This document shows positions 1 to 64,000 of a DNA stretch of 64,000 bases, in pieces. A program made the position numbers and the translations under genes. Within the stretch, counting starts at the first letter, position 1. Each line of letters begins with the position of its first letter. The notes beneath the pieces were generated by a model. That model saw only the letters and a list, made by a program, of their open reading frames with translations, ran no database searches and had not been told where the DNA came from. Where the stretch lies: positions 253,984-317,983 of the IMG/VR virus record IMGVR_UViG_3300027793_000052; one strand, written 5' to 3'.

Positions 1-10
1 ATATAAAAAT

Positions 11-634
11 ATGGAAACAATACCAAAACATTACAAAGCTATGTTGGACACATTGGCTTACACAGAAGGAACTTTAGGTGTTTCTAATAACGGTTATGAT
101 TTATTATTTAATTTTTTTACCATAAACGGTTGGTCAGACAATGCTGAGTTTGGACACCAAGGTAAAAATTGGTCTGTACCTATAGGTAATGATTTTACAA
201 CAGCTGCTGGAAGGTATCAATTTTTAGCTAGTAGTTGGTATGATATGTCACAAAGGGAAAAAGACATTTTAAAATTACCTAAACTTGATACACCAATAAC
301 TTATAAAAAAGTTAATTATAATTATAACGCACCTTTTAATAAAGTTAATCAAGATTATTTGGCCTACAAATATTTAAAATTAAAAAAAATAACCGAAGAA
401 TTATTAGTAGAGGCCGAAAAATCAGTAAATAATTTTTCCACTATGATTGAAAAAACAAAATTAGATTGTACATGGACTTCATTAGCTAGATCTTTATCAT
501 CTTCAGCAAAACCATGTGAAAAACAAGCAAAACCTGGTGAAACCAAAAACAAACAAATTTGTACACCAAAAGTATGTTCGTCAGGTGCTGAAGAAATATG
601 GACTGTTTATAAAATGGCTTTAAGTAAGTATTAA
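11..634 (+). CDS. Lambda-R-like lysozyme / lytic transglycosylase (GH104-like)
   Basis: YTEGT (catalytic Glu), GYD and TAAGRYQFL motifs typical of the lambda endolysin family. No in-frame stop upstream within the window, so it may extend 5'. Confidence 0.75.
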   Translation: METIPKHYKAMLDTLAYTEGTLGVSNNGYDLLFNFFTINGWSDNAEFGHQGKNWSVPIGNDFTTAAGRYQFLASSWYDMSQREKDILKLPKLDTPITYKKVNYNYNAPFNKVNQDYLAYKYLKLKKITEELLVEAEKSVNNFSTMIEKTKLDCTWTSLARSLSSSAKPCEKQAKPGETKNKQICTPKVCSSGAEEIWTVYKMALSKY

Positions 635-673
635 TTTATTTTTTCATTTTTATTCATTATATTTTTATATTAT

Positions 674-1303
674 ATGAATATCATTGGAATTATAGTATCA
701 AAAGACGATTTAACAGGAATACCAACAAACTTTGTTCGTATGTCTCCTGAAGATTATTTAAAATTAGATAACAAAGAACTCCCTACATTAATAATCGGAT
801 GGGGTTTAACTAAAGATAATTTTAATAAAGCATCAATTTTAAATAAAAAGATATCAGATAATCTTTATTGGACATTTTCTACCGATGAAAAACGTGGTGT
901 ATTTGAATCTGATTTAAAGAAATTTATTAAAAAATCTTACGACGATTTTATAAAAGGTCTAAAATATTTTAATATAGACCCTATTATGTATAAAATAAAT
1001 AATACCGAAGAATTAATTGAAAAAATAAAGAGCCTCTCTGGTGGTTTTGCATATTTATATCTAAATAAAGTTGTGTACATATATCACAACTTTAATTTAT
1101 TTTCTATCGACCTTAATCAATTGGATTTCATAAAGTTTGATAGAAATGTTGTACTTAATGTGGTGAAAGAAATTATGAATTTTTTTAACAGTGAAATGGA
1201 AAAAGAATTTAAAAATGAACTTAAGTACTTGGATATAAAATATTTACCATACTTAATATACAGAGATGCAACAAAAAACATTATTACTAGCGTCATTCCT
1301 TAA
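674..1303 (+). CDS. Hypothetical protein
   Basis: 209-aa ORF, co-oriented with neighbours; no recognised motif. Confidence 0.6.
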   Translation: MNIIGIIVSKDDLTGIPTNFVRMSPEDYLKLDNKELPTLIIGWGLTKDNFNKASILNKKISDNLYWTFSTDEKRGVFESDLKKFIKKSYDDFIKGLKYFNIDPIMYKINNTEELIEKIKSLSGGFAYLYLNKVVYIYHNFNLFSIDLNQLDFIKFDRNVVLNVVKEIMNFFNSEMEKEFKNELKYLDIKYLPYLIYRDATKNIITSVIP

Positions 1304-1667
1304 AGAAGATAAGTTAGATTGGTTCTTAAATAAAATTTGGAAAAATTTTAATGTTAAAAAACAAAATGTTTTTTTCTTCAAAATGAATGATGATTATGTA
1401 TTAACATATAGACTATCTTTAGATATTGAAAAAAGGATAGACATAAAAAAAGAACTCCCTAAAACCATACAAATACATAAAAAAGGTAGTACCATGTTTA
1501 CAATTAATGCTTTAAATAAATTAATAGAAACAGAAAGTGGTTTACAAGGTAATGTTAATCATAAAGACTTTCAAGTTGATTGGAGTAAGTATGAAAATAA
1601 AATAATACTACTCAAAGGGGAGGATTTAGAGATTTTACCTATTGAAAGAATATTTTTTAATAATTAA
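1266..1667 (+). CDS. Hypothetical phage protein
   Basis: 133-aa ORF overlapping the previous gene; contains IHKKGSTMFTINALNKLI. Confidence 0.65.
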   Translation: MQQKTLLLASFLKEDKLDWFLNKIWKNFNVKKQNVFFFKMNDDYVLTYRLSLDIEKRIDIKKELPKTIQIHKKGSTMFTINALNKLIETESGLQGNVNHKDFQVDWSKYENKIILLKGEDLEILPIERIFFNN

Positions 1668-1670
1668 CGA

Positions 1671-1678
1671 TATTTATA
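1671..1678 (+). promoter_or_regulatory. TATTTATA putative late promoter (representative of a recurrent motif)
   Basis: GATATTTATA 13 nt before ATG 1692; the same core precedes many other genes (see findings). Confidence 0.6.
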
Positions 1679-1691
1679 TAAAAAAAGTGTC

Positions 1692-1883
1692 ATGTTAGTA
1701 AACAAAAACAAAAATGAAAAAAATATTCAATCTAATTTGGATAATTTTTTAAAGGGTAAAAAACAAGAAGATTGTAACACCGATGAGTGTTTAATTAACA
1801 ACCCTGAAGAAATCGTAAAGAGAGAAAATAAAAAAATCATCACAAATGATGGTAGACAACTTTTAAACGAATACACAAACTAA
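1692..1883 (+). CDS. Small hypothetical protein
   Basis: 63 aa, preceded by TATTTATA; ends DGRQLLNE. Confidence 0.6.
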   Translation: MLVNKNKNEKNIQSNLDNFLKGKKQEDCNTDECLINNPEEIVKRENKKIITNDGRQLLNEYTN

Positions 1884-1885
1884 AT

Positions 1886-2710
1886 ATGGAAAAAGATTTA
1901 TCTAAAGAATTATCGGAATCTCTAAAAAGACATAGAGAACTTCTTGGTTATGATCCAACCAAAGGTAAGTCTTCATTGGAAGAAAGTAGATATAGACATA
2001 CATATCCGGCAGTTGATGATATGACTGATTATGCCGATGAAGAGGAGACTACAGAAACAGAAGAAGAAACAACTGACACCGAAGGTGGAGAAGAGGGTGG
2101 TGATAACCCTGATTTCGATTTCGGAGGAGAAGAAGAAGGTGGTGATGAAGAAACTGCTGATACTGAAGGTGGGGAGGAAGAAGACACCGACGAATTTGGT
2201 ACGGCTGATGAATTCAGTGCTGCAGACGAGTTAGAAACTGAAGATGCAGACGAGGAAGTTGAAGAAATAGATGTAACAGATATTGTTAAACGTGCTGACG
2301 ATGCTAAAGGTTATTCTGAAAAGGCTGTTAAAGCAGCCGAAGAAGGTAAAAATATGATAACAGATTTAATGTCCAAGTTTGACGCGTTACAATCTACTTT
2401 ATCAAAGATAGATACTGTGGCTAACGAACTTAATGTTATTAAGAGAGATATTCAATCACAAAAACCTAAAGAAAAATTAGAATTACGTTCATTAGACTCA
2501 TATCCGTTCAACGTTAAATTAACTGATTATTGGAATGATGAAAAATTAAAAGATAATTATGAAATTACTTCAGGTACTCCTGACGCTGAAAGTCAAGACG
2601 GTGAGGTTAAAGTTTGGAAAGTAAAACCTGAAGATGTTAAAGATTACAACACAACAGATATTAAAAAATCTTTTGTTCCTGAATCTAAAAAGAAAAAAAG
2701 AACAATTTAA
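1886..2710 (+). CDS. Highly acidic protein, possible head scaffold/core protein
   Basis: Long E/D/G-rich tract followed by coiled coil; downstream of a late-type motif. Function is inferred. Confidence 0.5.
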   Translation: MEKDLSKELSESLKRHRELLGYDPTKGKSSLEESRYRHTYPAVDDMTDYADEEETTETEEETTDTEGGEEGGDNPDFDFGGEEEGGDEETADTEGGEEEDTDEFGTADEFSAADELETEDADEEVEEIDVTDIVKRADDAKGYSEKAVKAAEEGKNMITDLMSKFDALQSTLSKIDTVANELNVIKRDIQSQKPKEKLELRSLDSYPFNVKLTDYWNDEKLKDNYEITSGTPDAESQDGEVKVWKVKPEDVKDYNTTDIKKSFVPESKKKKRTI

Positions 2711-2721
2711 AAAGTAAATAG

Positions 2722-2747
2722 AAAAGGGGAAACTTTCCCCTTTTTTT
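2722..2747 (+). terminator. Intrinsic terminator
   Basis: GGGGAA-act-TTCCCC stem followed by T7. Confidence 0.8.
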
Positions 2748-2751
2748 CTGC

Positions 2752-2780
2752 TTTACAAAATCTTAATTATCCATTATAAT
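2752..2780 (+). promoter_or_regulatory. Sigma70-type promoter TTTACA-N17-TATAAT upstream of SSB
   Basis: TTTACA 2752-2757, 17-nt spacer, TATAAT 2775-2780. Confidence 0.7.
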
Positions 2781-2845
2781 TAACCTACGTATACATCATA
2801 TGTACTGCGTATTAAATAAATGTTAAACAATTAAAAAAAAACAAA

Positions 2846-3679
2846 ATGAGTAATGTATTAGATGCAATCATGTCACAGTATGAGAAGAATAAGAATACTG
2901 GTGGCAGTAAAAATTTCGAAGAAAAGGACTTTTCAAAGTATTTTAACCCACGTTTAGAAGATGGAGAAAAAAATGGCGAAGCAACTATTCGTTTAATGCC
3001 AACCAAAGAAGGTGCATCACCTTTTGAAGAAGGTTATTTTCACGTTATGCAAGTTAATGGACAATGGAGAAAACTTTATTGTAGAGAACATAACGACGGT
3101 GAAACTTGTCCATTGTGTGAAGTCGAAAAGGCTTTAAAAGCAACAGGTAGTGAAGAAGATAAAAAAATAGCTAAAACTTACAAAGCAGGTAAATTTTACC
3201 TTGTTCGTGTTATTGACCGTTCCAAAGAAGAAGACGGTGTTAAAATTTGGCGTTTTCGTCATAACTATAAGGGTGAAGGTGAATTAGATAAAATGATACC
3301 TTTATTCACTAAAAAAGGAAATCTTGCAGACGGTAGAGAAGGTCGTGACCTTACACTTATGTTAGGCCGTGGTGATAAAAACAACACCAAAATAATTTCA
3401 ATTATGGCCGAAGACCCATCAATGTTAACAAATGATAAAGAAAAAGCTAAATCATGGGTTAAAGATACTTTATCATGGAAAGAAATTTATAAATCTTCTC
3501 CACTTGAATATCTTGAAATTATAGCTAATGGTGAAACACCTGTTTGGGATAAAAAACTTGAAAAGTTTGTAGCTAAAGGTGAAGAAACGGTTAAGAAAGA
3601 AACTCCTACAAGTTCGGCTAAATATACAGCCCCTAGTGTTGAGGATGAGGCTGGTGATGATGATGAAATGCCATTTTAA
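2846..3679 (+). CDS. Single-stranded DNA-binding protein, T4 gp32-like
   Basis: IRLMP, FH, C...CPLC zinc motif, GRDL, acidic C-terminal tail DDDEMPF. Confidence 0.85.
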   Translation: MSNVLDAIMSQYEKNKNTGGSKNFEEKDFSKYFNPRLEDGEKNGEATIRLMPTKEGASPFEEGYFHVMQVNGQWRKLYCREHNDGETCPLCEVEKALKATGSEEDKKIAKTYKAGKFYLVRVIDRSKEEDGVKIWRFRHNYKGEGELDKMIPLFTKKGNLADGREGRDLTLMLGRGDKNNTKIISIMAEDPSMLTNDKEKAKSWVKDTLSWKEIYKSSPLEYLEIIANGETPVWDKKLEKFVAKGEETVKKETPTSSAKYTAPSVEDEAGDDDEMPF

Positions 3680-3689
3680 TTTTTAAGTT

Positions 3690-4718
3690 ATGTCAGAAAG
3701 TAAAGAAGCAACAAAAAAGTCTATTGGTAAAAAACAGTTTTCATTAGACAATTTAAAAAATAAGTTTAGTACGAAAACTAAATACAAGGAAACAGAGTAT
3801 TTTGATTGTGGTGAAGCATTTCACAAAGCATGTGGTATACCAGGGCCTGTTGTGTGTGGTATATCTATGTTTTTAGGCCACAGTAATAGTTCTAAAACCA
3901 CAGCTTTAATTAAAGCTGCCGCTGATGCACAAAAGAAGGGTCATTTACCTGTTTTCATAATAACAGAAAGAAAATGGTCTTTTGATCATGCTAAAGAGCT
4001 TGGTTTAGATTGTGAAAAAAATTCAGAAGGTGAGTGGGACGGATTCTTCTTATTCCGTGATGATTTTGATTATATCGAACAAATCACTGATTATATGAAT
4101 GATTTGTTAAATGCTCAAGAAAAAGGTGAGTTACCACATAGTTTAGCTTTCTTTTGGGACTCTGTAGGTTCGGTACCTTGTAAAATGACCTTTGAAGGTA
4201 AAGGTGGTAAAATGCATAACGCATCAACTTTAGCTGATAAAATAGGTCTAGGTATTAGTGGAAGAATATCCAAGTCAAAAAAACAGGATTACCCATATGA
4301 AAACAGTTTAATAATAGTGAACCAACCATGGGTGGATTTACCGGATAACCCATTTGGACAACCAGAAATAAAGGCTAAAGGTGGTGAGGCAATTTGGTTG
4401 GCATCTAGTTTAGTGTTTTTATTCGGTAATCAAAAGAAGTCTGGTATTTCACATATAATGGCAACCAAAGATAAAAGGAAAGTTAGTTTTGGTATACGTA
4501 CTAAAGTATCTGTGTTAAAAAACCATATAAACGGTTTAGGTTACAAAGATGGTAAAATAATAGCCGTACCACATGGTTATATTGAAGATACTACAGAAGC
4601 TGTGGATCAATATAAGAAAAACTATTCTGAATTTTGGAAAGAAAAATTGGGGGCAGTAGATTCAGACTTTTCTTTGGAAGAAGATAAAGAAGGTGATTAT
4701 CAATTATTTGAAGACTAG
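3690..4718 (+). CDS. RecA/UvsX-like recombinase
   Basis: Walker A-like GHSNSSKTT, ITE, Walker B FFWDSVGS, IVNQ, KGG, VLKNH. Confidence 0.85.
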   Translation: MSESKEATKKSIGKKQFSLDNLKNKFSTKTKYKETEYFDCGEAFHKACGIPGPVVCGISMFLGHSNSSKTTALIKAAADAQKKGHLPVFIITERKWSFDHAKELGLDCEKNSEGEWDGFFLFRDDFDYIEQITDYMNDLLNAQEKGELPHSLAFFWDSVGSVPCKMTFEGKGGKMHNASTLADKIGLGISGRISKSKKQDYPYENSLIIVNQPWVDLPDNPFGQPEIKAKGGEAIWLASSLVFLFGNQKKSGISHIMATKDKRKVSFGIRTKVSVLKNHINGLGYKDGKIIAVPHGYIEDTTEAVDQYKKNYSEFWKEKLGAVDSDFSLEEDKEGDYQLFED

Positions 4719-4759
4719 TTTTTTAGGACTTTTAGACACTGGGTGTATATTTATAATAT

Positions 4760-5596
4760 ATGTTTATAAAAAATTGTCATATATGTAATTGTGAGATGGT
4801 ATATAAAGATAAAAGGTCTTTTATGAAATCCACAAAAAATAATACACCATGTTTGAGTTGTAATAGAAAAGGTGATAAAAACCCCTTTTATGGTAAAAAA
4901 CATACCAAAGACAGTATGTTAAAAATGGTGGAAACATCTAAAAATTCTGAAAAAAGAAAAGAATATTACAACAAAATAAAGACAGAAGAGTTTAGAAAAC
5001 AATTGTCAGAAAAATTTAAAGGTAGTGATAACCCCAACTACAATAGGGGTTATTACAAATCCTGGGTTGAAAAGTACGGGGTGGAAGTAGCTAATGACAT
5101 GATGACCGAGTTTAAAAAAATACAATCATTATCATCATCTGGTGAAAATAATCCCATGTTTGGTAAACCCTCACCAAAAAAATCTGGTAATGGTTGGGGT
5201 GGGTGGTATAAGGATTTTTATTTTAGAAGTTTATTGGAATTATCTTACCTGATTAATATCATCGAAAGGTTTAATATTAATTGGGAGTCTGGTGAACAAG
5301 ACAAATATAAGATTCAGTACGAAATAGACGGTAAGAAAAGGAATTATTTTCCTGATTTTATCTTAAATAATAAATACATTATAGAGTGTAAACCGAAAAA
5401 ACTGTGGAATACACAAGTTAATAGTATTAAAAGAAAATACGCTGAAGAATTTTGTTCTATGAACGGTTTTAAATTTAAAATGGTGGAACCTAAAAAGATA
5501 TCTTTTACTGAATTAGAAGAAATGATTAAAAATGGTGAAATTATTTTAAACGAAAAATATACTAATAGATTTAATAAACTTATACTTAATAAATAA
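4760..5596 (+). CDS. Free-standing homing endonuclease: Zn finger + NUMOD3-like repeats + TnsA-like PD-(D/E)XK domain
   Basis: CxxC...CxxC; GDKNPFYGKKHT / GENNPMFGK repeats; FRSLLE...YFPDF...IECKP. Confidence 0.75.
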   Translation: MFIKNCHICNCEMVYKDKRSFMKSTKNNTPCLSCNRKGDKNPFYGKKHTKDSMLKMVETSKNSEKRKEYYNKIKTEEFRKQLSEKFKGSDNPNYNRGYYKSWVEKYGVEVANDMMTEFKKIQSLSSSGENNPMFGKPSPKKSGNGWGGWYKDFYFRSLLELSYLINIIERFNINWESGEQDKYKIQYEIDGKKRNYFPDFILNNKYIIECKPKKLWNTQVNSIKRKYAEEFCSMNGFKFKMVEPKKISFTELEEMIKNGEIILNEKYTNRFNKLILNK

Positions 5597-5838
5597 TGAG
5601 AATCGACTGGACACAATTACAATTAATATATCAAACACTAGGTGATGATATTAAAAACCACGTATCAGTTTTGGTTCATGAGTACTTAGTAGGTACACAA
5701 ACACAAACTATAAAAGATGAGTTGATATCGTTGAGAATTCTAGTCGATAATCCAACCCCAATTAATATATCAGAAAGAAGAACTATTGTCCAACCCTTTA
5801 ATTTTGTGTCAAACAATGACGGGGCTCAAAGTAACTAA
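5596..5838 (+). CDS. Hypothetical protein
   Basis: 80 aa, TAATG-coupled to the preceding gene. Confidence 0.55.
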   Translation: MRIDWTQLQLIYQTLGDDIKNHVSVLVHEYLVGTQTQTIKDELISLRILVDNPTPINISERRTIVQPFNFVSNNDGAQSN

Positions 5839-6838
5839 AAGAAAAGAAAAAACTAAAACACTTCTTGTTGATGGCAATGTGTTATTAAAAAGATCTTACA
5901 ATGGCGCGAAAAATGTTTTCTACAAGGAGGTACATATCGGCGGAATTTTCCAATTCTACACCACATTAAGAAAACTCATAGTAGAGTTATCAATAGATAA
6001 GGTTATTATCATGTGGGATGGTGAGAGAGGTGGTTATTTAAGACTAACCTACTATCCTGAATACAAAAGGAATAGACCTAAATTCTTCGACGAAAACTAC
6101 GAAATCCAAAAATTAAGAGTCAAAGCTTACGCTGAAGATTTATTCTTGCGTCAATATGAACACCCCGATTGTGAATCAGATGATTTATTATCTTTTTACT
6201 CCATCAATAGAAGTAAAAACGAAGAAGTAATTATCTACACAAATGACCGAGATTTGTGTCAATTAATTTGTGAAGATGTTAGTCTATATTTGGCAGATAA
6301 GAAAACCTTGGTGGGTGTAGGCAATTATAATTGGTATTTTCAACACCACTATCAAAACGCTGGTTTAGTTAAAATAATAGAAGGATGTACAACAGATAAT
6401 ATTAAAGGGATTGATGGTGTTACTGAAAACACACTTTTAACCCATTTCCCTGAAATAAAAGATAAAAAAATTACCTTAGAAGAGATATTTGAACGTAGTA
6501 AAACCTTGAAAGAAGAAAAAAATTTAAAGATATTTGAATCAATATTGGAAGGTAAAACTAAAGGATGTCACAAAGGTAATGTATATGAAATAAATAAAAT
6601 AATAATAGATCTACAACAACCACTTTTAACGGATGAGGCTAAAGAAGAAGTTTTAAATCTTATTAATTTACCATTAAACCCCGAAGGTCGTGATTATAAA
6701 AACGTATTAAAAATGATGTTTGAAGACGGTGTTATGTACGCTATACCTGGTGGTGAAAATGGTTATGTAAATTTTTTAGAACCCTTTATAAAACTATCCA
6801 AAAAAGAAAAAACAAACTACAAAAACTCAAAACTATGA
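5816..6838 (+). CDS. 5'-3' exonuclease / flap endonuclease (T4 RNase H / Pol I N-terminal like)
   Basis: LLVDGN, WDG, YPEYKRNR, ESDD, TNDRDLCQL, DNIKGIDG (helix-hairpin-helix). ATG 5816 preferred over the TTG at 5786. Confidence 0.9.
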   Translation: MTGLKVTKRKEKTKTLLVDGNVLLKRSYNGAKNVFYKEVHIGGIFQFYTTLRKLIVELSIDKVIIMWDGERGGYLRLTYYPEYKRNRPKFFDENYEIQKLRVKAYAEDLFLRQYEHPDCESDDLLSFYSINRSKNEEVIIYTNDRDLCQLICEDVSLYLADKKTLVGVGNYNWYFQHHYQNAGLVKIIEGCTTDNIKGIDGVTENTLLTHFPEIKDKKITLEEIFERSKTLKEEKNLKIFESILEGKTKGCHKGNVYEINKIIIDLQQPLLTDEAKEEVLNLINLPLNPEGRDYKNVLKMMFEDGVMYAIPGGENGYVNFLEPFIKLSKKEKTNYKNSKL

Positions 6839-7272
6839 AAAAATTTGAATTCTTATTAAAGATTAATGGCAATATTATTTGCCAACGTTACTTTTCTGTA
6901 AAAAATTTTAACACCAAATCGGTAAACTCTTTAGATTTATACGACTGTGTGGATGATTGTACAGGTATGATACAAGAACAACTAAAAGAAAAAGCCATAG
7001 ATTATTTATGGAACCAATTTAACCCATACGAAAAACAAACAGAAGAACAAATTAACAGAACACCAATCTATGAAAAAGAAGATATTTTTGATTTTGAAAT
7101 TAGAATAGATGAAAAAACTATTATAGCTAAACGTTTTACTGGTAATGTTTACCCACAAAGAGTTAGATATAGTGTTGATATTCGTGAATTAATTTCTAAG
7201 ATTATATCTCGTATTCAAGAAACATTAGGTCAAGAAAATTTTACTGTGGAATACGCAAGCATAAAATTGTAA
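6835..7272 (+). CDS. Hypothetical protein in replication cluster
   Basis: 145-aa ORF between exonuclease and helicase. Confidence 0.65.
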   Translation: MKKFEFLLKINGNIICQRYFSVKNFNTKSVNSLDLYDCVDDCTGMIQEQLKEKAIDYLWNQFNPYEKQTEEQINRTPIYEKEDIFDFEIRIDEKTIIAKRFTGNVYPQRVRYSVDIRELISKIISRIQETLGQENFTVEYASIKL

Positions 7273-7302
7273 TCACTATTTATGAATATACAAAGTAAGA
7301 AG

Positions 7303-8691
7303 ATGGGTAAAAATGTTACATTAGGGTATCTCGGTTATAAGTTTCAAACCGAATTAATTAACCAACTCTTACATCCAGCGAATAAAAAATTTTCTGACAG
7401 AATTATCGACATTGTACACGCCAAGTATTTCGATAATGAATATTTTCGTCTCATAGTAGCCCAAATTAAAGACTACTATGAGAAGTACGAAAAAGTTCCA
7501 GCTTACGACACTTTAGAAACCATTTTTAGAATGGAGATTAAAGACAAAGTAACTCAGGACTATGTATTTGAAATGTTAAATGAAATTCGTAATTTGGTTG
7601 TAACAGATTGGGAATTTATTCAGGGTAAAGCTTTAAATTTCTGTAGACAACAAGAACTTAAAAAAGCCAATGAAAAAATTAACAAGATTGTTGATAATGG
7701 TGAGTTTGACAACTATGAAACTTGTGCTGAAATTTTAAGAGAAGCTTTAGCTGTAGGTTCCGAAAAAGATGACGGTACTTCCATCACCGAAAACATTGAA
7801 GCAGTGTTAGAAAAAGACTTTAGACACCCAATTCCGACAGGAATAAGTGGTATTGATAATTTAACCGATGGTGGTTTGTCTAAAGGTGAGTTAGGTGTTA
7901 TTTTAGCCCCATACGGGATTGGGAAGACCACCATATTAACAAAATTAGCTAATACGGCTTACAATGAAGGTTATAATGTTTTACAAATAGTATTTGAAGA
8001 CATGCCTGATGTTATTAAAAGAAAACATTTAGCGTGTTGGTCAGGTATTAATTTAAATGAATTAGCTGACCGAAAAGAAGAAGTTTTAGCTAAACACAAA
8101 GAAGTAACTTTTAACCGTAACAATGACCTCAAAATTAGAAAATTTTCATCTGAGGGAACAACCATGCAAACAATAAAATCTTTTGTTAGACATGAAATTT
8201 CTAATGGTTTTAAACCTGACATGATAATTTTAGACTATATCGATTGTGTTGAATCAACACGTCAGTATAGTGATGAATGGTCTGGTGAAGGTAACGTTAT
8301 GAGAGGTTTTGAATCTATGTTAAGTGAATTTGGTATGGTAGGTTGGACAGCAGTACAGGGTAATAGAAGTTCTATTAGTTCCGATGTTGTTACAGGTGAC
8401 CAAATGGGAGGTTCAATTAAGAAAGCTCAAATCGGACACTTCATTATGTCAATAGCAAGAACTCTTCCACAAAAAGAATCTGGTAGAGCTACAATAGCAG
8501 TCTTAAAATCACGTTTTGGTCGTGATGGTGTTGTATTCGAAGACTGTACATTTGATAACGGTAGGGTGTATATAGACACAGAATCCTCAAACACATTCTT
8601 AGGGTACGAAAAGAAACAAGAGGAGAAAAAAGAAGCACATACACGTGATAGAATACAAAGAGCAAAAGAGTTACAAAAACAAAACAATTAA
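7303..8691 (+). CDS. Replicative DNA helicase, DnaB / T4 gp41-like
   Basis: IPTGI, APYGIGKTT (Walker A), IILDYID, TAVQGNR, KSRFG. ATG 7303 follows TATTTATG; alternative start 7282. Confidence 0.92.
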   Translation: MGKNVTLGYLGYKFQTELINQLLHPANKKFSDRIIDIVHAKYFDNEYFRLIVAQIKDYYEKYEKVPAYDTLETIFRMEIKDKVTQDYVFEMLNEIRNLVVTDWEFIQGKALNFCRQQELKKANEKINKIVDNGEFDNYETCAEILREALAVGSEKDDGTSITENIEAVLEKDFRHPIPTGISGIDNLTDGGLSKGELGVILAPYGIGKTTILTKLANTAYNEGYNVLQIVFEDMPDVIKRKHLACWSGINLNELADRKEEVLAKHKEVTFNRNNDLKIRKFSSEGTTMQTIKSFVRHEISNGFKPDMIILDYIDCVESTRQYSDEWSGEGNVMRGFESMLSEFGMVGWTAVQGNRSSISSDVVTGDQMGGSIKKAQIGHFIMSIARTLPQKESGRATIAVLKSRFGRDGVVFEDCTFDNGRVYIDTESSNTFLGYEKKQEEKKEAHTRDRIQRAKELQKQNN

Positions 8692-8723
8692 AAAATTACA
8701 AATTTTCTAAAAAATTATTAAAA

Positions 8724-11717
8724 ATGGAGATTTCAAGTAAAATACTCTCAGACATAACAGTCCACATGAAATACGCTAAGTATGTTCCTGAGTTAAACAG
8801 AAGAGAAACGTGGGAAGAATTGGTGACAAGAAATAAAGAAATGCACCAAAAAAAATATCCACAAATTAAAGATGAAATTGAAAAGGTATATAAATTAGTA
8901 TATGATAAAAAAGTTTTACCCTCAATGAGAAGTCTTCAATTTGGCGGAAAACCAATTGAAATTTCACCGAACAGAATTTACAATTGTGCATACATGCCAA
9001 TTGACCATACGGATTCTTTCGCTGAAGCGATGTTTTTACTATTAGGTGGTACAGGGGTTGGTTATTCGGTACAAAGACATCATGTTGATAAATTACCAGA
9101 AATTAAAAAACCAAACACAAATAGAACTAGAAGATACCTTATCGGTGACTCTATTGAAGGATGGGCTGACGCTATCAAAGTTTTGATTGAATCGTATTTT
9201 GGTTCTAAATCTTCCACCCCTATATTCGATTATTCTGATGTTAGACCTAAAGGTGCAAGATTAGTAACATCAGGTGGAAAGGCACCAGGACCTCAACCTC
9301 TAAAAGATTGTATCCATAACATTAAAAAGATTTTAGATACAAAAAATGACGGTGATAAATTAAAACCAATTGAAGTTCATGATATTGTATGTTTTATCGC
9401 TGATGCAGTTTTAGCTGGTGGTATTCGTAGAGCGGCTTTAATTTCATTATTTTCAGCTGATGATGATGAAATGTTGGCATGTAAATCAGGTAATTGGTGG
9501 GAATTAAATCCACAGAGAGGTAGAGCTAACAACTCAGCTGTTTTAATGAGACATAAAATCACCAAAGAATATTTTATGGACATTTGGAAACGTATTGAGT
9601 TAAGTGGTTCAGGTGAACCTGGTATCTACTTATCTAACGATAAAGATTGGGGGACTAACCCATCACTGAGAGCCGGTACAAAAGTTTTAACAACAGAAGG
9701 TATATTTCCTATTGAAGATTTACAGGATAAAAAGTTTTATGTTAAAAACTTAAATGGTGAAATTAGTGAGGCTAAATGTTGGTTATCTGGTGTGGATAAA
9801 CAATTATGGAAATTAACGTTAAGTGATGGACATGAATATTTTGCAACACCAGAACACGAATGGCCTGTATGGGACGGAACTAAATATATTAAAGTTAAAA
9901 CCCCTGATTTAGTATCTGGAGATAAACTACCAATTTTAAGGGAATCTAAATTATTTGACGGTGATTTAGGTAATTATGAAGATGGTTTCTTATCAGGATG
10001 GTTAATTGGTGACGGATGGGTAACAAATAGAAAAGAATATTCAGAATATGGTATGATAGTTTCTGACTTAGATGATAAATCTAACATATCTGAAAGGTTA
10101 ATTAACACTATTAAAACAAACGTCCCAGAATTTAATGGAAGTTTCAAAAAAAGATTTAGAAAAGAATTTGAAAACCATGAAGAAGAAATGCAAATAATTT
10201 TGGTGGATACTAAAACTAAAGAGATAGGTATTAATAATAAACAAGTTGATACCTATATAAAAAACTTTGGTATTGTGGATAAAAATGTTGGTTTACCTAA
10301 AGCCGTTTGGGAGAATGGTTCCGAAGAATATAGAAAAGGTCTAATAGATGGCTTATTTAGTTCAGATGGTAATATTTCTAAAACACAAAAAAGAATAACA
10401 TTAACTTCTAGTCATAAAAAATTAATTGATGATGTTTCCGAGTTATTAGGTTTTTATGGTGTTAAAACAAAAATTAAACATAAAAAATCTAAATTAGATG
10501 GCTATGATAATGAATTTGATAGGTATGATTTAAAAATTTGTGAAGGAGCGTCTATTAAACATTTCAGAAATTTATTTAAACTAAGTAATAAATATAAACA
10601 AGATATATTAGATTCTTATGAATTCAGATATAATATTGTTGACCCTAAACAGATAGAAGTAGAATCGGTAGAACTAACAAACATTAAGGAAAATGTTTGG
10701 GATATATCTGTCTATGACGAAACACACTGTTTTCAGATATCTAAAGTTGTAACTGGAAATTGTTGTGAGATAGCATTACGTCCTTATCAGTTTTGTAACT
10801 TATGTGAGGTAAACGCTTCAGATATTACATCTCAAGAAGATTTCGAAGAGAGAGTTAAAGCGGCAACATTCATTGGTACATTACAGGCTGGTTACACTGA
10901 TTTCCACTACTTAAGAGATGTATGGAAACGTACAACTGAGAAAGACGCTCTCATAGGTGTTGGTATGACAGGTATTGGTTCAGGTGTTGTATTGGGTTAC
11001 GACATGAAGAAGGCAGCAAAAATATCTAAAGAAGAAAATGAAAGAGTGGCAGGTTTATTAGGTATTAATAAGGCAGCTAGAACTACTACAGTTAAACCTT
11101 CAGGTACTTCTTCATTAGTATTAGGTACATCTTCAGGTATTCACGCATGGCACAATGATTACTATGTTAGACGTGTTCGTGTTGGTAAGAACGAGGCTAT
11201 CTATAGTTACTTATCTATTTACCACCCTGAATTACTAGAGGATGAATACTTTAGACCACATGATACGGCTGTTATTTCTATTCCACAAAAGGCACCAGAA
11301 GGAGCTATTGTTAGAACAGAATCCGTATTCCAATTACTTGAACGTGTTAAAAAGGTTTCACACGAATGGGTTAGAAGTGGTCACAGAACAGGATCCAACA
11401 CACATAATGTATCCGCTACAATCTCTATCAAAGACAATGAATGGGATTTAGTTGGTCAGTGGATGTGGGATAATAGAGACTATTATAACGGATTATCCGT
11501 ATTACCTTACTCAAACCATACTTACAAACAAGCACCATTTGAGGATTGTGATAAAACGACTTATGAAAATTTACTTAAGACATTACACAATATTGATTTA
11601 ACTAAAGTGGTAGAATTGGATGATAATACTGATTTAAGTGAAAATTTGGCATGTTCCGGAAATAATTGTGAGATAGATATAGATCTTAGCAAACTAACAA
11701 AAAACGATGTAGTTTAA
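8724..11717 (+). CDS. nrdJ: Class II (AdoCbl-dependent, monomeric-type) ribonucleotide reductase containing an intein
   Basis: RETW, LPSMRSLQFGG, YNC, GTGVG, VLAGGIRRAA, GEPG, GTNP|CCEI after splicing, TTVKPSGT, C-terminal CSGNNC. Confidence 0.9.
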   Translation: MEISSKILSDITVHMKYAKYVPELNRRETWEELVTRNKEMHQKKYPQIKDEIEKVYKLVYDKKVLPSMRSLQFGGKPIEISPNRIYNCAYMPIDHTDSFAEAMFLLLGGTGVGYSVQRHHVDKLPEIKKPNTNRTRRYLIGDSIEGWADAIKVLIESYFGSKSSTPIFDYSDVRPKGARLVTSGGKAPGPQPLKDCIHNIKKILDTKNDGDKLKPIEVHDIVCFIADAVLAGGIRRAALISLFSADDDEMLACKSGNWWELNPQRGRANNSAVLMRHKITKEYFMDIWKRIELSGSGEPGIYLSNDKDWGTNPSLRAGTKVLTTEGIFPIEDLQDKKFYVKNLNGEISEAKCWLSGVDKQLWKLTLSDGHEYFATPEHEWPVWDGTKYIKVKTPDLVSGDKLPILRESKLFDGDLGNYEDGFLSGWLIGDGWVTNRKEYSEYGMIVSDLDDKSNISERLINTIKTNVPEFNGSFKKRFRKEFENHEEEMQIILVDTKTKEIGINNKQVDTYIKNFGIVDKNVGLPKAVWENGSEEYRKGLIDGLFSSDGNISKTQKRITLTSSHKKLIDDVSELLGFYGVKTKIKHKKSKLDGYDNEFDRYDLKICEGASIKHFRNLFKLSNKYKQDILDSYEFRYNIVDPKQIEVESVELTNIKENVWDISVYDETHCFQISKVVTGNCCEIALRPYQFCNLCEVNASDITSQEDFEERVKAATFIGTLQAGYTDFHYLRDVWKRTTEKDALIGVGMTGIGSGVVLGYDMKKAAKISKEENERVAGLLGINKAARTTTVKPSGTSSLVLGTSSGIHAWHNDYYVRRVRVGKNEAIYSYLSIYHPELLEDEYFRPHDTAVISIPQKAPEGAIVRTESVFQLLERVKKVSHEWVRSGHRTGSNTHNVSATISIKDNEWDLVGQWMWDNRDYYNGLSVLPYSNHTYKQAPFEDCDKTTYENLLKTLHNIDLTKVVELDDNTDLSENLACSGNNCEIDIDLSKLTKNDVV
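9663..10760 (+). mobile_element. Intein (366 aa) with LAGLIDADG homing endonuclease
   Basis: Starts SLRAGTKV; block B ATPEHEW; motifs GWLIGDG and GLFSSDG; ends VWDISV...VTGN before +1 Cys. Removal restores GTNP-CCEI. Confidence 0.92.
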
Positions 11718-11725
11718 ATTTAATT

Positions 11726-11755
11726 AAAATCCCCACAATGTGGGGATTTTTTTTT
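11726..11755 (+). terminator. Intrinsic terminator after nrdJ
   Basis: ATCCCCAC-aat-GTGGGGAT stem plus long T run. Confidence 0.85.
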
Positions 11756-11775
11756 GATAAAAAATATTTATTTGT

Positions 11776-12552
11776 ATGATTATATATAAAACAACAAATC
11801 TATTAAATAATAAAATATACGTAGGTCAATCTAAAAACGATGATGACCACTACTTAGGTAGTGGAACATACATAACCAAGGCTATAAAAAAATACGGTAA
11901 ATCAAATTTCAAAAAAGAAATATTAGAAAGGTGTTCAACACACGAGGAGTTAAATTCTAGAGAATTGTATTGGATAGATAAATTAAACTCAACAGATAGG
12001 AGTATAGGGTACAATGTTAGCAGAACTACTTATGGTATATATACAGAAGAATCACGTAAAAAACAAGGTTGTAAAGGTCATTCAGAAGATACTAAACGTA
12101 AAATATCAGAGGCTCTAAGAAAGTACGAAAGAACAGATGAACACAAAGAAAAGTTATTAAAATCTATTAAAAATATAGATTTTTCTTACATGAAAACTGA
12201 AGAATATCGTAATAATATGAGTAAGTTAACCAGTGGAGAAAAAAACGGTATGTACGGTAAAAAACACGGTAATAATACTAAAGAAAAAATTAGTAAATCA
12301 TTAATGGGTAAAGAACCATGGAATAAAGGGAAAGATGGATCATCATACTATAAAACCATGTTAATCAATTCTTTAAATAAGATACGAACACATTACAATA
12401 TAACAATAGAAGAACTTATAAATAACTTAGATTTGTATGTTAGTAAATCTAAAAACGATGGAATTATATCTAAGAATAAAGGTATATCCAACAACACTTT
12501 AATCAAGTTCGGTATACCAACCTTATACGAAATACGTAAAAAACATGGGTAA
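11776..12552 (+). CDS. Free-standing GIY-YIG homing endonuclease with NUMOD3-like repeats (Seg-like)
   Basis: IIYKTTN...IYVGQS, YLGSG, KKYGKSNFKKEIL, E...GYN; HSEDTKRKISE and GEKNGMYGKKH repeats. Confidence 0.88.
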   Translation: MIIYKTTNLLNNKIYVGQSKNDDDHYLGSGTYITKAIKKYGKSNFKKEILERCSTHEELNSRELYWIDKLNSTDRSIGYNVSRTTYGIYTEESRKKQGCKGHSEDTKRKISEALRKYERTDEHKEKLLKSIKNIDFSYMKTEEYRNNMSKLTSGEKNGMYGKKHGNNTKEKISKSLMGKEPWNKGKDGSSYYKTMLINSLNKIRTHYNITIEELINNLDLYVSKSKNDGIISKNKGISNNTLIKFGIPTLYEIRKKHG

Positions 12553-12554
12553 TT

Positions 12555-12581
12555 AAAACCCCTCCTAGTGAGGGGTTTTTT
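12555..12581 (+). terminator. Intrinsic terminator
   Basis: CCCCTC-ctagt-GAGGGG stem plus T6. Confidence 0.85.
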
Positions 12582-12638
12582 ATGCTCTAAAAATTACACT
12601 TTATATTTTATTTTTTGGTGGTAAATTTCTTAAATGGA

Positions 12639-12646
12639 TATTTATA
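12639..12646 (+). promoter_or_regulatory. TATTTATA putative late promoter of the baseplate/tail operon
   Basis: GATATTTATA after a terminator, 15 nt before the gp25-like ATG. Confidence 0.65.
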
Positions 12647-12661
12647 AAGAAAAGTATTAGA

Positions 12662-13048
12662 ATGGCACAAAAAAGATTTATTAACATACAGTTTCCATTT
12701 TCTGATGACCCTGAAGGCAAGTTTTTAGAAATGAATACCGAACCAAAAAGAGCTATTAAAGCGGATTTGGTTCATTTATTATTAACTAATAAAGGTGAAA
12801 GATTGTATATGCCAGATTTTGGTGCTAATTTAAGACAATACATTTTTGAACCAAATGATGAACCTAGTTACAGTGCTATTAAAAACGAAATTAATACAGC
12901 TATATCCAAGTTCATACCAAATTTAAATGTTACTGAATTAACGGTAACACCATCTGAAAATAATATTCATGCAGTTATAGTTAGACTAGATTATGTTGTA
13001 ACTACAGGTGCTTTTGAATCTAACGACTTTGTAATATTAGAAATATAA
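12662..13048 (+). CDS. Baseplate wedge protein, gp25/GPW-like
   Basis: LLLTNKGERLYMPDFGANLRQYIFEP signature. Confidence 0.9.
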   Translation: MAQKRFINIQFPFSDDPEGKFLEMNTEPKRAIKADLVHLLLTNKGERLYMPDFGANLRQYIFEPNDEPSYSAIKNEINTAISKFIPNLNVTELTVTPSENNIHAVIVRLDYVVTTGAFESNDFVILEI

Positions 13049-13049
13049 A

Positions 13050-14867
13050 ATGGCCGAGAAAAAAATAAATTATTTTGCCAGACAGTTTGCCGATGTAAGA
13101 GGGGAATTGATAAATTATGTAAGACATTTTTATCCTGAGTTATATCAAGATTTTAATGACGCATCAATAGGTATGATGTTAATCGAATTAAATGCAGCTG
13201 TGTCTGACATGTTATCTTATCATACAGATAAAATGTTTACCGAAACACAAATTGATTATGCACAAGAAAGAAGGTCTGTAATGAATATCGCCAGAACTTT
13301 AGGTTTAAAAATACCTGGCAGAAGGTCTTCCATAACACTTGTAGATTTTTCTGTTGTCGTACCAGTTTTTGGGGACACTTTTGATGTGAGATACGCTCCC
13401 ACAATAAAATATGGAACCCAAGTTGCCGGTGCTGGACAAACATTTGAAACATTAGATGATATAGACTTTTCCTCACCGTTTAGTACAGGTGGCATACCCA
13501 ACAGACTAATTATCCCAAATATAAACGCTAATAATCAAATAGTTAGTTATACTTTAGTAAAAAGAGAAATTGTATCAAACGGGATTAGTAAAATATATAA
13601 AAAAATTATAACTGATAGAGATGCTAAACCTTTTTTAGAAATCATATTACCCGATAATAATGTTGTATCTATAGAACAGGCAATAACAAAAGAAGGTACC
13701 ACATTTATAAATAACCCAACAACAGCCGAATTTGTTGATAATAATTTAAGATGGTGGGAGGTAGATTCCTTAGCTGAAGATAAAATATTTGTAGAAGATC
13801 CAAATAGAAGTACCGATAATACTGGTATAAAACCAGGTAAATGGATGTCCGTTAATAGAAAGTTTATTAAAGAATATACTGACACTGGCTTTTGTAAAAT
13901 AACATTTGGTTCTGGTTTTTCCGATCAACAAAACTTACAAGCTTACACAACAAATCAATATGTTTTACAAGTATCTAATTTTTTTAATAGTACTGCTTTA
14001 GGTGAAATACCTAGACCTAATACGACTTTATATGTTAGATATAGAGTAGGTGGTGGTACTACGGCTAACATAGGTGCTAATGTTATAAATAGTGTTGGTT
14101 TTGTAGATATGTTTGTAAATGGACCTAACACTACCAACAACCAAGCTGTTAGACAATCCTTAAGGGTTAACAACCCAATACCGGCTTTTGGTGGTGGTGA
14201 TGAACCAACAATTGATGAAATTAGATGGATGACAAAGTATAACTTTGCGTCACAGAATAGAGCGGTTACGATAAAAGATTATATAGCAACCATATTTAAA
14301 ATGCCAGGTAAATTTGGTGTCCCTTTTAGAATGCAAGTGGCTGAAAATCAAAATAAAGTAGAATTTGCTGTATTGGGTTTAAACTCACAAGGTAAATTAG
14401 ATAACTCGTCAACCAACACATTAAAAGAAAATATGTCAACTTGGTTAGCGGATTATCGTATGATTAATGATTATGTTTTAATTAGAGACGGTAAAGTTAT
14501 TAATTTAGCTTTTGATATTGATTTATATACAGATAAATCTTTTAATCAGGCTGAGATAGTTAACAATGTTATTAACACAATAACAAGTTATTTTGATGTA
14601 AATAAATGGCAAATGGGTCAAAACATATACATATCACAATTAATAGAACAAATTAATAATGTAGCCGGTGTATTAAATATTACAGACATAAAAGCTTACA
14701 ACAAAGTTGGTGGTAATTATTCTTTAAACTTTACAAGACAAAGTTATATAGATAACGTAACCAAACAAATTGATTTAACTTTGGATTATGTTTTATTTGG
14801 TGAATATGATACAATGTTTGAAATAAAATATCCACAAACAGACATTAGAGTTAGGGTCAAATCTTAA
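13050..14867 (+). CDS. Baseplate wedge protein, T4 gp6 / baseplate J-like
   Basis: YQDFNDASIG, FGSG, YRVGGG, AFGGGDEPT, QNRAVTIKDY. Confidence 0.88.
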   Translation: MAEKKINYFARQFADVRGELINYVRHFYPELYQDFNDASIGMMLIELNAAVSDMLSYHTDKMFTETQIDYAQERRSVMNIARTLGLKIPGRRSSITLVDFSVVVPVFGDTFDVRYAPTIKYGTQVAGAGQTFETLDDIDFSSPFSTGGIPNRLIIPNINANNQIVSYTLVKREIVSNGISKIYKKIITDRDAKPFLEIILPDNNVVSIEQAITKEGTTFINNPTTAEFVDNNLRWWEVDSLAEDKIFVEDPNRSTDNTGIKPGKWMSVNRKFIKEYTDTGFCKITFGSGFSDQQNLQAYTTNQYVLQVSNFFNSTALGEIPRPNTTLYVRYRVGGGTTANIGANVINSVGFVDMFVNGPNTTNNQAVRQSLRVNNPIPAFGGGDEPTIDEIRWMTKYNFASQNRAVTIKDYIATIFKMPGKFGVPFRMQVAENQNKVEFAVLGLNSQGKLDNSSTNTLKENMSTWLADYRMINDYVLIRDGKVINLAFDIDLYTDKSFNQAEIVNNVINTITSYFDVNKWQMGQNIYISQLIEQINNVAGVLNITDIKAYNKVGGNYSLNFTRQSYIDNVTKQIDLTLDYVLFGEYDTMFEIKYPQTDIRVRVKS

Positions 14868-16654
14868 TGAATAGTATTAGAAATATAATAGGTGAAAAGA
14901 GATACAAACTCGCCACCAACCAAAACACTAACTTAAGTTTAGACTTAGAGAATAAAACTAAAGTTTTAAATAATGAGGTTTTTTTTGAGGTTGTTAATGC
15001 TCAAAATGTTTTTGAAGTTGAAAGAAATGAAAGTAACAAATATAGATTTAACGGTAAATTAAACATCTACACATCAAACGCTTTATCTACTACAGCAACA
15101 TCTAATGATTGGGATCCTTTATTCAAGGACAACCCACCAACAACACCAAATAATTGGGTTATGCAAATAACATATCCTTCATTTATGGATGATGAATATG
15201 AAATAAAATATTCTCATCCTGTTTTTGGGTTAAAAACCAAAGCTTACCGTGGTTTACAATATACAAAATTAAGTTCCACTTTTGTTAACGGATCTAATAA
15301 ATTAACGATAATTGGTGTACAGAGACATAATTTAGAAATAGGTGATTTTGTATATTTAGTTGATACAAACTACCAAGGGTTTCATAGAGTACAATCTTTA
15401 GGTATTAGTGGTAATGATTTAAAAACTTCAGTCACTTTAGACACATTTGTTGATACGGTGACTGGTGTTACAACAAATTATAATAATTTTAAAAGAGTAT
15501 TAAATGTATCTAAAAACGATATATCTTTTAACAATCCCAATACATTTAACTATACCGAATCCACCGATATTAGTGGTAACACAGGTATGGGGTACACAAA
15601 AATAGTAACTACATCAAACCATGAATTAAGTATTAACAATTTCGTTGATATTAGAGTAGGATCTTCAAACCCATTAAATGGTGTTTGGAAAGTTGTTAAT
15701 ATATTAGCCCCAAATGTTTTTATAGTTAAAGTTGAAACTTTGGCTAACTACAATTTTTCTTCAGCAAAATATAGAATATTAGATTGTACACCATCAGAAT
15801 ATTATATTAGGTACTTTGAACTTTTAACATCAAATGAATATGAAGTTTATAAATGTGCCTTTAGTTCCAACATATACAGTAATGTAATTGATCCTAAAAT
15901 AGGTACAGCTAACGATACATGGGCATTTCAATATAATAAAGACATCAACATTAAAAATTTAAAGGACAATAGAAACGGTAAAATTTCTGAATTATACTAT
16001 ACCATAATAAAAAGAGCTGGTTTAAAAACATACCCTTGGAGTGATGTTGTGGCAGATTGGGACTTTAATGCCACATTTACCAATTTAAGTAATGGTTTAG
16101 AAACCATATCAAAAATAAACCCTAATGGTATCGGTTCGGTTGAAAAGAAAACCCAAAGAACTGAAAGTGTAAACCAAGCCGGTGATTTAGTATTTAATTC
16201 GGGTGATTTTTATTTTGGTGAATTTGTTGAATTTAACATGTTAGAAATTATTGAAAGGCCTGTTGCTGACGTAATACATAGATTTGGGTTAAATAGTAAC
16301 CCAAACGGAAGAGGTTATTATTACAAACCATTTCAAAATTTACAAATCAGAGTGTACTCTACACAAATAGAAACGGCAGATGCTGATGAAATAGTTATTG
16401 ACTTACCAGAAAACTTTGTGACATATGCCGATGGATCTTTGGCTTGGAAAGATTTATTACCAATAGGTTACTATGAGGATGATAATAATGGCGTTGATTA
16501 TCCTTTTAACAATGGGGCCAATTATTTTTATTTTAATAAAAACTTATACGTTAGAGTACAACCAATATATGTCCCACCACCAACCCAAACTACAACACAA
16601 ACCACAACACAAACTGTTGATAATGCAATTGTTAATATAAACGAAGAGTGTTAA
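14867..16654 (+). CDS. Putative baseplate/tail structural protein
   Basis: TAATG-coupled; two HNL/HEL-x-x-G/N-D/N-F-V beta repeats; lies in the structural operon. Confidence 0.6.
   Translation: MNSIRNIIGEKRYKLATNQNTNLSLDLENKTKVLNNEVFFEVVNAQNVFEVERNESNKYRFNGKLNIYTSNALSTTATSNDWDPLFKDNPPTTPNNWVMQITYPSFMDDEYEIKYSHPVFGLKTKAYRGLQYTKLSSTFVNGSNKLTIIGVQRHNLEIGDFVYLVDTNYQGFHRVQSLGISGNDLKTSVTLDTFVDTVTGVTTNYNNFKRVLNVSKNDISFNNPNTFNYTESTDISGNTGMGYTKIVTTSNHELSINNFVDIRVGSSNPLNGVWKVVNILAPNVFIVKVETLANYNFSSAKYRILDCTPSEYYIRYFELLTSNEYEVYKCAFSSNIYSNVIDPKIGTANDTWAFQYNKDINIKNLKDNRNGKISELYYTIIKRAGLKTYPWSDVVADWDFNATFTNLSNGLETISKINPNGIGSVEKKTQRTESVNQAGDLVFNSGDFYFGEFVEFNMLEIIERPVADVIHRFGLNSNPNGRGYYYKPFQNLQIRVYSTQIETADADEIVIDLPENFVTYADGSLAWKDLLPIGYYEDDNNGVDYPFNNGANYFYFNKNLYVRVQPIYVPPPTQTTTQTTTQTVDNAIVNINEEC
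16586..16615 (+). repeat. 12-bp tandem repeat (QTTT x2.5)
   Basis: CAAACTACAACA CAAACCACAACA CAAACT. Confidence 0.6.
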
Positions 16655-17436
16655 TAAAATATACCATACAAAATTTATTTCAAGAAATTACTGGGGCAAC
16701 ATCAACATTGACAGGTGGCACGTTGAATGGGTTATATAAATCTATACCTTTACCGATAACTCAAACAATAGCACCGTTGTTTTTTGGTGACAAAATGTTA
16801 GATGTTATAAATGAAGAAAAAGAAAAAATGATAAACCCAATAATTGACGGTGAAACTTTAAAATATAATTTTAATAATTTGACTGCCAACAACAATAAAG
16901 GTTTGTTAATTAGTTTTAAATTTTGGGATCCCAACACTTCTAGTATGAATATGGATTATAGTTTGGCTGGTTTCACAACTGAAGATGTGACAAAAAATAA
17001 AAACGGGTTTAAAAAAAGTTTTTTTAGATTATATTTTTATGACAGTAATGATAGTGAAAATAATTCTTTAATATTTACGGAAGATATTGATGTTGATTAT
17101 ACTTTAAAACCTGAATTTAGTTTAAACCGTTTATATTGGTTAAGAAACGACCAATACTTTGTTGATAATAACACCAACCGAGTTTTATATATGGACGCTA
17201 GATTTTTTAATGCTAAAACAGGCAAAATACACAGATTTATAAACCCACCATCTAATGTTACAATGCCTGTAGATATAAATACATATAAAGACATAAACAA
17301 TAGAGGGTGGAGAACTTCCAGAGTAGAATTTATAAACCCTAAAAATAATAATGGTAATTATAATTTTTTAGTAACACCTAATGTTGGTGCTAACACTAAT
17401 AACACAATAACAATGACAGAGTTTATATTAAAATAA
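16648..17436 (+). CDS. Putative virion structural protein
   Basis: FKKSFFRLYFYDS, YMDARFFNAKTG; operon context. Confidence 0.6.
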   Translation: MLIKYTIQNLFQEITGATSTLTGGTLNGLYKSIPLPITQTIAPLFFGDKMLDVINEEKEKMINPIIDGETLKYNFNNLTANNNKGLLISFKFWDPNTSSMNMDYSLAGFTTEDVTKNKNGFKKSFFRLYFYDSNDSENNSLIFTEDIDVDYTLKPEFSLNRLYWLRNDQYFVDNNTNRVLYMDARFFNAKTGKIHRFINPPSNVTMPVDINTYKDINNRGWRTSRVEFINPKNNNGNYNFLVTPNVGANTNNTITMTEFILK

Positions 17437-19208
17437 TGGAGTTATTTAAAAGAAATGTAGGTTATCAAGACATAGGTAGGGATAGTAATTTAACAATCAC
17501 TGCCACTACAATATACATACCTATATTTTTAACTCAGTCATTTGAAGATTTAGGTCTTTATACAGACACTAAAAACCCAATATTTGACGTTGTTACGGGT
17601 TTTACAGGTATATGGGACACCACGTCTAATACTGGAACAACACAAAAACCTTGTTTGGTTTTAAATAATTGTGGTGTAGGTAACCCTACAATAATAAAAC
17701 CTTCATTTTACGGTGCGTCCGATGCTTCTATTAATGTTAACAATATTACAAATTGTTCACAACAGTATACATTTAAATGGACTGGACCTAATAATTATAA
17801 CAATACAACCACACTGTACCCAACAGGATTAAAGGCTGGTAATTATACATTAAAGATTACAGATAACAATTGTGATATATCCTACCATTCTTTTTTAATT
17901 CCAGAAGCAGAAATTTTAAATACAACAACTTCTTTATTTAATTCTCAAGTTAATGATATTAATGGAACATGTAATGGTTCAGCCTCGGTTGTTGCATCTG
18001 GAGGTTTAGCACCTTACAGTTATAATTGGTTTATAAATACAGGTGTTACGGCCACAACATGGACAAGTTTAGGTTTAACAACTTCTACCATAACTGGACT
18101 TTGTGCTGGTACATATTTAGTTCAAACCACGGATTCCACAGTACCACCAGTAACAGTATCTTCTATTTTTAAAATAACTGAACCAAGTGTATTATCTGGT
18201 AATGTAATAACAACAATCAACGTGGATTGTTTTGGTGGTAATAATGGCGAGATTAATGTTATAGGTTTTGGCGGTAATATGGGTACTGGTTATACCTATA
18301 CATTATCACCTGGATTTATTTCTAATTATACTGGTATGTTTAAAAACATAGGTTCTAATACTTATAGTGTATTAATCACAGATTCCGTAGGATCAACTTA
18401 TAATCTAACACCAATAATTATAACACAACCAGTTGTTGTTAATGCTACCGTAAATTTATTATCAAATGCTGGATGTTTTGGTGGTGATTTAGGTTCTATA
18501 ACTATAAACCCTTTTGGTGGTAACGGATCTTATTCAATAACAGCTTATCGTAATGGTTTACAATATAATTTCTACACTACATCATCATCATTAAATATAA
18601 CCGATTTAGAAGCTTCATTATATACGTTTGATATTACAGATGGTAATGGTTGTACATTTAATGGATTGTCACAAACAGTTTACCACAGAGAAGATTTTGA
18701 TATAACAATAACTAAACCATCACAAATAAATGGTTATGATATACCTTGTTATAGTAATACAACACAAATAACTGCCACGACAACATTCATTTCCGACGCT
18801 TATACATTACCGACGCCCGCTGGTAATATTAATTTTTATGCTAATGGTGTTTATAAAAGTACTTGTTCACACGTATTGGGTAGTGGTTGTACGTCTATAT
18901 TAACAGGTTTAACCGCTGGTGATTACACAATTACAAGCGTATCTAATGTTGGGTGTTCTGCAACAACCTTTGTAACTTTAACACAACCAGAATCAGTTTT
19001 ATCGATAAACTTAGGATTAATTGAAGTTTCGGCGTCTGATAGACAAGGTGTTATAAATATTAACGGTGGTGTTACTCCTTACACTGTTTTATGGAGTGAT
19101 AGTAGTAATGACATAACATCTAACGTACACACTACCGGATACGGCGTATTAAGTGTTACTGTTACAGATAATAATGGTTGCACAGCAACAGATAATATAA
19201 CAATATAA
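17436..19208 (+). CDS. Virion protein with SprB-like repeats (putative adhesin / receptor-binding protein)
   Basis: Repeated units: C.GG..G.I...GG..PY.Y.W ... GL.AG.Y...ITD..GC, ending I.EP/QP. Confidence 0.75.
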   Translation: MELFKRNVGYQDIGRDSNLTITATTIYIPIFLTQSFEDLGLYTDTKNPIFDVVTGFTGIWDTTSNTGTTQKPCLVLNNCGVGNPTIIKPSFYGASDASINVNNITNCSQQYTFKWTGPNNYNNTTTLYPTGLKAGNYTLKITDNNCDISYHSFLIPEAEILNTTTSLFNSQVNDINGTCNGSASVVASGGLAPYSYNWFINTGVTATTWTSLGLTTSTITGLCAGTYLVQTTDSTVPPVTVSSIFKITEPSVLSGNVITTINVDCFGGNNGEINVIGFGGNMGTGYTYTLSPGFISNYTGMFKNIGSNTYSVLITDSVGSTYNLTPIIITQPVVVNATVNLLSNAGCFGGDLGSITINPFGGNGSYSITAYRNGLQYNFYTTSSSLNITDLEASLYTFDITDGNGCTFNGLSQTVYHREDFDITITKPSQINGYDIPCYSNTTQITATTTFISDAYTLPTPAGNINFYANGVYKSTCSHVLGSGCTSILTGLTAGDYTITSVSNVGCSATTFVTLTQPESVLSINLGLIEVSASDRQGVININGGVTPYTVLWSDSSNDITSNVHTTGYGVLSVTVTDNNGCTATDNITI

Positions 19209-19699
19209 TGGTATCAGGAACGACTTCACATAAATTAGATGTAATTAGTACATACGATAACGTTAGACCTTTTAAAGTAGGTAATAGTGGTATTACTGAT
19301 GGTTTTGTATATGTCATAACTAATATAGATTACGTAGATCCTATACTACAAACTGGTTATACAAAGATTTATTACACAATAGGTGACATAGATTACGTAA
19401 CAACATATAGACCATCGACAAATCAATTTGATACTAAAACACATCCAACAACATTCTCAACTACCTCAAGTGGTTATGATTTTGAACCTTACTTATATGG
19501 TAATAGCCAATTAACTTTTGATGTAAAAGAAGAAGCAAAAATGGGGCTAGTTTTCCCACCAAAAGTAAACAACGAGCTATTTATAGAAAGAATGTCTGTA
19601 GCTGTTTTTGAGAGACATTCAAGATTGGCTGAAATCAAAAGTTTAGAAGGTTTAGTTGAATATAGAAACGGATATTATAATATAGTAGAAAATAGTTAA
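19208..19699 (+). CDS. Putative virion structural protein
   Basis: Coupled to the preceding gene; C-terminus LFIER...RLAEIKS...NGYYNI. Confidence 0.6.
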   Translation: MVSGTTSHKLDVISTYDNVRPFKVGNSGITDGFVYVITNIDYVDPILQTGYTKIYYTIGDIDYVTTYRPSTNQFDTKTHPTTFSTTSSGYDFEPYLYGNSQLTFDVKEEAKMGLVFPPKVNNELFIERMSVAVFERHSRLAEIKSLEGLVEYRNGYYNIVENS

Positions 19700-19708
19700 A
19701 AAAAAAAT

Positions 19709-20608
19709 ATGGCAACAGGACAATACGGGATAGTTAGGTCATCATCGGTTACACCATCAGATATGGATATATATTATACATATGCGCCATCAAGAGATGT
19801 TAGGCCCACAATTCCATTAACAGCGTTAGACCCTAATCAGGTTATATCAAGATTTAATGATCCAACAACTAACACAAACGGGACACCTTTATTTGATGGT
19901 CTATATAATTTAGAATTACCTGTAACACAGTTTTCAACTAAAGGTATTTATTCTATTGTTATAAAACCAAAAGAGGTTAGAACTAAAATTACTGATTGTG
20001 GTGTTTTAGCAGCTTTTCCTGATATTAAAGGTATTATTTTAGATTTAGATACTTTAGGTATACAAGATGCCGGATCTTTAATAGGATATCGTGTTGAATA
20101 TTATAACCAAAACAATGGTAGTAAGATACCTAATTTTTTTAGAATTATAACATCAGCAAACAGAACTGAAGCTATAAATACTAATCAATCAAACACAGTA
20201 CAAAAATCAGTTAAATATAGGTTTAATGATAACTCAAATTTAGTTTTTTGTACATTAACACCAAGTTCAGCACCTAATGTTAGACCAAATCAATTTCCAG
20301 ATATAGGTACACCAGGACAAGAAATATCTATAACCAATACATTCTTTAACCCAATTTTGTTGGAGGTTAATATGGTTGAACACGATATTGAAACATTGGC
20401 GTATGGTATATTTGGCAATCAAACCAAGTCAATTGTTGATGGTAAATATACTATTTACGATGAACAAAATCGTATATATAAACAATACAACTTATACGAA
20501 ATACAAGACCAATTTACTGGTGAACCTTTATACGAAGTTCGTCAAGAAGTTGATAATATTGATTTCACCAAAGATTTCAATACAATTACAAATGTACCAT
20601 TAGCCTAA
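19709..20608 (+). CDS. Putative virion structural protein
   Basis: 299 aa in the tail/baseplate operon; beta-rich. Confidence 0.6.
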   Translation: MATGQYGIVRSSSVTPSDMDIYYTYAPSRDVRPTIPLTALDPNQVISRFNDPTTNTNGTPLFDGLYNLELPVTQFSTKGIYSIVIKPKEVRTKITDCGVLAAFPDIKGIILDLDTLGIQDAGSLIGYRVEYYNQNNGSKIPNFFRIITSANRTEAINTNQSNTVQKSVKYRFNDNSNLVFCTLTPSSAPNVRPNQFPDIGTPGQEISITNTFFNPILLEVNMVEHDIETLAYGIFGNQTKSIVDGKYTIYDEQNRIYKQYNLYEIQDQFTGEPLYEVRQEVDNIDFTKDFNTITNVPLA

Positions 20609-23600
20609 TGTCAAACGTTAAAGTAGTACCTCGTTCACTAACTGATGCGTATAAAAGAAGAGAAGGTGATTTCTCACCAGATTTAGTTGGTTTACAATTC
20701 ACAAGCGGTGACGCATTTTTTACTTTTGGTAATTTTAATGTAACTACAAATGTAAGCCCCAGATTAAGTAAAGACTTTATTTTAGGTGGTGAGTGGTCGG
20801 AATACTACAATTTAGAAAATTTAAACTTAAGTCAGTCGGATTCAATAACTTTAGAAACGAATGATTTAAATATTTTTTTAAATTTTGACCCAAACAACAT
20901 TAGTAGGTATGTTTATTTTGGTTCTTTTTATGAACTCATTAGAGTTACATTAGAACAAATAATACAAAAATGGAAAGGTTCTATATATCTAAACCCTTTA
21001 TCTAAAACAAATATAGCTGTAAATACAGTATTATCTTTTCAGTATGACCAAATTAACGGTGTTGCATCTTTTTTAATACCTAAAAGTGTTATCAGTAACC
21101 CCTTCGAATTAATAGTAGATGACAATCAAGATTTTGTTGATTTAAAACCTGACGAGATATTTAATCTTTCTAGAGATTATTCAAAATATGTTATAGAAAT
21201 AAATGGTAATCAGTTTCCTGTTGTTGGCTACACAGGATCAACCACAAATTATTCATATATAAGAATAAATACTAAAGGTAATCCTTTCACACAATTATCA
21301 GGATCAACCTTTGGTTCATTAACTTATCATTTAAAACCTAATAATAATGAAGTTAATTTATTTTTTGAAGAACTAACTGATTTTGAAAATTTAATACTAA
21401 ATAGAATGACTGTACCTCAGTACACTTGTTCTTTTTTAGTACCATCTGAGGTTGATGGTTTTATATCTTTTTCAAACAAAAATTTCACATGGCCAGTATC
21501 GGATGGTTACAATATAGATATAAACACAAACGAATATAGTTTATATGTTGAAAAAATATTACAAACGGCAAAAGATTTTGATTTATATAAAACAGATTTA
21601 GTATCTAGAAGATTTGTTTCGGAATCAATTCACGAATATGATACAGATGGTGGTGGACAAGAAATTTATGGAAGAAAAGTTAATAAACTTTTAAAAATAT
21701 ATGGTAGAGAATTTGATGAGGTTAAAAAATACATAGATGGTATTTCTTTTGCTAATGTGGTTACTTACGACAAGTTGGATAATACGGCTGATGAATTAAT
21801 TAAGATAATGGCTAAAACATTAGGTTTTGATGTTTTACTAACCGTTGGAACTGACAATTTTAACTTAAAAGAAATAACGGACAAACCACTAACAACAGTA
21901 TTTAGTGGACAATCTATGGGATTATCGACTAAAGAATTGGATGTAGAACTTTGGAGAAGATTGGTTATAAACGCGTGGTGGTTATGGAAATCTAAGGGTA
22001 CCAGAAAAGTTATAGAATTTTTCTTTAGTTTATTTAATATACCACAATGTATGTTATCGTTAAATGAATTTGTTTATTTAGCTGAAAATAGATTAAATAC
22101 TGTAGAAATATATGAAATATTAGCTAATTTATATGGTGGTATAGAAAATGTTGATTTAACCGTTATACCTATGGATGATTTTGGATTCCCATCAAAGTTA
22201 CCAACAACAACAGATAATTATTTTCAAATGGACGGTTTTTGGTATAATGGTGGTAGTGAAAGTACTATTGGTAACAACCCACATATAGGACCATACGATT
22301 ACGGTAAAAAATATTTTAACCAATATGAATGTTTTATTGATAGTACAGTGTTACAAGGTTTACGAAATACTACTGTTACTGTACCTAAAACTGAAAATTT
22401 ATTTAACAATTATAACAAAGGTACTTTTTCTGTAGATACAGAGTTAGGCTTACCTATACCTTATTATGGTTCTGATTATGCTAATGTATTAAATAATAAC
22501 GGACAAGTAAATAACGCAACTGTAACATCAGCGGGTTTAACAGAACCAAAAACAATATACGCACCACCAATAGAACAAGAGGGTAGTCAAACATTTATGG
22601 GTTTAACGTTTGAAACTAATTCAGATGTATGTAATCTTTGTCCAGAAATTTTTTACGGTGAAGACGGTATTGTTTATAATTTAAACGATAAAAAACCTAT
22701 AACAGATGAAAAATGTTGTATGGGTACTTGGTTGGCAAGTGTACCAACTGAAACAACACCCCCTATAGTATGTCCACCATCTAAAGATGTGTTGGTAAAT
22801 CAAAACGATAGGCTTGTAAAAGCTATTATTAATTGTTATTCTAATACTTCTTTAACTTTAGAACAAAAAGACACTTGTTACAACCAAGTTTATACACAGT
22901 ACGGATCAAACCCACCTTGTGCTGTTGGTATGGTTTCAGGCCAATCAATAATAGGTATACCTAAAGATTGTTGTAATAAAGATAATTTAGGTTTTGATGT
23001 GTATTGGGATGGTAGTTTTTGTTATCAAAAAGAATGTTATGTTAAGTTACAAACAGGTTTAAATTGTAGTGATAATTTAATAATAACAAGTGATAGTATA
23101 AAATGTCAGGCAAGTAAACTTTTAGAATGTGTTGATTGTGACAGTGAATTTGTTTATCAATCCGCGAATTTATTTAGAGAACAACCAAACAAAAATTTAG
23201 GATTAATTGATTTGGTTAATTCTTACACTTGTTATTGGTGTCAACCTGAAAATTACATAACTAAAATTTGTGATGCTAGAAGTTTTGTGAACGGACTAAC
23301 TCAACAAGAAATTAACGATTTATATATTAAAATATTTGGACCAATAGGTGAGGCTTCAGATTCAATTATTAAAGAAAAGGTTAATAACGCTTTAACAAGT
23401 TCAATCAAAAATTATGGTTGTTTATTAATATCAAAAAATGGTGAATTTATTGTTGATAATAATTGTTGTAAATTAAGGGGTGGTAATTATGTTAATGGTT
23501 ACTGTTTTAAACCACAAGATGATCCTTGTAATACGGCACAAGTAAATAGTAGTCATGTATTTGTAGATGATAAAGGTAATTTATTATCACAAAATTGTTG

Positions 23601-24552
23601 TACAAAATACGGTAGTTGGACTTTTGGTTCTATAAATATAGTTTCTAATGGTACAATTTTAACGGATAGTTTAGGATCTTCATTCGCTAATTCATTGGGT
23701 GAAAAATATTATTGTTCAGCATGTCCTCAAAACATAACAATATATAACGGAACAGAAGTTAGAGACAATTCAACAAATCAAAGTTTAACATCACAATGTT
23801 GTGTTGATTATGGTTATGAATGGAATGGGACTATATGTGTTGTAAAAACGCCTACAGATGGTGGTGGTACAGGTATTGACACTGGTGGTAATACCACAGC
23901 AGGTGAGGCTGAATTATGTTTAAAAGATTGTATCATAACTTATGAACCCACAGGAACTAAATGTGAGGATGCTCTGTTACAATTGTTAGAAATGAATAGA
24001 ATATTAGTTAAGGGTTGGGGTTGTTTACAAAAAGTATATGAAGAACAAACATATTATCAATTAACTAATAATCCATTATATAGAAATAAGATATACAATT
24101 TTAACAACACTACTTTTAAAACTGTTGATGAGTTAATTGACCTATTGAATAATATGTTACAAACATATTATAATTATTTAGAAGATTATATACCAAACGC
24201 TACATTCCCAAATGATATTAAAAATAACGGTGCTTTCACTTGTGACATAACAATTATGAATAGTTTCTATAACGACTATACTGTAGCCGGACTTAATGAA
24301 TTTTGTTCTATAGATGTGTTTACAAGTTATGCCGGTAATCTACTACCAGTGGATGATCCAATTAATGATGGATGGGATTATGTTGAGGCGATAGATTATT
24401 TGTTAGCTTTAAACTCTTCAGGTAGTTGGGTTGTTTTAAAAAGTAATGAACAAATACCAACAGTACCTTTAACCAACACAAATCAAAACTGTGTAGTACC
24501 AACTTATGATGAGTTAATTTTACAACCATATTTTCCAATAAGTAACGGATAA
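20608..24552 (+). CDS. Large baseplate/tail protein with Cys-rich C-terminal half
   Basis: WLWKSKGTRKVIEFF resembles the KGT motif of baseplate wedge gp7 / tail protein I; CC repeats in the C-terminal half. Confidence 0.65.
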   Translation: MSNVKVVPRSLTDAYKRREGDFSPDLVGLQFTSGDAFFTFGNFNVTTNVSPRLSKDFILGGEWSEYYNLENLNLSQSDSITLETNDLNIFLNFDPNNISRYVYFGSFYELIRVTLEQIIQKWKGSIYLNPLSKTNIAVNTVLSFQYDQINGVASFLIPKSVISNPFELIVDDNQDFVDLKPDEIFNLSRDYSKYVIEINGNQFPVVGYTGSTTNYSYIRINTKGNPFTQLSGSTFGSLTYHLKPNNNEVNLFFEELTDFENLILNRMTVPQYTCSFLVPSEVDGFISFSNKNFTWPVSDGYNIDINTNEYSLYVEKILQTAKDFDLYKTDLVSRRFVSESIHEYDTDGGGQEIYGRKVNKLLKIYGREFDEVKKYIDGISFANVVTYDKLDNTADELIKIMAKTLGFDVLLTVGTDNFNLKEITDKPLTTVFSGQSMGLSTKELDVELWRRLVINAWWLWKSKGTRKVIEFFFSLFNIPQCMLSLNEFVYLAENRLNTVEIYEILANLYGGIENVDLTVIPMDDFGFPSKLPTTTDNYFQMDGFWYNGGSESTIGNNPHIGPYDYGKKYFNQYECFIDSTVLQGLRNTTVTVPKTENLFNNYNKGTFSVDTELGLPIPYYGSDYANVLNNNGQVNNATVTSAGLTEPKTIYAPPIEQEGSQTFMGLTFETNSDVCNLCPEIFYGEDGIVYNLNDKKPITDEKCCMGTWLASVPTETTPPIVCPPSKDVLVNQNDRLVKAIINCYSNTSLTLEQKDTCYNQVYTQYGSNPPCAVGMVSGQSIIGIPKDCCNKDNLGFDVYWDGSFCYQKECYVKLQTGLNCSDNLIITSDSIKCQASKLLECVDCDSEFVYQSANLFREQPNKNLGLIDLVNSYTCYWCQPENYITKICDARSFVNGLTQQEINDLYIKIFGPIGEASDSIIKEKVNNALTSSIKNYGCLLISKNGEFIVDNNCCKLRGGNYVNGYCFKPQDDPCNTAQVNSSHVFVDDKGNLLSQNCCTKYGSWTFGSINIVSNGTILTDSLGSSFANSLGEKYYCSACPQNITIYNGTEVRDNSTNQSLTSQCCVDYGYEWNGTICVVKTPTDGGGTGIDTGGNTTAGEAELCLKDCIITYEPTGTKCEDALLQLLEMNRILVKGWGCLQKVYEEQTYYQLTNNPLYRNKIYNFNNTTFKTVDELIDLLNNMLQTYYNYLEDYIPNATFPNDIKNNGAFTCDITIMNSFYNDYTVAGLNEFCSIDVFTSYAGNLLPVDDPINDGWDYVEAIDYLLALNSSGSWVVLKSNEQIPTVPLTNTNQNCVVPTYDELILQPYFPISNG

Positions 24553-24586
24553 AAACGTAAATAAAAATAATTATATATAAAAGATA

Positions 24587-26449
24587 ATGGCTTTAAGACC
24601 TATAACTAGTTTAAATACCGAAAATCAAATATTAGGATGTTTAAATCCTTTAGCGACTAACTATCGTGAGGTTCAAAACCCTAATGGTATTAATCCTGAA
24701 GTTATAATTGTTGAACCTCATTTTTGGTTTATTGAAGGTACAACAACAAAGGCTAAAATATGGGACACAAACCAAAATAGTTATAAAATTTATAACATAG
24801 TAGAAAGTACACCAACAAGGTGTCAATATGTTAATACGGTTGAAGGGTGTAAAGATCCTTTGGCCTATAACTATAATAGTAAGGCAACAAAAAGTTGTGT
24901 TAATTGTTGTACATACGTTAATCAAAACATCAATGTATCAAACCAAAGAGTTTCTGAAGCACCAGAAATAATACAACCAGCCTGTTCTTTAGTTGGTGTT
25001 ACAACCAAAAATTATCTATCAACACAAATATTGGTGGATAGTAACGGTGTGGATTTAAGTAAAGTTTGTTGTGAAAAACTAGCTAGTGATTATTCCATGA
25101 CTTGGGTGTACGATACTAACACAAGTAAATGTTTTATAAACGATGATTTTAAAAATATAGACACTACAACTAATAGTGATTGTTTACCTGTTATATTTTC
25201 ATTGAATGAAAAACCAATGGGTATTACTTGTGAAAGTGAATTAACAATAAATTTATGGTTATATGTGGGTAAACCGAAAAAAGAAGAATGTTATAACAAC
25301 GGAGACCCAATATCTGCTAGAATAAAAATAAGTGATGATACTTTAAATAACGCTTTAACACAAATCAACCAATATAATGCAAATGTAAGTGGTTTTGATA
25401 CTTGGGTAAAATTAGAAGCCACACTACCACCCACACCAACTACAGTGGAGTTTACTGTTGACATAGAATTTTATGCCGGTTTAAATTGTTGTTGTACTTA
25501 TGATATTTTTGTTGATAATATAGAAGTTTTATGTAATAGTCAAATAATTCAAACTTCGGATAGGTTAAGTGGTAGAGATTGTCCTGGTTTTAAATTAAAA
25601 AGAGTAATAGATAATAAAAAGTCTTGGGTTTATAACCCTGGATTACCTGAAGTTGGTATCTCAGAGTATGATGACATAGAAAGAGAAGATGGATCTTTTG
25701 GTTTACTAAATGGTGAGGGTACTATAAATAGAACGTTTGCACCTAGTTTAGATGCTGAATTACCTTGGAGGTATACAGATTATTGGATACAATCTAGTGT
25801 AAAAGAAAAACATAGTAATTTAGTTTTAAACACTAAAGAACTTGAATTAACATTTGATATGTGCGCTGACTGCCCAATTAGTGGTACATCATTTACATGT
25901 CCTAATGGTTTTACTTTATCCGCCGGTACAACTGTTTGTTATAACATGACGGGTACGACTAGTGCAACTTCTATAACTACGGTAACTTATTTAAGTTTAT
26001 ACAATTTAGAAAACTATAAAAAACAATTCCAAAGTTTTTGGATACCTTTTATGGAACAGTTTATACCAGCAACAACAATATGGGTCGCTGGTGAAAGATG
26101 GTGTAATGAACCTTGTACTATTATAAATCCTTGTGATTATGATTTTGAGTTGGTGGAAGCTGAAGTTAGTATAGAAACAACCCCAAGTATCAAAGAACCA
26201 ACTGGTGGTGTAAGACCCAAACCTAAAAAGGTACCTAGTTTTTACGAAAATATACAACTAGTATCTACAGACACTACATCATACGCTGAAAGACTTATAA
26301 ATCCACCTAATATTGTACAGATAGAAGATGTCGGTCTTATCAGATTCAAACCTTTATTTAGAACGTTTGATGATTTATCTATTGTAAATAAATTAGAACA
26401 GTATAAACAAAGATTTACGGCTGTTACTACTAAACAAATTATTGAATAA
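24587..26449 (+). CDS. Cys-rich virion protein with GCxDPxAxNY repeats
   Basis: GCLNPLATNY, GCKDPLAYNYNSKAT; C-terminal EQFIPATTIW. Confidence 0.6.
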   Translation: MALRPITSLNTENQILGCLNPLATNYREVQNPNGINPEVIIVEPHFWFIEGTTTKAKIWDTNQNSYKIYNIVESTPTRCQYVNTVEGCKDPLAYNYNSKATKSCVNCCTYVNQNINVSNQRVSEAPEIIQPACSLVGVTTKNYLSTQILVDSNGVDLSKVCCEKLASDYSMTWVYDTNTSKCFINDDFKNIDTTTNSDCLPVIFSLNEKPMGITCESELTINLWLYVGKPKKEECYNNGDPISARIKISDDTLNNALTQINQYNANVSGFDTWVKLEATLPPTPTTVEFTVDIEFYAGLNCCCTYDIFVDNIEVLCNSQIIQTSDRLSGRDCPGFKLKRVIDNKKSWVYNPGLPEVGISEYDDIEREDGSFGLLNGEGTINRTFAPSLDAELPWRYTDYWIQSSVKEKHSNLVLNTKELELTFDMCADCPISGTSFTCPNGFTLSAGTTVCYNMTGTTSATSITTVTYLSLYNLENYKKQFQSFWIPFMEQFIPATTIWVAGERWCNEPCTIINPCDYDFELVEAEVSIETTPSIKEPTGGVRPKPKKVPSFYENIQLVSTDTTSYAERLINPPNIVQIEDVGLIRFKPLFRTFDDLSIVNKLEQYKQRFTAVTTKQIIE

Positions 26450-26456
26450 TATTGTA

Positions 26457-28070
26457 ATGGGATTTTTATGTTCAGACGAAGAAAGTAAGAAAAAAGTACC
26501 GATAAAAGACTTGGCTGATGTTATAACATCCCGTGATTTGGGTTTAAATAATGTTTATAACTTAAACCCTAATGTTAATGTTTGTTCTGAGACATTCTTA
26601 AGTCCACAATATTATGTTACAGGAGCAACTAGTAATGTAGCTTTAGGGATGAGTGGAACAACACCAGTATCATTAAGTTTGACAGGTTGCACTACAGGAT
26701 CAACAGCTGTTTATAATTTAAATTACACACCAAATTTCAACATTAAATTTTTTCTAACAGGTAACACAGAATACACAGGTTATACTGGTAGTTTATGTTA
26801 TAATATTTTTAATCAAAATAAATTTAACACGACTAAAAGTAATGATGTACTTACTAGGTCTACATCTATTTTAAGAAATTGTGCACCTTATAAATTTATA
26901 CCAACAGGATTTACTATAACACAAAATTTTGAGGAAGGTAGATTACCTAAAACATGGTCACAATATTTAATAAGACCTTATTATACTTTTGTAAGTAAAA
27001 CTTGTAATGAAGGTGTTTTATTTAATACTTGGGATAGTACAACACAAGAAAATACATTCTCTAAAGGTGATTATTATTTTGTAACAGTTGTGGATCCACC
27101 AACTCCAATATTAGCACCACCAGAAGATGAACCAATACCACAATACAATTTTGTACAAGATTTATTATTAAAAAATGGTGTCTCAGGACCACAAGGACCA
27201 CAGGCTATAAATGGTACTTTAAATTATTTTATTTTGAGGTGGAGACCAATAGACACCAGTTCAGTTATGGTATTTGTTAATGGTGTTAAATTAACAAACG
27301 GTTATGACTATACACTTATTAGTAGAGGTTTTACATTACCACCAATAGTGGTTTTTAATTTTTCACTAAACAGTACTGATTGGGTTGTGGCTAATTATAT
27401 GGCTGGTACCACTGACGCAACACTTAATGTAGACTTTAGTAAATATTTTGTCAATACACTGGTAGTACAAAATATAACAGTGGATACTAATCCAGGTTAT
27501 GTTGTCACGTTAAACAATAACACAATAACTGGTAAACAAGAATTTTATTGTTCACAACCAATATCTAAAGATGATGCAATAATAGTATTTGTTAACGGTG
27601 TCGAATTAGTTCAAAATCAACAATTTTTCTTAAGTACGTCACAAGATAACAGAATTATATTTAATAATTTAGCACCTATTGTTTTAGGTGATGTTATTTC
27701 CATTTTTGCAGTTTCACCTAATTTTATATTTGGAGGCAATAATTACGGCAGTTTAGATAAAAATGAATTTAGTGTACAATGGGGATCAGTACCAGAGTTA
27801 CCCGAAAATGTCAGTGGTAAATTTATAGTTCAGATATTTGATGATAATGACATAACAAATACCGTTTTATATCAACAACAGACAAATTTTGTTGAGGGTT
27901 TAACGAATTATGTTTTAACGTTTAATAGTTTAGCTGTTAATATATATTATAGATTTAGGGTTACATTTGAAACTACGTACACAACATATTTAAATAATCA
28001 AATTACCACATGTTCATATGCTGAAGGTTATTTTGATACGGTAAATGAATATATTAACAATACATATTAA
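26457..28070 (+). CDS. Putative tail/baseplate protein with two VFVNGV beta domains
   Basis: VMVFVNGVKL...DY and IIVFVNGVEL...QF; alternative TTG start 26442. Confidence 0.6.
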   Translation: MGFLCSDEESKKKVPIKDLADVITSRDLGLNNVYNLNPNVNVCSETFLSPQYYVTGATSNVALGMSGTTPVSLSLTGCTTGSTAVYNLNYTPNFNIKFFLTGNTEYTGYTGSLCYNIFNQNKFNTTKSNDVLTRSTSILRNCAPYKFIPTGFTITQNFEEGRLPKTWSQYLIRPYYTFVSKTCNEGVLFNTWDSTTQENTFSKGDYYFVTVVDPPTPILAPPEDEPIPQYNFVQDLLLKNGVSGPQGPQAINGTLNYFILRWRPIDTSSVMVFVNGVKLTNGYDYTLISRGFTLPPIVVFNFSLNSTDWVVANYMAGTTDATLNVDFSKYFVNTLVVQNITVDTNPGYVVTLNNNTITGKQEFYCSQPISKDDAIIVFVNGVELVQNQQFFLSTSQDNRIIFNNLAPIVLGDVISIFAVSPNFIFGGNNYGSLDKNEFSVQWGSVPELPENVSGKFIVQIFDDNDITNTVLYQQQTNFVEGLTNYVLTFNSLAVNIYYRFRVTFETTYTTYLNNQITTCSYAEGYFDTVNEYINNTY

Positions 28071-31000
28071 TGGCTAACGAATCAATAAGGATAAGAACAA
28101 CACCTGGTGATAATAAAAACATCAGGTTCAAACTTGATCAAGAGTTTGATTTTTTAGAAATTTTAAGTCTTAAGATAACACAAGAAGACCTATATCAACC
28201 ATTTTGCGCTGATTACGGTGTTGTAGTTGGTCGTGTAATTGCGAACAAAGGTTTTGGGGTACCTAACGCTAAAGTATCAATATTTGTACCCATAACAGAT
28301 GAAGATGAAAAAAATCTTTTAATTAAAAATTTCTACCCATTTAAAACACCCTACCAAAAAAACAGTGATGGTATTAGATATAATTTACTATTATCCAAAC
28401 CAACTTGTAGTTTAAATGTGGGTGTAGGTACGTTTCCAAATAAAGAGGATATGTTAGATAATGATACCGTGTTAGAAGTTTTTGACAAGTATTATAAATA
28501 TACAACTAAAACTAATGACGCTGGTGATTATATGATTTTTGGCGTACCTGTAGGACAACACACGGTTCATATGGATGTTGATTTATCAGATATCGGTGCG
28601 GTAAGTATTAGACCTTATGATATGATATCTGAAGGTTTTCCTGAAAAATTATTTAAATCTAAAACAGAGTTTAAAACATCAACCAATTTAGATTCTTTAC
28701 CACAAATAAAGGTTGGTGATAAAGGTATAGAGGTTATACCTTTTTGGGGTGATCCTGACACTTGTGAGTTTGGTATAACTAGGGTTGATTTTGATACAAA
28801 CGTACAAATAAATAGTACAGCATTATTTTTTGGTTCTATATTTACCGATTCGGGTAAGATGTCACTTAACCTAGGTTGTAACCCAAAAAATGATCAGGGT
28901 GAACAAGATAATTTTAAAACTGGTGCTGGTATCATAAGAATGATTAGGGCTAAGCAATATGATATATCAGAGTGGGTTAATAACGATAAAATAGTACCAA
29001 TAGAATTAGAAAATTTTGATATTGACGGTGGTGAGTTAATAGACGATGATGGTGTGTTTGCTTTTACATTACCAATGAATATTGGACATGTTATAACAGA
29101 CGAGTTTGGTAATTTAGTACCCTCAAACAATCCTTCTATTGGTGTTGCTACTAAAGGTATGTACAGGTTTAAAATGAATTTTATTGAACCGAATGAAAAC
29201 CCTAAAATTAGAACTGCTCACATGTTGTTCCCTAGTTTTGGTAGGGATTTTGACGGTACTTTAGGTGGTGTAAATGGTGCCGGAATACTTGGTGGTACAG
29301 AAGATCAAAGATTTAATACAAATATAACAACTTATAAAGATATTGATAAAGATTTTCATTTATTTGAGTTTAAACAATTATATACGATAGCTCATTATAT
29401 TAAAAAATATAAAAAAGGTATTAACAGGTTTAGTTTTTTAGGTATAAAAAATACAGACGTATCAACACAAACAAACCCATTTCCTTTCACCAATGCTATA
29501 TGGAAATTTAACCTGATGTATTATATCAACGCACTTTTTATTGATATAACATCTTTTATCTTAAAATTTTTGACCATATTGACTAGTATTTGTTTTGGTT
29601 TTTGTTTAAACCTTGTTGTAAAAATACCGGCAGAATTAATTTCTTTTACTGTCCCCGTTATAGATGTAACAATAAAAATACCAAAAAACGATATTATTTT
29701 ATTTAAATTTGGTATTTGTATATCTATATGCCCCTTTAAGTGGATTACAAACTTATTACCACAATTACCTAGTGGTGGTAGAGGTTTTACTTTAAATTGT
29801 GAAACAGTACCAAGTGGTGAAATAGAAATAGATTTACAAAGTTGTTCTGCAGATGCTTGTTGCGGTCAACAAACTGAAGTTTTTAAATTTGAAGGTGGTG
29901 TAGGAAAATGTCCTGCAGGATCAAACTGTTATCAAAGTTGTCTTAATAACGAAACATTTATTGACGGTTGTTTTAAACCTGACAATATATCATCTTTACC
30001 CTGTATTAATGATATTGAGACTTGGAAATGTTGTGCTAAGGTAAGTTTAGCTGAAGATTTAAATTTAATTAGGAGAGTGTTTTTTGATGCTTGGGTGTTG
30101 GGTACGGCCTATTTATTTCAATTTAAGTATAAAAGAAAAGTTAATAAAAAAACCGGTAAAGTTAAAAAAGAAAAGTTTTGTGGACCTGGTTCTGATACAA
30201 CAAGGGGTGATAACTATAAAAAAAATAAATGTTGTTTAGACTCTGGTAATGGTAATGATTGTGATAGATGTTTATTGAGAGGTCCTGGCCAAACTAAATC
30301 TAGATCGTATTTCGGTATACAAGATTACCATGAAAAATTCCATAACGCAACACCAACTGGAGCAGATGATATAGAGGATATTATTTATTGTAACGCTTTG
30401 ATGCCTACAAAAATTGTTTCATTAGGCCGTGTAGAAATGTGTGAAGATAATTTAACACAAATAGAAAATTCTATAAATGCTTCAAGAGCTATATCTAAAT
30501 ATACACAAGGACATGACTTTTTTACTGGTACTTATAATGAAAGTGGTTGGGATTTAGGTTATTGGGTGGATTATTTAAAAGAAACTTCATATGAAGATCC
30601 TAGAGAAGTTATTGATTATTTGGCCAGTAAAAGAAATTGTAATTTAGATCCTATGTTTTATGGAGGTATTGGTTGTCATGAAAGGGAAATGCAAGACCAA
30701 GAATTTTTTCTTATGAAAGAAATTTCCAAAATATACACTGATATAATAACAGCACCCAAACCTGTTGGATCTGATTTTACAGACGTTTTTGAACCCGCAG
30801 GTGGTTTTGTAAATCCTTTAGCTAATTTACCGGCTATAGACATATCGACAAGTGGTGGTACTGCTGGTGATTCTGGGTTTGAAGTTGATTTGGAAGTTGG
30901 TAACAGATTTAGTCCTTGCGGTTCCAACGGTAACTGTAATCCTGGTTCTAATTGGACTACTACATGGTTAGACCCTAATGACGATTCTGCTAATAATTTT

Positions 31001-31141
31001 TTAGGTTTTGATAGCATAACTCAACCAATCCAAAGAAATAATATAAACACTAGATCTAATATACCTTATTATTATTTTGGTATAAACCCAGGTAAGACGG
31101 CAATAAATAAATTAAGAAAAGATTTCTTTGTTAAAAGATAG
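28070..31141 (+). CDS. Large virion protein with carboxypeptidase-regulatory-like beta sandwich, hydrophobic segment and Cys-rich region
   Basis: VVGRV...GVPNAKVSI...TNDAGDYMIFGVPVG; hydrophobic stretch near the middle of the protein; many Cys. Confidence 0.6.
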   Translation: MANESIRIRTTPGDNKNIRFKLDQEFDFLEILSLKITQEDLYQPFCADYGVVVGRVIANKGFGVPNAKVSIFVPITDEDEKNLLIKNFYPFKTPYQKNSDGIRYNLLLSKPTCSLNVGVGTFPNKEDMLDNDTVLEVFDKYYKYTTKTNDAGDYMIFGVPVGQHTVHMDVDLSDIGAVSIRPYDMISEGFPEKLFKSKTEFKTSTNLDSLPQIKVGDKGIEVIPFWGDPDTCEFGITRVDFDTNVQINSTALFFGSIFTDSGKMSLNLGCNPKNDQGEQDNFKTGAGIIRMIRAKQYDISEWVNNDKIVPIELENFDIDGGELIDDDGVFAFTLPMNIGHVITDEFGNLVPSNNPSIGVATKGMYRFKMNFIEPNENPKIRTAHMLFPSFGRDFDGTLGGVNGAGILGGTEDQRFNTNITTYKDIDKDFHLFEFKQLYTIAHYIKKYKKGINRFSFLGIKNTDVSTQTNPFPFTNAIWKFNLMYYINALFIDITSFILKFLTILTSICFGFCLNLVVKIPAELISFTVPVIDVTIKIPKNDIILFKFGICISICPFKWITNLLPQLPSGGRGFTLNCETVPSGEIEIDLQSCSADACCGQQTEVFKFEGGVGKCPAGSNCYQSCLNNETFIDGCFKPDNISSLPCINDIETWKCCAKVSLAEDLNLIRRVFFDAWVLGTAYLFQFKYKRKVNKKTGKVKKEKFCGPGSDTTRGDNYKKNKCCLDSGNGNDCDRCLLRGPGQTKSRSYFGIQDYHEKFHNATPTGADDIEDIIYCNALMPTKIVSLGRVEMCEDNLTQIENSINASRAISKYTQGHDFFTGTYNESGWDLGYWVDYLKETSYEDPREVIDYLASKRNCNLDPMFYGGIGCHEREMQDQEFFLMKEISKIYTDIITAPKPVGSDFTDVFEPAGGFVNPLANLPAIDISTSGGTAGDSGFEVDLEVGNRFSPCGSNGNCNPGSNWTTTWLDPNDDSANNFLGFDSITQPIQRNNINTRSNIPYYYFGINPGKTAINKLRKDFFVKR

Positions 31142-31181
31142 TAAAAAGATAATATAACGATATTTATAAAATAAAGTAAAA

Positions 31182-33230
31182 GTGAGTTACATTGACAAAA
31201 ATTCAAATATAGTTGTTTCGGCAAGGATGACCAACGAAGGAAGAAGATTACTTTCATTAGGTCTTTTAACTTTTGACACTTTTAGATTAGGTGATTCAAA
31301 CATTGATTATTCAACATTAGGTTCTTCTTATGATATTACATTAGAAAATATAATTAGAGCTAAGGCTGAAAATCCTGATTTAAAAACGCCATTATTACCT
31401 ACAGCGACAGCAACAGACACTTATGTCACAATACCAACACTAAATCCGGTTATTTTAGAACAATTAATAACAGCACCTAAAGTTGGTTTCTTTGATTATG
31501 GTACTGGTGGTACAATAACTTATACGGCTTACACAGATACAGTTTGTCATATACTACAGTCTGATACTATTATACCTTTAGCCGGCTTAACTGGTGGAAC
31601 TTCTATACCTATTAGACAATCAGGTTCTTACGGTTCAAACACTTATGAACCTAAAATTGGTGATTTAATGATGGTTAAAATGAGTAACGATGAGTTAGCC
31701 TTGACACAAACACCTACAGTAGTTGATTTAAACGTACCAGTACCATACCTATGGTTTCAAGTACAAGCGGTACAAAGTGGTTCTTTAACTGGTGATGACT
31801 TACAAATACAAATAGATAGAAATTTCGCTAGTTTCCCTTCTTATGGTGGAGCCAATGAAGCACAAGTTATATTTTATCCATTGGGTACTGGTGGTACACA
31901 AAACTCATTATTTAGTGATGGTGGTTTCTTCAGTGGTGGTTGTGTTTGGAATATGAACAATGTTTGGTCATACCCAATACCAGGTGTTGATGACAGCACA
32001 CACGAAACTTTTAATAAATACGGTTCTGAAACTTATATTGGTAGTAAAGAATATTTTGGATATACGTCAGAGATAGGTTTATTATATACAGCAAATACGG
32101 CTTGTAATTTAATACCATCAATTAGTATTATACATTACACCAATAAAGAAACATGTGATAATCAGAGTGAACAGAAATACGGTCAGAAATTTTATGTTGA
32201 TACAACAACACAAGACACACCTGAATTGATATTACCTACATTAATGTGGCATAAAGACTATAGTGGTAACACAATAGGTCATACTTTTATGACAACAGGT
32301 GACACTAAATTTGTTACCTTATCTGGTGTTAATACAACAGTTTATTATCATGATTTGGTAGATAAGTATGGTAATGCTGTTGGTAGAACTTATCCTGAGT
32401 TACACATGTTTACAATCGACAATCAAGAATTGGTTGCAGCAATGTCTTACAAATCAAACAGAAATTGGACTTTACCTACAATAATAACAACATTAGGATC
32501 AACAGTTGATGGTGTTATAGACGGTACTGAAACACTTTATGTAACTTATATGTTGGAAAGTACTTCAGGTTATACAAGTGGCTTACACTGTCAAAATACT
32601 GTTTGTGTTAATTTTGATACACAAGATTGTAAATGTAACCCAATTGATGCTAAAACAGTAGAGTTAACATTACCTAATGAATTTCCATTTATGAAAGTTA
32701 GTGGTGGAACAGGGTGGTACGCTGATAGATTTTATGCTTTAGTACAAAAACAAACTATTGGTACTTACCCTGATCCGACAGCTTGGGTTATGATAGATTT
32801 TACATCAGATATTGTTGGTCATACAGTTGGACAAAGGATTAATCCGGCAAACTTAGCAAATTCAACGTTTGAAGTTACGGCCACTAATTACGCTTCAGCA
32901 ACACCTTATGATTTAAATGATTACATAAAAATACCTGGGATAGCTGAAACAGAATATTTACAATTTGGTGATGAAAGATTTTTGTATGGTAACATTGAGT
33001 CAACAGGGGTAACAAACAAATACAGAACAAAATTTGTATTTACTGTACCACCTACACAATTTAATTGGTCAACAAACCCTACATGGTCAAATTCAAACCA
33101 ATATACACATATAAATGAGGTTTGTGTTTATGACGTTAATAAAACATTGGTGGCAATAGGTAAAATGAATTTACCGATTGAAAAGGTACCTAACGCTACT
33201 ATAATAATAGAAATTGCATTTGATTTATAA
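31182..33230 (+). CDS. Tail-fibre attachment-like structural protein (DUF3751-like termini)
   Basis: GTG start after TATTTATA (31161). N-term MTNEGRRLL...FRLGD; C-term INEVCVYD...LVAIGK...PIEK. Confidence 0.6.
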   Translation: MSYIDKNSNIVVSARMTNEGRRLLSLGLLTFDTFRLGDSNIDYSTLGSSYDITLENIIRAKAENPDLKTPLLPTATATDTYVTIPTLNPVILEQLITAPKVGFFDYGTGGTITYTAYTDTVCHILQSDTIIPLAGLTGGTSIPIRQSGSYGSNTYEPKIGDLMMVKMSNDELALTQTPTVVDLNVPVPYLWFQVQAVQSGSLTGDDLQIQIDRNFASFPSYGGANEAQVIFYPLGTGGTQNSLFSDGGFFSGGCVWNMNNVWSYPIPGVDDSTHETFNKYGSETYIGSKEYFGYTSEIGLLYTANTACNLIPSISIIHYTNKETCDNQSEQKYGQKFYVDTTTQDTPELILPTLMWHKDYSGNTIGHTFMTTGDTKFVTLSGVNTTVYYHDLVDKYGNAVGRTYPELHMFTIDNQELVAAMSYKSNRNWTLPTIITTLGSTVDGVIDGTETLYVTYMLESTSGYTSGLHCQNTVCVNFDTQDCKCNPIDAKTVELTLPNEFPFMKVSGGTGWYADRFYALVQKQTIGTYPDPTAWVMIDFTSDIVGHTVGQRINPANLANSTFEVTATNYASATPYDLNDYIKIPGIAETEYLQFGDERFLYGNIESTGVTNKYRTKFVFTVPPTQFNWSTNPTWSNSNQYTHINEVCVYDVNKTLVAIGKMNLPIEKVPNATIIIEIAFDL

Positions 33231-33457
33231 TGTCATTTATTGGTGGTGATACTGATAGTTTAAAGTTTGTTTTGACAAATAAGGGTAAACAAATATTGAT
33301 TGAAAAGGGATGGGAGAATTTAAACATTTACTATACTTTTTTTGATGATGATGTTAACTATACAATTAACTCATACCCTAATTTGATTTCAGATATAAAT
33401 GGTGTTGAAAATAAAGTGTTAGATGATAATACAAAATATAGATATAACTTAAAATAA
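33230..33457 (+). CDS. Small structural protein with LTxxG N-terminal motif
   Basis: FVLTNKGKQIL...FFDDDVNY parallels the N-termini of its neighbours. Confidence 0.6.
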   Translation: MSFIGGDTDSLKFVLTNKGKQILIEKGWENLNIYYTFFDDDVNYTINSYPNLISDINGVENKVLDDNTKYRYNLK

Positions 33458-34584
33458 TGGCTGCTGAATTACAATTTAGTTTAACAGAATTAGGGTATAA
33501 AACATTAATCAATAAGGGATTGGTTGATACGTTAACCCATTATAGTTTGGGTGACTTTGACCACAATTATACTATTAAAAATGCTACTAATAATATATTA
33601 GCAAAAATAACTGGTTACCACAATGAAACTACTAAAACTGAATGTGGTAAATCTAAATATGAAGGAATGTTCCCTACAGAGCCAACTACCGAAGAAATAT
33701 TAAATACAAGAAGTAGAGTACAAACAATTTTTAATAGAGTAGACTGTGATTACGAATTCAATGAACCTTCAATACAATTAAAAATTAATTTAAATACATG
33801 GTTAAACGATTTATCAAACATATCTACTTATAGTTATGATATGACTGAACATCTAACTTTAGACTTATGGAGTTACATTTCAATTTTAAATCAAAGAATA
33901 GATTTAACAACTAACGATTATAAAACTTATGATACCATAACTGATTGTGGTTTTATTTACACACCAATGACCACTGAGGACCTTAAACTTTTTAATATAC
34001 TTAGTCCTAAATACATGAAATCAGCTGAGAACGGACAAAAATATTTATATAACCAAACAGGTTTAAGATACAATTCCCCTCTATTATTAACTTTTTCAAC
34101 CAACTCCGTTAATGGTAACACAGTACACGGTACAAGAGGTTTATTAAGTTTAGTACCTAATGAGTGGGGTTACTATTGTGATGGACAATTTTTAACAATT
34201 GAAACTGTTGAAAATACTGATTCTAATAATTTCCCTTGGGAAAGTATATATCCGGCTGTTAAAATCGGTAATGGTATTTATGTGTTAAAAAGTAATGATA
34301 GTTTTTTAACTAAAAATAGGTTAATTGGTTATCTATATAATATGGTGGGTGTTACTGATAATACAACGACCGCATTACAGGGTTTAATAGATTATGCAAA
34401 ACTTTTCTTTAAAACTTATGGGTCACAAATGCCAGACGGTAGCTACCAAACAAAAATAAATTTTAATGTTTATGTTAAATCTGATAAAACAGACAACATA
34501 AATGAAGTTGTTGGTAACATATTTGGTATTACTTTATCTTATAACCCCTCCGACACCACATCACAAATAATTCAATTGATATAA
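33457..34584 (+). CDS. Structural protein with LTxxG N-terminal motif
   Basis: FSLTELGYKTL...YSLGDFDHNY. Confidence 0.6.
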   Translation: MAAELQFSLTELGYKTLINKGLVDTLTHYSLGDFDHNYTIKNATNNILAKITGYHNETTKTECGKSKYEGMFPTEPTTEEILNTRSRVQTIFNRVDCDYEFNEPSIQLKINLNTWLNDLSNISTYSYDMTEHLTLDLWSYISILNQRIDLTTNDYKTYDTITDCGFIYTPMTTEDLKLFNILSPKYMKSAENGQKYLYNQTGLRYNSPLLLTFSTNSVNGNTVHGTRGLLSLVPNEWGYYCDGQFLTIETVENTDSNNFPWESIYPAVKIGNGIYVLKSNDSFLTKNRLIGYLYNMVGVTDNTTTALQGLIDYAKLFFKTYGSQMPDGSYQTKINFNVYVKSDKTDNINEVVGNIFGITLSYNPSDTTSQIIQLI

Positions 34585-34586
34585 TT

Positions 34587-34811
34587 ATGGCAATAATATT
34601 ACCTACATACTCTCAAGATTATCTACCTTATCGTTATGCTGATAGAATAGAAAATAACGGATTATCAGAATATAATTTTTTCTATTCACCTGTTAGTAAA
34701 GTTTTTTGGTTTAAAAACCCAAAAGGTACTTTAACACAAGTAACAATAGATTTACCAACAATAGATAATTTAATAGAGGTAAATAATAACGGTCAAAGAA
34801 CAACTAATTAA
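34587..34811 (+). CDS. Small hypothetical protein
   Basis: 74 aa within the operon. Confidence 0.5.
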   Translation: MAIILPTYSQDYLPYRYADRIENNGLSEYNFFYSPVSKVFWFKNPKGTLTQVTIDLPTIDNLIEVNNNGQRTTN

Positions 34812-34819
34812 AAAAAATC

Positions 34820-35983
34820 ATGAGTTTGTTACCAGTAGAAAATGTATACACTAAAACTGAAACTGTAAAATCAGATTTATATAACATCTTAGGTGATGGT
34901 TTTACTTTTTATAAGGTTTTACCATTCACAGACACCAATTTTGGTAATTATTCTATAAGTCATATATGGGGTAATTTAGGTTATTATAATGAAATAAGTT
35001 ATAATACAACAAATAAATCAATAACATCTGGTGGTTTATTAGATACCATGTTAGCCGATTTACCGAAATCTTTTTATTCTAAAGGTATGATTATCGGTAT
35101 TGTCAATAACGATGATTATAGAGTAGAATTAAATGGTTATAATATTGGTCTTAGAATTCCTTTGAACTCAAGTTACTCTGGTATGACATCAGGTTTAACA
35201 GCCACCACTTTATATTCATCTTTTGTTTACGAACCTGGTATCTTAGATATTAGTGTTACAAATTTGTGTGATGGAACTAAGGCTGACAGTCAAACACAGG
35301 AATCAAATTATATATGGACATCAAACGTGGGTATAGGAGCCAAGTATAACTCAACGTCTGAAATGTATAAATCAGGTGTTGTTTATTTATTTAGTGATGA
35401 CATCTATTATACATTTACAGGTGGTACTGGTTCTAGTATTAGTTGGGGTTATCAGTTTGGTGTAGACAACAAATACTCTAAAGGAGCAAGATTAGCCAAC
35501 CCTAGTAAATCACAAACTTTATTCAAAAATACATATGACAGAGCCGTCGGTATGTTACATTTACAATCAGGTATTTTTTATTTGTGGGATGAAAATATTG
35601 TAGACGGTTTTAATTGGACCAACTTTACAGGAAACCAACTAACTGGGGCTACAACTACTAGTGGTAATACATACGCTGTTGTTGGTGATATAGACACATC
35701 CGTTTCACTTAAAGTAGACATTATATCCAAACCTAGTGATTGGAATAGTACAACAAATCCCTCGGCTATCGGTGAAGATTGTGGTACAGTATTTACTTCT
35801 ATATGTTTATACGATAATAATGGTAATCTATTAGGGGTTGCTAAAGCCAATGAGGCTATACAATTAAGTGACACAACTTATACACCACTTACTCTAGAAT
35901 TACCAATTTCTGGGGCCATCAATGATGATGTGAACGCCATTTGGAGTTCGGGTTTAATTGCGGGTTATGAGTTAGGGGTTTAA
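34820..35983 (+). CDS. Structural protein with DUF3751-like C-terminal motif
   Basis: WNSTTNPS...FTSICLYDNNGNLLGVAK parallels the C-terminus of 31182..33230. Confidence 0.6.
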   Translation: MSLLPVENVYTKTETVKSDLYNILGDGFTFYKVLPFTDTNFGNYSISHIWGNLGYYNEISYNTTNKSITSGGLLDTMLADLPKSFYSKGMIIGIVNNDDYRVELNGYNIGLRIPLNSSYSGMTSGLTATTLYSSFVYEPGILDISVTNLCDGTKADSQTQESNYIWTSNVGIGAKYNSTSEMYKSGVVYLFSDDIYYTFTGGTGSSISWGYQFGVDNKYSKGARLANPSKSQTLFKNTYDRAVGMLHLQSGIFYLWDENIVDGFNWTNFTGNQLTGATTTSGNTYAVVGDIDTSVSLKVDIISKPSDWNSTTNPSAIGEDCGTVFTSICLYDNNGNLLGVAKANEAIQLSDTTYTPLTLELPISGAINDDVNAIWSSGLIAGYELGV

Positions 35984-36008
35984 TAATAATATTAATTAAT
36001 TGTTTTAT

Positions 36009-36659
36009 ATGGAAATTAAAAAACGTATTCTTGGGCTTGATGTGAGCACCAAAACAATCGGGATGGCATTATTCGAAGAAGATGGTAAGTTATTAGAATT
36101 AACACACATCACACCGAAAATAAAACCACAACCAGAAAATAAAATAGAAGAGTTATTTAGAAAGGTTGATGCTTTTGAAAAACTTTTAACCAGATATATG
36201 GATTTAGAAATAGATAAGGTTATCATTGAAGAACCGTTATTGAATAGTAATAATGTTAACACAGTAGGTACTTTGTTACGTTTTAATGGTATGATTTCTA
36301 AAGTTGTTGATGATGTATTAGGTGTTGTACCTGAATTTATTTCTTCATATGATTCCAGGTCTCACGCTTTTCCAGAATTAATGTCCATAAGAACACAAGA
36401 TAAAAAAGGTATACTTTATAAAGAAAAAGATTTAAAATCTAAAAAACCTGTATTGTTTGGTGCATATCCATGGGATGTAGACAAAAAACAAATTATATGG
36501 GAAAAAGTTGCCGATAGAGAACCACAAATTGTTTGGGAATATGATAAAAATATGAAGTTGAAAAAAGAAAACTTTGATATGACTGATGCATATGCTTGTG
36601 TTTTAGGGTATATGCATAAAAACAATTTTTGGAAACCCAAAGTTATTTTACAAACTTAA
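36009..36659 (+). CDS. RuvC-like Holliday junction resolvase
   Basis: ILGLDVSTKTIG, VIIEEP, DKK, FDMTDAY acidic catalytic set. Confidence 0.8.
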   Translation: MEIKKRILGLDVSTKTIGMALFEEDGKLLELTHITPKIKPQPENKIEELFRKVDAFEKLLTRYMDLEIDKVIIEEPLLNSNNVNTVGTLLRFNGMISKVVDDVLGVVPEFISSYDSRSHAFPELMSIRTQDKKGILYKEKDLKSKKPVLFGAYPWDVDKKQIIWEKVADREPQIVWEYDKNMKLKKENFDMTDAYACVLGYMHKNNFWKPKVILQT

Positions 36660-36677
36660 AATTAATAGTTATATTTG
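36647..36677 (+). promoter_or_regulatory. Promoter TTTACA-N17-TATATTTG upstream of primase
   Basis: TTTACA 36647-36652; TATATTTG 36670-36677 also fits the Bacteroidota TAnnTTTG element. Confidence 0.6.
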
Positions 36678-36681
36678 TCAT

Positions 36682-37659
36682 ATGGGACAAATAGAATCCT
36701 CTTTACTATTAGACGTAATTCAAGAAATTTTAGGTAACCCTAGAAAGGAAAACCGAACTAAAGGACAATTTTCATTTGATTGTCCGGTTTGTTCTGCCGA
36801 AAAAGATATGCCACAAGGTGATGGTAAAGGTAACTTTGAAGTTAATGTCAATAAAGGTGTTTACCACTGTTGGTCCTGTGGCGGGACTCATAAAACACAT
36901 GGTTCCATAGGTAAATTAATAACCAAGTTTGGTCGTAAAGAACACAAGAAAAAACTAAAACAATTAGGTATCCAATTAGATGACGTTAAGTCACCAAAAA
37001 AGAAAGAAATACAAGAGGTAAGAGAAATACATTTACCTGAAGAATATACGCCCTTTGAAGGTACAAATTCTAACACTTTACCTTATAAAGAGGCTTGGAA
37101 TTATTTGACCAAGAATAGAAATTTACCACCAGATATAATCTATAAATATAAAATGGGTTATACCACTGAAGGTGATTATGCCTTTAGAATTATTGTCCCT
37201 TCTTATGATAAAGACGGCAAGTTAAATTATTTCACAGGACGCACATGGTTATCCAAAAAGAAACCTAAATATAAAAACCCTGACCTACCTAGGGAAGAGG
37301 TTATTTTTAATGAACAATTAATAAATTGGGATTCCACGATTTATATTGTGGAAGGACCTTTTGACCATATAGTGGTTTATAACTCCATACCAATGTTAGG
37401 TAAAGACCTACATTCAAAACTGTATGATAGTTTAATGAAAAAGGCCAATAGTTGGGTTGTTGTTCTGTTAGATGATGATGCTTGGGATAGAGCAAAACAA
37501 ATATACTCACAACTTAATGTGGGTAGGTTACATGGTAAAGTTAAAGTTATTAAAATGAAAGATGGTTATGACATATCACAGGTTAATGAAGAATTCGGTA
37601 GGGAAGGTGTAATAGACGTTTTAAAATCATCCGTTAAATTAAAAGAAAGTATGTTATAA
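36682..37659 (+). CDS. DNA primase (Zn finger + TOPRIM)
   Basis: CPVC...HCWSC, RIIVP, GR, PKYKN, IVEGPFD, LLDDD. Confidence 0.9.
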   Translation: MGQIESSLLLDVIQEILGNPRKENRTKGQFSFDCPVCSAEKDMPQGDGKGNFEVNVNKGVYHCWSCGGTHKTHGSIGKLITKFGRKEHKKKLKQLGIQLDDVKSPKKKEIQEVREIHLPEEYTPFEGTNSNTLPYKEAWNYLTKNRNLPPDIIYKYKMGYTTEGDYAFRIIVPSYDKDGKLNYFTGRTWLSKKKPKYKNPDLPREEVIFNEQLINWDSTIYIVEGPFDHIVVYNSIPMLGKDLHSKLYDSLMKKANSWVVVLLDDDAWDRAKQIYSQLNVGRLHGKVKVIKMKDGYDISQVNEEFGREGVIDVLKSSVKLKESML

Positions 37660-37680
37660 TTTTTGATATTTATAATTAAG

Positions 37681-37887
37681 ATGGGATTTAATAAAAGATA
37701 TGTTAATAAAAAAATAATTAAAACTGTTTTAAGTGAAGACGGTATTGATGCTTTGATAAATTTTATAAAAAAACCTGACGCTCTAATTATTGAGGATGTT
37801 TATTCACAAAAAGTTTGTGACATTATTTTGGACAACCAAAGTGGTGACGATATTTTAAACAAAATATTAAATATAGATAATGGCTAG
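37681..37887 (+). CDS. Small hypothetical protein
   Basis: MGFNKRYV start, 6 nt after TATTTATA. Confidence 0.55.
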   Translation: MGFNKRYVNKKIIKTVLSEDGIDALINFIKKPDALIIEDVYSQKVCDIILDNQSGDDILNKILNIDNG

Positions 37888-38629
37888 AAAAAGAGATAGC
37901 GTTGTTTGGTTGGAACCTAAAGAACATGTTTATATACATAAAGTTACAAATGAAAAATTTAAATCTGTAACAGGTGTTTTATCCATGTTGGAACCTGAAT
38001 TTAACTCTGAAGAAGTTGCATTAGCTATTTCTATGCAAGACCCCTCCAAGAAGAAGGAACAATATCAGAATATGTCTCAAGAGGAGATATTAGCCGAATG
38101 GAAACGTATTAACGATGAGGCTAATGAATATGGTACACAAATCCATGAAATAATGGAAAGGTATCTATTGGCTGACAAAATTTATATACCACAAGATGAT
38201 TATGAAAGGGAATTAATAACTAAATTTCAGGAGATAGATCCAATGACAAAAGGTACAATATACCCAGAAACTATTTTATTCTCTGAAAAACACAAATTGG
38301 CAGGTACTGCTGATATTATAGAGGATTGTGGTGACTACTTTAATGTATGGGATTGGAAAACTAATAAAGCTTTCAGATTTATTTCGGAATATAACCATTG
38401 GTTAAATCCACCTGTATCACACTTATCAGATTGTCAATATAATGTATACGCTTTACAATTATCAATCTACGCTTACATGTTTCAAATGGAAACTAAAAAG
38501 AAAGTGGGTAGATTGGGTATATTCTATTATGATAAAGAACAAGGATTTAAATTAATACCACTACCTTACATTGGTCTTGAGGCAAAGGCCGTACTAGATT
38601 ATTGGGTAAATAAGAACAACAAAAAATAA
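37880..38629 (+). CDS. PD-(D/E)XK exonuclease (RecB/Cas4-like fold)
   Basis: SVT, GTQIH, PE, LAGTADI, WDWKT, YALQLSIY. Confidence 0.85.
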   Translation: MARKRDSVVWLEPKEHVYIHKVTNEKFKSVTGVLSMLEPEFNSEEVALAISMQDPSKKKEQYQNMSQEEILAEWKRINDEANEYGTQIHEIMERYLLADKIYIPQDDYERELITKFQEIDPMTKGTIYPETILFSEKHKLAGTADIIEDCGDYFNVWDWKTNKAFRFISEYNHWLNPPVSHLSDCQYNVYALQLSIYAYMFQMETKKKVGRLGIFYYDKEQGFKLIPLPYIGLEAKAVLDYWVNKNNKK

Positions 38630-38646
38630 ATAATTTGATATATTGA

Positions 38647-38706
38647 TTATTTTTTTATTTCTTTCCTTTTTCCCCCAGTCCACTTATATATTGGTTCTAT
38701 TTTCAT
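38647..38706 (-). pseudogene. N-terminal remnant of a Dam/D12-class DNA adenine methyltransferase
   Basis: Not in the ORF track. Minus strand reads MKIEPIYKWTGGKRKEIKK*, matching the P-x-x-K-W-x-G-G-K N-terminal motif of Dam-family MTases. Confidence 0.6.
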
Positions 38707-38800
38707 TTATTGATTTTTTATCAATAATAACTAAAATAAATAAAAAGTACATAAAAATATTTTTATTGTTGTGTATTTATATCATACAAAAACAAAAGTT

Positions 38801-39109
38801 ATGCAAGAATTAAATTCAATTACCTATCAAGAAAAAATTAATGAAAATAAACTAACATTAGTTAAGTATGCCGCAAATTGGTGTGGGCCATGTCGCATGT
38901 TAACACCCATCTTAAATAAGGTGGTTGAAAATTATACCGATATTAATGTTGGTGAAGTTAATATTGACACACACCCTGATTTGGCTGTTAAAGATGGCAT
39001 TAGAGGTGTACCGACAATAGTTTTTTATAAAAATGGACAAGTTGTTGATAGAATGGTTGGATTACAACCGGCTCAAGTTTACCAATCTAAAATAGATAGT
39101 TTAAAATAA
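38801..39109 (+). CDS. trxA: Thioredoxin
   Basis: WCGPC active site, GVPT cis-Pro; ATG 38801 follows TATTTATA at 38774. Confidence 0.92.
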   Translation: MQELNSITYQEKINENKLTLVKYAANWCGPCRMLTPILNKVVENYTDINVGEVNIDTHPDLAVKDGIRGVPTIVFYKNGQVVDRMVGLQPAQVYQSKIDSLK

Positions 39110-39115
39110 AAAATA

Positions 39116-39673
39116 TTAATCTCTAACACGAAATTCAATAGAAAGACGGTCAAATCCCATCCAACCTTTAACAATTATCCAACGATATTCAAGGTTTGAT
39201 TGAGGAATAAAACCGTCTTTTAGTTGTATACCAATATTAGATTGTGAAATATTATCCAATATTTCTTGACCAACATTCAATCTAACACCATTAATAAATT
39301 TATTATAATTGGTGACAGCCAAATCATAATCCCCATAACCAAATATTTGAATAACTTTATTCACAGCATCATGACTAGCTACCTTAAAAATAGGTTCAGA
39401 ATATAAAGTCCAATCCTTTAATTTATCTTTATTATATTTTTTAATTTCAACACCATCACCATTTGGTGTAATTGCGTCATACTTATGAAAGACACTACCT
39501 TCTATGGGATAAAACTTTGTTGGGTCAAAATCAACCGAAGATATTTTTTGAAAATTAGAACGACCACTTCCTGACCACTTAATTCTAGGTGACTTAGAAA
39601 CACGACGCCAACCTAAGGTCTCACATATGGAATATTCAAAATCCACACCAGTTTTATTTCTACTTTGTCCCAT
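39116..39673 (-). CDS. Putative PD-(D/E)XK endonuclease, restriction-enzyme-like
   Basis: N-terminal helix G-x-x-F-E, KYDA, VEIKK. Confidence 0.55.
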   Translation of the reverse strand: MGQSRNKTGVDFEYSICETLGWRRVSKSPRIKWSGSGRSNFQKISSVDFDPTKFYPIEGSVFHKYDAITPNGDGVEIKKYNKDKLKDWTLYSEPIFKVASHDAVNKVIQIFGYGDYDLAVTNYNKFINGVRLNVGQEILDNISQSNIGIQLKDGFIPQSNLEYRWIIVKGWMGFDRLSIEFRVRD

Positions 39674-39703
39674 TTACAGATTAAGTATTTTAACGTATTA
39701 TTG
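39673..39703 (+). promoter_or_regulatory. Promoter TTTACA-N17-TATTATTG upstream of the first DUF4338-like gene
   Basis: TTTACA 39673-39678; TATTAT 39696-39701. Confidence 0.55.
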
Positions 39704-39735
39704 TAAGTATATAATATTTTTTTAAAAAAGTAAAA

Positions 39736-40884
39736 ATGGCTGAAGTATTCGATACAAAATTAACACCTGAAGAAACAGAATATTTAACCAACAGATTGAT
39801 GGGTTTTTATAGTGAGTTGGAAACTATTCAGGATTATTTCTTAGAACGTAAGAAAGAGAAGGTGGTTGATATTAACCATGATAAGTTCACAAAACTTATG
39901 TTCGATGATTATGGTATCGAACCTAAAGATATGAAATTCGAGATTGAAATAATAGATGGTAAATTATTTAATCCAGCAACACAAATAATCACATCACTAC
40001 CACTTGAATCTCAAATCGGTAGACAAATAATGATAGGTGTTAAAGAAACAAATACCAATAAGTACGTTGGGTTTATTCGTTTAGCTTCACCTGTTTTATC
40101 TATTAAACCACGTAATGATTTATTTCAGGGGTTTAAAATCACAGCTAATGAAGTGAACAAATATATGATTAACGGTGCTATCATTGTACCCGTACAACCA
40201 TTTGGTTATAACTATTTGGGTGGTAAGTTGTTGGCCTTGATTTGTTGTTCACATGAGGCAAGACAAATGTTAAAAGATAAATACGGTGATAAGATAGATA
40301 CGGTATTTATGGAAACCACATCACTTTATGGTGATATTAAAGGGGTTAGTCAATATGACGGTCTTAAACCTTTTATGAGATATGGTAGTATGACAGAATC
40401 CGACTTATTTTTATTCCCTAATGACGATGTTTTTATGGAAATTAGAAATGTGTTAAGACCATTATACGGTAAACCTGAATGGGGTGGTTCTATGGTTGAC
40501 CCTGGTCCATCTGGCCCTAAGATGAGAGAATTTAATAAAATAATCTCTATATTAAAAAACCACTTAAGGGTTCAAAATCCACAGAAATATAAAGAATTTC
40601 ATGACTTTACTAAGTCACATATGAAAGCTAAAACCAAAAAAAGGTATTACTACTGTAATTACGGTTATGATAATATTGGGGCATATATATCTAGTGACGG
40701 TAAAGTACCTTTAGTTAAGAGAGATAATTGGGATAGATACCATTTAACTCACATGATTGATTGGTGGAAGTCAAAAGCACAAAACAGATACGAGACTTTA
40801 AAAAATGATGGTAGATTAAGAAACGATTTGGAGATATACACATTGGATAGGATTGAATCTGGTAATGTTGACATGGTAAGATAA
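39736..40884 (+). CDS. DUF4338 / DruA-like protein, paralogue 1
   Basis: GRQI...VGFIRLASP...KPRN; IVPVQPFGYNYLGGKLLALICCS; ETTSLYG...SQYDGL. Confidence 0.75.
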   Translation: MAEVFDTKLTPEETEYLTNRLMGFYSELETIQDYFLERKKEKVVDINHDKFTKLMFDDYGIEPKDMKFEIEIIDGKLFNPATQIITSLPLESQIGRQIMIGVKETNTNKYVGFIRLASPVLSIKPRNDLFQGFKITANEVNKYMINGAIIVPVQPFGYNYLGGKLLALICCSHEARQMLKDKYGDKIDTVFMETTSLYGDIKGVSQYDGLKPFMRYGSMTESDLFLFPNDDVFMEIRNVLRPLYGKPEWGGSMVDPGPSGPKMREFNKIISILKNHLRVQNPQKYKEFHDFTKSHMKAKTKKRYYYCNYGYDNIGAYISSDGKVPLVKRDNWDRYHLTHMIDWWKSKAQNRYETLKNDGRLRNDLEIYTLDRIESGNVDMVR

Positions 40885-41087
40885 TGTTAGAATTTAAAAA
40901 TCCAATACCAGTAGTAGTTGAAGATAACAAAGAAGGTTATGCCATATATGTAACAAATGGCGGTTCATTTGAGAATGATATATGGTGTGTGGTTCATTGT
41001 GACGGCGGCATTGTTAGACATTACAGAAGTGACCAAATAAAAATACATAATAATTTAACTTTAGATATAAAAAAACATGGACAGTAA
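40884..41087 (+). CDS. Small hypothetical protein (beta-rich)
   Basis: 67 aa, TAATG-coupled; EGYAIY...NDIWCV...GIVRHY. Confidence 0.6.
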   Translation: MLEFKNPIPVVVEDNKEGYAIYVTNGGSFENDIWCVVHCDGGIVRHYRSDQIKIHNNLTLDIKKHGQ

Positions 41088-41478
41088 AAAAGTATCAAAT
41101 CTATTAAGGGCTGTAGCAGACCTTATGGATAACACAACAGAAGTTGTACAAGAAACACAAAAAGATATGGTTAAAACCATAGAAAAGAACACAAATGACT
41201 ATTTAGAACATTCTTTAAAACTTATGAGAAAGATTGAAGATAATGACACAATTAGAGCTTATAAGAATAAAATGGGTAAGCAAAATAAAGTTTTGTCTGA
41301 AGCCTTACTAGAAATACAAAAGTTACGTGAGAATGCTATAGAAGACATGATTAGAGATGCTAAAGGCATATCCAACCCAATAGACTTTTTTAATAAAACT
41401 ATCACTAATAGTGAAAAATTAGGTAGACAGTTTGTTAAAGAAGGTGAAATTTTAAATAAGGCTATTACACAAGAATAA
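41077..41478 (+). CDS. Hypothetical helical protein
   Basis: 133 aa, coiled-coil-like. Confidence 0.55.
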   Translation: MDSKKVSNLLRAVADLMDNTTEVVQETQKDMVKTIEKNTNDYLEHSLKLMRKIEDNDTIRAYKNKMGKQNKVLSEALLEIQKLRENAIEDMIRDAKGISNPIDFFNKTITNSEKLGRQFVKEGEILNKAITQE

Positions 41479-41481
41479 TTT

Positions 41482-42126
41482 ATGTACTGTGAGGTATCAC
41501 CAAGACAATCTGGTAAAACTACAAGGTTGATAACAGCCTTGGTGGAATACCTACGTAACAATATACGTAATAACCATTATGTTGCTTTAGTCACACCTAA
41601 CTCTAATATAACTAAAGATTTACTTAATCTTATTAGAGATAGGTTGGCTATAGAATGTTCTTATGATGTAGGTATGGAATGGCCTAGTGATGGTATATAC
41701 CGATTGGTTGATGATTACCATATGAAACACATCATAACAAAAACAAGGTTTGGTGAGTATAGAAATGAACCTAATATGTGGTTTTTCGATGAGTTTGCCT
41801 CCATACCAATGGATAAAGTTTTACACCCAATTAACCAAACCCTAATAACAAATGCCTATTATTGTACAACACCATCAAATGGTATTAACTTAACAACAGA
41901 TACTATAGTTGAGTATTGTCGAGATAATAATATAAACATTCAATTCCATAACCCTTGGACACCTAATAGACTTAGGGAACAAGGTGGTTTGGAACCTTAT
42001 ATTAGAAATCATGTATTGGGTAGTTGGGTAGAATATATGGCATCAAACGGTTTTAACATAGAAGAGTTAAAATCAGAAATCATTTCAAAATATATTAAAA
42101 AACATCGTTTTATTAATGGTAAATAG
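41482..42126 (+). CDS. Stand-alone P-loop NTPase resembling a terminase large-subunit ATPase domain
   Basis: SPRQSGKTT Walker A, WFFDEFA Walker B, CTTP motif III; no nuclease domain. Confidence 0.65.
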   Translation: MYCEVSPRQSGKTTRLITALVEYLRNNIRNNHYVALVTPNSNITKDLLNLIRDRLAIECSYDVGMEWPSDGIYRLVDDYHMKHIITKTRFGEYRNEPNMWFFDEFASIPMDKVLHPINQTLITNAYYCTTPSNGINLTTDTIVEYCRDNNINIQFHNPWTPNRLREQGGLEPYIRNHVLGSWVEYMASNGFNIEELKSEIISKYIKKHRFINGK

Positions 42127-43066
42127 AGAACAGTTAAAACATGATTTGTTAAATTTTACCTTCTTAACACAGGAAGAACAAAAGGCTAAACAACCCAAGA
42201 AGTACGATTCAATATGGATTAATGAAAGTATTGTAGATGATCCAATAAACATTAAACCATTATTAATACCTGTGGATTCCACTAGTAAACTATGGAGGGA
42301 GTGGAAAAGTGTGGAAGAACATGTGTCTAGTTTCCCATTTAGACGTAGTCCTGGTAGAAATAACTATTTCCTTGTTAAAAACGAGTATGATGGTAAAAAT
42401 CTAGGTATTTTAGATGTGGCTGCCGATTTCTTAGCATTAGGACCAAGAGATAGACACATTGGTTGGAACAAAGATGAAAGAGTTGTTAGAAATAGAAATA
42501 TTGCTAATATATCTGTTTGTGTACCTACTAGACATTTTGGTTATAACATGGCAGGGGGTAAGTTATTAACATTGTTAGCTGCCTCTAATTTTGTTGGTGA
42601 CCATTGGAAATTAAAGTATGGTGATGATTTGGCTGGATTAACTGTAACTTCCTTATACGGTAGAGGTGTACAATACAATAGATTAAAACACTTTAAATAT
42701 TTAGGTCTAACACAAGGACAAGGTACAGTACAGATAGACGAGGACCTATATCAACAAATGAGGTTGGTTGTGGAGGAGGAAGAAGGTGAAATACCTGGAG
42801 GTCAATTTACAAGTGGTAAAAACTCAAGAATAAATATTATTAGAAAGGCTAGTGATTACTTAAATATTGACGCTAGGGTTTTAACAACCCACGGTAATCG
42901 TAGAGGGATTTATTGGTGTGATAGAGGTGATAACACTTCAGAGTTTTTAAGAGGTATTGACAAAGACTTCAAGGTTAAAGAAGGTTTGGATATAGAAACA
43001 CTAACAAACCATTGGAGAGAAAGGTGGGCCTATAAACGTATTGAAAATGTTAAAACTAAAGTTTAA
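42116..43066 (+). CDS. DUF4338 / DruA-like protein, paralogue 2
   Basis: PGRNNYFLV...LGPRDRHIGW; VPTRHFGYNMAGGKLLTLLAAS; TSLYG...QYNRL; LGLTQGQG; W.ERWA.KR. Confidence 0.8.
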   Translation: MVNREQLKHDLLNFTFLTQEEQKAKQPKKYDSIWINESIVDDPINIKPLLIPVDSTSKLWREWKSVEEHVSSFPFRRSPGRNNYFLVKNEYDGKNLGILDVAADFLALGPRDRHIGWNKDERVVRNRNIANISVCVPTRHFGYNMAGGKLLTLLAASNFVGDHWKLKYGDDLAGLTVTSLYGRGVQYNRLKHFKYLGLTQGQGTVQIDEDLYQQMRLVVEEEEGEIPGGQFTSGKNSRINIIRKASDYLNIDARVLTTHGNRRGIYWCDRGDNTSEFLRGIDKDFKVKEGLDIETLTNHWRERWAYKRIENVKTKV

Positions 43067-43087
43067 ACTTAATAAAAAATAATTAAT

Positions 43088-43876
43088 ATGATTAAATCTG
43101 TTGTACACTGTGCTGATATACACCTACGTTTGTTTAAAAGACATGAGGAATATACAGAACAATTTGAGAAGTTTTATAAAGAATGTGAAGAAATACAACC
43201 TGACAGGATTGTTATTGTTGGTGACTTAGTACATTCTAAGAATCAAATGACACCTGAACTTATTTATATGGTTACAACCTTTTTAAATAATTGTTCAAAA
43301 ATAGCTATGACTGTTATTACATTAGGTAACCATGATTTCTTGGCAAACAATTTAGATAGGATGGATGCTTTATCACCCATCATATCCACAATGGATAACC
43401 CTAATATCTTATTTTTAAAACACACAGGCACATACAGAGATGAAAATGTAGTTTGGTGTGTTTATGGACATATGGAAGGTTCTGAGAGACCTAATATAGA
43501 AGAGGCAAGAGAATTATATGGTGATGATGTGACTTATATAGGTTTATATCATGATCCTTTGGTTGGTTTAAAAACTAACGTTGGGTTTGAATTTGAGGAT
43601 GGTAAAGATATCTCTATTTTTGAAGGTTGTGATATGGTTATGTGTGGTGATATCCACAAGTATCAGGTAATGAAACACCGTAAAACACCAATTGTAATGC
43701 CATCATCAATGATTCAACAAGACTTTGGTGAAGACCCATATAACCACGGTTATGTGTTATGGGATATCACAACAAAAGAACATGAGTTGAAGAGATTACC
43801 AAACGATTATGGGTTTTATACTTTTAAAATTAAATCTATTGAGGATATAGAAACAGAGTCAGAGAGATTAGTATGA
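43088..43876 (+). CDS. SbcD / Mre11 / T4 gp47-like nuclease (metallophosphoesterase)
   Basis: ADIH, GDLVH, GNHD, YH, GDIHKYQ. Confidence 0.88.
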   Translation: MIKSVVHCADIHLRLFKRHEEYTEQFEKFYKECEEIQPDRIVIVGDLVHSKNQMTPELIYMVTTFLNNCSKIAMTVITLGNHDFLANNLDRMDALSPIISTMDNPNILFLKHTGTYRDENVVWCVYGHMEGSERPNIEEARELYGDDVTYIGLYHDPLVGLKTNVGFEFEDGKDISIFEGCDMVMCGDIHKYQVMKHRKTPIVMPSSMIQQDFGEDPYNHGYVLWDITTKEHELKRLPNDYGFYTFKIKSIEDIETESERLV

Positions 43877-44142
43877 ACTATGATGAACAAATAAAATCAA
43901 TTGAAGAACTTATAGGTTATTTTGATTTTAAAATCAATAACGTACTTAATAGAACCGAAACTGAATATAGGGGTGGGCTTAGAAGACTTATGTTACAACG
44001 TAATAAATTAATTGATAGTTATCATATTTTATTAGAAACAAGACGTAGAAACGTATTAGGTATAAAAAAACAAATAAAACCACATAAATTCAACGAACCA
44101 ATAAATTTTGATATAACATTCTTAACAGATTATTATTTTTAA
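43873..44142 (+). CDS. Hypothetical protein
   Basis: 89 aa, coupled on both sides. Confidence 0.55.
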   Translation: MNYDEQIKSIEELIGYFDFKINNVLNRTETEYRGGLRRLMLQRNKLIDSYHILLETRRRNVLGIKKQIKPHKFNEPINFDITFLTDYYF

Positions 44143-44837
44143 TGGACTTATTACCTAAAAATATTAAAGACGATATTTGGAATTATTGTAGAGCCAATAA
44201 TATAACCAATATGGATAAGTTCATAGTTGATATGGTTATCCAAGGATTGAATATTGAGAAATATGGTAACTCACCTATTGTACCACAAGTTATAGAAAAA
44301 GAGGTTATAAAAGAGGTTGAAATTGAAAAGATTGTTGAAGTACCTGTTGAGAAAATAGTAGAGAAGGTGGTTGAAGTACCAGTGGAAAAGATTGTGGAGA
44401 AAACAATAGAGGTACCTGTAGAAAAAATTGTAGAAAAGGAAGTTTATATCACCAATAATGAAGAAGTTGAAAAATTAACTCTCGACATTACCAAATTAAA
44501 GGAGGATAATAAAAAATCATCTGATAAGGTAGAAAAATTATCTAAAGCCAATGAATTGTTAAATTCTGATTTAAAAACAAAAGAACTAGAAGTTGGTGAA
44601 ATAAAATCTGAACGTGATAACTTATTGTTAGAGTTAGATAAAGAAAAAACCAAGGTTAGTAATTCTGAATTAAATAAACTATACCAAAAAATACAAAATT
44701 TGGAGTCCCTTTTGGAAGTTGAAAAAAATAGAAGTAAACCTAAAATTGATATTACAAACCCTTTTAATGATAAACCCAAGGATGTTATTAAATGGGTACC
44801 ACAGGAAAAAGATGATAAAGATTTATATAACGAATAG
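44142..44837 (+). CDS. Coiled-coil protein with EKIVEVPV repeats
   Basis: Repeat block followed by heptad-rich region. Confidence 0.7.
   Translation: MDLLPKNIKDDIWNYCRANNITNMDKFIVDMVIQGLNIEKYGNSPIVPQVIEKEVIKEVEIEKIVEVPVEKIVEKVVEVPVEKIVEKTIEVPVEKIVEKEVYITNNEEVEKLTLDITKLKEDNKKSSDKVEKLSKANELLNSDLKTKELEVGEIKSERDNLLLELDKEKTKVSNSELNKLYQKIQNLESLLEVEKNRSKPKIDITNPFNDKPKDVIKWVPQEKDDKDLYNE
44289..44450 (+). repeat. EKIVEVPV / EKIV peptide repeats
   Basis: VIEKEVIKEVEIEKIVEVPVEKIVEKVVEVPVEKIVEKTIEVPVEKIVEKEVYI. Confidence 0.8.
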
Positions 44838-44871
44838 TGACTTATTATAAAATATATAACATAATTAACTA

Positions 44872-47244
44872 ATGACTACAATAACAAAAGAAAAAATAAA
44901 AATACCAGCTAAAGCATCGGTTAGAGTAATATGGGAAGGTGACCCCGTAGAATATACAAAAGATAGGGTAAAACGTATTGAACAATATATCGCAGAAAAA
45001 TATTCTGTAGATAAAGTACAAGTTATTTTTAAACCCAAAAAACAAAATACTGAACACGGGGAAGTTGAAATGGCCATAACGGATAACGTTATGGATATCA
45101 ATTACCAACGTAGATTATTTAAAGAATGGTTAGATGGTAATAAAATTGACGTGGATTGGGATAGACTTATTAGGTTGGATGATAAGGTTAACGATAAGTT
45201 AAAAGAAAAACGTGATATAGAATATCGTTATCGTAATTGGCATATTAAAGAATTGGAGTGGGATAATTTCCTATCTTATGGTGATGGAAATAAGTTGTCT
45301 ATAGATGGTTTAAAAGGTATTACAACAATTACCTCTAATCCACCTAATATGGGTGGTAAGACTGCTATGGCAATAGATTTACTTTTATTCTTATTCTTTA
45401 ACGAAACAACAAGAACTAAAGTTGCTGCACAAATTTTTAATAAATTTAGGGATGTTAATAATGTTAGGGTCAAAGGTGTTATTAATATAGACGGTGGTGA
45501 CTATGTCATAGAAAGAAACTTAAGTAGAAGTAAAAAGAAAACCGAAGAAGGTTATAATGTTAAAACTGATTTAAATTTTCAGAAGATATTATCTGATGGT
45601 TCTGTTTTAAATTTAGAAGGTGAACAACGTAGGGAAACGGATGAGTTTATTAAAAAATCTATTGGTGATGTTGATGATTTTCTTTTAACTATCATTGCTA
45701 CATCAGATAATTTGGAAGAATTAATACACACTCTACCAACACAAAAAGGTAAGTTATTATCTAAATTTATTGGTTTAGAAGTTATAGAACAAAAAGAAGA
45801 AATTGTTAAAGAAATGAAATCGGCTTGGGCTAAAAACTTAAAATCAGATCAATATAACACAGGTGATTTAAAAAAAGAAATTGAAAATCTAGAAAGTAAA
45901 ATTAAAGATTTTAATGAAGATATTAAAATATCTGAAGAAACATTATCTTCATTAAAAGAAGAAATTGTTGATACAACTTCCATTAAAGAAACTTTACTAT
46001 CCCAAAAAATTATTATTGATGGTGAAATAATAAAATTAAGACCTGAAGATATCAATAGAGAAATAGATACCGTAATTGAAAAGGGTAAAAAATCTAAAGA
46101 AAAGTACGATATACTAAAAACCGAATTTGATAGATTAACTGAAATAGAATATGATGCTCAGATACATAAAGAGTGGAAGCAACAATTAAGTGATTTAAAT
46201 ACATCTAGAAGTCATAAAACTATAAAAAAAGACAGCGTTGAGGGTTTAATTAAAAATCTTGAAGAGGGTGAATTTTGTTCTCTATGTAAACAACCTTTAA
46301 AAGATGTTGACCATTCTGATGAAATTGCTAGCAATAAAATTACCTTAGAAAAGTTAATCGAAGATATCAAAGGGTTTGATACTGAAATTGAAGAGGCTAA
46401 AAAAGAAATTGAAAAGTTTGATAAAATTAAAGAACAGGTTGATGAATATGATAGAAAATCTATTATGATTGACAAAATTGAACTTGAGATTGAAAACTTT
46501 AGACTTCAACTAAAAGATAAAAAAGATTTAAAGAAAAAATACGAGGACAATATCGGTAATATAGAAAAAAACAAAGACCTAGATTCCAAAATACTTGGTT
46601 ATAACGCTAAACTGGATAGGTTAAATAGAGAAAAAGACGAATTAATAACCAAAATACAACGTAATAAAACTGAAATTGAACGTTTTGAAGATAACATAGT
46701 TAAAAACAAAGAATTAATTAAAACAATTAAAGTTGAAGAAGAGGTTAAACTTATTTTTGATATATACATTAGGATAGTTGGTAAAAACGGTATTACAAAA
46801 TTAATAATGAAAAATGTTATACCTTTATTAAATTCAGAATTAGAAAGATTATTAACGGATTCCGCTGATTTTAAAATTACCGTGGATTTAAATTCTAAAC
46901 AGGAGGTTGATTTTATGTTAGAAAAAGAAGAGGGTGGTAAAAAAATAAGTTATTTATTAACAGAAGGTAGTGGTTTAGAAAAAACGTTAGGTTCTTTAGC
47001 CTTAAGAATGGTACTATCAAGGGTCAGTACATTACCCAAACCAAATATAATAGTGTTAGATGAAATTTTTGGTAAGGTGGCTAATGAAAATTTAGACTTG
47101 GTGGGTAATTTTTTTCAAAAGTGCTCTGAGATGTTTGATAATATATTTCTGATTACTCATAACCCGTTAGTTAAAGATTGGAGTACAAATATTATAACAA
47201 TAGAAAAAATTAATAATATTTCTTCTTTGAAGTTATCAAGATAA
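44872..47244 (+). CDS. SbcC / Rad50 / T4 gp46-like ATPase with N-terminal extension
   Basis: NFLSYG, NMGGKT Walker A, coiled coil with CSLC hook, GSGLE signature, IVLDE, LITH. Confidence 0.9.
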   Translation: MTTITKEKIKIPAKASVRVIWEGDPVEYTKDRVKRIEQYIAEKYSVDKVQVIFKPKKQNTEHGEVEMAITDNVMDINYQRRLFKEWLDGNKIDVDWDRLIRLDDKVNDKLKEKRDIEYRYRNWHIKELEWDNFLSYGDGNKLSIDGLKGITTITSNPPNMGGKTAMAIDLLLFLFFNETTRTKVAAQIFNKFRDVNNVRVKGVINIDGGDYVIERNLSRSKKKTEEGYNVKTDLNFQKILSDGSVLNLEGEQRRETDEFIKKSIGDVDDFLLTIIATSDNLEELIHTLPTQKGKLLSKFIGLEVIEQKEEIVKEMKSAWAKNLKSDQYNTGDLKKEIENLESKIKDFNEDIKISEETLSSLKEEIVDTTSIKETLLSQKIIIDGEIIKLRPEDINREIDTVIEKGKKSKEKYDILKTEFDRLTEIEYDAQIHKEWKQQLSDLNTSRSHKTIKKDSVEGLIKNLEEGEFCSLCKQPLKDVDHSDEIASNKITLEKLIEDIKGFDTEIEEAKKEIEKFDKIKEQVDEYDRKSIMIDKIELEIENFRLQLKDKKDLKKKYEDNIGNIEKNKDLDSKILGYNAKLDRLNREKDELITKIQRNKTEIERFEDNIVKNKELIKTIKVEEEVKLIFDIYIRIVGKNGITKLIMKNVIPLLNSELERLLTDSADFKITVDLNSKQEVDFMLEKEEGGKKISYLLTEGSGLEKTLGSLALRMVLSRVSTLPKPNIIVLDEIFGKVANENLDLVGNFFQKCSEMFDNIFLITHNPLVKDWSTNIITIEKINNISSLKLSR

Positions 47245-47285
47245 CACTTATCTTTGTGAAGATATTTATAATAAAAACATAACTT

Positions 47286-47762
47286 ATGGATAGTAAAAGA
47301 TTTTTAATGGTAATTCTTGGTACATCATCCGATATTGAAACTGATTTAAATTATATTGCGGATGGTGATAGTGGTGTTAACTATGTAGACGGTAAGGGTA
47401 TATTTATTTGTACGTTTTTTAGTCCATATACAACAACTGAAATTCAAGAAAAATTGTCCCACAGACCTGCTATAATGATTTTTGATATTACAGATATGGA
47501 CAACTACAGTGTTAACTTACCTTCAAAGTATTATGCCGGTTTATTTCCAGAAGTTGCTAAAACAATGGAATCCATTAATGAAAGTTTAAAACCTAAATGG
47601 GAACCTGTGGCTTCTAAAACTAAAAAATCTTCTAAGAAAAAAGAAGTTAAAAAAACAGAAGAGTTTGATTCTGTAGATGAGATTTTAGATAAACTATCAC
47701 GTAATAATTACGATAGAAGTTGTTTAACCGAAAAAGAAATCAATATATTAAATAAAATATGA
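47286..47762 (+). CDS. Hypothetical protein with C-terminal DUF6576-like motif
   Basis: VDEILDKLSRNNYDRSCLTEKEINIL. Confidence 0.6.
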   Translation: MDSKRFLMVILGTSSDIETDLNYIADGDSGVNYVDGKGIFICTFFSPYTTTEIQEKLSHRPAIMIFDITDMDNYSVNLPSKYYAGLFPEVAKTMESINESLKPKWEPVASKTKKSSKKKEVKKTEEFDSVDEILDKLSRNNYDRSCLTEKEINILNKI

Positions 47763-47941
47763 CATTTTTAATTTTATATGGAATATGGACATTACATGTA
47801 CTATTAGGCGTTTGCTTCTTATACTATTTTGTTTCTAAAAAAAGTTTTGATTTCGATAATGTATTAGCTGTAATGATTTTTATTTCATTGTGGCCAATAA
47901 TAGTTTTATTTTATTTTTGTAAAAAATGTTTAAAATATTAA
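47759..47941 (+). CDS. Small membrane protein
   Basis: Two hydrophobic segments, LWP motif. Confidence 0.55.
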   Translation: MTFLILYGIWTLHVLLGVCFLYYFVSKKSFDFDNVLAVMIFISLWPIIVLFYFCKKCLKY

Positions 47942-48402
47942 ATTACCTACCTTCATGGTTAAAAAAGAAAAAAACAGTAAAAAATACTGAAGATAAAGAT
48001 GTTAAATCTTTAATCAATCTTCTAAAGAAAGAAGATAAAAAAACACCTAAAATCGAAAGATACGAATATCAAGGACACACTTATAAAATCGGTGATAAGG
48101 TTATTTGTAGATCCAATGAACCACATCCATTTTGGTATGGTAAAATAGTTGAGTTTTGGGACAATAATGGTAAATGGAACACGGCAGTACCTAGGGTCAG
48201 AAATCTAAAAACTGGTAAAGTTTGGGGTGTTAATGGAATTATTAAACCTTTTTCTAAAGAGTTAGTCGAAAAACTAAAAACCATGAAAGCTTTGGAACAA
48301 TGGAATTATTTAGCACCTGAAGAAGCTAGGTATACAGAAAGTGAAATGAAACTTAAAGAAGAAAACTTTAAGAAAAAATCCGAATTATATAAAAAAAGTT
48401 AG
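47926..48402 (+). CDS. Hypothetical protein (SH3/KOW-like segment)
   Basis: YKIGDKVI...GKIVE. Confidence 0.55.
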   Translation: MFKILNYLPSWLKKKKTVKNTEDKDVKSLINLLKKEDKKTPKIERYEYQGHTYKIGDKVICRSNEPHPFWYGKIVEFWDNNGKWNTAVPRVRNLKTGKVWGVNGIIKPFSKELVEKLKTMKALEQWNYLAPEEARYTESEMKLKEENFKKKSELYKKS

Positions 48403-48449
48403 TATATTTGTAATTAATTAATAAAACGGTCTATTTATTGTTGATTACA

Positions 48450-48815
48450 ATGTTATTTGAAGAATACGAGAAGATTTTAACAAAAGGTAAACGTGTCGAA
48501 TGGCACGGAATTTCAGTACCTAAAGATTTGTTAACCCCAACAGTTCAAGCGGTTGCACAAAATATTATTGAAACAATTAATAAATTTGAATCTATAGCTG
48601 TTGATAAAGACAATAAAAAACAGTATATTTGTACACTTTGGGATAATCTTAAAAATTTACCATATAAATTAAACAATGATTTTTTTCTAATTAAAAAGAA
48701 TAAAATAGAAGAAAATTTAAAACAAAAACCAATTAAAGAAAGTAAAAAAGAAGAAACAACAAATAGTAAAAAACCCACCAAAAATAGTAGTTTAATATTC
48801 GGAAATAAAAAATAA
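48450..48815 (+). CDS. Hypothetical protein
   Basis: Lys-rich ORF; ATG follows TATTTATT. Confidence 0.5.
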   Translation: MLFEEYEKILTKGKRVEWHGISVPKDLLTPTVQAVAQNIIETINKFESIAVDKDNKKQYICTLWDNLKNLPYKLNNDFFLIKKNKIEENLKQKPIKESKKEETTNSKKPTKNSSLIFGNKK

Positions 48816-48825
48816 AGTTACATAT

Positions 48826-49653
48826 ATGAATAACACGACAAACATTAAAAGATTTATTGACACGTCAGAAGAAAGCATCTCTAGATACTTAAAAGACGTA
48901 AGAAAGGTTGATGTATTAACTCCTGAGGAAGAAAACAAATTAGCTTTAGAGGTACAAAATGGTAATCAAATTGCGATGGAAAAGTTAATTACGGCAAATC
49001 TTAGATTTGTCATTAGTGTGGCTAAAGAATATCAAGGGCAAGGTTTACCTTTGGTGGATTTGATATCTGAAGGTAACTTTGGTTTAATTAAGGCGGCACA
49101 AAAATTTGACCCTAGTCGTGGATTTAGATTTATATCTTATGCGGTTTGGTGGGTTAAACAATCTATCATACAATCTTTAAATGATAACGCTAGAACTGTA
49201 CGCATACCCGTTAATGTAACAAATAACGTATCTAAACTTAAAAAAGATATGGCAGCTTTTGAACAAGAACACGGTAGAAAGGCTACTGACGCTGATATGG
49301 ATTTAAGTTTGTTAAACTTACCATCTTGTACGTCACTTAATGAAACTATTAATGAAGATGGTGATGAAATGTTGGATGTTATTGCTGATAACACTTTTGA
49401 ATCACCTGACGAATCTTTTCAGAAACCATCCGATATGTTAAAAGTTGAACTAGATAAAACTTTATCGGTGTTATCACCTAGAGAAAGAGTTATTATTGAA
49501 CTTTACTTTGGTTTAAATGGTACACCTCTAACTTTAGAAGAAATAGGTGAGGATTATAATCTTACAAAAGAACGTATAAGACAGATTAAAGCAAAGGCTT
49601 TACGTAAATTAAGAGATAAAAGTCAAAATTTATTTGACTTTGTACACAAATAA
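48826..49653 (+). CDS. RNA polymerase sigma-70 factor, Bacteroidota RpoD-like
   Basis: YL...LTPEEE, ANLRFVISVAK, DLISEGN.GLIKAA.KFD...GFRFISYAVWW, TLEEIG...LTKERIRQI; no region 1.1. Confidence 0.95.
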   Translation: MNNTTNIKRFIDTSEESISRYLKDVRKVDVLTPEEENKLALEVQNGNQIAMEKLITANLRFVISVAKEYQGQGLPLVDLISEGNFGLIKAAQKFDPSRGFRFISYAVWWVKQSIIQSLNDNARTVRIPVNVTNNVSKLKKDMAAFEQEHGRKATDADMDLSLLNLPSCTSLNETINEDGDEMLDVIADNTFESPDESFQKPSDMLKVELDKTLSVLSPRERVIIELYFGLNGTPLTLEEIGEDYNLTKERIRQIKAKALRKLRDKSQNLFDFVHK

Positions 49654-49658
49654 AATTG

Positions 49659-49684
49659 AAACCACGGAATTCCGTGGTTTTTTT
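49659..49684 (+). terminator. Intrinsic terminator after sigma factor
   Basis: ACCACGG-aatt-CCGTGGT plus T run. Confidence 0.85.
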
Positions 49685-49758
49685 ATTTAATTTATACCGA
49701 TATGTGTTATTATTAATATAATAAATAATAAGATATTTATATTAAAAATTAAAATAAC

Positions 49759-50067
49759 ATGAAAACAATTACCGAATTTATTGATAAATGGGCCATCAGG
49801 GTGATGTTTCCATTGGTTATTATTGTTTTTTTTAAAACATGTAACACAAACAACAAGGTAGAAAAAACTAGAGAAGAATTAACCTTTAAAGTTGATAGTA
49901 TTAACAATGTTGTTAAACAATCAGCTTCAAAACCTGAAATAGAGAAGATGATTAAGATTGAAGGTTTAAAATCTGAAAAGAGAATGATACAATCAACAGA
50001 TAGAAAAATTTTAGATGTTAATAGACAATCTGAGATTGATAAGGAGATTGAAACATTGAACAAATAA
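49759..50067 (+). CDS. Membrane-anchored small protein
   Basis: N-terminal hydrophobic helix ending KTC; follows TATTTATA. Confidence 0.6.
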   Translation: MKTITEFIDKWAIRVMFPLVIIVFFKTCNTNNKVEKTREELTFKVDSINNVVKQSASKPEIEKMIKIEGLKSEKRMIQSTDRKILDVNRQSEIDKEIETLNK

Positions 50068-50771
50068 TGGGTTTTAGACGTATAATTAAAGAATCTATAA
50101 CAGAGTTTGAGTGGAAAAAACTCATAGGTGAGGGTTTGATAAAAACCCATAACCCAAAACAGGTTGTTGATATTTTAAATAGATTCGTTAATAAAACATT
50201 AGATGTAAAATTACACAAAGAGGAAGATAGTGACACTTCTGGTATTATTTTAGTTTACTTTAAAGAAGATTTTAAAAAAACAAAAATAGACGAATTATTA
50301 TCTTTTATGAATAATATGGGATACTATCCGGCTGGATTTTTTAGTAAAACAAATATGTTTACTAAAACGTATCAGGAGTTAGGTGATGATTTATATAGCG
50401 TAAGGTTTGAACCTAAATTTGATACAGAATATATACCGCAAGATAGATATATGTACCACATAACAGATGGTAAACATATCGAAAAAATAATGAGGATAGG
50501 GTTAACACCTAAAACTAAATCTAAAGCATTATATCACCCAGAAAGAATATATTTAACAAAGACAATCAACGATGCTTTAAACATAAAAACAATATTTAGT
50601 TTACAGAATTTAGAGTCTGATTATGGTTTGATAGTATTGAAAATAGATTTACAAAATTTATTTATACATCTTAGGGAAGATTCACAATTTAAAGGTGGTG
50701 TTTATACAACCGATAACATACCACCAAATCATATACAAGTGGTGGATTTAAAAAAAACAAATAATGATTAA
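50067..50771 (+). CDS. ADP-ribosyltransferase-fold protein (Tpt1/KptA-like)
   Basis: YHIT....IEKIMRIGLTPK, RIYLT, VLKID, YTTDNIPP..I. Confidence 0.6.
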   Translation: MGFRRIIKESITEFEWKKLIGEGLIKTHNPKQVVDILNRFVNKTLDVKLHKEEDSDTSGIILVYFKEDFKKTKIDELLSFMNNMGYYPAGFFSKTNMFTKTYQELGDDLYSVRFEPKFDTEYIPQDRYMYHITDGKHIEKIMRIGLTPKTKSKALYHPERIYLTKTINDALNIKTIFSLQNLESDYGLIVLKIDLQNLFIHLREDSQFKGGVYTTDNIPPNHIQVVDLKKTNND

Positions 50772-51423
50772 TTGGTTTAAAAATAACAAGAAAAGTTTAA
50801 TTAGAGGAGCATTCCTAGTACCGATAATACTAGTGATGTTTATATCCATATCACACGTAGTTAGTTGGTATGATTTAGCAAACCCTTTTAAATGGGCTAT
50901 ATATCTATCGGTAGCTATAGAAATAGCTGCTATGAGTTCCATTGCTGCAGCATCTGTAAGAATTAAAGGTGGTGTTTGGTTGGTATTCATATTGGTGACA
51001 TTGATACAGTTCATGGGTAACATATTTTTTTGTTTTAATGATATCGATGTTAACTCTAAAGAGTTTAAAAGTTGGGTGGAATTGACAGGACCGATATTTG
51101 AGTCTATTGGTTCTGATATTAAGGATATTGTTGCACAAAAAAGATGGTTAGCTTTATTAGAGGGTGGTTTACTACCTATCATATCATTAACTTCATTGCA
51201 CTTCTTCATTAGATACGGTGGTGAAGATGACACTAAGATTGAACGAATCAACCAAGCTACCGACCAAGCTACAGACCAAGTAGTTGAAGAGGTGAAAGAA
51301 CCTGAAACCGTAATACAAGAAATAGTAGAAGAAATTTCTACACCAGAATCACCAACAACAATTACAACTAATGCTATAATAGACAGACCCAAAAAAAGAA
51401 ATTGGTGGGGTAAAATTAGTTGA
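50764..51423 (+). CDS. Multi-pass membrane protein (holin candidate)
   Basis: About four hydrophobic helices; directly upstream of an amidase-like gene. Confidence 0.55.
   Translation: MINWFKNNKKSLIRGAFLVPIILVMFISISHVVSWYDLANPFKWAIYLSVAIEIAAMSSIAAASVRIKGGVWLVFILVTLIQFMGNIFFCFNDIDVNSKEFKSWVELTGPIFESIGSDIKDIVAQKRWLALLEGGLLPIISLTSLHFFIRYGGEDDTKIERINQATDQATDQVVEEVKEPETVIQEIVEEISTPESPTTITTNAIIDRPKKRNWWGKIS
51251..51280 (+). repeat. 12-bp tandem repeat (QATD)
   Basis: ACCAAGCTACCG ACCAAGCTACAG ACCAAG. Confidence 0.6.
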
Positions 51424-51425
51424 AA

Positions 51426-52022
51426 ATGATAAATAAAACAACATATCAATTACCAGAAGAAAATTATTATAAAGATATCTTCGATAAGACACAAATAATA
51501 ATTGGCCATACGTATAGAAATAATATGAAACATTATGGTAGTTGGGTATATAGATTAAATGGTAAAAATAAAAAAACAGCAACATTTACCATAACCAAAG
51601 AAGGTAAAATATTCCAACATTATGATCCTAAATATTACTCAGACTTTACAAATAATAACCAAGACAAAGCCTCCATATCTATAGTATTAGAAAATTTGGG
51701 TTGGTTAAAAAAAGATGGTATAATTAATCGTTATGTAGATTGGTTAGGTAATACACATAGAAAAGAAGAAGATGAAATTTTAAGTAAACGTTGGCGAAAT
51801 CATAATTATTGGGACAAATACAGTCAAGAACAATTATCGGCATTAAAAATTATCATAAATAAATTGTGTGAAGAATATAATATACCAAAAAATTTTATTG
51901 GCCACAATGTTTATGATGAAAATGTGGATCTTTATAAAGGAATAACATTTAGAAGTAACTATAGTCAGGAATCAACAGACGTTAGTCCTGCTTTTGATAT
52001 GGAATTATTAAAAAACTTGTAA
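51426..52022 (+). CDS. N-acetylmuramoyl-L-alanine amidase-like protein (Amidase_2 fold, possibly degenerate)
   Basis: QIIIGHT, FTITKEGKIFQ, SISIVLEN.G, YSQEQLSAL..II..LC..YNIP, DVSP. Confidence 0.7.
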   Translation: MINKTTYQLPEENYYKDIFDKTQIIIGHTYRNNMKHYGSWVYRLNGKNKKTATFTITKEGKIFQHYDPKYYSDFTNNNQDKASISIVLENLGWLKKDGIINRYVDWLGNTHRKEEDEILSKRWRNHNYWDKYSQEQLSALKIIINKLCEEYNIPKNFIGHNVYDENVDLYKGITFRSNYSQESTDVSPAFDMELLKNL

Positions 52023-52023
52023 A

Positions 52024-52569
52024 ATGAAGAAAAAAGACGATATCAGAGACCTTTTAGGTAAGATTAGAAAATTACAAAATGAAAATCACCAAATCACAAC
52101 TTTAAATTCTGATGATATTAGAAAAAGATTAGATGAGTCTAAATCACCTGTAAATAAATTAATTTTATTAAAAGAGGAAGAAGTACAAAACGTTACATCT
52201 GATGAACAAAGAGAAGAAGAAAATAAATTTAAAGATGTTGTGTCTAAATTGGTCAAGTTTGATGAAATTCAAGTTTATAGACAAAATGTAACTTGGGGTG
52301 GTTTTTTAGTTCGTGAAAAAATTAGATGGACATTTTCTCTAGACGAAAATAACGGTTGTTATATAAGTACGGAAAGTTTGGATATGCTACAACTAACAAC
52401 TGAAGTTATTGAATTACTTAAAAAACTTCGTGGTTATTATGAAGTATGGTCGGATGAATGGTCAAGTAGGCTAACAGGTTCACCTAAAGAAGGTGGAGAA
52501 GGGGAAGGTTCTGCAGCACCAGAAGGTGGAGAAACTGCAGCTGAAACAACAGGTGGTTTTGGTGTTTAA
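52024..52569 (+). CDS. Hypothetical protein (possible head protein)
   Basis: LLGKIRKLQ, LLKEEE, acidic Gly-rich tail. Confidence 0.55.
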   Translation: MKKKDDIRDLLGKIRKLQNENHQITTLNSDDIRKRLDESKSPVNKLILLKEEEVQNVTSDEQREEENKFKDVVSKLVKFDEIQVYRQNVTWGGFLVREKIRWTFSLDENNGCYISTESLDMLQLTTEVIELLKKLRGYYEVWSDEWSSRLTGSPKEGGEGEGSAAPEGGETAAETTGGFGV

Positions 52570-53366
52570 TGGAAAAGAAAGATAAATTTTATGTGGTGTT
52601 AATGGCTATTATGATATTGGTCATTTTATTTTTAAGTTGGCGTATCGGTAATTTAAAAGTTGGTAATTCTGATGGTATTGATGAACTTAGAAAAACCATA
52701 ATACAAAACGATTCACTAACTAAAATAAAAGAAGGTCAGTATACTAAATTAGTTGATTATTATAATTCAGAAAAAGAATTAAAAGAAGAACTTAAAAAAT
52801 CTAATCGAGATTTATATAACACATTAAAAAAACAAGATGAAAAAATATTAAGTTTAACTAAAGTTGTTATTTCATTAAAAGATACTGTTGTACAAGGTTT
52901 TGGTAAATTTAATCCCAATGACACAAATTTAATTGATTTAAATTTAAAATATCCAGTAAGTGATGAAAAACCTTTTATATTTTGGAATGGTTTTGTTAAT
53001 AAAAAAACAGCCTTTTATAAGGGTAATTGGGAGTTTAATACCTTACCAATTCAAATTGTATTGACAGAAGAAAAAAGAGGTTTGTGGAAAACAAATGTTG
53101 TTGGACCAAAATGGTTTAAATTGGATTCCCTAACAATTAAAAGTTTACCACCAGAAGATTTCCCCCAAAAAATAGAAAGAAATATTCAGTTTTTATTAGG
53201 TGGAATGTATAATTCAAATATTGTACCAATGGTACCTAGAGCTATTGGATTTGGTGGTGGTGTTAGTTTTAAGAATCAACATAATTTAATTATGAACGTA
53301 AATTCTGACCAATCATTTAGTTTAGGTTATTATTATAAATTTAAAACATTCAAAAAGAATAAGTAG
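52569..53366 (+). CDS. Membrane-anchored coiled-coil protein with C-terminal beta strands (spanin candidate)
   Basis: N-terminal TM helix, coiled coil, terminal GFGGGVSF...LGYYYKF. Confidence 0.55.
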   Translation: MEKKDKFYVVLMAIMILVILFLSWRIGNLKVGNSDGIDELRKTIIQNDSLTKIKEGQYTKLVDYYNSEKELKEELKKSNRDLYNTLKKQDEKILSLTKVVISLKDTVVQGFGKFNPNDTNLIDLNLKYPVSDEKPFIFWNGFVNKKTAFYKGNWEFNTLPIQIVLTEEKRGLWKTNVVGPKWFKLDSLTIKSLPPEDFPQKIERNIQFLLGGMYNSNIVPMVPRAIGFGGGVSFKNQHNLIMNVNSDQSFSLGYYYKFKTFKKNK

Positions 53367-53367
53367 T

Positions 53368-53682
53368 ATGAGTCAACAAATTAATAGATTATTAGAAGAA
53401 ATAAAAGAAAATAATGACAAAAAAGTTATTTTATATACAATGTCACATTGTCCTGCGTGTAAAGAATTGAAAGAAAAATTAGATCACGTTGGTATCTACT
53501 ATGAAAATGTTGAAATGGAAGGTAATGACAAAGTATGGTCGGAAATTAAATCTGAAGGTGGTGCTGACTATGTACCACAAGTTAGAGTTTCAAGTAAACT
53601 TATACACGAATTTGATGAAATTAATGATTTAATCGGTATGGTAATTAGTGAAATGATTGGCCGTAAAATTATTATAAAATAA
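53368..53682 (+). CDS. Glutaredoxin-like protein
   Basis: LYTMSHCPACKELK, YVPQV. Confidence 0.85.
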   Translation: MSQQINRLLEEIKENNDKKVILYTMSHCPACKELKEKLDHVGIYYENVEMEGNDKVWSEIKSEGGADYVPQVRVSSKLIHEFDEINDLIGMVISEMIGRKIIIK

Positions 53683-53692
53683 TTTTTAAGAT

Positions 53693-53719
53693 AAAACCAC
53701 CATGTTAGGTGGTTTTTTT
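53693..53719 (+). terminator. Intrinsic terminator
   Basis: ACCACC-atgtta-GGTGGT plus T run. Confidence 0.8.
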
Positions 53720-53784
53720 ATGCTCTTTTGATATTTATAGAAAAATGTATTTGTACAAATAACAATAAATTAAAAAATTAAAAA

Positions 53785-53946
53785 ATGGCTAAAAAAGTAT
53801 TACGTTACACAGAAGAACAGTTTATAACACTTCTTGAAAACATTGTAAAAAAAGTTAAAGCTGAAGAAACTTTAAACGAATCAGTAGATCCTAACAGAAA
53901 TGCCAGAAGACAAAATTTAAACGAAAGATTTAAAAAACTAAAATAA
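53785..53946 (+). CDS. Small 53-aa protein not in the ORF track (putative head-internal protein)
   Basis: MAKKVLRYTEEQFITLLENIVKKVKAEETLNESVDPNRNARRQNLNERFKKLK*; A-rich leader; TATTTATA at 53732. Confidence 0.7.
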   Translation: MAKKVLRYTEEQFITLLENIVKKVKAEETLNESVDPNRNARRQNLNERFKKLK

Positions 53947-53950
53947 TCCA

Positions 53951-54235
53951 ATGAGTAATAATAATATAAAAAGGATTATTAAGGAGGAGTTAAACAAATC
54001 TGATGAGGCTAAAATTAAAAAAATAGCTAAGGATGAGTTTGACAAACTAATTGGTAAACATTTAAAAAGTGAAGATCTTGAAAAAAAGGTTAAAGAATTA
54101 GTTCTTAAACATATCAAGAAAGATAAACCAACACAAAAAGAAGTGGCTAATATCACCAAAGAAGTGTTAGTTAAACTATACAAAACACTTTGGACTAGGA
54201 ATAATTTTTGGAGTAACGGTTTAGAAAATATCTAA
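53951..54235 (+). CDS. Hypothetical protein (IIKEE motif)
   Basis: IKRIIKEEL, LYKTLWTR..FW. Confidence 0.6.
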   Translation: MSNNNIKRIIKEELNKSDEAKIKKIAKDEFDKLIGKHLKSEDLEKKVKELVLKHIKKDKPTQKEVANITKEVLVKLYKTLWTRNNFWSNGLENI

Positions 54236-56151
54236 TGGTACAAAAAGATCCAAACGCAAAAGAAGGAATGAGAGTTAGGGTTCTATCTATGGTAGATGAC
54301 CCTAACCCAGTACTTGCAGGTACAGAAGGCACTATTGTTTTAATAGATGATATGGGTACATTACATGTTAAATGGGATGATGGTAGAAGATTAGGTTTAA
54401 TACCTGGTATTGATAGGTATGTCTTAGAACCTGAAGAATTTTCTAATTTAATGGACGATGCTTTTAGTACAATAGATGAGGCAGATTCTGGTAAAAATGC
54501 CATAAATACATCTATAAATCAAACCCCATCAAACATTAAAAAATCTATGCCAAGTATGCCAAGTTTGTCAAAAAGTAATGTTACCAAAAATTTTAAAACA
54601 GCTAACATTAAAGATGTTAAGGTTGAGTCTAATGAAATTAAAGGTGGTAAGGCCGATAAATTAAGTATTAAAGATTTGGCTAAAAAACATAAAGTTTCTA
54701 TAGAAGATATTAAAAAAGAAATTAAGATTGGTGTAAAGATTGAGAAGGAACATGTTGGTAATGATGTTAACAAGGCTAAAGAAATAGCTATGGATCATAT
54801 ATCAGAGTTCTCAGACTATTACTCCAACAAAAGATATGGTGTGTTAGCATCGGAAAAAGGTCTTAAAAAATCTAAAAAGAAAAAGGTTAATGAAAATCAT
54901 GAACCATTGTATTTGTTAGACGCAATGACCGCTTGGATGGCGTACAGAGGTTATAAAGAATATGGGCTCAAGGGGATGATTAAAAATCTCGGAAATAACC
55001 TAAAAGAAATCATGAAAGACTTTATTGAATATTCAACAACTGTTTATGGTACACCAGTAACTAAAGATATGACAGAGTATCAATTTAAAGAGTTATTAAA
55101 AAAATTTAAATCGGATAAAACTGATTATATGACATCGACTGCTGGAGGTGTATCCACAGGGGCTTATACTGGTAATGCTTGGGGTTCAGGACCTTTAACC
55201 AAAAGTAAATCAGTTGCCAAACCTGGCCCATTAAAAGAAATGACATATACACCCGACGATGATATTAGTGATACTAGTGCTGAAGCTTGGGCTGATAAAA
55301 ATAAAGATGGATGGAAGTGGAATGATACCCCTTTATGGGAAGAAGGTGAAATTATCGATCCTTTGGCTAAGATAAAAACATCATGGGATGATGACAATTT
55401 GGACATCTCCAAAGATTGGGATAAAGTTCAAAAGAAAAAAAATCTTAAAAAAGAAGATGTATTAAAGATGGTCGGTATGAGACTTATAGAATCTAAATAT
55501 AAAATTGTTAATGATAAGAGTTTAGATAGTATTAAAGATAATTTTAAACCACCAAGAACAGAAGATGAGGAAGAACCAATAGAAGAGACAACAACATTTG
55601 GTTCTGTTTGGGGACCTAATGGACCTCCTGTTGGGCCGGCTTTCGCGGCAAAACAAGGTCAATGGAGAGCAGGAAAAAACCCAATATGGAAAGGTGGTAA
55701 AATAGTTCAAAAAGTTAATAATTCTGGTGTTTTAAACCCTATTACTGAAAATAAAATAGAAGTAGGTGATATGGTAAAAATTAAAAAAGAATACGGTGGT
55801 GGTACGGGTGAAGTTGTTGACATTAAGAAATCATTTGTTGTTGTAAAAACAAAAGACGGTAATAAGTCATACCACATGTCTGATTTAATTACAGAAGCTA
55901 ATAAGGTTAAATACAATCCTGATGGTCAAATAGTACAGATAAAAAAGAAGTGTACCAAATACCCTTATTGTAGTCAAGGGGCTATAGACAAACCTTTAAA
56001 AATATCAAGTTCAGTTAGTCAACCAGGGACTTATGTAGAAACAGAGTTATCTAACGAGACAATAAAGAACATACATGAAATATCCAAACAAATTGGTAGA
56101 CCTTTTATAGAGGTTTATAATTTGGTTAAAGAAAAATTGGGTGATTATTAA
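54235..56151 (+). CDS. Multidomain protein: DUF4314-like + DUF5661-like + KOW/SH3-like modules
   Basis: GTEGTI..IDDMGTLHVKWDDGR.LGL; KIGVKIEKEH...AKEIAMDH..E..DYY; VGDMVKI...TGEVV. Confidence 0.65.
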   Translation: MVQKDPNAKEGMRVRVLSMVDDPNPVLAGTEGTIVLIDDMGTLHVKWDDGRRLGLIPGIDRYVLEPEEFSNLMDDAFSTIDEADSGKNAINTSINQTPSNIKKSMPSMPSLSKSNVTKNFKTANIKDVKVESNEIKGGKADKLSIKDLAKKHKVSIEDIKKEIKIGVKIEKEHVGNDVNKAKEIAMDHISEFSDYYSNKRYGVLASEKGLKKSKKKKVNENHEPLYLLDAMTAWMAYRGYKEYGLKGMIKNLGNNLKEIMKDFIEYSTTVYGTPVTKDMTEYQFKELLKKFKSDKTDYMTSTAGGVSTGAYTGNAWGSGPLTKSKSVAKPGPLKEMTYTPDDDISDTSAEAWADKNKDGWKWNDTPLWEEGEIIDPLAKIKTSWDDDNLDISKDWDKVQKKKNLKKEDVLKMVGMRLIESKYKIVNDKSLDSIKDNFKPPRTEDEEEPIEETTTFGSVWGPNGPPVGPAFAAKQGQWRAGKNPIWKGGKIVQKVNNSGVLNPITENKIEVGDMVKIKKEYGGGTGEVVDIKKSFVVVKTKDGNKSYHMSDLITEANKVKYNPDGQIVQIKKKCTKYPYCSQGAIDKPLKISSSVSQPGTYVETELSNETIKNIHEISKQIGRPFIEVYNLVKEKLGDY

Positions 56152-56184
56152 CATAAATAGCATATTTATAATAAAAACAAAAAC

Positions 56185-57141
56185 ATGTCAAATATTAATA
56201 AACTAATAAAGAAAGGTCTTAACAAATTATTGGAGACAAAAGGTTTTGAAGAAATGGAATTTGCTTTTGGTACTAAAAAAAATTCCGAATTATCACAAGA
56301 GGAAAAAAACCAATTTGGTCCCATGGGTAATTTAAAAGACCAAAAAGGTGGTAATATCACAACTCAAGAAGTTAATGGTTTAAAAGTGGTAAACAAAACC
56401 AATAAAACAAATGATAGTGACGCTCAAGCATATTATAAAGAAGTGGCTAAAAAAGTTAAAGACTATCAAACACCAAACGATAAAGAAAAGTTTGATGCAC
56501 CTAAAGTAGATACTAATACAAATGTTGAAGATGAGAGACTTGAGATAACTGGTTATGATGTTGGTGTTTCTGGTTTAGAAGTTACAGCCGATTTAGCTGC
56601 TGAAAAAGGTGGTTCAGAAGGGGTTAAAGCCAAATATAAAGAAAGGATTAAATCTGATGATCCTACGGCAGAGAAAATGATGAAGAACGCTAAGAAAACA
56701 AATGATTTAAAATATAAAAAAGAAGCAAATAACACAAGACCTGTAAAGGCACAAAAATCACCACAACCAATGGGAGAAAATGTGGAATATAGAGGTGTTG
56801 ATGCTAAGAACATCTTTAAAGCTAACGGTAAGTTAATATCAGAAGAACAAGTTTTAAAATTAGCAAATAAAGTACCATCTAGGATTAAAATAGATGAAAC
56901 AACTTTTGCTATTACTGACGGTGAAAACACGTATAGACTTATATGGGAAGGTGATGATAAAAACGGTGAGGCAATCATTACAAACCATAAAAACAGTACA
57001 TTAGTAAAAGAAGATATTGAAAAAATGAAGAAACTTTGGGGTTTTAAATCTAATAATTCTATATCCACTAAGAAAAACATTACCGAATCTGGTGAAGACG
57101 CATTTAAAAGAATGTTTAAAAAAATAAAAGAAGATAAATAA
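56185..57141 (+). CDS. Hypothetical late protein
   Basis: Follows TATTTATA; charged; L/IxE motifs. Confidence 0.6.
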   Translation: MSNINKLIKKGLNKLLETKGFEEMEFAFGTKKNSELSQEEKNQFGPMGNLKDQKGGNITTQEVNGLKVVNKTNKTNDSDAQAYYKEVAKKVKDYQTPNDKEKFDAPKVDTNTNVEDERLEITGYDVGVSGLEVTADLAAEKGGSEGVKAKYKERIKSDDPTAEKMMKNAKKTNDLKYKKEANNTRPVKAQKSPQPMGENVEYRGVDAKNIFKANGKLISEEQVLKLANKVPSRIKIDETTFAITDGENTYRLIWEGDDKNGEAIITNHKNSTLVKEDIEKMKKLWGFKSNNSISTKKNITESGEDAFKRMFKKIKEDK

Positions 57142-57149
57142 TAAAAATT

Positions 57150-57174
57150 AACCCCTCTTCGTGAGGGGTTTTTT
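57150..57174 (+). terminator. Intrinsic terminator
   Basis: CCCCTC-ttcgt-GAGGGG plus T6. Confidence 0.85.
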
Positions 57175-57225
57175 ATGCTTAACAATATTTATATATAAAA
57201 TAATAGATTTTAAAAACAAAATTAT

Positions 57226-57768
57226 ATGAAACCAGGTTATATTTCAGAATACGTAACACTCAAAGAAGTTACTTATAGTGATACAGCAGCAAGAAAAGGT
57301 ATTGATAACACACCTTCACCAGAACAAATGAAACTAATTGAAGCCGCGGCCGTTAATGTTTTTGATAAATTAAGAGAGTGGGTTGGTGGCCCTATCAAAA
57401 TCAACAGTGTGTTCCGTGGTGATAAATTAAATAAAGCTATAGGGGGTAGTAAAACATCACAGCATTGTGTTGGATTAGATCCTAAAACTTCTAGTTATGG
57501 GGCGGCTTTCGATGTGGACGATGATTACTTCCAAAAAAAATTTACAACTAAAAACAACAATGACATGTTTCATTACATCAAGGATAAATTAGATTTCGAT
57601 CAATTAATATGGGAATTCGGCAGTAAATCAAATCCTGATTGGGTTCATTTTAGTTATAGACCTGATGGTAAAAATAGAAAACAAGTTCTCATAGCTGTTA
57701 AGAAAGAAGGTAAAACAGTTTACTTACCATATAAAGGAAATGAAAATTTAACCGGCTCAATTAAATGA
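57226..57768 (+). CDS. Peptidase M15A-family Zn peptidase (endolysin candidate)
   Basis: SxxA.RKGIDN.P, INSVFR, NKAIGGSKTSQH, AFD, DFDQLIWEF, WVHFSY. Confidence 0.88.
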   Translation: MKPGYISEYVTLKEVTYSDTAARKGIDNTPSPEQMKLIEAAAVNVFDKLREWVGGPIKINSVFRGDKLNKAIGGSKTSQHCVGLDPKTSSYGAAFDVDDDYFQKKFTTKNNNDMFHYIKDKLDFDQLIWEFGSKSNPDWVHFSYRPDGKNRKQVLIAVKKEGKTVYLPYKGNENLTGSIK

Positions 57769-57823
57769 TAAATCAATTTTAAAATCTATTTAATTTAAAA
57801 ACTATTGGTTTATATTATAAATT

Positions 57824-58288
57824 ATGAAAGGGAAAACACAGGCCATAGATTTTATAGAATACATTTCAAAACCTATGAATAAAGAAGATATTTCTTTAAT
57901 GTATAAGATTAATAATATAACCCCTGAGAGAACAGGTTTATATTTAGATTTTACACAAACAATATATCAAACCATAATTTCAACCTATTTGGGCGATGAA
58001 GTGATGGACAATAAATCAATTAAAGAACATTTTGATTGGTGTTGGAACAAAACCGTAAATTCGTTTAAAAAAGAAGAAATATTTTTCGATAGTAATGAAT
58101 TATACAATTATTTTTATACCTTATTTTTAGAATCTTTTTATTCAGAAAATGATAAATCAGATTTAAATGTAAATAAATTGTTAGAGTTTTGGTTAGATAT
58201 ATTTAACTTTTCAAAAACCAAAACACGTTCAGAGCTAGAGGCTTTCATAGATTTATATAAACTTTTTGATAAATCTTTACTTAATTAG
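57824..58288 (+). CDS. Hypothetical protein
   Basis: TYLGD, HFDWCWNK. Confidence 0.6.
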   Translation: MKGKTQAIDFIEYISKPMNKEDISLMYKINNITPERTGLYLDFTQTIYQTIISTYLGDEVMDNKSIKEHFDWCWNKTVNSFKKEEIFFDSNELYNYFYTLFLESFYSENDKSDLNVNKLLEFWLDIFNFSKTKTRSELEAFIDLYKLFDKSLLN

Positions 58289-58338
58289 TATTTAGTTTTT
58301 AATTAAAACACTTAAAATTTAATAAAAAATAATGTTTC

Positions 58339-58566
58339 ATGGATAAAAGAGTTACTGATGTTATATCCAATAAATACATCACCAAAAAAATAGAGATTGA
58401 ACTTGAGTTGGAAAAATTGATTAACAACTCTTACAATATTTCCATAGAAGAATCCGTGGAAAGAATAATAAATAACGTATCAAAGTTAAGGTCTACTGTA
58501 AATGACATCCAAATGTGGGAAACTATAGTACAACAATTGTTACCACAAAATCCTGAAAAGGAATAA
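58339..58566 (+). CDS. Hypothetical protein
   Basis: 75 aa, helical. Confidence 0.55.
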   Translation: MDKRVTDVISNKYITKKIEIELELEKLINNSYNISIEESVERIINNVSKLRSTVNDIQMWETIVQQLLPQNPEKE

Positions 58567-58592
58567 TAATAAATAAAATAAATAAAAAACAA

Positions 58593-58781
58593 ATGAAAAC
58601 AACTAGTTTAGAAACAATGAAAGCTTTGGTTTCAGAATTTGAAACTGATTACACAAAATTTGCTGAAAAAGGAAACAAAGCTGCTGGCACACGTGCTAGA
58701 AAAGCTCTACAAGAAATCAGAAATCTTGCCAAAGATATTCGTTCTGAAATCAGTGGGGCCAAAAAAGAAAAAGCTGCTTAA
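58593..58781 (+). CDS. Histone H1-like protein, Hc1 family
   Basis: KFAEKGNKAAGTRARKALQEI...KDIR. Confidence 0.85.
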   Translation: MKTTSLETMKALVSEFETDYTKFAEKGNKAAGTRARKALQEIRNLAKDIRSEISGAKKEKAA

Positions 58782-58782
58782 T

Positions 58783-58989
58783 ATGATAACTTCTCTCATA
58801 AATAAAGTTTTATTTATTCTTTTTTTTCTTTCACTATTAAATGTCATTAGACATGGGTGGAAGATTTTTATGCAACTGAGAGATACGGATTTACCTAATA
58901 AATATGAGCTCACCAAAAGTGAGCTTATATTTTTAGGATTATCTGTTGCTTATTTATTAACAACAATTTTTACAACAATAGAAATATGA
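58783..58989 (+). CDS. Small membrane protein
   Basis: MITSLINK start; two hydrophobic helices (ORF track start 58639 overlaps Hc1). Confidence 0.6.
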   Translation: MITSLINKVLFILFFLSLLNVIRHGWKIFMQLRDTDLPNKYELTKSELIFLGLSVAYLLTTIFTTIEI

Positions 58990-59201
58990 AAGTAGGGGAT
59001 AAAGTTTTATACGACAGACAAGTTGCCACGGTAGTTAACAAAGTCAACCCAAGATGTCGTTGTAAAGGTAAAGGTTACTATGAATTAAATTTTGAAGGTT
59101 ATCCTGAAAATCATACGATTAGGATTCCTTTAGATACGATTTTAGAACCATATAAACCTTTAACAATGGCAAATCAAAAATTAGAAGTACATAAATTTTA
59201 A
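58986..59201 (+). CDS. Small SH3-like hypothetical protein
   Basis: MKVGDKV, CRC; ends EVHKF. Confidence 0.55.
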   Translation: MKVGDKVLYDRQVATVVNKVNPRCRCKGKGYYELNFEGYPENHTIRIPLDTILEPYKPLTMANQKLEVHKF

Positions 59202-59202
59202 C

Positions 59203-59643
59203 ATGATACAAGAACGTTTTAACGAATTACAACCTTATTTAAGAGGTATAAAAATAGCTGATAAATACTCAATTGTCGAATGTATTATTAAAAATACATG
59301 GAAGGTTGATGGCATAATACCTGAAGGCATACAATACAAATCTTCTGGTAAAGAACCTGAAGAACATAAAGGTTATGTTGGATATATGTTTTGGTCTGAA
59401 AATACAATTGATAGTTTAATCGACAGTTTAGAAAATATCATCAACGTAAATATTGAAATAGAACAAAAACAGGCTCTCTTAAAAAGTAAAGTAGAAGAAT
59501 TAAAAAGAATGTTTGAAAACAAACCTTTAGATGAGTTAAAAAATTTAAAATTTAGTTCCGATGTTGATGTTACTTTAAATGTCAAACCACAACATAAAAA
59601 AGAAGAAAACATTAAAACAGATGGCGTTACCGAAAAAGTTTAA
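59203..59643 (+). CDS. Hypothetical protein
   Basis: NIEIEQKQALLKSKVEELKRMF...LDELKNL. Confidence 0.6.
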   Translation: MIQERFNELQPYLRGIKIADKYSIVECIIKNTWKVDGIIPEGIQYKSSGKEPEEHKGYVGYMFWSENTIDSLIDSLENIINVNIEIEQKQALLKSKVEELKRMFENKPLDELKNLKFSSDVDVTLNVKPQHKKEENIKTDGVTEKV

Positions 59644-59956
59644 CGAAACTATAAACCTTAAAAATAGAATTGGGTCTTTAAATGATTTAATATTTTATAC
59701 AGTAAAATATGATTATGTATTGACAGGTAAAAAGGTTGAAGAATTTGATACCGATACAGAAGTTACTGGAATCAAAGAATTTAGTGCTTTGGACGATGAA
59801 CAAGCCAATGCCAAAATCCAAAACTGGTTTAATGTTTTAATTAAAAATGGTGTATTGGAATCCTATGACATAAAATCAACCGAAGTCAGAAGTTTATATG
59901 AAACTTTAGAAGACAAGAAAATATTAGATGTACTAACACACAACAACCCTCAATAA
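59621..59956 (+). CDS. Hypothetical protein
   Basis: MALPKKF start; ends at terminator. Confidence 0.55.
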   Translation: MALPKKFNETINLKNRIGSLNDLIFYTVKYDYVLTGKKVEEFDTDTEVTGIKEFSALDDEQANAKIQNWFNVLIKNGVLESYDIKSTEVRSLYETLEDKKILDVLTHNNPQ

Positions 59957-59967
59957 GAGGGTTTTTT
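59945..59967 (+). terminator. Terminator between convergent genes
   Basis: AACCCTC-aataa-GAGGGTT plus T run. Confidence 0.7.
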
Positions 59968-60508
59968 ATTTCTCCACAAATTCATCCCATTGGTCCGATT
60001 TAATTTCATTAAGGTAAAAACTATCAATGCGACCCGTGTCTTTAAGTTTTTTACCCCAATCTTTAAAACTTGAAAAATGTTCTAAACGATCATCCCACAA
60101 TTCAACCTCCCGAATATTAGGGAATTTATCCAATAAATCATTTAAATGGTTTATTTTTTCGTTTAAAGTATTACCACCACGATTAAATAAATAATAATCA
60201 AAACTAAACCCTAAATCATTTAATATTGTTTTAACCAAGTTAGATATTTTATTAACCCTACCAGTTAACATAACAACTAAATTAGATGGATCAGATTTAA
60301 CGGTGTCATAATCTTTTTTAACCTCAGGTATTGGGTTCATATCCCAAACCTTTCTATCTAAACTTTCTTCACGTCCCCACCACCCAATGTATGGCCAAGG
60401 TTTACCATAATGTTTAGACCATTTTTCTTTATTTTCTGGTGACGCAATTGCTGTATTTACAAGTGTTCCATCGAAATCAAACACGCAAAGCTTTCTTTTT
60501 TCTATCAT
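59966..60508 (-). CDS. HAD-superfamily phosphatase (Swiss-army-knife RNA-repair-like HAD)
   Basis: VFDFDGTL, WW, MLTGR, K, WDDR..H. Confidence 0.8.
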   Translation of the reverse strand: MIEKRKLCVFDFDGTLVNTAIASPENKEKWSKHYGKPWPYIGWWGREESLDRKVWDMNPIPEVKKDYDTVKSDPSNLVVMLTGRVNKISNLVKTILNDLGFSFDYYLFNRGGNTLNEKINHLNDLLDKFPNIREVELWDDRLEHFSSFKDWGKKLKDTGRIDSFYLNEIKSDQWDEFVEK

Positions 60509-60556
60509 TTCATTAATATTTAATACAAATATAAATATAGTTAAAAAATTGTTAAT

Positions 60557-60913
60557 ATGAAATTATTGTTATTTTTATTTATTGCTTACGGAATCTGTAA
60601 CATTTTGATTTTTGGTTCTATATTCAGATGGTGGAGAGATTTGTGGAACTCGATTAGTCCTGATTTTTTTGGGTCTTTATTTACTTGTTTCATTTGTTTA
60701 CCAACTTGGGTTGGGTTTATGGGTTCATATCTTATTTGGTCACCATCAATAGATTATGGTGTTGTTACCCAAGGTGTTTCATTCTTTGGTTTATTTCAGT
60801 TCCCCAAAGAACTTGTGGCAACATTCTTAGACGGTTGCTTAACCTCTGGTGCTGTTTGGTTTATGCATACAACACAAGAGGCTATAGAAAGACATTTTAA
60901 TGTGGAGAAGTAA
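60557..60913 (+). CDS. Membrane protein with CxxC (DUF1360-like)
   Basis: IFRWWR...LFTCFICLPTWVG. Confidence 0.6.
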   Translation: MKLLLFLFIAYGICNILIFGSIFRWWRDLWNSISPDFFGSLFTCFICLPTWVGFMGSYLIWSPSIDYGVVTQGVSFFGLFQFPKELVATFLDGCLTSGAVWFMHTTQEAIERHFNVEK

Positions 60914-60945
60914 TGTAGATAAATTTTTTGTATATTTATCTTTGT

Positions 60946-61374
60946 ATGGAAAAAAGAAAAAAATCAGTGGGTATATTAATATTAGCCAAAAAAACTAATA
61001 GATTTTTACTATTACATCGTGTTAACAAACCTGTAGCTTGGTCTACATTAGCTGGTAAAATGGAAGAAGGTGAAACACCAAAAGAAACCATTAAGAGGGA
61101 AATCTTAGAGGAGATTGGTATAAACTCCAATATTTTAAATGGTATAGAAGAAGTTGGTATGGTTGGTTCACACCATGTTATGGTTGGTATAACAGATAAA
61201 GAATTTGAAATACCAAACTTAAAATTAGACGAAAATGATGATTATGGTTGGTTTACTGAGAAAACATTACCTTCACCAATGCACCCTAAATGGGAAGATA
61301 GTTTTAATTTAATAAAACCATTAATTAATCTAAGAGAAGTTTTTGTTAAGAATTTTAAAAATTTAATAAAATGA
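60946..61374 (+). CDS. Nudix hydrolase
   Basis: Nudix box GKMEEGETPKETIKREILEEIG. Confidence 0.9.
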   Translation: MEKRKKSVGILILAKKTNRFLLLHRVNKPVAWSTLAGKMEEGETPKETIKREILEEIGINSNILNGIEEVGMVGSHHVMVGITDKEFEIPNLKLDENDDYGWFTEKTLPSPMHPKWEDSFNLIKPLINLREVFVKNFKNLIK

Positions 61375-61559
61375 GTAGAGATTTGGTTAAAAATGAAGAA
61401 CGTAAAATGTTACAAGACATTGTCGCCACTCAAATAAAAAAAGAAAATTTTATTAGAGAGATTGTTGGTGGGTTAGGTGATGAAATAATAGCCGAACCAA
61501 GTAAACCACAAAAAAAATTAAGTTTTTGGGGTAAATTAAGAAGAATGTTTTTAAAATGA
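61371..61559 (+). CDS. Small hypothetical protein
   Basis: 62 aa, amphipathic C-terminus FWGKLRRMF. Confidence 0.55.
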   Translation: MSRDLVKNEERKMLQDIVATQIKKENFIREIVGGLGDEIIAEPSKPQKKLSFWGKLRRMFLK

Positions 61560-61807
61560 AAAACGCAGTACTATTTAAAACCAACTCCTTAAAAGAGTTT
61601 GTTGATTTTGCCACATCTTTAAAAGAAATGGAAGAAGTTAAAGCCGGTAAATTTCCTTTACCTTTCGGTATTACTTACAAATTAGATAGTATTAATCATG
61701 ATAATTTACAAAAAGAAATTTTAAAACAAAAAAAGTTACCCACAGATGTACTATATGATGAATTTGAGTTAGAATTGTACGGTATAACTTTTAAATTTAT
61801 AAAATAA
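61556..61807 (+). CDS. Small hypothetical protein
   Basis: 83 aa, coupled to neighbours. Confidence 0.55.
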   Translation: MKNAVLFKTNSLKEFVDFATSLKEMEEVKAGKFPLPFGITYKLDSINHDNLQKEILKQKKLPTDVLYDEFELELYGITFKFIK

Positions 61808-62409
61808 TGGGTAACTTAATTAATTTACCACCACATCTAGATGATACAAAAATTTTTATAGGCCTCGATGAGGCTGGTAGAGGTTCTTTAGCAGGTCCAG
61901 TTGTTGTAGCAGGAGTCATATTACCAAAAGACTTTCAATCAGATATTGTCAAAGACTCTAAAAAATTATCAGAAAAAAAAAGAAAAGAGGCATTCGAGTT
62001 GATTAAACGAGAGGCAATATCTTGGTCAGTATCTTTTATAGGTCCTGAAGATATCGACGATTTAAACATACTTCAGGCAACAATGAAGGGTATGCATCAG
62101 TGTCTCACAGAACTAGAAGGTGAATATAACCATATATTAGTTGACGGTAATTATTTTAAACCATTTAAAGAGGTGGAACATGATTGTATCATCAAAGGTG
62201 ATAACACCTATTACTCAATAGCGGCAGCTTCAATTTTAGCTAAAGTATCTAGGGATGAGTATATGAAAAAACTACACCTTAGTCACCCACAATATGATTG
62301 GTGTGGTAATAAAGGTTACGGTTCATCGGCCCATATTCAAAAAATAAAAGATATTGGATATACTGAACATCATCGTAAATCATTTTTAAAAAATATCATT
62401 CAGACCTAA
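61807..62409 (+). CDS. rnhB: Ribonuclease HII
   Basis: GLDEAGRGSLAGPV, DSKKL, VDGN, KGD...SIAAASILAKV.RD, NKGYG, HRKSF. Confidence 0.95.
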   Translation: MGNLINLPPHLDDTKIFIGLDEAGRGSLAGPVVVAGVILPKDFQSDIVKDSKKLSEKKRKEAFELIKREAISWSVSFIGPEDIDDLNILQATMKGMHQCLTELEGEYNHILVDGNYFKPFKEVEHDCIIKGDNTYYSIAAASILAKVSRDEYMKKLHLSHPQYDWCGNKGYGSSAHIQKIKDIGYTEHHRKSFLKNIIQT

Positions 62410-62433
62410 TTTTATTTTCATTATTGTTAGGTT

Positions 62434-62913
62434 ATGGAAATACCTAAACATTTACTACAGTCTTTTATTGAAAGTGTTAAAAATATAATACTTTCATATA
62501 ATAGAAAATACGTTAAAGAAAAATTAACAAAAAAACCTAAAGAAGAAATAGAACAAATTGTTAGATCTTTATATAGTGAAGAAAAAAAGATTGAGTGGTT
62601 AAATAATAGTGTTGATGTTAAAAATAAATTAAATTTAACTGATAAACCTTGGGTCCATCATTATAGTTTAAACATGTCTTGGATTTTGTTTTACAAATCC
62701 TTGTATGAGATGGTTTTTAATAAAAACATAAATCAACCATCAAAGGAGTTAGAAAATTTTATACAAGAAGGTCATGAAACATACCACAAAGTATACAAAC
62801 TATATGTTATACTTAACACAGTTGACGGTATTATGGAGTCTGACGATACAATCTATTTGGTTAAAACAGATATATCTTTTATTAGACCAAACATCAAAAA
62901 GATATTTATATAA
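62434..62913 (+). CDS. Hypothetical protein
   Basis: 159-aa ORF. Confidence 0.5.
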   Translation: MEIPKHLLQSFIESVKNIILSYNRKYVKEKLTKKPKEEIEQIVRSLYSEEKKIEWLNNSVDVKNKLNLTDKPWVHHYSLNMSWILFYKSLYEMVFNKNINQPSKELENFIQEGHETYHKVYKLYVILNTVDGIMESDDTIYLVKTDISFIRPNIKKIFI

Positions 62914-62914
62914 T

Positions 62915-63118
62915 ATGGATAATTTAATTACTTATCTTAACTTGATGAAATCTAAATTGGAACCTTTTGAGAATACGGTAAACACTGATATCGTTATGGA
63001 AGAATTAACCAACATAGCAACTAATAATTGGGTTAAAAATGGTGTACCTAATTTATCAAAAGAACAATTTGATATTGTGTTAAGACGTTCTCTAGCTAGA
63101 ACTATTATCTTGAATTAG
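62915..63118 (+). CDS. Small hypothetical protein
   Basis: MDNLITY start after TATTTATA at 62903; NGVPNLSKEQF. Confidence 0.55.
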   Translation: MDNLITYLNLMKSKLEPFENTVNTDIVMEELTNIATNNWVKNGVPNLSKEQFDIVLRRSLARTIILN

Positions 63119-63746
63119 AACGGTACAATCTATTATAACCAATACCAGTTCTATCGTGGATTTTTTTATACCACACTTTTCTGTTTTCTTTTGGTACTGA
63201 ACCGAAAAATATAATATCACCTATTTTGTTATCAAAACAATAAGTTCTAATTTTATTATATAATCTTATAGTTTCATCAATATTTTTACATGTAACCATA
63301 TATAAATCTAAACCTTCAATTACAATTTTATTGTTTAACATTAATACCTGTTTAGGTGCTTTTTTTTGTTTGTTTGAAATAACAACATGCTCAATAATTT
63401 CTTTTGCTGTTAATTTACGATTAGCATCACTAACATTAAAACTTTCTTCAATATGGAAATATGAAGTATCCATTATAACCCAATCCTCATCATCAACAGT
63501 TTCTTCAACAAATTTACCCAATTCGTTTTTAATAACTCTATTAACATCACCTTCTTCTCTTTTCTTTAATAAAAGTATTTCATAAACAACATCAACTAAT
63601 TTTTTATTTTTATAAACCTTTATTTTAGGAAAAATTACCTCTTGAGATTTAAGTTTTTCAAACCTATAATTAGCATCGTGTTCCCTACTATATGAATGGA
63701 GAACTTTGATTTTTTTCTTATTTTCAACTAGAACAATTTGATACAT
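63105..63746 (-). CDS. Hypothetical protein
   Basis: 213 aa on minus strand, preceded by TATTTATA on its own strand (63753-63760). Confidence 0.65.
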
Positions 63747-63777
63747 ATATTATATAAATATATTCCACACAATTAAA

Positions 63778-64000
63778 ATGAATAAATATTACGAAATATT
63801 AGGCATTAAACCCGGAGCCTCTAAAGAAGAAATTAAAAAGGCGTGGAAAAAGAAGAGTTTGGAGTATCATCCTGATAGAAACCCATCCGAAGATGCCACA
63901 ACCAAGATACAAGAAATAAATGAAGCCTATGAAATTTTAATAGGTAAAAAACAACCACCAAGAGAAGAAATACCTAATAAAGGTGGTTTTGGTGGTAACC
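63778..64000 (+). CDS. DnaJ-family co-chaperone (partial; runs off the window)
   Basis: Not in the ORF track. MNKYYEILG...[20 protein letters not shown]...[10 protein letters not shown] then GGFGG: J-domain with HPD and start of a G/F-rich region. Confidence 0.9.

What the first reader, a model, noticed from the sequence alone, without database searches (positions are those of the whole stretch)
1671..63760. Recurrent TATTTATA upstream motif: the reverse complement of the T4 late promoter
Exact TATTTATA (often GATATTTATA) lies 4-45 nt before start codons at 1671, 4748, 12639, 31161, 37667, 38774, 47263, 49734, 53732, 56163, 57186 and 62903. On the minus strand it occurs at 60530-60537 and 63753-63760, in front of two minus-strand genes. 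One-mismatch variants are at 7277, 11765, 48432 and 60933. It follows gene orientation and often comes directly after a terminator. The T4 gp55 late promoter is TATAAATA; here the sense strand carries its reverse complement, which implies a different late sigma specificity. Caveat: the genome is AT-rich.
Basis: partly seen in the sequence, partly recalled or inferred. Interest (0 to 1): 0.6.

Follow-up and report, generated by a model that had tools for sequence, protein, structure and literature searches.

The report
Phage late-type promoter motif ATATTTATA
The recurrent TATTTATA word is a real, direction-specific promoter element of a 318-kb freshwater jumbo phage and its relatives, RNA contigs begin a few bases after it, and it most likely answers to a very divergent phage sigma factor related to T4 gp55, not to the host's.

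Summary
The motif's total count in the window is not above chance, but its placement is. The core ATATTTAT (usually G/A-ATATTTAT-A/T) lies in sense orientation within 60 nt of starts 13 times in the window (1.6 expected) and 78 times in the 318-kb phage genome (10 expected). It is the top upstream 8-mer there and in 54 related viral contigs.

RNA contigs from four freshwater metatranscriptomes stop at the terminator and restart 2-38 nt after the motif at both sites laid. Two of those contigs carry 19-21 non-templated A at their 5' end.

The motif has no -35 partner. It sits either 4-8 nt from the ATG (leaderless) or at least 13 nt away, never 9-12.

The window encodes an RpoD-like sigma (48826-49653), but a Flavobacterium phage and a Microcystis phage that lack it have the same motif. 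All of these phages share a divergent sigma-like protein outside the window whose best match is T4 gp55.

TATTTATA equals the T4 late box TATAAATA at 6 of 8 positions in the same orientation. I read it as a new variant of the T4-type late promoter. Sigma assignment and timing are inferred.

The parts
1670..1678 (+). Motif GATATTTATA, 14 nt before ATG 1692 (63-aa ORF). It heads the run 1886-4718 that holds SSB-like and UvsX-like genes.
   Evidence: PHROGs
4747..4755 (+). Motif, 5 nt before ATG 4760 (278-aa endonuclease-like gene). Leaderless-type spacing.
11764..11771 (+). Exact core after the hairpin and T-run terminator at 11730-11755, 4 nt before ATG 11776 (homing endonuclease).
12638..12646 (+). 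Motif, 16 nt before ATG 12662. It heads the baseplate/tail gene run 12662-31141.
31160..31168 (+). Motif, 14 nt before GTG 31182 (682-aa gene, no family match).
37666..37674 (+). Motif, 7 nt before ATG 37681 (68-aa ORF, followed by an exonuclease gene at 37880-38629). Leaderless-type spacing.
38774..38781 (+). TATTTATA preceded by G instead of A (core variant GTATTTAT), 19 nt before ATG 38801. Probable weaker member.
47262..47270 (+). Motif, 16 nt before ATG 47286. A host-type TATCTTTG box lies 4 nt upstream of it.
48826..49653 (+). Phage RpoD-like sigma factor (275 aa; regions 1.2, 2, 4). Preceded by host-type TAnnTTTG boxes before 47926 and 48438, not by the motif. Probably not the reader of the motif.
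   Evidence: absent from the motif-bearing phages immuto and Mel-JY01
49733..49741 (+). Motif, 18 nt before ATG 49759, just after the sigma gene. A core lies within 200 nt after the sigma gene in 19 of 54 relatives.
53694..53720 (+). Hairpin and T-run terminator. RNA contigs of three runs end at 53657-53663, just upstream of it.
53731..53739 (+). Motif with RNA support. Contigs of four runs restart at 53741, 53749, 53772 and 53772. The one from 53741 has 21 extra A in front of the A-run 53741-53745.
56162..56170 (+). Motif (C before the core), 15 nt before ATG 56185. RNA contigs read through it, so no start is resolved here.
57150..57174 (+). Hairpin and T-run terminator. RNA contigs of four runs end at 57126-57151, one of them followed by sequencing adapter.
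57185..57193 (+). Motif with RNA support. Contigs restart at 57197, 57202, 57210 and 57231. The one from 57197 has 19 extra A in front of the A-run 57197-57200. It serves the Peptidase_M15 (endolysin-like) gene 57226-57768.
60932..60939 (+). Exact core, 6 nt before ATG 60946 (142 aa). Leaderless-type spacing.
62902..62910 (+). Motif, 5 nt before ATG 62915 (67-aa ORF), inside the end of ORF 62434-62913. Probable member.
60530..60538 (-). Motif on the minus strand, 22 nt before ATG 60508 of the minus-strand gene 59966-60508 (polynucleotide-kinase-like).
63753..63761 (-). Motif on the minus strand, 7 nt before ATG 63746 of gene 63105-63746. A second core lies at 63782-63789.

Best explanation
ATATTTAT(A) is the single -10-type recognition element of a phage-specific promoter class, with no -35 partner. 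It is used by the host RNA polymerase core when that core carries a phage-encoded, very divergent sigma related to T4 gp55. This sigma is a 257-aa protein at genome 156254-157027, minus strand, outside the window, called g238 here.

Transcription starts about 6 nt after the last T of the core, usually on an A.
- Where the ATG sits 4-8 nt from the core, the mRNA is leaderless.
- Elsewhere the leader is only about 8-14 nt and the start lies in a run of A. There the polymerase can slip and add non-templated A, which gives oligo(A) 5' heads.

The class serves structural and lysis genes and also recombination and nuclease genes.

Shown: the enrichment, orientation, anatomy and conservation of the motif, the RNA contig ends, and the co-occurrence with g238.
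For: - Placement and strand bias far above shuffles. It is the top upstream 8-mer in this genome. In 54 non-redundant related contigs it is enriched 9.4-fold, 164 sense against 33 antisense, and this holds at all three levels of sigma divergence. The same method returns TATAAATA for T4.
- RNA: in four metatranscriptome runs the contigs' own ends fall at the terminator and 2-38 nt after the motif, at both terminator-motif junctions laid. These two junctions are the only gaps shared by the two best-covered runs. Mean contig depth is higher downstream of site 53731 in all four runs. A 21-A head stands at 53741 and a 19-A head at 57197, in + sense. The A-headed forms are absent from the DNA collections.
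- Anatomy: no -35 consensus, only a weak T patch 13-17 nt upstream. Spacing to the ATG is bimodal, 4-8 nt (34 sites) or at least 13 nt (56 sites), with none at 9-12. An AAA run lies at the inferred start in 45 of 56 long-spaced sites and 5 of 34 short-spaced ones. The modal position of the ATG's A in the short class and the overlap of the two A-runs both place the start about 6 nt after the core.
- Reader: the genome has no multisubunit RNA polymerase genes. g238 shows a weak Sigma70_r2 match (E 0.016). It is the best hit of T4 gp55 in this proteome (E 0.014). The best PDB hit of its family profile is SigA region 2 (E 0.087). hhalign aligns the same region to gp55. All 50 top structural matches of its model are sigma factors over the sigma-2 domain, Z 6-7.3.
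- Co-variation: g238 homologues are present in 5 of 5 large relatives, in Flavobacterium phage immuto (E 1.6e-27) and in Microcystis phage Mel-JY01 (E 1e-20). Both of these have the motif (17 sense/1 antisense and 18/2) and lack the RpoD-like sigma. RM378 and T4 lack g238 and lack the motif. In Mel-JY01 the motif sits further upstream, with Shine-Dalgarno-like leaders.
- Genes served include terminase, portal, sheath, baseplate and endolysin.
Against: - Every single line that calls g238 a sigma or gp55 relative is weak: E about 0.01-0.09, hhalign probability 3.8%, Z under 8, no PHROG hit, and no hit of its profile in T4 itself.
- Co-occurrence across about eight genomes plus contigs does not prove recognition.
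- The RNA evidence consists of assembled contigs, not reads. The tool warns that holes prove nothing and that contigs cannot show a start. Only two sites are informative, and the third site laid (56162) shows read-through. Each oligo(A) head rests on one contig.
- Timing is unknown, and the motif also precedes DNA-metabolism genes.
- Gene starts come from a crude caller.
Confidence: 0.6

Rival explanations
1. The motif is read by the RpoD-like sigma encoded in the window (48826-49653), a phage copy of a primary sigma with changed -10 specificity.
For: - It is a full sigma with regions 1.2, 2 and 4 (phrog_351).
- Residues that read -12 in E. coli sigma70 are changed (T440 to I, R441 to Q), and so are those that read the extended -10 (H455 and E458 to N).
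- The gene follows host-type promoters, as an early gene would.
- All 54 relatives that carry it have the motif.
Against: - Flavobacterium phage immuto has no Sigma70_r2 match anywhere and no tblastn hit, yet the motif is 12-fold enriched there, including before terminase and portal. The same holds for Mel-JY01.
- Its region 4.2 is nearly canonical, which suggests -35-dependent promoters, yet these sites have no -35 element.
Confidence: 0.12
2. It is a variant of the host's own -7 promoter element (Bacteroidota TAnnTTTG), read by a host sigma, possibly after phage modification of the polymerase.
For: - The core shares A..TTT with TAHHTTTG (PMC6847099).
- The one-mismatch form ATATTTGT is also enriched upstream, 19 of 101.
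- The genome lacks Shine-Dalgarno sites and carries clear TTTG-N19-TAnnTTTG promoters.
Against: - The near-invariant host positions T-12 and G-5 are replaced by G/A and A, and there is no -33 element.
- Host-type and motif sites form separate sets on different genes.
- The same motif is enriched in a phage of a cyanobacterium, and it is absent from RM378, a phage of Rhodothermus.
Confidence: 0.1
3. It acts on RNA, as a translation or processing signal next to the start codon, not as a promoter.
For: - It lies very close to start codons (mode 5 and 14-16 nt).
- The genome has no Shine-Dalgarno signal that would otherwise place ribosomes.
Against: - At both resolved sites the RNA contigs of all four runs begin after the motif, so it is not in the RNA.
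- The 5' oligo(A) heads do not fit cleavage.
- In Mel-JY01 the motif sits 30-40 nt upstream, with Shine-Dalgarno-like sequences between it and the ATG.
Confidence: 0.03
4. It is a chance word of AT-rich intergenic DNA.
For: The total count in the window is within chance, and the genome is 30% G+C.
Against: - 78 observed against 10 +/- 3 in composition-matched shuffles of the same upstream stretches.
- 3:1 to 18:1 strand bias.
- Conservation across genomes.
Confidence: 0.01

Closest known systems
T4-type late promoter (TATAAATA) read by gp55, with gp33 and the gp45 clamp
   Same: - An 8-9 bp A/T-only -10-type box with no -35 element.
- About 6 nt between the box and the start.
- Found before head, tail and lysis genes of a myovirus with T4-like portal, sheath and baseplate genes.
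- A small phage sigma as the likely reader.
- 6 of 8 bases identical in the same orientation.
   Different: - Positions 4-5 are TT, not AA. T4's own word is not enriched here, and this word is not enriched in T4.
- The candidate sigma is 257 aa against 185 aa for gp55 and is only marginally similar.
- Co-activators were not looked for.
- Many sites give leaderless or very short-leader mRNAs.
Bacteroidota housekeeping promoter, -33 TTTG / -7 TAnnTTTG (TAHHTTTG), read by sigma-A (PMC6847099)
   Same: Shares the A-TA-TTT centre. It occurs in phages of hosts without Shine-Dalgarno sites, and this class is also present in the genome as a separate set of promoters.
   Different: - The first and last invariant host bases (T-12, G-5) are G/A and A here.
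- Two extra conserved bases follow.
- There is no -33 element.
- Leaders are 0-14 nt, against a host mean of 33 nt with 87% over 10 nt.
Reiterative transcription initiation at homopolymeric start sites (PMC8812562; PMC12709180) and poxvirus late TAAAT promoters with 5' poly(A) heads (the poxvirus part is from my own knowledge)
   Same: The start lies in a run of A, and the RNA carries more A than the DNA at its 5' end (19-21 extra A at two sites).
   Different: It is seen here in only two assembled contigs. The length distribution, the frequency and any role in translation are unknown. I found no report of it for a bacteriophage promoter class in the searchable library.
Phage-encoded sigma70-family sigmas of primary type (annotated rpoD in Microcystis phage MaAM05)
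   Same: The window's 275-aa sigma has regions 1.2, 2 and 4 and is about 40% identical to bacterial SigA/RpoD.
   Different: It has 315 relatives in viral contigs, but it does not track the motif. Its own promoters are not identified; host-type TAnnTTTG sites are candidates.

Membership tests
T4-type late promoter | Consensus TATAAATA on the non-template strand | tested here: not met
   The consensus here is (G/A)ATATTTAT(A/T). TATAAATA in sense orientation upstream occurs 1 time in the window against 2.3 expected. It shares 6 of 8 bases with TATTTATA in the same orientation.
T4-type late promoter | No -35 element; the box alone defines the promoter | tested here: met
   The position matrix of 81 sites shows no information near -35, only a weak T patch 13-17 nt upstream of the core.
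T4-type late promoter | Start about 6 nt downstream of the box | tested here: inconclusive
   RNA contigs begin 3 and 5 nt after the core, inside A-runs that reach 7-8 nt after it. The ATG of leaderless-type sites peaks at 6 nt. This is consistent, but contigs cannot fix a start.
T4-type late promoter | Serves late (virion, lysis) genes | tested here: met
   It precedes terminase, portal, sheath, baseplate and endolysin genes. It also precedes SSB/UvsX, helicase and nuclease genes. Timing itself was not measured.
T4-type late promoter | Read by a gp55 homologue | tested here: inconclusive
   g238 is the best gp55 hit in the proteome (E 0.014). hhalign aligns the same region (E 0.011, probability 3.8%). 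The model shows a sigma-2 fold (Z 6-7.3). There is no PHROG hit.
T4-type late promoter | Needs gp33 and the sliding clamp | not tested
   No search for gp33 or gp45 homologues was made. Dependence needs biochemistry.
Bacteroidota sigma-A promoter | -7 element TAHHTTTG with near-invariant T-12 and G-5 | tested here: not met
   The base before the core is T in 14% of sites (G 43%, A 32%). The position that aligns with G-5 is A in all sites by definition of the core. The consensus is from PMC6847099.
Bacteroidota sigma-A promoter | -33 TTTG about 19 nt upstream | tested here: not met
   It is absent at motif sites and present at the separate host-type set (15 sense TTTG-N17-21-TAnnTTTG).
Sigma70-family protein (for g238) | Sigma-2 domain | tested here: inconclusive
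   Pfam Sigma70_r2 scores E 0.016, below the cut-off. The family profile's best PDB hit is SigA region 2 (E 0.087). The AF2 model has pLDDT 72.7. All 50 top VIA-align rows are sigma factors over residues 15-140.
Reiterative transcription initiation | Homopolymer at the start site and extra non-templated copies of that base at the RNA 5' end | tested here: inconclusive
   An AAA run lies at the inferred start in 45 of 56 long-spaced sites. There are 21 and 19 extra A at two sites, one contig each, in two runs. The A-headed forms are absent from DNA collections.

The most novel reading that the evidence does not exclude
This clade of T4-like phages of hosts without Shine-Dalgarno sites makes its late-type mRNAs in two unusual forms by design. 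About a third are truly leaderless. The rest start in an A-run, where the polymerase slips and builds a 5' oligo(A)/poly(A) head of 20 nt or more. That head would serve as an unstructured, A-rich translation leader. This would be a bacterial-virus counterpart of the poxvirus late poly(A) leader, specified by one 9-bp box and a gp55-like sigma.
Probability: 0.3. Interest if true: 0.85.

Novelty: new variant of a known kind. Interest (0 to 1): 0.62.

Why it matters
- It gives a testable promoter code for a large, mostly uncultured clade of freshwater jumbo phages: 315 viral contigs carry the RpoD-like sigma and 125 carry the gp55-like protein. The code can be used to call operons and gene starts in these genomes.
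- It points to an unannotated 'hypothetical protein' (KNV73_gp118 in the cultured Flavobacterium phage immuto) as the late sigma. This opens a natural experiment on how two central bases of the T4 late box co-vary with gp55-type sigmas.
- Hosts of two phyla share the box, so the phage, not the host, sets it.
- The leaderless spacing and the oligo(A) heads bear on how translation starts without Shine-Dalgarno pairing.

Tried and rejected
- A whole-window count of TATTTATA is not informative.
- A PWM grown from exact seeds only returned the exact core, so I used one-mismatch counts instead.
- Near-identity search of the phage collection found no match.
- Multisubunit RNA polymerase genes (PF00562, PF00623) are absent, so a phiKZ-type polymerase is rejected.
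- g238 had no match in PHROGs, and against the PDB by single sequence it matched only cyclin noise.
- The g238 family profile found nothing in T4 or RM378.
- I looked for A-headed transcript forms or transcript-derived contigs in the JGI metagenome contigs and IMG/VR. There were none; only a 318-kb DNA contig matched.
- The look-up of encoding contigs returned only long DNA contigs.
- A search for a third promoter word among 82 genes without either class gave nothing clear.
- The motif is not conserved at a fixed place next to the sigma gene in most relatives: 19 of 54 have a core within 200 nt downstream.
- The reversed-pattern control of the genome search is useless here, because the reversed word contains the motif.
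- Literature searches for the word, for phage reiterative transcription and for immuto transcription found no prior description.
- The costly protein searches (search for homologous proteins, the search of protein representatives) were not used.

Full report
WHAT THE WINDOW IS

The window is bases 253984-317983 of a 317,983-bp viral record (CheckV 96% complete, 30% G+C). The phage has T4-like virion genes:
- portal and terminase
- sheath
- baseplate wedge proteins

Its nearest cultured relatives by portal protein, at about 39% identity, are Microcystis phage Mel-JY01 and the Flavobacterium phages vB_FspM_immuto.

G is depleted before start codons and there is no Shine-Dalgarno signal. A set of small genes carries TTTG-N17-21-TAnnTTTG promoters. 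This is the Bacteroidota housekeeping type (PMC6847099), so the host is most likely a member of the Bacteroidota. Near-identical DNA stands in freshwater, sediment and 'fungus' metagenome runs of 17 studies.

THE OBSERVATION

All listed sites exist. The total number of TATTTATA in the window (30) is within chance (22.6 +/- 4.1), so the claim rests on placement.

I called ORFs with a simple longest-ORF rule. I then compared the 60 nt before each start with dinucleotide-preserving shuffles of those same stretches:

| Word, sense orientation | Observed | Shuffles |
|---|---|---|
| ATATTTAT, window | 13 | 1.63 +/- 1.30 |
| ATATTTAT, genome | 78 | 10.05 +/- 3.02 |
| TATAAATA (reverse complement), window | 1 | 2.3 |
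| TATAAATA (reverse complement), genome | 21 | 11.6 |

Most of the 21 genome copies of TATAAATA come from divergent gene pairs.

ATATTTAT is the commonest upstream 8-mer of the genome. 75 of its 155 copies lie in 3.1% of the search space. After correcting over-long ORF calls, 90 of 155 are upstream in sense orientation.

As a positive control, the same script returns TATAAATA as the top word for T4, 21 sense against 7 antisense.

- 11765 and 60933 are exact cores
- 7277 only overlaps the DnaB start codon
- 48432 is unclear

ANATOMY

The consensus is (G 43% / A 32%)-ATATTTAT-(A 65% / T 30%). Upstream there is no -35-like information, only a T-rich patch 13-17 nt before the core (55-66% T). Downstream is A-rich: 62% and 75% A at the 4th and 6th base after the core.

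A T-run precedes 43 of 90 sites. A terminator-like hairpin precedes only 8.

The distance from core to start codon is bimodal:
- 4-8 nt at most of 34 short-spaced sites (mode 5)
- none at 9-12 nt
- 13 nt or more at 56 sites (mode 14-17)

An AAA run lies 2-9 nt after the core in 45 of the 56 long-spaced sites but in only 5 of the 34 short-spaced ones.

RNA

Six metatranscriptome runs hold the stretch. I laid four of them on 52801-58800, which is 6,000 letters. These are assembled contigs, and the tool warns that holes prove nothing and that contigs cannot show a start. I therefore rely on the records' own first and last letters.

| Junction | Terminator | Motif | Contigs end at | Contigs begin at |
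|---|---|---|---|---|
| First | 53694-53720 | 53731-53739 | 53657, 53661, 53663 | 53741, 53749, 53772, 53772 |
| Second | 57150-57174 | 57185-57193 | 57126, 57131 (then adapter), 57133, 57151 | 57197, 57202, 57210, 57231 |

- These are the only two gaps shared by the two best-covered runs.
- In all four runs the contig downstream of 53731 has a higher mean depth than the one upstream. This is suggestive only.
- The motif itself is in none of these RNA contigs.
- The contig that begins at 53741 carries 21 A that the genome does not have. The genome reads G at 53740, then AAAAA.
- The contig that begins at 57197 carries 19 extra A before a genomic AAAA.
- Both heads are in + sense, which is the 5' end of the mRNA. 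A 3' tail on an antisense RNA would read as T.
- Searches for these A-headed forms in DNA collections found none.
- The third motif in the stretch (56162) is read through and shows no start.

The overlap of the two A-runs (5-7 nt after the core) and the modal position of the A of the ATG at leaderless-type sites (6 nt) agree on a start about 6 nt after the core. That gives leaders of 0-3 nt or about 8-14 nt. In Flavobacterium johnsoniae the mean leader is 33 nt and 87% of leaders exceed 10 nt.

WHO READS IT

The genome has no multisubunit RNA polymerase genes. It has two sigma candidates.

(a) The RpoD-like sigma in the window, 48826-49653.
- It is a 275-aa RpoD-like sigma with regions 1.2, 2 and 4.
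- It is about 40% identical to bacterial SigA.
- In E. coli numbering it has T440 to I, R441 to Q, and H455 and E458 to N. Its region 4.2 is nearly canonical.
- It follows host-type boxes.
- It has 315 relatives in viral contigs.

(b) g238, at genome 156254-157027 on the minus strand, 257 aa. Several weak lines point the same way:
- Sigma70_r2 at E 0.016
- best hit of T4 gp55 in this proteome, E 0.014
- its 18-member family profile hits SigA region 2 first in the PDB, E 0.087
- hhalign aligns residues 72-143 to gp55 residues 51-123, E 0.011 but probability only 3.8%
- the AlphaFold model has pLDDT 72.7
- Foldseek's best rows are mostly sigma factors, E 0.08-0.5
- all 50 best VIA-align rows are sigma factors over the sigma-2 domain, Z 6-7.3

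None of these is strong alone.

The comparison of genomes decides between the two:

| Phage or set | Motif upstream (sense/antisense) | g238 homologue | RpoD-like sigma |
|---|---|---|---|
| 54 non-redundant contigs with the RpoD-like sigma (1 Mb) | ATATTTAT most enriched, 9.4x, 164/33, same in three bands of sigma identity | 5 of 5 large relatives checked | yes |
| Flavobacterium phage immuto (cultured, 160 kb) | 17/1, 12x, before terminase, portal and other late genes | yes, E 1.6e-27, annotated hypothetical | no: no Sigma70_r2 match, no tblastn hit |
| Microcystis phage Mel-JY01 (cyanobacterial host) | 18/2 | yes, E 1e-20 | no tblastn hit |
| Rhodothermus phage RM378 | none; its own word TTATTTAA(A) is enriched instead | no | no tblastn hit |
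| T4 | none; TATAAATA instead | no | no tblastn hit |

- In immuto the g238 homologue lies in a gene run headed by an early-type promoter, and the next gene carries the motif.
- In Mel-JY01 the motif sits 30-40 nt upstream, with Shine-Dalgarno-like leaders between it and the ATG.
- So the motif tracks g238, not the RpoD-like sigma and not the host phylum.

GENES SERVED
- terminase, portal, sheath
- baseplate run
- endolysin-like peptidase
- helicase and other genes
- SSB/UvsX run, nucleases and homing endonucleases

'Late' is therefore plausible for many of these genes but is not measured.

COMPARISON WITH WHAT IS KNOWN

But TATTTATA and TATAAATA also agree at 6 of 8 positions in the same orientation, differing only at positions 4 and 5.

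The element shares these features with the T4 late box:
- no -35 element
- similar spacing to the start
- the same gene classes
- a gp55-like candidate sigma

This is best filed as a new variant of the T4-type late promoter, not as a member, because the consensus itself differs. It also resembles the host -7 box (A..TTT) but lacks T-12, G-5 and the -33 element.

The oligo(A) heads fit reiterative initiation at homopolymeric start sites (PMC8812562). From my own knowledge, they also recall poxvirus late mRNAs.

I found no paper that describes this motif or such heads for a phage.

VERDICT

| Statement | Probability |
|---|---|
| Real promoter element | about 0.9 |
| Read by the g238 (gp55-like) sigma | about 0.6 |
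| Systematic leaderless / oligo(A)-headed design | about 0.3 |

Noticed in passing
window 48826-49653 (+): A complete RpoD-like sigma gene (regions 1.2, 2, 4) with 315 relatives in viral contigs. The residues that read -12 and the extended -10 in E. coli sigma70 are changed; region 4.2 is nearly canonical. Its own promoters are unknown, and it does not track the motif.
   Followed up: partly
genome 23-106 kb; in the window before ORFs 47926 and 48438: A separate class of host-type Bacteroidota promoters (TTTG, 17-21 nt, TAnnTTTG, mostly TATATTTG) lies in front of small genes and of the gene run that holds the sigma gene. The genome has no Shine-Dalgarno sites.
   Followed up: partly
genome 65-146 kb and 235 kb (outside the window), e.g. 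starts at 65063, 75850, 78712, 80025, 81175, 145827, 235363: A family of paralogous genes whose products begin M-R/K-N/D-L-I-K/R-K. Each has the motif 5-7 nt before its ATG (leaderless-type spacing).
   Followed up: no
genome 2.4-21.7 kb (L011, L012): At least 22 tRNA genes in clusters, including three tRNA-Asn in a row. One motif site (genome 15464) directly follows a tRNA-like sequence.
   Followed up: partly
genome 126549-129707 (L018:7549-10707): The large terminase ORF is 1052 aa. Its terminase matches are split between the N-terminal 200 and the C-terminal 250 residues, which suggests an intein or another insert.
   Followed up: no
Flavobacterium phage immuto, NC_055915.1, 60-76 kb: About 18 small genes carry a nearly identical early-type promoter and leader: GTTG, about 19 nt, TATATTTAG, then GTATCAATAATTAAAAC. 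This is distinct from the TATTTAT sites before the virion genes.
   Followed up: partly
Rhodothermus phage RM378, NC_004735.1: Its most common upstream 8-mer is TTATTTAA (26 sense, 9 antisense), one base away from TATTTATA. It may be that phage's own late box. No g238 homologue was found there.
   Followed up: no
window 55356-55533: One RNA run (X15) differs from the window at seven places within 180 nt of the 638-aa gene. This looks like strain variation.
   Followed up: no
genome 153-183 kb, minus strand (outside the window): A run of about 38 genes, many of 210-270 aa, with neither promoter class in front of them. It includes a glycosyltransferase gene and the g238 sigma-like gene. How this run is transcribed is unexplained.
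   Followed up: partly
sequencing runs X3-X6, X8, X10, X14: Several runs labelled 'fungus metagenome' hold the stretch at 92-100% of its words, alongside freshwater and sediment runs. The reason is unknown.
   Followed up: no

What the first reader, a model, noticed from the sequence alone, without database searches (positions are those of the whole stretch)
38647..43066. Candidate phage-borne, methylation-independent restriction/DNA-modification locus: REase-like nuclease, dead MTase, twin DUF4338/DruA-like genes and an ATPase
Seen: within 4.4 kb lie a minus-strand PD-(D/E)XK protein (39116-39673), a 19-codon Dam-type MTase stub on the same strand downstream of it (38647-38706), and a divergent, tightly packed operon with two DUF4338-like paralogues (39736, 42116) bracketing two small ORFs and a P-loop ATPase. 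Known: DUF4338 is DruA of bacterial Druantia defence systems and has no established biochemistry; no DruE helicase is present here. Inference: the DUF4338 pair may act as GNAT/Mom-like DNA-base modifiers that protect phage DNA, making the methyltransferase dispensable, while the nuclease cuts unmodified host or competitor DNA. Alternatively they are DruA decoys (anti-defence).
Basis: partly seen in the sequence, partly recalled or inferred. Interest (0 to 1): 0.85.

Follow-up and report, generated by a model that had tools for sequence, protein, structure and literature searches.

The report
Jumbo-phage DruA/Mom DNA-modification island
A freshwater jumbo phage carries, inside its DNA-replication genes, two DruA-type (GNAT-like) enzymes, a small ATPase and a restriction-type nuclease; because sister phages have a genuine Mom DNA-modifying enzyme in exactly the place of one DruA gene, this is the first comparative hint that DruA proteins modify DNA bases.

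Summary
Both DUF4338 calls hold (Pfam DruA, E=5e-15 and 3.6e-29). The ATPase has intact Walker A and B motifs. The 185-aa minus-strand protein keeps an invariant E..D..ExK nuclease motif.

Among 36 related phage loci the island sits between the exonuclease and Mre11 genes. Its constant core is DruA-382 plus the ATPase. The gene directly after the ATPase is either DruA-316 or a genuine Mom (PF25680, E=8e-54). Two sister phages differ by exact replacement of that one gene. The DruA-316 model (pLDDT 93.5) finds almost only GNAT acetyltransferases, at weak E-values.

Distant homologues of the nuclease occur only in nuclease/Dam-type MTase/N6_N4 MTase cassettes, so it belongs to a restriction-enzyme family. 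Its coupling to the GNAT genes is inferred from adjacency only.

The "dead MTase" is a 19-codon ORF with a rare KWTGGK motif. It is separated from the nuclease by the thioredoxin gene, and no relative has an MTase there. It cannot be shown to belong to the system.

Mom–nuclease pairs and GNAT+ATPase DNA modifiers were already predicted in jumbo phages. This is a new variant of a known kind.

The parts
37880..38629 (+). PD-(D/E)XK exonuclease of the replication/recombination backbone; left border of the island
   Evidence: Pfam PDDEXK_1 1e-07 and phrog_298 exonuclease 4e-25. It is 79-91% identical in clade-A relatives. In clade-C relatives it abuts Mre11 directly.
38647..38706 (-). 19-codon ORF with a KWTGGKR motif resembling the N-terminus of D12 (Dam-type) MTases; a possible relic, membership doubtful
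   Evidence: Translation. The motif is found once against 0.003 expected. It lies in a 141-bp exo-trx gap that is 4-17 bp in most relatives and holds unrelated inserts in others. No relative has an MTase there.
38771..39109 (+). Thioredoxin; present with the island in clade A only
   Evidence: Pfam Thioredoxin 2.4e-25. Gene maps.
39116..39673 (-). 185-aa restriction-endonuclease-family nuclease (NUC185), one of the few minus-strand genes in the window
   Evidence: Invariant E13/D66/E76/K78. AF2 model pLDDT 92.6. Atlas feature score 0.95 to a 'restriction endonuclease family' cluster. Homologues sit in NUC-D12 MTase-N6_N4 MTase cassettes. Absent from L006/L019.
39674..39735 (.). 62-bp divergent intergenic region between the nuclease and DruA-382
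   Evidence: ORF map. Metatranscriptome contigs break here in two runs. The sigma-70 promoter scan was not informative.
39736..40884 (+). DruA-382: DruA-family GNAT-like protein, the constant and most widely conserved island gene
   Evidence: Pfam DruA 5e-15; phrog_19197 4.5e-90. It is 73-91% identical in clade A and 62-70% in clade B. It is 33-38% identical to proteins of T4-like cyanophages and pelagiphage, located in their replication modules.
40884..41087 (+). 67-aa protein of unknown role; variable component
   Evidence: Found only in the window and L002 among clade A. No family hits.
41077..41478 (+). 133-aa helical protein of unknown role; facultative and fast-evolving
   Evidence: 52-62% identical in L002, L005, L006, L017 and L021; absent in L007, L008, L018 and L024.
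41482..42126 (+). 214-aa single-domain P-loop (ASCE) ATPase, translationally coupled to the following GNAT gene
   Evidence: Invariant Walker A and B and a YYCTTP motif. Weak Terminase_6N/AAA hits. Weak match to motif I-Ia of the SF1 helicase GajB, E=0.017. It always lies directly before DruA-316 or Mom, from an 11-nt overlap to about a 12-nt gap. A distant homologue lies next to a DruA-391 gene.
42116..43066 (+). DruA-316: full-length DruA-domain protein with predicted GNAT fold; occupies the slot that holds Mom in sister phages
   Evidence: Pfam DruA 3.6e-29; PADLOC DruA 9.6e-27. AF2 pLDDT 93.5; almost all of the 50 best Foldseek matches are GNAT-type acetyl/acyltransferases, best E=0.079. 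Exact replacement by Mom in L018 relative to L005.
43088..43876 (+). Mre11/SbcD-like nuclease of the backbone; right border of the island
   Evidence: Pfam Metallophos 2.2e-12; phrog_100. Gene maps.

Best explanation
The locus is an accessory DNA-hypermodification (anti-restriction) island inserted between the exonuclease and Mre11 genes of the replication/recombination block. The host genome is a 318-kb freshwater jumbo phage.

Proposed working parts (inferred): DruA-family GNAT-fold transferases acylate or aminoacylate an exocyclic amine of a DNA base after replication, as Mu Mom does on adenine N6. DruA-382 is always present. A second enzyme sits in a slot that holds either DruA-316 or a genuine Mom. 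A small P-loop ATPase is translated in tandem with this second enzyme. It most likely engages or opens DNA, or loads the transferase.

The divergently transcribed 185-aa protein is a restriction-endonuclease-family nuclease. In other phages it is paired with Dam-type and N6_N4 methyltransferases. Here it probably cuts DNA lacking the phage's modification, that is, host or competitor DNA. This coupling is the weakest step.

Shown: gene content, family membership, synteny, the exact DruA-316/Mom replacement, and the nuclease's association with MTases elsewhere.

Inferred: the substrate (DNA), the chemistry, the ATPase's role, and the nuclease's dependence on the modification.
For: (1) Pfam DruA hits are above cut-off for both proteins.

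(2) The DruA-316 model is confident, and almost all of its 50 nearest solved structures are GNAT-type acetyl/acyltransferases. A Q/R-x-x-G-x-N plus GGK loop follows strand 4, where GNATs bind the donor. An Aravind-lab paper independently calls DUF4338 a GNAT (PMC10853773).

(3) In 5 distinct relatives the gene after the ATPase is a real Mom (PF25680, 8.4e-54; E=5.7e-14 to the Mu Mom crystal structure 8bv8) instead of DruA-316.

(4) L005 and L018 are sister phages with nearly identical ATPase and DruA-382. Their DNA is collinear at 81-91%, except that DruA-316 (L005 6570-7504) is replaced by Mom (L018 11068-11853), with breakpoints at the gene borders. At least two such switches are needed on the trees.

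(5) The ATPase gene overlaps or abuts whichever GNAT follows it.

(6) The island lies among replication and recombination genes. DruA-382 homologues sit between DNA polymerase or clamp-loader genes in T4-like cyanophages and a pelagiphage.

(7) Mom is experimentally a GNAT that modifies adenine N6 in dsDNA and blocks restriction (PMC13219725).

(8) The nuclease has invariant E..D..ExK residues. All 8 nuclease-bearing loci among 80 D12-MTase loci have the order NUC-D12-N6_N4, and none has the nuclease without both MTases.

(9) The lineage is under strong anti-restriction selection. GATC observed/expected is 0/92 in relatives without the island, 0.14 with DruA-382 only, and 0.27-0.38 with the full island.

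(10) The locus is present in four freshwater metatranscriptome libraries as 100%-identical contigs that break at the intergenic regions.
Against: No modification has been measured.

DruA-316 and Mom show no detectable sequence or profile similarity. Mom (8bv8) is not among the 50 best Foldseek matches of DruA-316, and those matches are individually weak (best E=0.079).

A slot replacement could also mean a recombination hotspot for accessory genes rather than equivalent function.

Mu Mom needs no ATPase (PMC13219725), so the ATPase's role is unexplained. Its link to TmcA/NAT10 rests only on language-model features and was not seen in a profile search of the PDB.

The nuclease fold has no significant structural match. 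The nuclease is missing from L006/L019, which keep the GNAT module. It is also missing from clade B and L052.

The GATC gradient follows phylogeny across only three clades. An MTase elsewhere in the other 254 kb of the genome is not excluded (searches were uninformative).
Confidence: 0.5

Rival explanations
1. The nuclease is an independent selfish or accessory gene. It could be a free-standing homing-type endonuclease or a stray restriction gene used, for example, to degrade host DNA. It merely neighbours the GNAT module. The GNAT/ATPase genes may still modify DNA, so this rival is compatible with the core of the best explanation.
For: The nuclease is on the opposite strand and is cleanly absent from L006/L019, where trx and DruA are only about 60 bp apart. 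It is absent from clade B and from L052, which keep DruA-382 with or without the ATPase. Neighbouring gaps hold other mobile nucleases, such as a GIY-YIG gene in L022 and a NUMOD3-DUF559 gene between two DruA genes in L015. It evolves fast, at 51-66% identity against 79-91% for the backbone.
Against: It keeps the same position and orientation across clade A. Its tree shares the main backbone split, with a three-member Mom clade separate from the rest, so it looks mainly vertically inherited rather than hopping. Its distant homologues occur only with two methyltransferases, as restriction enzymes do.
Confidence: 0.3
2. The DruA-like proteins are acyltransferases acting on proteins or RNA rather than DNA. 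Targets could be host or phage replication proteins, RNA polymerase, or tRNA.
For: Most GNATs modify proteins or small molecules. The nearest solved structures are protein or amine N-acetyltransferases and the tRNA-acetylating toxin TacT. Phage GNATs that acetylate host RNA polymerase are known (PMC7824862). No DNA-binding domain was identified by any family search.
Against: The exact in-place exchange with Mom, a proven DNA-adenine modifier, behind the same ATPase. The placement among DNA replication and recombination genes. The association of the DruA domain with DNA-targeting defence systems, namely Druantia and DndF fusions.
Confidence: 0.2
3. One reading: a decayed restriction-modification system. 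Its Dam-type methyltransferase died, leaving the stub at 38647-38706, because the DruA pair took over protection.
For: The KWTGGK motif is improbable by chance, 0.003 expected. The nuclease family is paired with a D12 (Dam-type) MTase elsewhere. No [DNS]PP[YFW] amino-MTase motif lies in any credible ORF of the 64-kb window.
Against: In intact cassettes the MTase follows the nuclease directly on the same strand. Here the plus-strand thioredoxin gene lies between them. None of 36 relatives carries an MTase or a longer remnant in the exo-trx gap. That gap holds unrelated insertions in L005, L021, L022 and L026. The stub is 19 codons with no catalytic part, and a DNA search found nothing related.
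Confidence: 0.1
4. The phage DruA-like proteins are decoys or inhibitors of host Druantia type I defence, that is, anti-defence by mimicry.
For: They are members of the DruA family. A relative has an Acb2/Tad1-like anti-defence gene inserted in the same island.
Against: The putative donor-binding loop and seven residues are invariant across phage and bacterial members, which points to a retained enzyme rather than a mimic. The slot is exchangeable with Mom, which is an enzyme and not a Druantia component. The family is conserved in phages of cyanobacteria, Pelagibacter and a phage-like contig filed under Geobacillus, regardless of host Druantia.
Confidence: 0.05

Closest known systems
Phage Mu Mom (Pfam PF25680; PDB 8bv8)
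   Same: A GNAT-fold enzyme carried by a phage. Genuine Mom homologues sit in exactly the DruA-316 slot of sister phages. Mom modifies adenine N6 in dsDNA after replication and blocks restriction (PMC13219725).
   Different: Neither window protein matches the Mom profile or a small Mom alignment. Mu Mom works alone using Gly-tRNA(Gly). Here a P-loop ATPase is always coupled, and the loop after strand 4 resembles the acyl-CoA-binding motif of classical GNATs.
Mom–REase 'momylation-restriction' pairs predicted in jumbo phages (Iyer et al. 2021, PMC7824862)
   Same: A jumbo phage with a GNAT-type DNA modifier next to a restriction-fold nuclease. The proposed logic is the same: modified self DNA is spared and other DNA is cut.
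   Different: There the Mom and REase domains are fused in one protein. Here the nuclease is a separate, divergently transcribed, facultative gene. In the window the modifier is DruA-type rather than Mom, and an ATPase is part of the module.
DruA (DUF4338, PF14236) of type I Druantia defence systems
   Same: Same protein family. DruA-316 covers the whole profile at 102 bits. 1051 representative clusters are related to it.
   Different: There is no DruB-E. No helicase of any kind was found in the large window ORFs. The genes are encoded by phages in replication modules, not by bacteria in defence islands.
GNAT + ATPase nucleobase acylation machines: TmcA/NAT10 (ac4C in RNA) and the GNAT+ABC-ATPase DNA-modification system predicted in Tenacibaculum phage pT24
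   Same: A GNAT is obligatorily teamed with a P-loop ATPase to acylate an exocyclic amine of a nucleobase. This is an analogy drawn from established knowledge and PMC7824862.
   Different: The ATPase here is a separate 190-226-aa single domain of terminase/SF1-helicase type. A profile search of the PDB found no homology to TmcA/NAT10. Only language-model features hint at it.
DpnII-type restriction-modification cassettes (REase + D12 MTase + N6_N4 MTase)
   Same: Homologues of the 185-aa nuclease, 40-43% identical, sit directly upstream of a D12 and an N6_N4 MTase on one strand. From my own knowledge this is the gene set of DpnII/MboI-type GATC systems.
   Different: The window has no adjacent MTase. 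The nuclease matches no known REase family profile, including DpnII. Its recognition site is unknown.

Membership tests
Pfam DruA / DUF4338 (PF14236) | Profile match above the curated gathering score (27 bits) | tested here: met
   DruA-316 scores 102.3 bits, covering profile positions 27-297 of 297. DruA-382 scores 55.9 bits, covering 20-184 of 297. PADLOC DruA models also match.
Type I Druantia defence system | DruA together with DruB, DruC, DruD and the large DruE (DUF1998) helicase | tested here: not met
   No helicase or DUF1998 hit in any window ORF of 590 aa or more. The neighbours are phage replication genes. PADLOC found only DruA.
Mom family (PF25680) | Match to the Mom profile, or to Mu Mom itself | tested here: not met
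   No Mom hit at E<=1 for either window protein. BLASTP of DruA-316 against a relative's Mom gives E=0.76. hhalign probability is 0.2%. The relatives' slot-2 protein does match (8.4e-54; 8bv8 at 5.7e-14).
GNAT superfamily | GNAT fold with a donor-binding loop after strand 4 | tested here: inconclusive
   The AF2 model has pLDDT 93.5. Almost all of the 50 best Foldseek PDB matches are GNAT-type acetyl/acyltransferases, but the best E-value is 0.079 and none reaches 0.001. An R/Q-x-x-G-x-N...GGK loop follows strand 129-137, with G148 and K149 invariant. A published assignment of DUF4338 as GNAT exists (PMC10853773).
PD-(D/E)XK nuclease superfamily (185-aa protein) | Conserved acidic/acidic/lysine catalytic residues (D...(D/E)xK) | tested here: met
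   E13, D66, E76 and K78 are invariant in 55 homologues.
PD-(D/E)XK nuclease superfamily (185-aa protein) | Alpha-beta-beta-beta-alpha-beta core fold recognisable against known members | tested here: inconclusive
   The order of secondary-structure elements fits: H9-20, E23-27, E65-68, E74-77, helix, E89-96. However, Foldseek finds no significant PDB match and only uncharacterised viral proteins. The Atlas lists REase-like clusters as leads.
Type II restriction-modification system | Nuclease gene linked to a cognate DNA methyltransferase gene | tested here: not met
   There is no MTase next to the nuclease, and no [DNS]PP[YFW] motif in a credible ORF of the window. The feature is met for distant homologues: 8 of 8 nuclease-bearing loci have D12 plus N6_N4 MTases. 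The rest of the 318-kb genome was not seen.
D12-class (Dam-type) N6-adenine methyltransferase (the 19-codon stub) | AdoMet-binding and DPPY catalytic motifs in one reading frame | tested here: not met
   Only 19 codons carrying the N-terminal KWTGGKR-like motif are present. A stop codon lies immediately upstream, and the exonuclease gene begins 17 nt away.
ASCE P-loop NTPases (214-aa protein) | Walker A (GKT/S) and Walker B (hhhhDE) motifs | tested here: met
   G11, K12, T13 and D103 are invariant, E104 is conserved (D in a few), and a YYCTTP motif is present, in 43 homologues. There are weak Terminase_6N/AAA hits and a weak GajB motif I-Ia match.
TmcA/NAT10-type helicase domain | Detectable homology to the TmcA/NAT10 ATPase domain | tested here: not met
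   A profile of 43 ATPase homologues searched against all PDB sequences returns no TmcA or NAT10 chain at E<=10. Only Atlas feature neighbours carry PF05127 in a minority of members. The resemblance is an analogy, not membership.

The most novel reading that the evidence does not exclude
DruA (DUF4338), the signature protein of type I Druantia with no known biochemistry, is a DNA-base acyl- or aminoacyl-transferase that is functionally interchangeable with Mom. In phages it works as a two-part, ATP-coupled machine, a small ATPase plus a GNAT, that hypermodifies genomic DNA. If so, type I Druantia would distinguish self from non-self by a DruA-written DNA mark. The phage island would then be a methylation-independent restriction-hypermodification system.
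Probability: 0.35. Interest if true: 0.8.

Novelty: new variant of a known kind. Interest (0 to 1): 0.6.

Why it matters
DruA is a defining component of type I Druantia with no assigned biochemistry. I found no paper assigning it one. The exact in-place exchange of a DruA gene for a proven DNA-adenine modifier, behind the same ATPase, gives a concrete hypothesis for DruA that can be tested by simple expression. It points to a second GNAT route to phage DNA hypermodification, one that needs an ATPase. The family is widespread in large aquatic phages, including T4-like cyanophages and a pelagiphage. A modification there would affect how their DNA behaves in sequencing, restriction and host defence.

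Tried and rejected
1. GATC depletion as a footprint of the phage's own nuclease. GATC is the most avoided 4-mer palindrome in the window (64 observed, 169 expected). But depletion is stronger in relatives without the nuclease: 0 of 92 expected in clade C, 0.14 in clade B, 0.23 in L006. It is therefore lineage-wide and not caused by NUC185.

2. Sequence link between DruA and Mom. BLASTP and hhalign were both negative. A DruA profile searched against PDB sequences found nothing.

3. Fold identification of the nuclease. Foldseek against the PDB and BFVD gave no informative match.

4. Proving the MTase stub. It is too short for the family tools. A DNA search of phage records gave only AT-rich chance hits. 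Relatives show no MTase at that site.

5. Looking for an MTase elsewhere in the genome. Scans of viral contigs with an N6_N4 MTase from relative L007 and a D12 MTase from L011 did not return the window's contig. Only close relatives and the best 80 loci are returned, so this is uninformative.

6. ATPase as a homologue of the TmcA/NAT10 helicase domain. There is no PDB profile hit, so it is kept as an analogy only.

7. Sigma-70 promoter and terminator scan. 28 sites were found against 25.8 expected, so it was not informative in this AT-rich DNA.

8. Minus-strand genes upstream of DruA in L052 as nuclease homologues. They are not. The 239-aa gene between the DruA genes of L015 is not the ATPase. 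It is a NUMOD3-DUF559 nuclease.

9. My early assumption that the phage is marine. The sequencing runs that hold it are mostly labelled freshwater metagenomes.

Full report
**What the window is.** The 64-kb window has about 30% G+C, and almost every gene is on the plus strand. It encodes ribonucleotide reductase, a baseplate wedge protein, a RuvC-like resolvase, primase, a PD-(D/E)XK exonuclease, thioredoxin, Mre11/SbcD, Rad50/SbcC and a sigma factor. It is part of a 318-kb viral contig, IMGVR_UViG_3300027793_000052, so this is a jumbo phage. The public runs that hold it are mostly labelled freshwater metagenomes. SprB repeats in one window protein, and T9SS-type domains in a relative, suggest a Bacteroidota host.

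**Check of the observation.**
- The 382-aa and 316-aa proteins both pass Pfam's DruA threshold (E=5e-15 and 3.6e-29) and PADLOC DruA models. They are paralogues, 33% identical over 156 residues.
- The five plus-strand genes overlap or nearly touch (1, 11, 3 and 11 nt).
- The 214-aa protein has invariant Walker A and B motifs plus a YYCTTP motif in 43 homologues. It gives only weak hits to Terminase_6N/AAA families and to motif I-Ia of the SF1 helicase GajB.
- The 185-aa minus-strand protein has no hit in any family library.
  - E13, D66, E76 and K78 are invariant in 55 homologues.
  - In a confident model (pLDDT 92.6) they fall on the first helix, second strand and third strand, as in PD-(D/E)XK nucleases.
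  - Foldseek found no significant match in the PDB or BFVD, so the fold itself is not confirmed.
- The 19-codon ORF at 38647-38706 is real. Its KWTGGK motif is unexpected by chance, found once against 0.003 expected. However, the plus-strand thioredoxin gene lies between it and the nuclease.

**Comparative anatomy.** I collected 36 related loci using the conserved exonuclease, plus several metagenomic contigs. They fall into three groups.
- *Clade C* (exonuclease 43-49% identical): the exonuclease is followed directly or closely by Mre11. There is no island.
- *Clade B* (66-71% identical): DruA-382 lies between them. Some members also have a 2OG-Fe(II) oxygenase and a short P-loop protein.
- *Clade A* (79% or more): the order is thioredoxin, nuclease (minus strand), DruA-382, zero to three small ORFs, ATPase, a second GNAT gene, then Mre11.

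The second GNAT gene is DruA-316 in the window, L005, L006/L019, L007, L017 and L021. In L002, L008/L023, L018, L024/25 and L026-28 it is instead a genuine Mom. That Mom matches PF25680 at E=8.4e-54 and the Mu Mom crystal structure 8bv8 at E=5.7e-14.

The nuclease is missing only from L006/L019 within clade A. The most distant ATPase homologue (L052) again lies next to a DruA-391 gene, with neither a second GNAT nor the nuclease. T4-like cyanophages and pelagiphage HTVC008M carry a lone DruA-382 homologue between DNA polymerase or clamp-loader genes.

**The key result.** L005 and L018 are sister phages. Their ATPase, DruA-382, exonuclease and primase group together with short branches. Their DNA is collinear at 81-91% identity, with two exceptions. 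One is a small ORF. The other is the slot-2 gene: L005 6570-7504 (DruA-316) against L018 11068-11853 (Mom). Similarity resumes at the gene borders. The ATPase and DruA-382 trees require at least two such switches. A proven DNA-adenine modifier and a DruA protein are therefore exchanged one for one behind the same ATPase allele. This is the best available evidence that DruA-316 does a Mom-like job. It is not proof, because the slot could simply be a hotspot for accessory cassettes.

**Fold of DruA-316.** The model is confident (pLDDT 93.5, pTM 0.90). No PDB match reaches E=0.001. Even so, almost all of the 50 best matches are GNAT-type acetyl/acyltransferases, including KKT23, arylalkylamine and ribosomal-protein acetyltransferases, Naa80, Elp3 and the tRNA-acetylating toxin TacT. 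After strand 129-137 comes R-H-F-G-Y-N-M-A-G-G-K, with G148 and K149 invariant. DruA-382 has Q-P-F-G-Y-N-Y-L-G-G-K at the same place. This resembles the Q/R-x-x-G-x-G/A donor-binding loop of classical GNATs, an observation from my own knowledge of that motif. An Aravind-lab paper also assigns DUF4338 to the GNATs (PMC10853773). DruA-316 and Mom are not detectably similar in sequence, and Mom is not among the listed structural matches.

**The nuclease family.** It has 126 homologue clusters, mostly from metagenomes. Homologues that are 40-43% identical sit directly upstream of a D12 (Dam-type) MTase and an N6_N4 MTase in unrelated phages. Among 80 loci holding that D12 MTase, 8 are NUC-D12-N6_N4, 4 are D12-N6_N4, and 68 have the D12 MTase alone. 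The nuclease never occurs without both MTases. That is the pattern of a restriction enzyme. From my own knowledge, this gene set matches DpnII/MboI-type GATC systems. In the jumbo-phage clade the nuclease has no adjacent MTase, and the window has no amino-MTase motif in a credible ORF. Only 64 of 318 kb were seen.

**The MTase stub.** In most relatives the exonuclease-thioredoxin gap is 4-17 bp. In others it holds a GIY-YIG homing endonuclease (L022), a 200-aa gene (L005) or other small genes. No relative has an MTase there. The stub may be a relic of some inserted orphan MTase, but nothing ties it to the nuclease.

**Selection on restriction sites.** GATC is the most avoided 4-mer palindrome in the window (64 observed, 169 expected, z=-8.1). 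The depletion is lineage-wide: 0 of 92 expected in clade C, 0.14 in clade B, 0.27 in clade A, and 0.23 in L006, which lacks the nuclease. The phage's own nuclease therefore does not cause it. It does show strong pressure from GATC-type (and CCGG-type) restriction. The pressure appears relaxed where the full GNAT island is present. That would fit a protective modification, but the pattern rests on three clades and follows phylogeny.

**Rates of evolution.** Between the window and clade-A relatives, DruA-382 (73-91% identical) and DruA-316 (81-85%) are as conserved as the replication genes. The ATPase (37-47%), the 133-aa protein (52-62%) and the nuclease (51-66%) evolve much faster.

**Expression.** Four freshwater metatranscriptome libraries hold the locus as 100%-identical contigs. 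In the two best-covered runs the contigs break near 38700-38733 and 39661-39742, which are the intergenic regions. One contig spans DruA-382 through most of DruA-316. Carry-over of DNA into these libraries cannot be excluded.

**Prior art.**
- Mom is now known to transfer glycine from Gly-tRNA(Gly) to adenine N6 in dsDNA, and it works without partner proteins (PMC13219725).
- Iyer et al. (PMC7824862) predicted Mom domains fused to restriction-fold nucleases in jumbo phages. They also predicted a GNAT+ABC-ATPase system for an unknown DNA acyl modification.
- The Phold preprint noted DruA-like proteins in six Synechococcus phages.
- One cyanophage homologue of DruA-382 is annotated 'methylcarbamoylase mom' on structural grounds (PMC12801897).
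- I found no description of the DruA pair plus ATPase module, of the DruA/Mom exchange, or of a biochemical function for DruA.

**Verdict.** The GNAT/Mom-like reading is the best-supported explanation (confidence about 0.5). The nuclease's membership of a restriction family is well supported. Its functional coupling to the GNAT genes remains an inference. This is a new variant of the predicted momylation-restriction and GNAT+ATPase kinds. Its main value is that it makes DruA's function directly testable.

Noticed in passing
window 1-64000; L042-L044, L030-L041: GATC is strongly depleted (window 64 observed, 169 expected). It is totally absent from 40.8 kb of island-less relatives (0 of 92 expected). 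CCGG is also depleted. Within the window, depletion is weakest at 16-32 kb, the structural genes.
   Followed up: yes
L002 6407-6769 (also L003 1183-1545): A 120-aa gene with an Acb2/Tad1 hairpin domain (PF24729, 6e-07), the fold of anti-CBASS/Thoeris nucleotide sponges. It is inserted inside the island between DruA-382 and the 67-aa gene in one relative.
   Followed up: partly
L022 7798-8484; L005 2681-3283; L026 2085-2483: The exonuclease-thioredoxin gap is an insertion hotspot. It holds a GIY-YIG homing-endonuclease-like gene in L022 and unrelated genes in L005 and L026.
   Followed up: partly
L006 8384-10474 (same in L019): The Mre11 gene is split into two pieces (residues 1-193 and 198-261). 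About 1.3 kb lies between them and includes a 279-aa protein with a weak Tn7 TnsA-like endonuclease hit, suggesting a mobile insertion in mre11.
   Followed up: no
L015 5325-7972: Another jumbo-phage contig (364 kb) has two DruA-family genes (233 and 323 aa) flanking a NUMOD3 + DUF559 (Vsr-like) endonuclease gene. This is a second, independent case of a nuclease beside phage DruA genes.
   Followed up: partly
L014 7001-7975: A protein 63% identical to DruA-316 is filed under Geobacillus thermodenitrificans. It lies on a 118-kb phage-like contig next to DNA polymerase III alpha and ribonucleotide reductase genes. The DruA-316 type therefore spans phages of very different hosts.
   Followed up: partly
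window 17436-19208; L008 7701-10059: SprB repeats occur in a window protein. CHU_C, PKD and Por_Secre_tail (T9SS) domains occur in a relative's genes. Both point to a Bacteroidota host.
   Followed up: no
window 41482-42126, 41077-41478, 39116-39673: The ATPase, the 133-aa protein and the nuclease are only 37-66% identical between phages whose replication genes and DruA genes are 73-91% identical. These are unusually fast-evolving members of the island.
   Followed up: partly
L007 8166-9122 and 9172-9975: One relative carries an N6_N4 DNA methyltransferase two genes after DruA-316. Its Mre11 gene is on the opposite strand and only 45% identical, which suggests local rearrangement or replacement.
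   Followed up: partly
window 8724-11717: The ribonucleotide reductase ORF is 997 aa, but the matching PHROG profile is 701 positions long. It may hold an insertion, possibly an intein or an extra domain.
   Followed up: no

What the first reader, a model, noticed from the sequence alone, without database searches (positions are those of the whole stretch)
39736..43066. Two diverged DUF4338/DruA-like paralogues in one operon
The proteins align by eye over the core: VPVQPFGYNYLGGKLLALICCS...KDKYGD...TTSLYG...QYDGL versus VPTRHFGYNMAGGKLLTLLAAS...KLKYGD...VTSLYG...QYNRL; also GRQI..VK/GRNN..VK and PRN/PRD. Outside these blocks they are very divergent. An old, retained duplication suggests a heterodimer or two specificities. 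The G-x-x-x-x-G-G-K-L-L segment resembles the acyl-CoA-binding loop of GNAT enzymes (inference).
Basis: partly seen in the sequence, partly recalled or inferred. Interest (0 to 1): 0.65.

Follow-up and report, generated by a model that had tools for sequence, protein, structure and literature searches.

The report
Two DruA-like GNAT enzymes in phage
A large freshwater T4-like phage carries two anciently diverged copies of a DruA/DUF4338 acyltransferase-fold enzyme inside its DNA replication and recombination gene block. They are real and conserved, most likely work independently rather than as a pair, and may modify nucleic acid, although that function is untested.

Summary
Window 39736-40884 (382 aa) and 42116-43066 (316 aa) both pass Pfam's DruA/DUF4338 threshold. 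They align at 33% identity over the core (E 2e-18) and share 39 strongly conserved positions along the whole length. Both fold confidently (pLDDT 88 and 92) as GNAT acyltransferases. The FGYN-x-x-GGKLL block lies between strand beta4 and helix alpha3, where GNATs bind the CoA pyrophosphate. The best structural match in the PDB is phage Mu Mom, the tRNA-dependent DNA adenine modifier, but it is statistically tied with ordinary GNATs, and no sequence-profile link to Mom was found.

The two copies belong to different deep phage lineages. Type 1 also sits between clamp-loader genes 44 and 62 in Synechococcus myoviruses. Type 2 occurs alone in other phages. An obligate heterodimer is therefore unlikely. 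Both genes are under strong purifying selection.

My best reading (about 0.45) is two independent nucleic-acid-directed, probably DNA-directed, acyl- or aminoacyl-transferases with different specificities. It is inferred from gene context, ParB_N fusions, DndF fusions and a report that methylase-less Druantia I produces an adenine-N6 signal.

DUF4338 as a GNAT, and DruA-like proteins in phages, are already in the literature. This is a new member of a known kind.

The parts
39736..40884 (+). DruA/DUF4338 GNAT-fold protein, type 1 (P0001, 382 aa). It is the orthologue of cyanophage T4-GC 1216 and of the HTVC008M gene that follows the DNA polymerase.
   Evidence: Pfam PF14236 55.9 bits. phrog_19197 E 4.5e-90. 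AF2 pLDDT 88.2. GNAT fold, top match Mom 8bv8_A with Z 10.2 and 184 residues aligned. Tree clade 100/99. dN/dS 0.06-0.08.
40201..40233 (+). FGYNYLGGKLL block of P0001, in the beta4-alpha3 loop (GNAT motif-A position).
   Evidence: secondary structure
40318..40332 (+). TSLYG block of P0001 (beta5 strand of the GNAT core); it is followed by the conserved Q206-Y207.
40884..41087 (+). 67-aa ORF with no family match. Its start overlaps the stop of P0001 (ATGA). No homologue was found in the related loci.
41077..41478 (+). 133-aa ORF of unknown function, conserved in L006 and L007 (50-62% identity).
41482..42126 (+). 214-aa P-loop protein (Walker A PRQSGKTT, Walker B-like FFDEF). It looks like a terminase-N / TmcA-NAT10-helicase ATPase by language-model features only. 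It is conserved in L006 and L007 and absent from L009.
   Evidence: (AAA_14, weak)
42116..43066 (+). DruA/DUF4338 GNAT-fold protein, type 2 (P0002, 316 aa). It matches the full length of the Pfam DruA model.
   Evidence: Pfam PF14236 102.3 bits over positions 27-297 of 297. PADLOC DruA 92 bits. AF2 pLDDT 91.6. Exhaustive PDB search: top match Mom 8bv8_B with Z 10.6 and 173 aligned; all top 50 matches are GNATs. Tree clade 100/99. dN/dS 0.07-0.08.
42536..42568 (+). FGYNMAGGKLL block of P0002 (beta4-alpha3 loop).
42647..42661 (+). TSLYG block of P0002 (beta5); it is followed by Q186-Y187.
39674..39735 (.). 62-nt divergent intergenic region upstream of P0001. It holds one promoter-like site (TTTACA-17-TATTAT, spanning 39673-39701).
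   Evidence: The scan as a whole was not above chance.
39116..39673 (-). Neighbouring 185-aa reverse-strand ORF, restriction-endonuclease-like by language-model features only. It is present in L006 and absent from L007.
43088..47244 (+). Downstream context. SbcD/gp47-like nuclease at 43088-43876, two small ORFs, then SbcC/gp46-like ATPase at 44872-47244, on the same strand and tightly packed.
36000..39109 (+). Upstream context. RuvC-like resolvase at 36000-36659, gp61-like primase at 36682-37659, PD-(D/E)XK exonuclease at 37880-38629, and a thioredoxin-like ORF at 38771-39109. The thioredoxin call rests on the ORF's CGPC motif; no family scan was run on this ORF.

Best explanation
Shown. The window comes from a 318-kb freshwater T4-like phage. 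It encodes two anciently diverged members of the DUF4338/DruA family. Both have a GNAT acyltransferase fold, both keep the whole family signature, and both are under purifying selection. They lie 1.2 kb apart, on one strand, inside the replication and recombination gene block.

Inferred. Each copy is an autonomous enzyme, not half of an obligate heterodimer. Each transfers an acyl or aminoacyl group, from acyl-CoA or a charged tRNA, onto nucleic acid, most likely onto bases of replicating phage DNA. This would resemble what phage Mu Mom does to adenine N6. The two copies would differ in target site, base or donor. The phage would then write two different protective marks on its DNA while the replisome genes are expressed.

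Proposed residue roles. The conserved G-G-K at the start of helix alpha3 would hold the donor's phosphate. The T-S-L-Y-G strand and the Q-Y of helix alpha4 would form the catalytic centre. The invariant arginines (R81, R111, R216, R263 and R308 in P0002) would grip the polyanionic substrate.
For: Family and fold.

Shared signature with bacterial DUF4338 (S72, G80-R81, G97, R111, G147-G148-K149-L150, S157, Y168, T178-S179-L180-Y181-G182, Q186-Y187, T199, Y266, N273, W300, R308).

Both genes constrained, dN/dS 0.06-0.08.

Independence of the two types:
- Type 1 occurs alone in about 20 cultured cyanomyoviruses.
- Type 2 occurs alone in L011, L044, L045 and L046.

DNA-directed context:
- Here the genes lie between primase/exonuclease and SbcCD.
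- In S-SSM7, S-T4, S-SCSM2R, S-CREM1, S-PRM1 and S-SM2 the type-1 gene sits between clamp-loader genes 44 and 62.
- In HTVC008M it directly follows the DNA polymerase.

Structure:
- Mom (8bv8) is the top hit of an exhaustive search of 48,161 chains. It has the longest aligned stretch, 173-184 residues against about 140-150 for ordinary GNATs.
- The DUF4338 models carry a helical insertion between beta6 and beta7 (P0002 residues about 200-262). Mom has its essential HTH-like insertion at the same site (PMC13219725).

Domain fusions:
- ParB_N-DruA fusions form a largely viral Atlas cluster of 235 members. One fusion was verified here in L016.
- DUF4338 GNAT domains are fused to DndF (PMC10853773).

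Other:
- Druantia type I, which has DruA but no methylase domain, is reported to create a new adenine-N6 ('m6A') signal in host DNA (preprint 10.1101/2024.04.14.589459).
- Most family members are basic, pI about 8-9.5.
Against: - No experiment exists on any DUF4338 protein.
- The Z-score for Mom is within 1 unit of many ordinary GNATs, which counts as tied.
- Profile-profile comparison with a Mom family alignment gives probability 0.1. The Pfam Mom model does not hit these proteins.
- The Mom authors themselves state that GNAT substrates cannot be predicted from structure.
- The same phage already has a bona fide Mom-family gene elsewhere. An adenine-N6 mark may therefore already be covered.
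- Residue-level equivalence to Mom R111/S124/D149/R151 could not be established.
- Gene context in a replication block is suggestive only.
Confidence: 0.45

Rival explanations
1. The two proteins are ordinary acyl-CoA-dependent N-acyltransferases. They act on proteins (host or phage replisome, or defence proteins) or on small molecules such as polyamines, not on nucleic acid.
For: Most solved GNATs that score within one Z unit of Mom are protein N-terminal, ribosomal-protein, spermidine or antibiotic acetyltransferases. The conserved G-G-K loop sits at the CoA-pyrophosphate position.
Against: The ParB_N and DndF fusions, the constant placement inside replisome and recombination operons, and the Druantia link all point to DNA. 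The large conserved beta6-beta7 insertion and the C-terminal helix with invariant W and R are not features of small-molecule GNATs.
Confidence: 0.25
2. The enzymes modify RNA or tRNA in the manner of TmcA/NAT10. A GNAT would work with a separate P-loop ATPase, the 214-aa protein at 41482-42126, to acetylate a base in tRNA or rRNA. Alternatively, they acylate aminoacyl-tRNA like the TacT/AtaT toxins.
For: Kre33/NAT10 and TmcA appear among the structural matches with long alignments (6zqb_JA Z 8.6 with 189 aligned; 7mq8_NJ Z 8.8 with 165 aligned; 2zpa). The intervening P-loop protein resembles Terminase_6N / NAT10_TcmA_helicase clusters by language-model features, score 0.91-0.93.
Against: The P-loop gene is absent from L009 and from all solo occurrences. 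The Atlas scores lie in the range that 4-10% of shuffled proteins reach, and the shared-feature counts are low. No tRNA genes lie in the window.
Confidence: 0.12
3. The two proteins form an obligate heterodimer, one catalytic subunit and one regulatory or specificity subunit.
For: The genes are close together on one strand in the window, in L006 and in L007. A second DUF4338-like gene also lies next to the type-2 gene in L009. Mom itself is a tight dimer.
Against: Each type is found alone in many other phages. Both keep every signature residue, so neither looks like a pseudoenzyme. In HTVC008M the two copies are 13 kb apart. The upstream partner in L009 is a different, much shorter DUF4338-like protein, not a type-1 orthologue.
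Confidence: 0.07
4. The proteins act as decoys or mimics of host DruA that poison a Druantia type I complex, rather than as enzymes in their own right.
For: They share a family with a defence-system component. Phages do capture defence components.
Against: The catalytic-looking signature is fully conserved under strong purifying selection. The genes sit in replisome operons across distant phages. The phage lineages are deep and separate from the bacterial sequences sampled. No other Druantia part is present in the genome.
Confidence: 0.06

Closest known systems
Pfam PF14236 DruA / DUF4338 (first gene of Druantia type I; GNAT domain according to Aravind and co-workers, PMC10853773)
   Same: Both proteins pass the family threshold. 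They share the signature residues with bacterial members and have the GNAT fold.
   Different: They are encoded by a phage, without DruB-E, in a replication block. They belong to phage-specific clades separate from the bacterial sequences sampled. P0001 matches only the first 184 of the 297 model positions.
Cyanophage and pelagiphage 'putative cytoplasmic protein' T4-GC 1216 (S-SSM7 ADO98239, S-SM2 ADO97486, HTVC008M AGE60456; annotated 'methylcarbamoylase mom' in S-SCSM2R; called DruA-like in the Phold preprint)
   Same: They are orthologous to P0001: 32-38% identity over 94-99% of the length, in one clade with 100/99 support. They are also embedded among replication genes.
   Different: Those phages carry one copy, placed between genes 44 and 62. 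Here the gene lies between the primase/exonuclease and SbcCD modules and is accompanied by a second, type-2 copy.
Phage Mu Mom (PF25680; PDB 8BV8): a GNAT that transfers glycine from Gly-tRNA(Gly) to adenine N6 of dsDNA (PMC13219725)
   Same: It is the best structural match for both models, with the longest alignment. It is a GNAT core with an insertion between beta6 and beta7. It is a phage enzyme.
   Different: No sequence-profile similarity was found and no PF25680 hit. The proteins here are larger (316-382 aa against 241 aa). Equivalence of the catalytic residues is not established. The phage has a separate, true Mom-family gene.
TmcA / NAT10 / Kre33 RNA cytidine acetyltransferases (P-loop helicase plus GNAT)
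   Same: The GNAT domains superpose with long alignments. A terminase/TmcA-helicase-like P-loop gene lies between the two GNAT genes.
   Different: The ATPase is a separate small protein and is not conserved with the GNATs in other phages. Its similarity rests on language-model features only.

Membership tests
Pfam PF14236 DruA/DUF4338 | Score above the curated gathering threshold (27 bits) | tested here: met
   P0001 scores 55.9 bits and P0002 scores 102.3 bits. The six-frame scan of the genome gives the same two places.
Pfam PF14236 DruA/DUF4338 | Conserved family signature shared with bacterial members (G-R, R111, GGKL, TSLYG, QY, C-terminal Y, W, R) | tested here: met
   An alignment of 39 phage and bacterial sequences has 27 positions that are at least 80% conserved across all groups.
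GNAT superfamily | Mixed alpha/beta GNAT fold | tested here: met
   The AF2 models have pLDDT 91.6 and 88.2. In the search of 48,161 PDB representatives, 112 chains reach Z of at least 8 and the top 50 are all GNATs.
GNAT superfamily | Motif A pyrophosphate-binding loop (Q/R-x-x-G-x-G/A) between beta4 and alpha3 | tested here: inconclusive
   An invariant G-G-K begins helix 147-155, directly after strand 129-137. The position is right. However, the loop is longer than the canonical one, contains an extra short helix, and does not match the literal consensus.
GNAT superfamily | Binding of acyl-CoA (or another activated acyl donor) and acyl transfer | not testable with these tools
   This needs biochemistry or a ligand-aware structure.
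Druantia type I defence system | DruA encoded together with DruB-D and the roughly 2,000-aa DruE helicase (MZB/DUF1998) | tested here: not met
   No PF09369 match was found in the 318-kb genome, although the control genomes ring. PADLOC hits DruA models only. The neighbours are replication and recombination genes.
Druantia type I defence system | Cellular defence island that protects against phage | tested here: not met
   The genes lie in a virus record with baseplate, helicase, RNR and SbcCD genes.
Mom family (PF25680) | Sequence membership (HMM above 27.1 bits) | tested here: not met
   The Pfam scan at E up to 1 gives no Mom hit. The PF25680 scan of the genome finds five other places but not these two genes. 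hhalign of A1 against the Mom alignment A4 gives probability 0.1.
Mom family (PF25680) | GNAT core with an essential HTH-like insertion between beta6 and beta7 | tested here: inconclusive
   The models have a helical insertion at that site. Mom aligns over 173-184 residues, more than any ordinary GNAT. No residue-level superposition was available.
Mom family (PF25680) | Essential residues R111, S124, D149 and R151; Gly-tRNA(Gly)-dependent modification of dA | not testable with these tools
   Residue equivalences could not be derived without coordinates. The activity needs an assay.
TmcA/NAT10-type acetyltransferase | P-loop helicase/ATPase module coupled to the GNAT | tested here: inconclusive
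   A separate 214-aa P-loop gene lies between the two GNAT genes. Atlas feature scores of 0.91-0.93 point to Terminase_6N / NAT10_TcmA_helicase clusters. Pfam gives only a weak AAA_14 hit. The gene is absent from L009.

The most novel reading that the evidence does not exclude
DUF4338/DruA enzymes are a second, Mom-like class of DNA base acyl- or aminoacyl-transferases. In Druantia type I, DruA would write the self-mark; this would explain the unexplained adenine-N6 signal of a system that has no methylase. Phages would have captured and diversified the enzyme into at least three lineages and wired it into replisome operons. This phage would use two of the lineages to lay two different protective marks on its own DNA. 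One of them may be tied to the neighbouring restriction-endonuclease-like gene.
Probability: 0.25. Interest if true: 0.8.

Novelty: new member of a known kind. Interest (0 to 1): 0.42.

Why it matters
DruA is the founding gene of Druantia type I, and its role in that widespread defence system is unknown. Its phage relatives are very abundant: the word search found more than 4,600 protein clusters for type 1 alone. They sit in the middle of replisome operons.

If these enzymes modify DNA as Mom does, three things would follow. They would be a new route to hypermodified phage DNA. They would explain how a Druantia system without a methylase marks self DNA. And phages carrying two or three lineages would be natural experiments in specificity.

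As it stands, the finding adds a well-documented two-copy case and a concrete, cheap test: express the genes and look for new nucleosides. It does not add new biology.

Tried and rejected
- Heterodimer prediction for P0001 and P0002 with their alignments: no answer (ipSAE 0.00 in two runs, controls not run). This counts neither for nor against binding.
- Sequence link to Mom. hhalign of the DUF4338 alignment against Mu Mom alone, and against a 37-member Mom alignment, gave probability 0.1-0.15. phmmer and hmmsearch against PDB sequences found nothing meaningful.
- NCBIfam: no family for either protein.
- Megablast of 39000-44000 against 50,697 phage records: no match.
- Promoter and terminator scan of 38500-44000: 29 promoter-like sites against 32 expected, and 2 terminator-like sites against 2.1 expected. 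This is uninformative.
- tRNA scan of the window: none.
- Pattern scan of 185,579 prokaryote genomes with the family alignment. It returned only 8 loci, all from MAGs or single-cell assemblies (several on short contigs). It did not reach classical Druantia DruA.
- I then sampled 401 genomes of one phylum with PF14236; 19 were positive. I took four of those bacterial proteins for comparison. The best one (G286, 228 bits) has no ORF of about 2,000 aa beside it. I therefore could not confirm that any of my bacterial comparators sits in a true Druantia operon.
- HTVC008M AGE60438 (335 aa, upstream of the gp46-side copy) was tested as a possible second tandem paralogue. It is unrelated.
- The large representative protein search was not used.
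No alternative genetic code was needed.
Full report
**What is there.** The window is the last 64 kb (253984-317983) of a 317,983-bp IMG/VR virus record that is estimated to be 96% complete. It has about 30% G+C. It encodes T4-like functions:
- a DnaB-type helicase, ribonucleotide reductase and a baseplate wedge protein;
- a RuvC-like resolvase, a gp61-like primase, a PD-(D/E)XK exonuclease and an SbcD/gp47 homologue, and an SbcC/gp46 homologue.

The DNA is found in freshwater metagenomes. Inside this replication and recombination block lie the two ORFs of the finding, at exactly the stated ends. P0001 is 39736-40884 (382 aa) and P0002 is 42116-43066 (316 aa).

- BLASTP aligns the two at 33% identity over 156 residues, E 2e-18.
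- Both exceed Pfam's threshold for PF14236 (DruA, formerly DUF4338): 55.9 and 102.3 bits against a cut-off of 27.
- Both hit the PADLOC DruA models and phrog_19197.
- A six-frame scan of the whole genome finds only these two copies.

The homology is not confined to the core. In an alignment of both families, the pair aligns over 309 columns at 24.6% identity. 39 positions are at least 90% conserved in both families, including arginines, a tyrosine and a tryptophan in the C-terminal third. The same signature is kept in a third phage lineage and in the bacterial DUF4338 proteins I sampled.

Both genes are under strong purifying selection relative to their orthologues in two related viral contigs. 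dN/dS is 0.06-0.08, although dS is near saturation. Neither copy looks like a decaying gene or a pseudoenzyme.

**Fold.** AlphaFold2 models built from these alignments are confident: pLDDT 91.6 for P0002 and 88.2 for P0001.
- Foldseek, its VIA-align re-ranking, and an exhaustive VIA-align search of 48,161 PDB representatives all return only GNAT acyltransferases. In the exhaustive search, 112 chains reach Z of at least 8.
That is the beta4-alpha3 junction, where GNATs hold the pyrophosphate of CoA. The inference is right in position.
- The loop is longer than the canonical motif A, and donor binding is untested.
- DUF4338 had already been called a GNAT domain in print (PMC10853773).

For both models the top PDB match is phage Mu Mom (8BV8). 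Z is 10.6 with 173 residues aligned for P0002, and 10.2 with 184 aligned for P0001. Ordinary GNATs align over about 140-150 residues.

Mom transfers glycine from Gly-tRNA(Gly) to adenine N6 of dsDNA. It needs an HTH-like insertion between beta6 and beta7 (PMC13219725). The DUF4338 models have a larger helical insertion at the same place.

At the sequence level I found no link:
- hhalign against a 37-member Mom alignment gives probability 0.1;
- the Pfam Mom model does not hit these genes.

The proteins are therefore not Mom-family members. They may work like Mom, but that is a lead and not a result.

**Evolution of the pair.** The word search found more than 4,600 protein clusters for P0001 and only 82 for P0002. 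A maximum-likelihood tree of 40 sequences resolves three phage lineages.
- Type 1 (support 100/99) holds P0001, the Synechococcus myovirus proteins known as T4-GC 1216, and one HTVC008M protein.
- Type 2 (support 100/99) holds P0002 and its relatives.
- Type 3 (support 100/99) holds the Mosig protein and the other HTVC008M protein.

The four bacterial proteins and two metagenomic proteins (P0082, P0083) group apart (95/78). The root is not known. The divergence of the two window genes therefore predates the radiation of these phage groups. Whether it began as a duplication within a phage or as two separate acquisitions cannot be decided from this tree.

Pelagibacter phage HTVC008M also has two copies, but they are type 1 plus type 3 and lie 13 kb apart.

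**Do they need each other?** Probably not.
- Type 1 occurs alone in about 20 cultured cyanomyoviruses.
- Type 2 occurs alone, with no other PF14236 gene within 6-8 kb, on four other phage contigs.

The close pairing is seen in the window and in two viral contigs that share 83-84% identity with it (L006, L007). There the arrangement is type 1, a 130-aa ORF, a P-loop protein, then type 2.

In a 364-kb phage contig (L009) the type-2 gene is again preceded by a PF14236 gene. That gene encodes a much shorter, very divergent protein which lacks GGKLL and TSLYG. The intervening gene there is a homing-endonuclease-like ORF. The genes between the paralogues are thus variable.

A complex prediction for the pair gave no answer and is not counted either way.

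**Transcription unit.** The five genes from 39736 to 43066 overlap or are separated by at most 3 nt. The next genes downstream, through SbcC, continue in the same way. Six metatranscriptome runs from different studies hold the stretch. In one of them a single 3,169-nt contig spans 39681-42849. This fits co-transcription but does not prove it. Such libraries can contain DNA, and contigs show neither strand nor ends. Consensus promoter and terminator scans were at chance level.

**What they most likely do.** The evidence for a nucleic-acid substrate is circumstantial but comes from several directions.
1. Gene position. In six Synechococcus phages the type-1 gene sits between clamp-loader genes 44 and 62. 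In HTVC008M it follows the DNA polymerase. Type 3 follows the gp47/gp46 nuclease genes. Here the pair lies between primase/exonuclease and SbcCD.
2. Domain fusions. A search of the ESM Atlas by shape finds a 235-member, mostly viral cluster of DruA fused to ParB_N. I confirmed one such fusion in a single-cell assembly contig. From my own knowledge, ParB_N domains are commonly fused to phage DNA methyltransferases. DUF4338 is also fused to DndF, a protein of the phosphorothioate restriction system.
3. The Druantia link. A preprint reports that Druantia type I creates a new 'm6A' motif signal in host DNA although the system has no methylase domain, and the responsible gene is unknown (10.1101/2024.04.14.589459). 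DruA, a GNAT whose nearest solved structure modifies adenine N6, is an obvious candidate. That connection is my inference.
4. Charge. Many invariant arginines and a basic pI fit a polyanionic substrate.

Three points count against this reading. GNAT substrates are notoriously unpredictable. The Mom similarity is fold-level only. The phage already has a true Mom-family gene elsewhere.

I put about 0.45 on two independent nucleic-acid-directed, probably DNA-directed, acyl or aminoacyl transferases with different specificities. The alternatives get about 0.25 for protein or small-molecule acyltransferases, 0.12 for an RNA- or tRNA-directed activity that may use the neighbouring P-loop protein, and under 0.1 each for an obligate heterodimer and for a Druantia decoy.

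**Comparison with what is known, and novelty.** DUF4338 as a GNAT is published. DruA-like proteins in six Synechococcus phages are noted in the Phold preprint. Phage Mosig's copy is annotated 'DUF4338 domain-containing protein'. The S-SCSM2R orthologue has been called 'methylcarbamoylase mom' on structural grounds (PMC12801897). My tests do not support that name as a family assignment.

The window adds the following:
- a clear two-lineage case in one gene block;
- evidence that phage DUF4338 proteins form at least three deep lineages;
- evidence that both copies are constrained.

This is a new member of a known kind. It is of moderate interest, mainly because it sharpens a testable hypothesis about DruA.

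Noticed in passing
own genome outside the window: G000:C1:10290-11033 (L047:1441-2184): A bona fide Mom-family protein (247 aa, Pfam PF25680 93.4 bits, full-length match) with a Cys-rich C-terminal tail. The phage therefore carries a true Mom homologue in addition to the two DUF4338 GNATs.
   Followed up: partly
own genome outside the window: L048 (ORF 346-2028), L049, L050, L051: Four ORFs of 545-588 aa match the Mom model (positions about 3-150; only positions 3-50 in L051). In the one examined (L048) the match is a C-terminal Mom-like GNAT domain (Mom 26.9 bits, just under the cut-off) behind a REase_MTES_1575/Vsr-like module and zinc-finger-like repeats. They look like a multi-copy family of homing-endonuclease type.
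   Followed up: partly
window 39116-39673 (-): The only reverse-strand gene in this block (185 aa) has no Pfam or PHROG hit. By language-model features (0.95, 189 shared features) it resembles viral 'restriction endonuclease family' clusters; the nearest Pfam family is R.HinP1I. It is present in L006 (64% identity) and absent from L007. A nuclease gene divergent from a putative DNA-modifying gene could be an R-M-like pair.
   Followed up: partly
window 41482-42126 (+): A 214-aa P-loop protein (PRQSGKTT ... FFDEF) lies between the two GNAT genes. Atlas features (0.91-0.93) point to terminase-N / NAT10-TcmA helicase clusters. It is conserved in L006 and L007 (39-44% identity) but replaced by another gene in L009.
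   Followed up: partly
L016:1154-2911 (single-cell assembly AG-453-E14) and an ESM Atlas cluster: ParB_N-DruA fusion proteins. L016 has ParB_N at residues 3-70 (27.7 bits) and DruA at 297-527 (51.5 bits). The Atlas cluster has 235 members, 94% with ParB_N, and about 80% of those with a recorded taxon are viral.
   Followed up: partly
BFVD matches to the P0002 model: DUF4338-like proteins occur in giant viruses (Faunusvirus E 6e-21, Yasminevirus, Dasosvirus), some as parts of proteins of 1,150-1,260 aa.
   Followed up: no
L036, L039-L043 (S-SSM7, S-T4, S-SCSM2R, S-CREM1, S-PRM1, S-SM2): In Synechococcus myoviruses the type-1 gene is inserted between clamp-loader genes 44 and 62, which are adjacent in T4. 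Its ends usually overlap the neighbouring genes. GenBank names for it vary: 'putative cytoplasmic protein', 'iron-binding protein', 'methylcarbamoylase mom', 'hypothetical protein'.
   Followed up: yes
L009:7215-7934 and L009:6325-7026: In a 364-kb phage contig the gene between the two PF14236 genes is a 239-aa ORF with repeats reminiscent of NUMOD-type homing-endonuclease DNA-binding modules (read by eye; the collection records no Pfam hit for it). The upstream PF14236 gene there encodes only 233 aa and lacks GGKLL and TSLYG. Its C-terminal half (GSIYKADNW) looks more like the corresponding stretch of Mom.
   Followed up: partly
bacterial genomes G007-G286: PF14236 matched in 19 of 401 genomes of one phylum. 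There were often 2-3 copies per genome, and many lay on very short contigs (1-3 kb). This suggests repeated or mobile copies that break assemblies. Some ORFs are 700-1,300 aa with a large insertion inside the domain.
   Followed up: no
L011 (GCA_050480025.1 contig JBCNEE010000004.1): A type-2 protein named 'DruA [Geobacillus thermodenitrificans]' in NCBI sits on a 118-kb contig that carries Pol III alpha, RNR and many small ORFs. It is 63% identical to P0002. The contig looks like a phage contig inside a bacterial assembly rather than a Druantia locus.
   Followed up: partly
window 39432-39735, run X8: One 842-nt contig from an RNA library matches only 21-23 nt on each side of the 39453-39712 interval and has 15 other letters in between. 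This hints at a co-occurring variant that differs in the restriction-endonuclease-like gene.
   Followed up: no
whole stretch 39000-43500: All runs that hold the stretch are labelled freshwater, plankton or 'fungus' metagenomes. The cultured relatives of both proteins are marine (Synechococcus and Pelagibacter phages). No host can be named.
   Followed up: no
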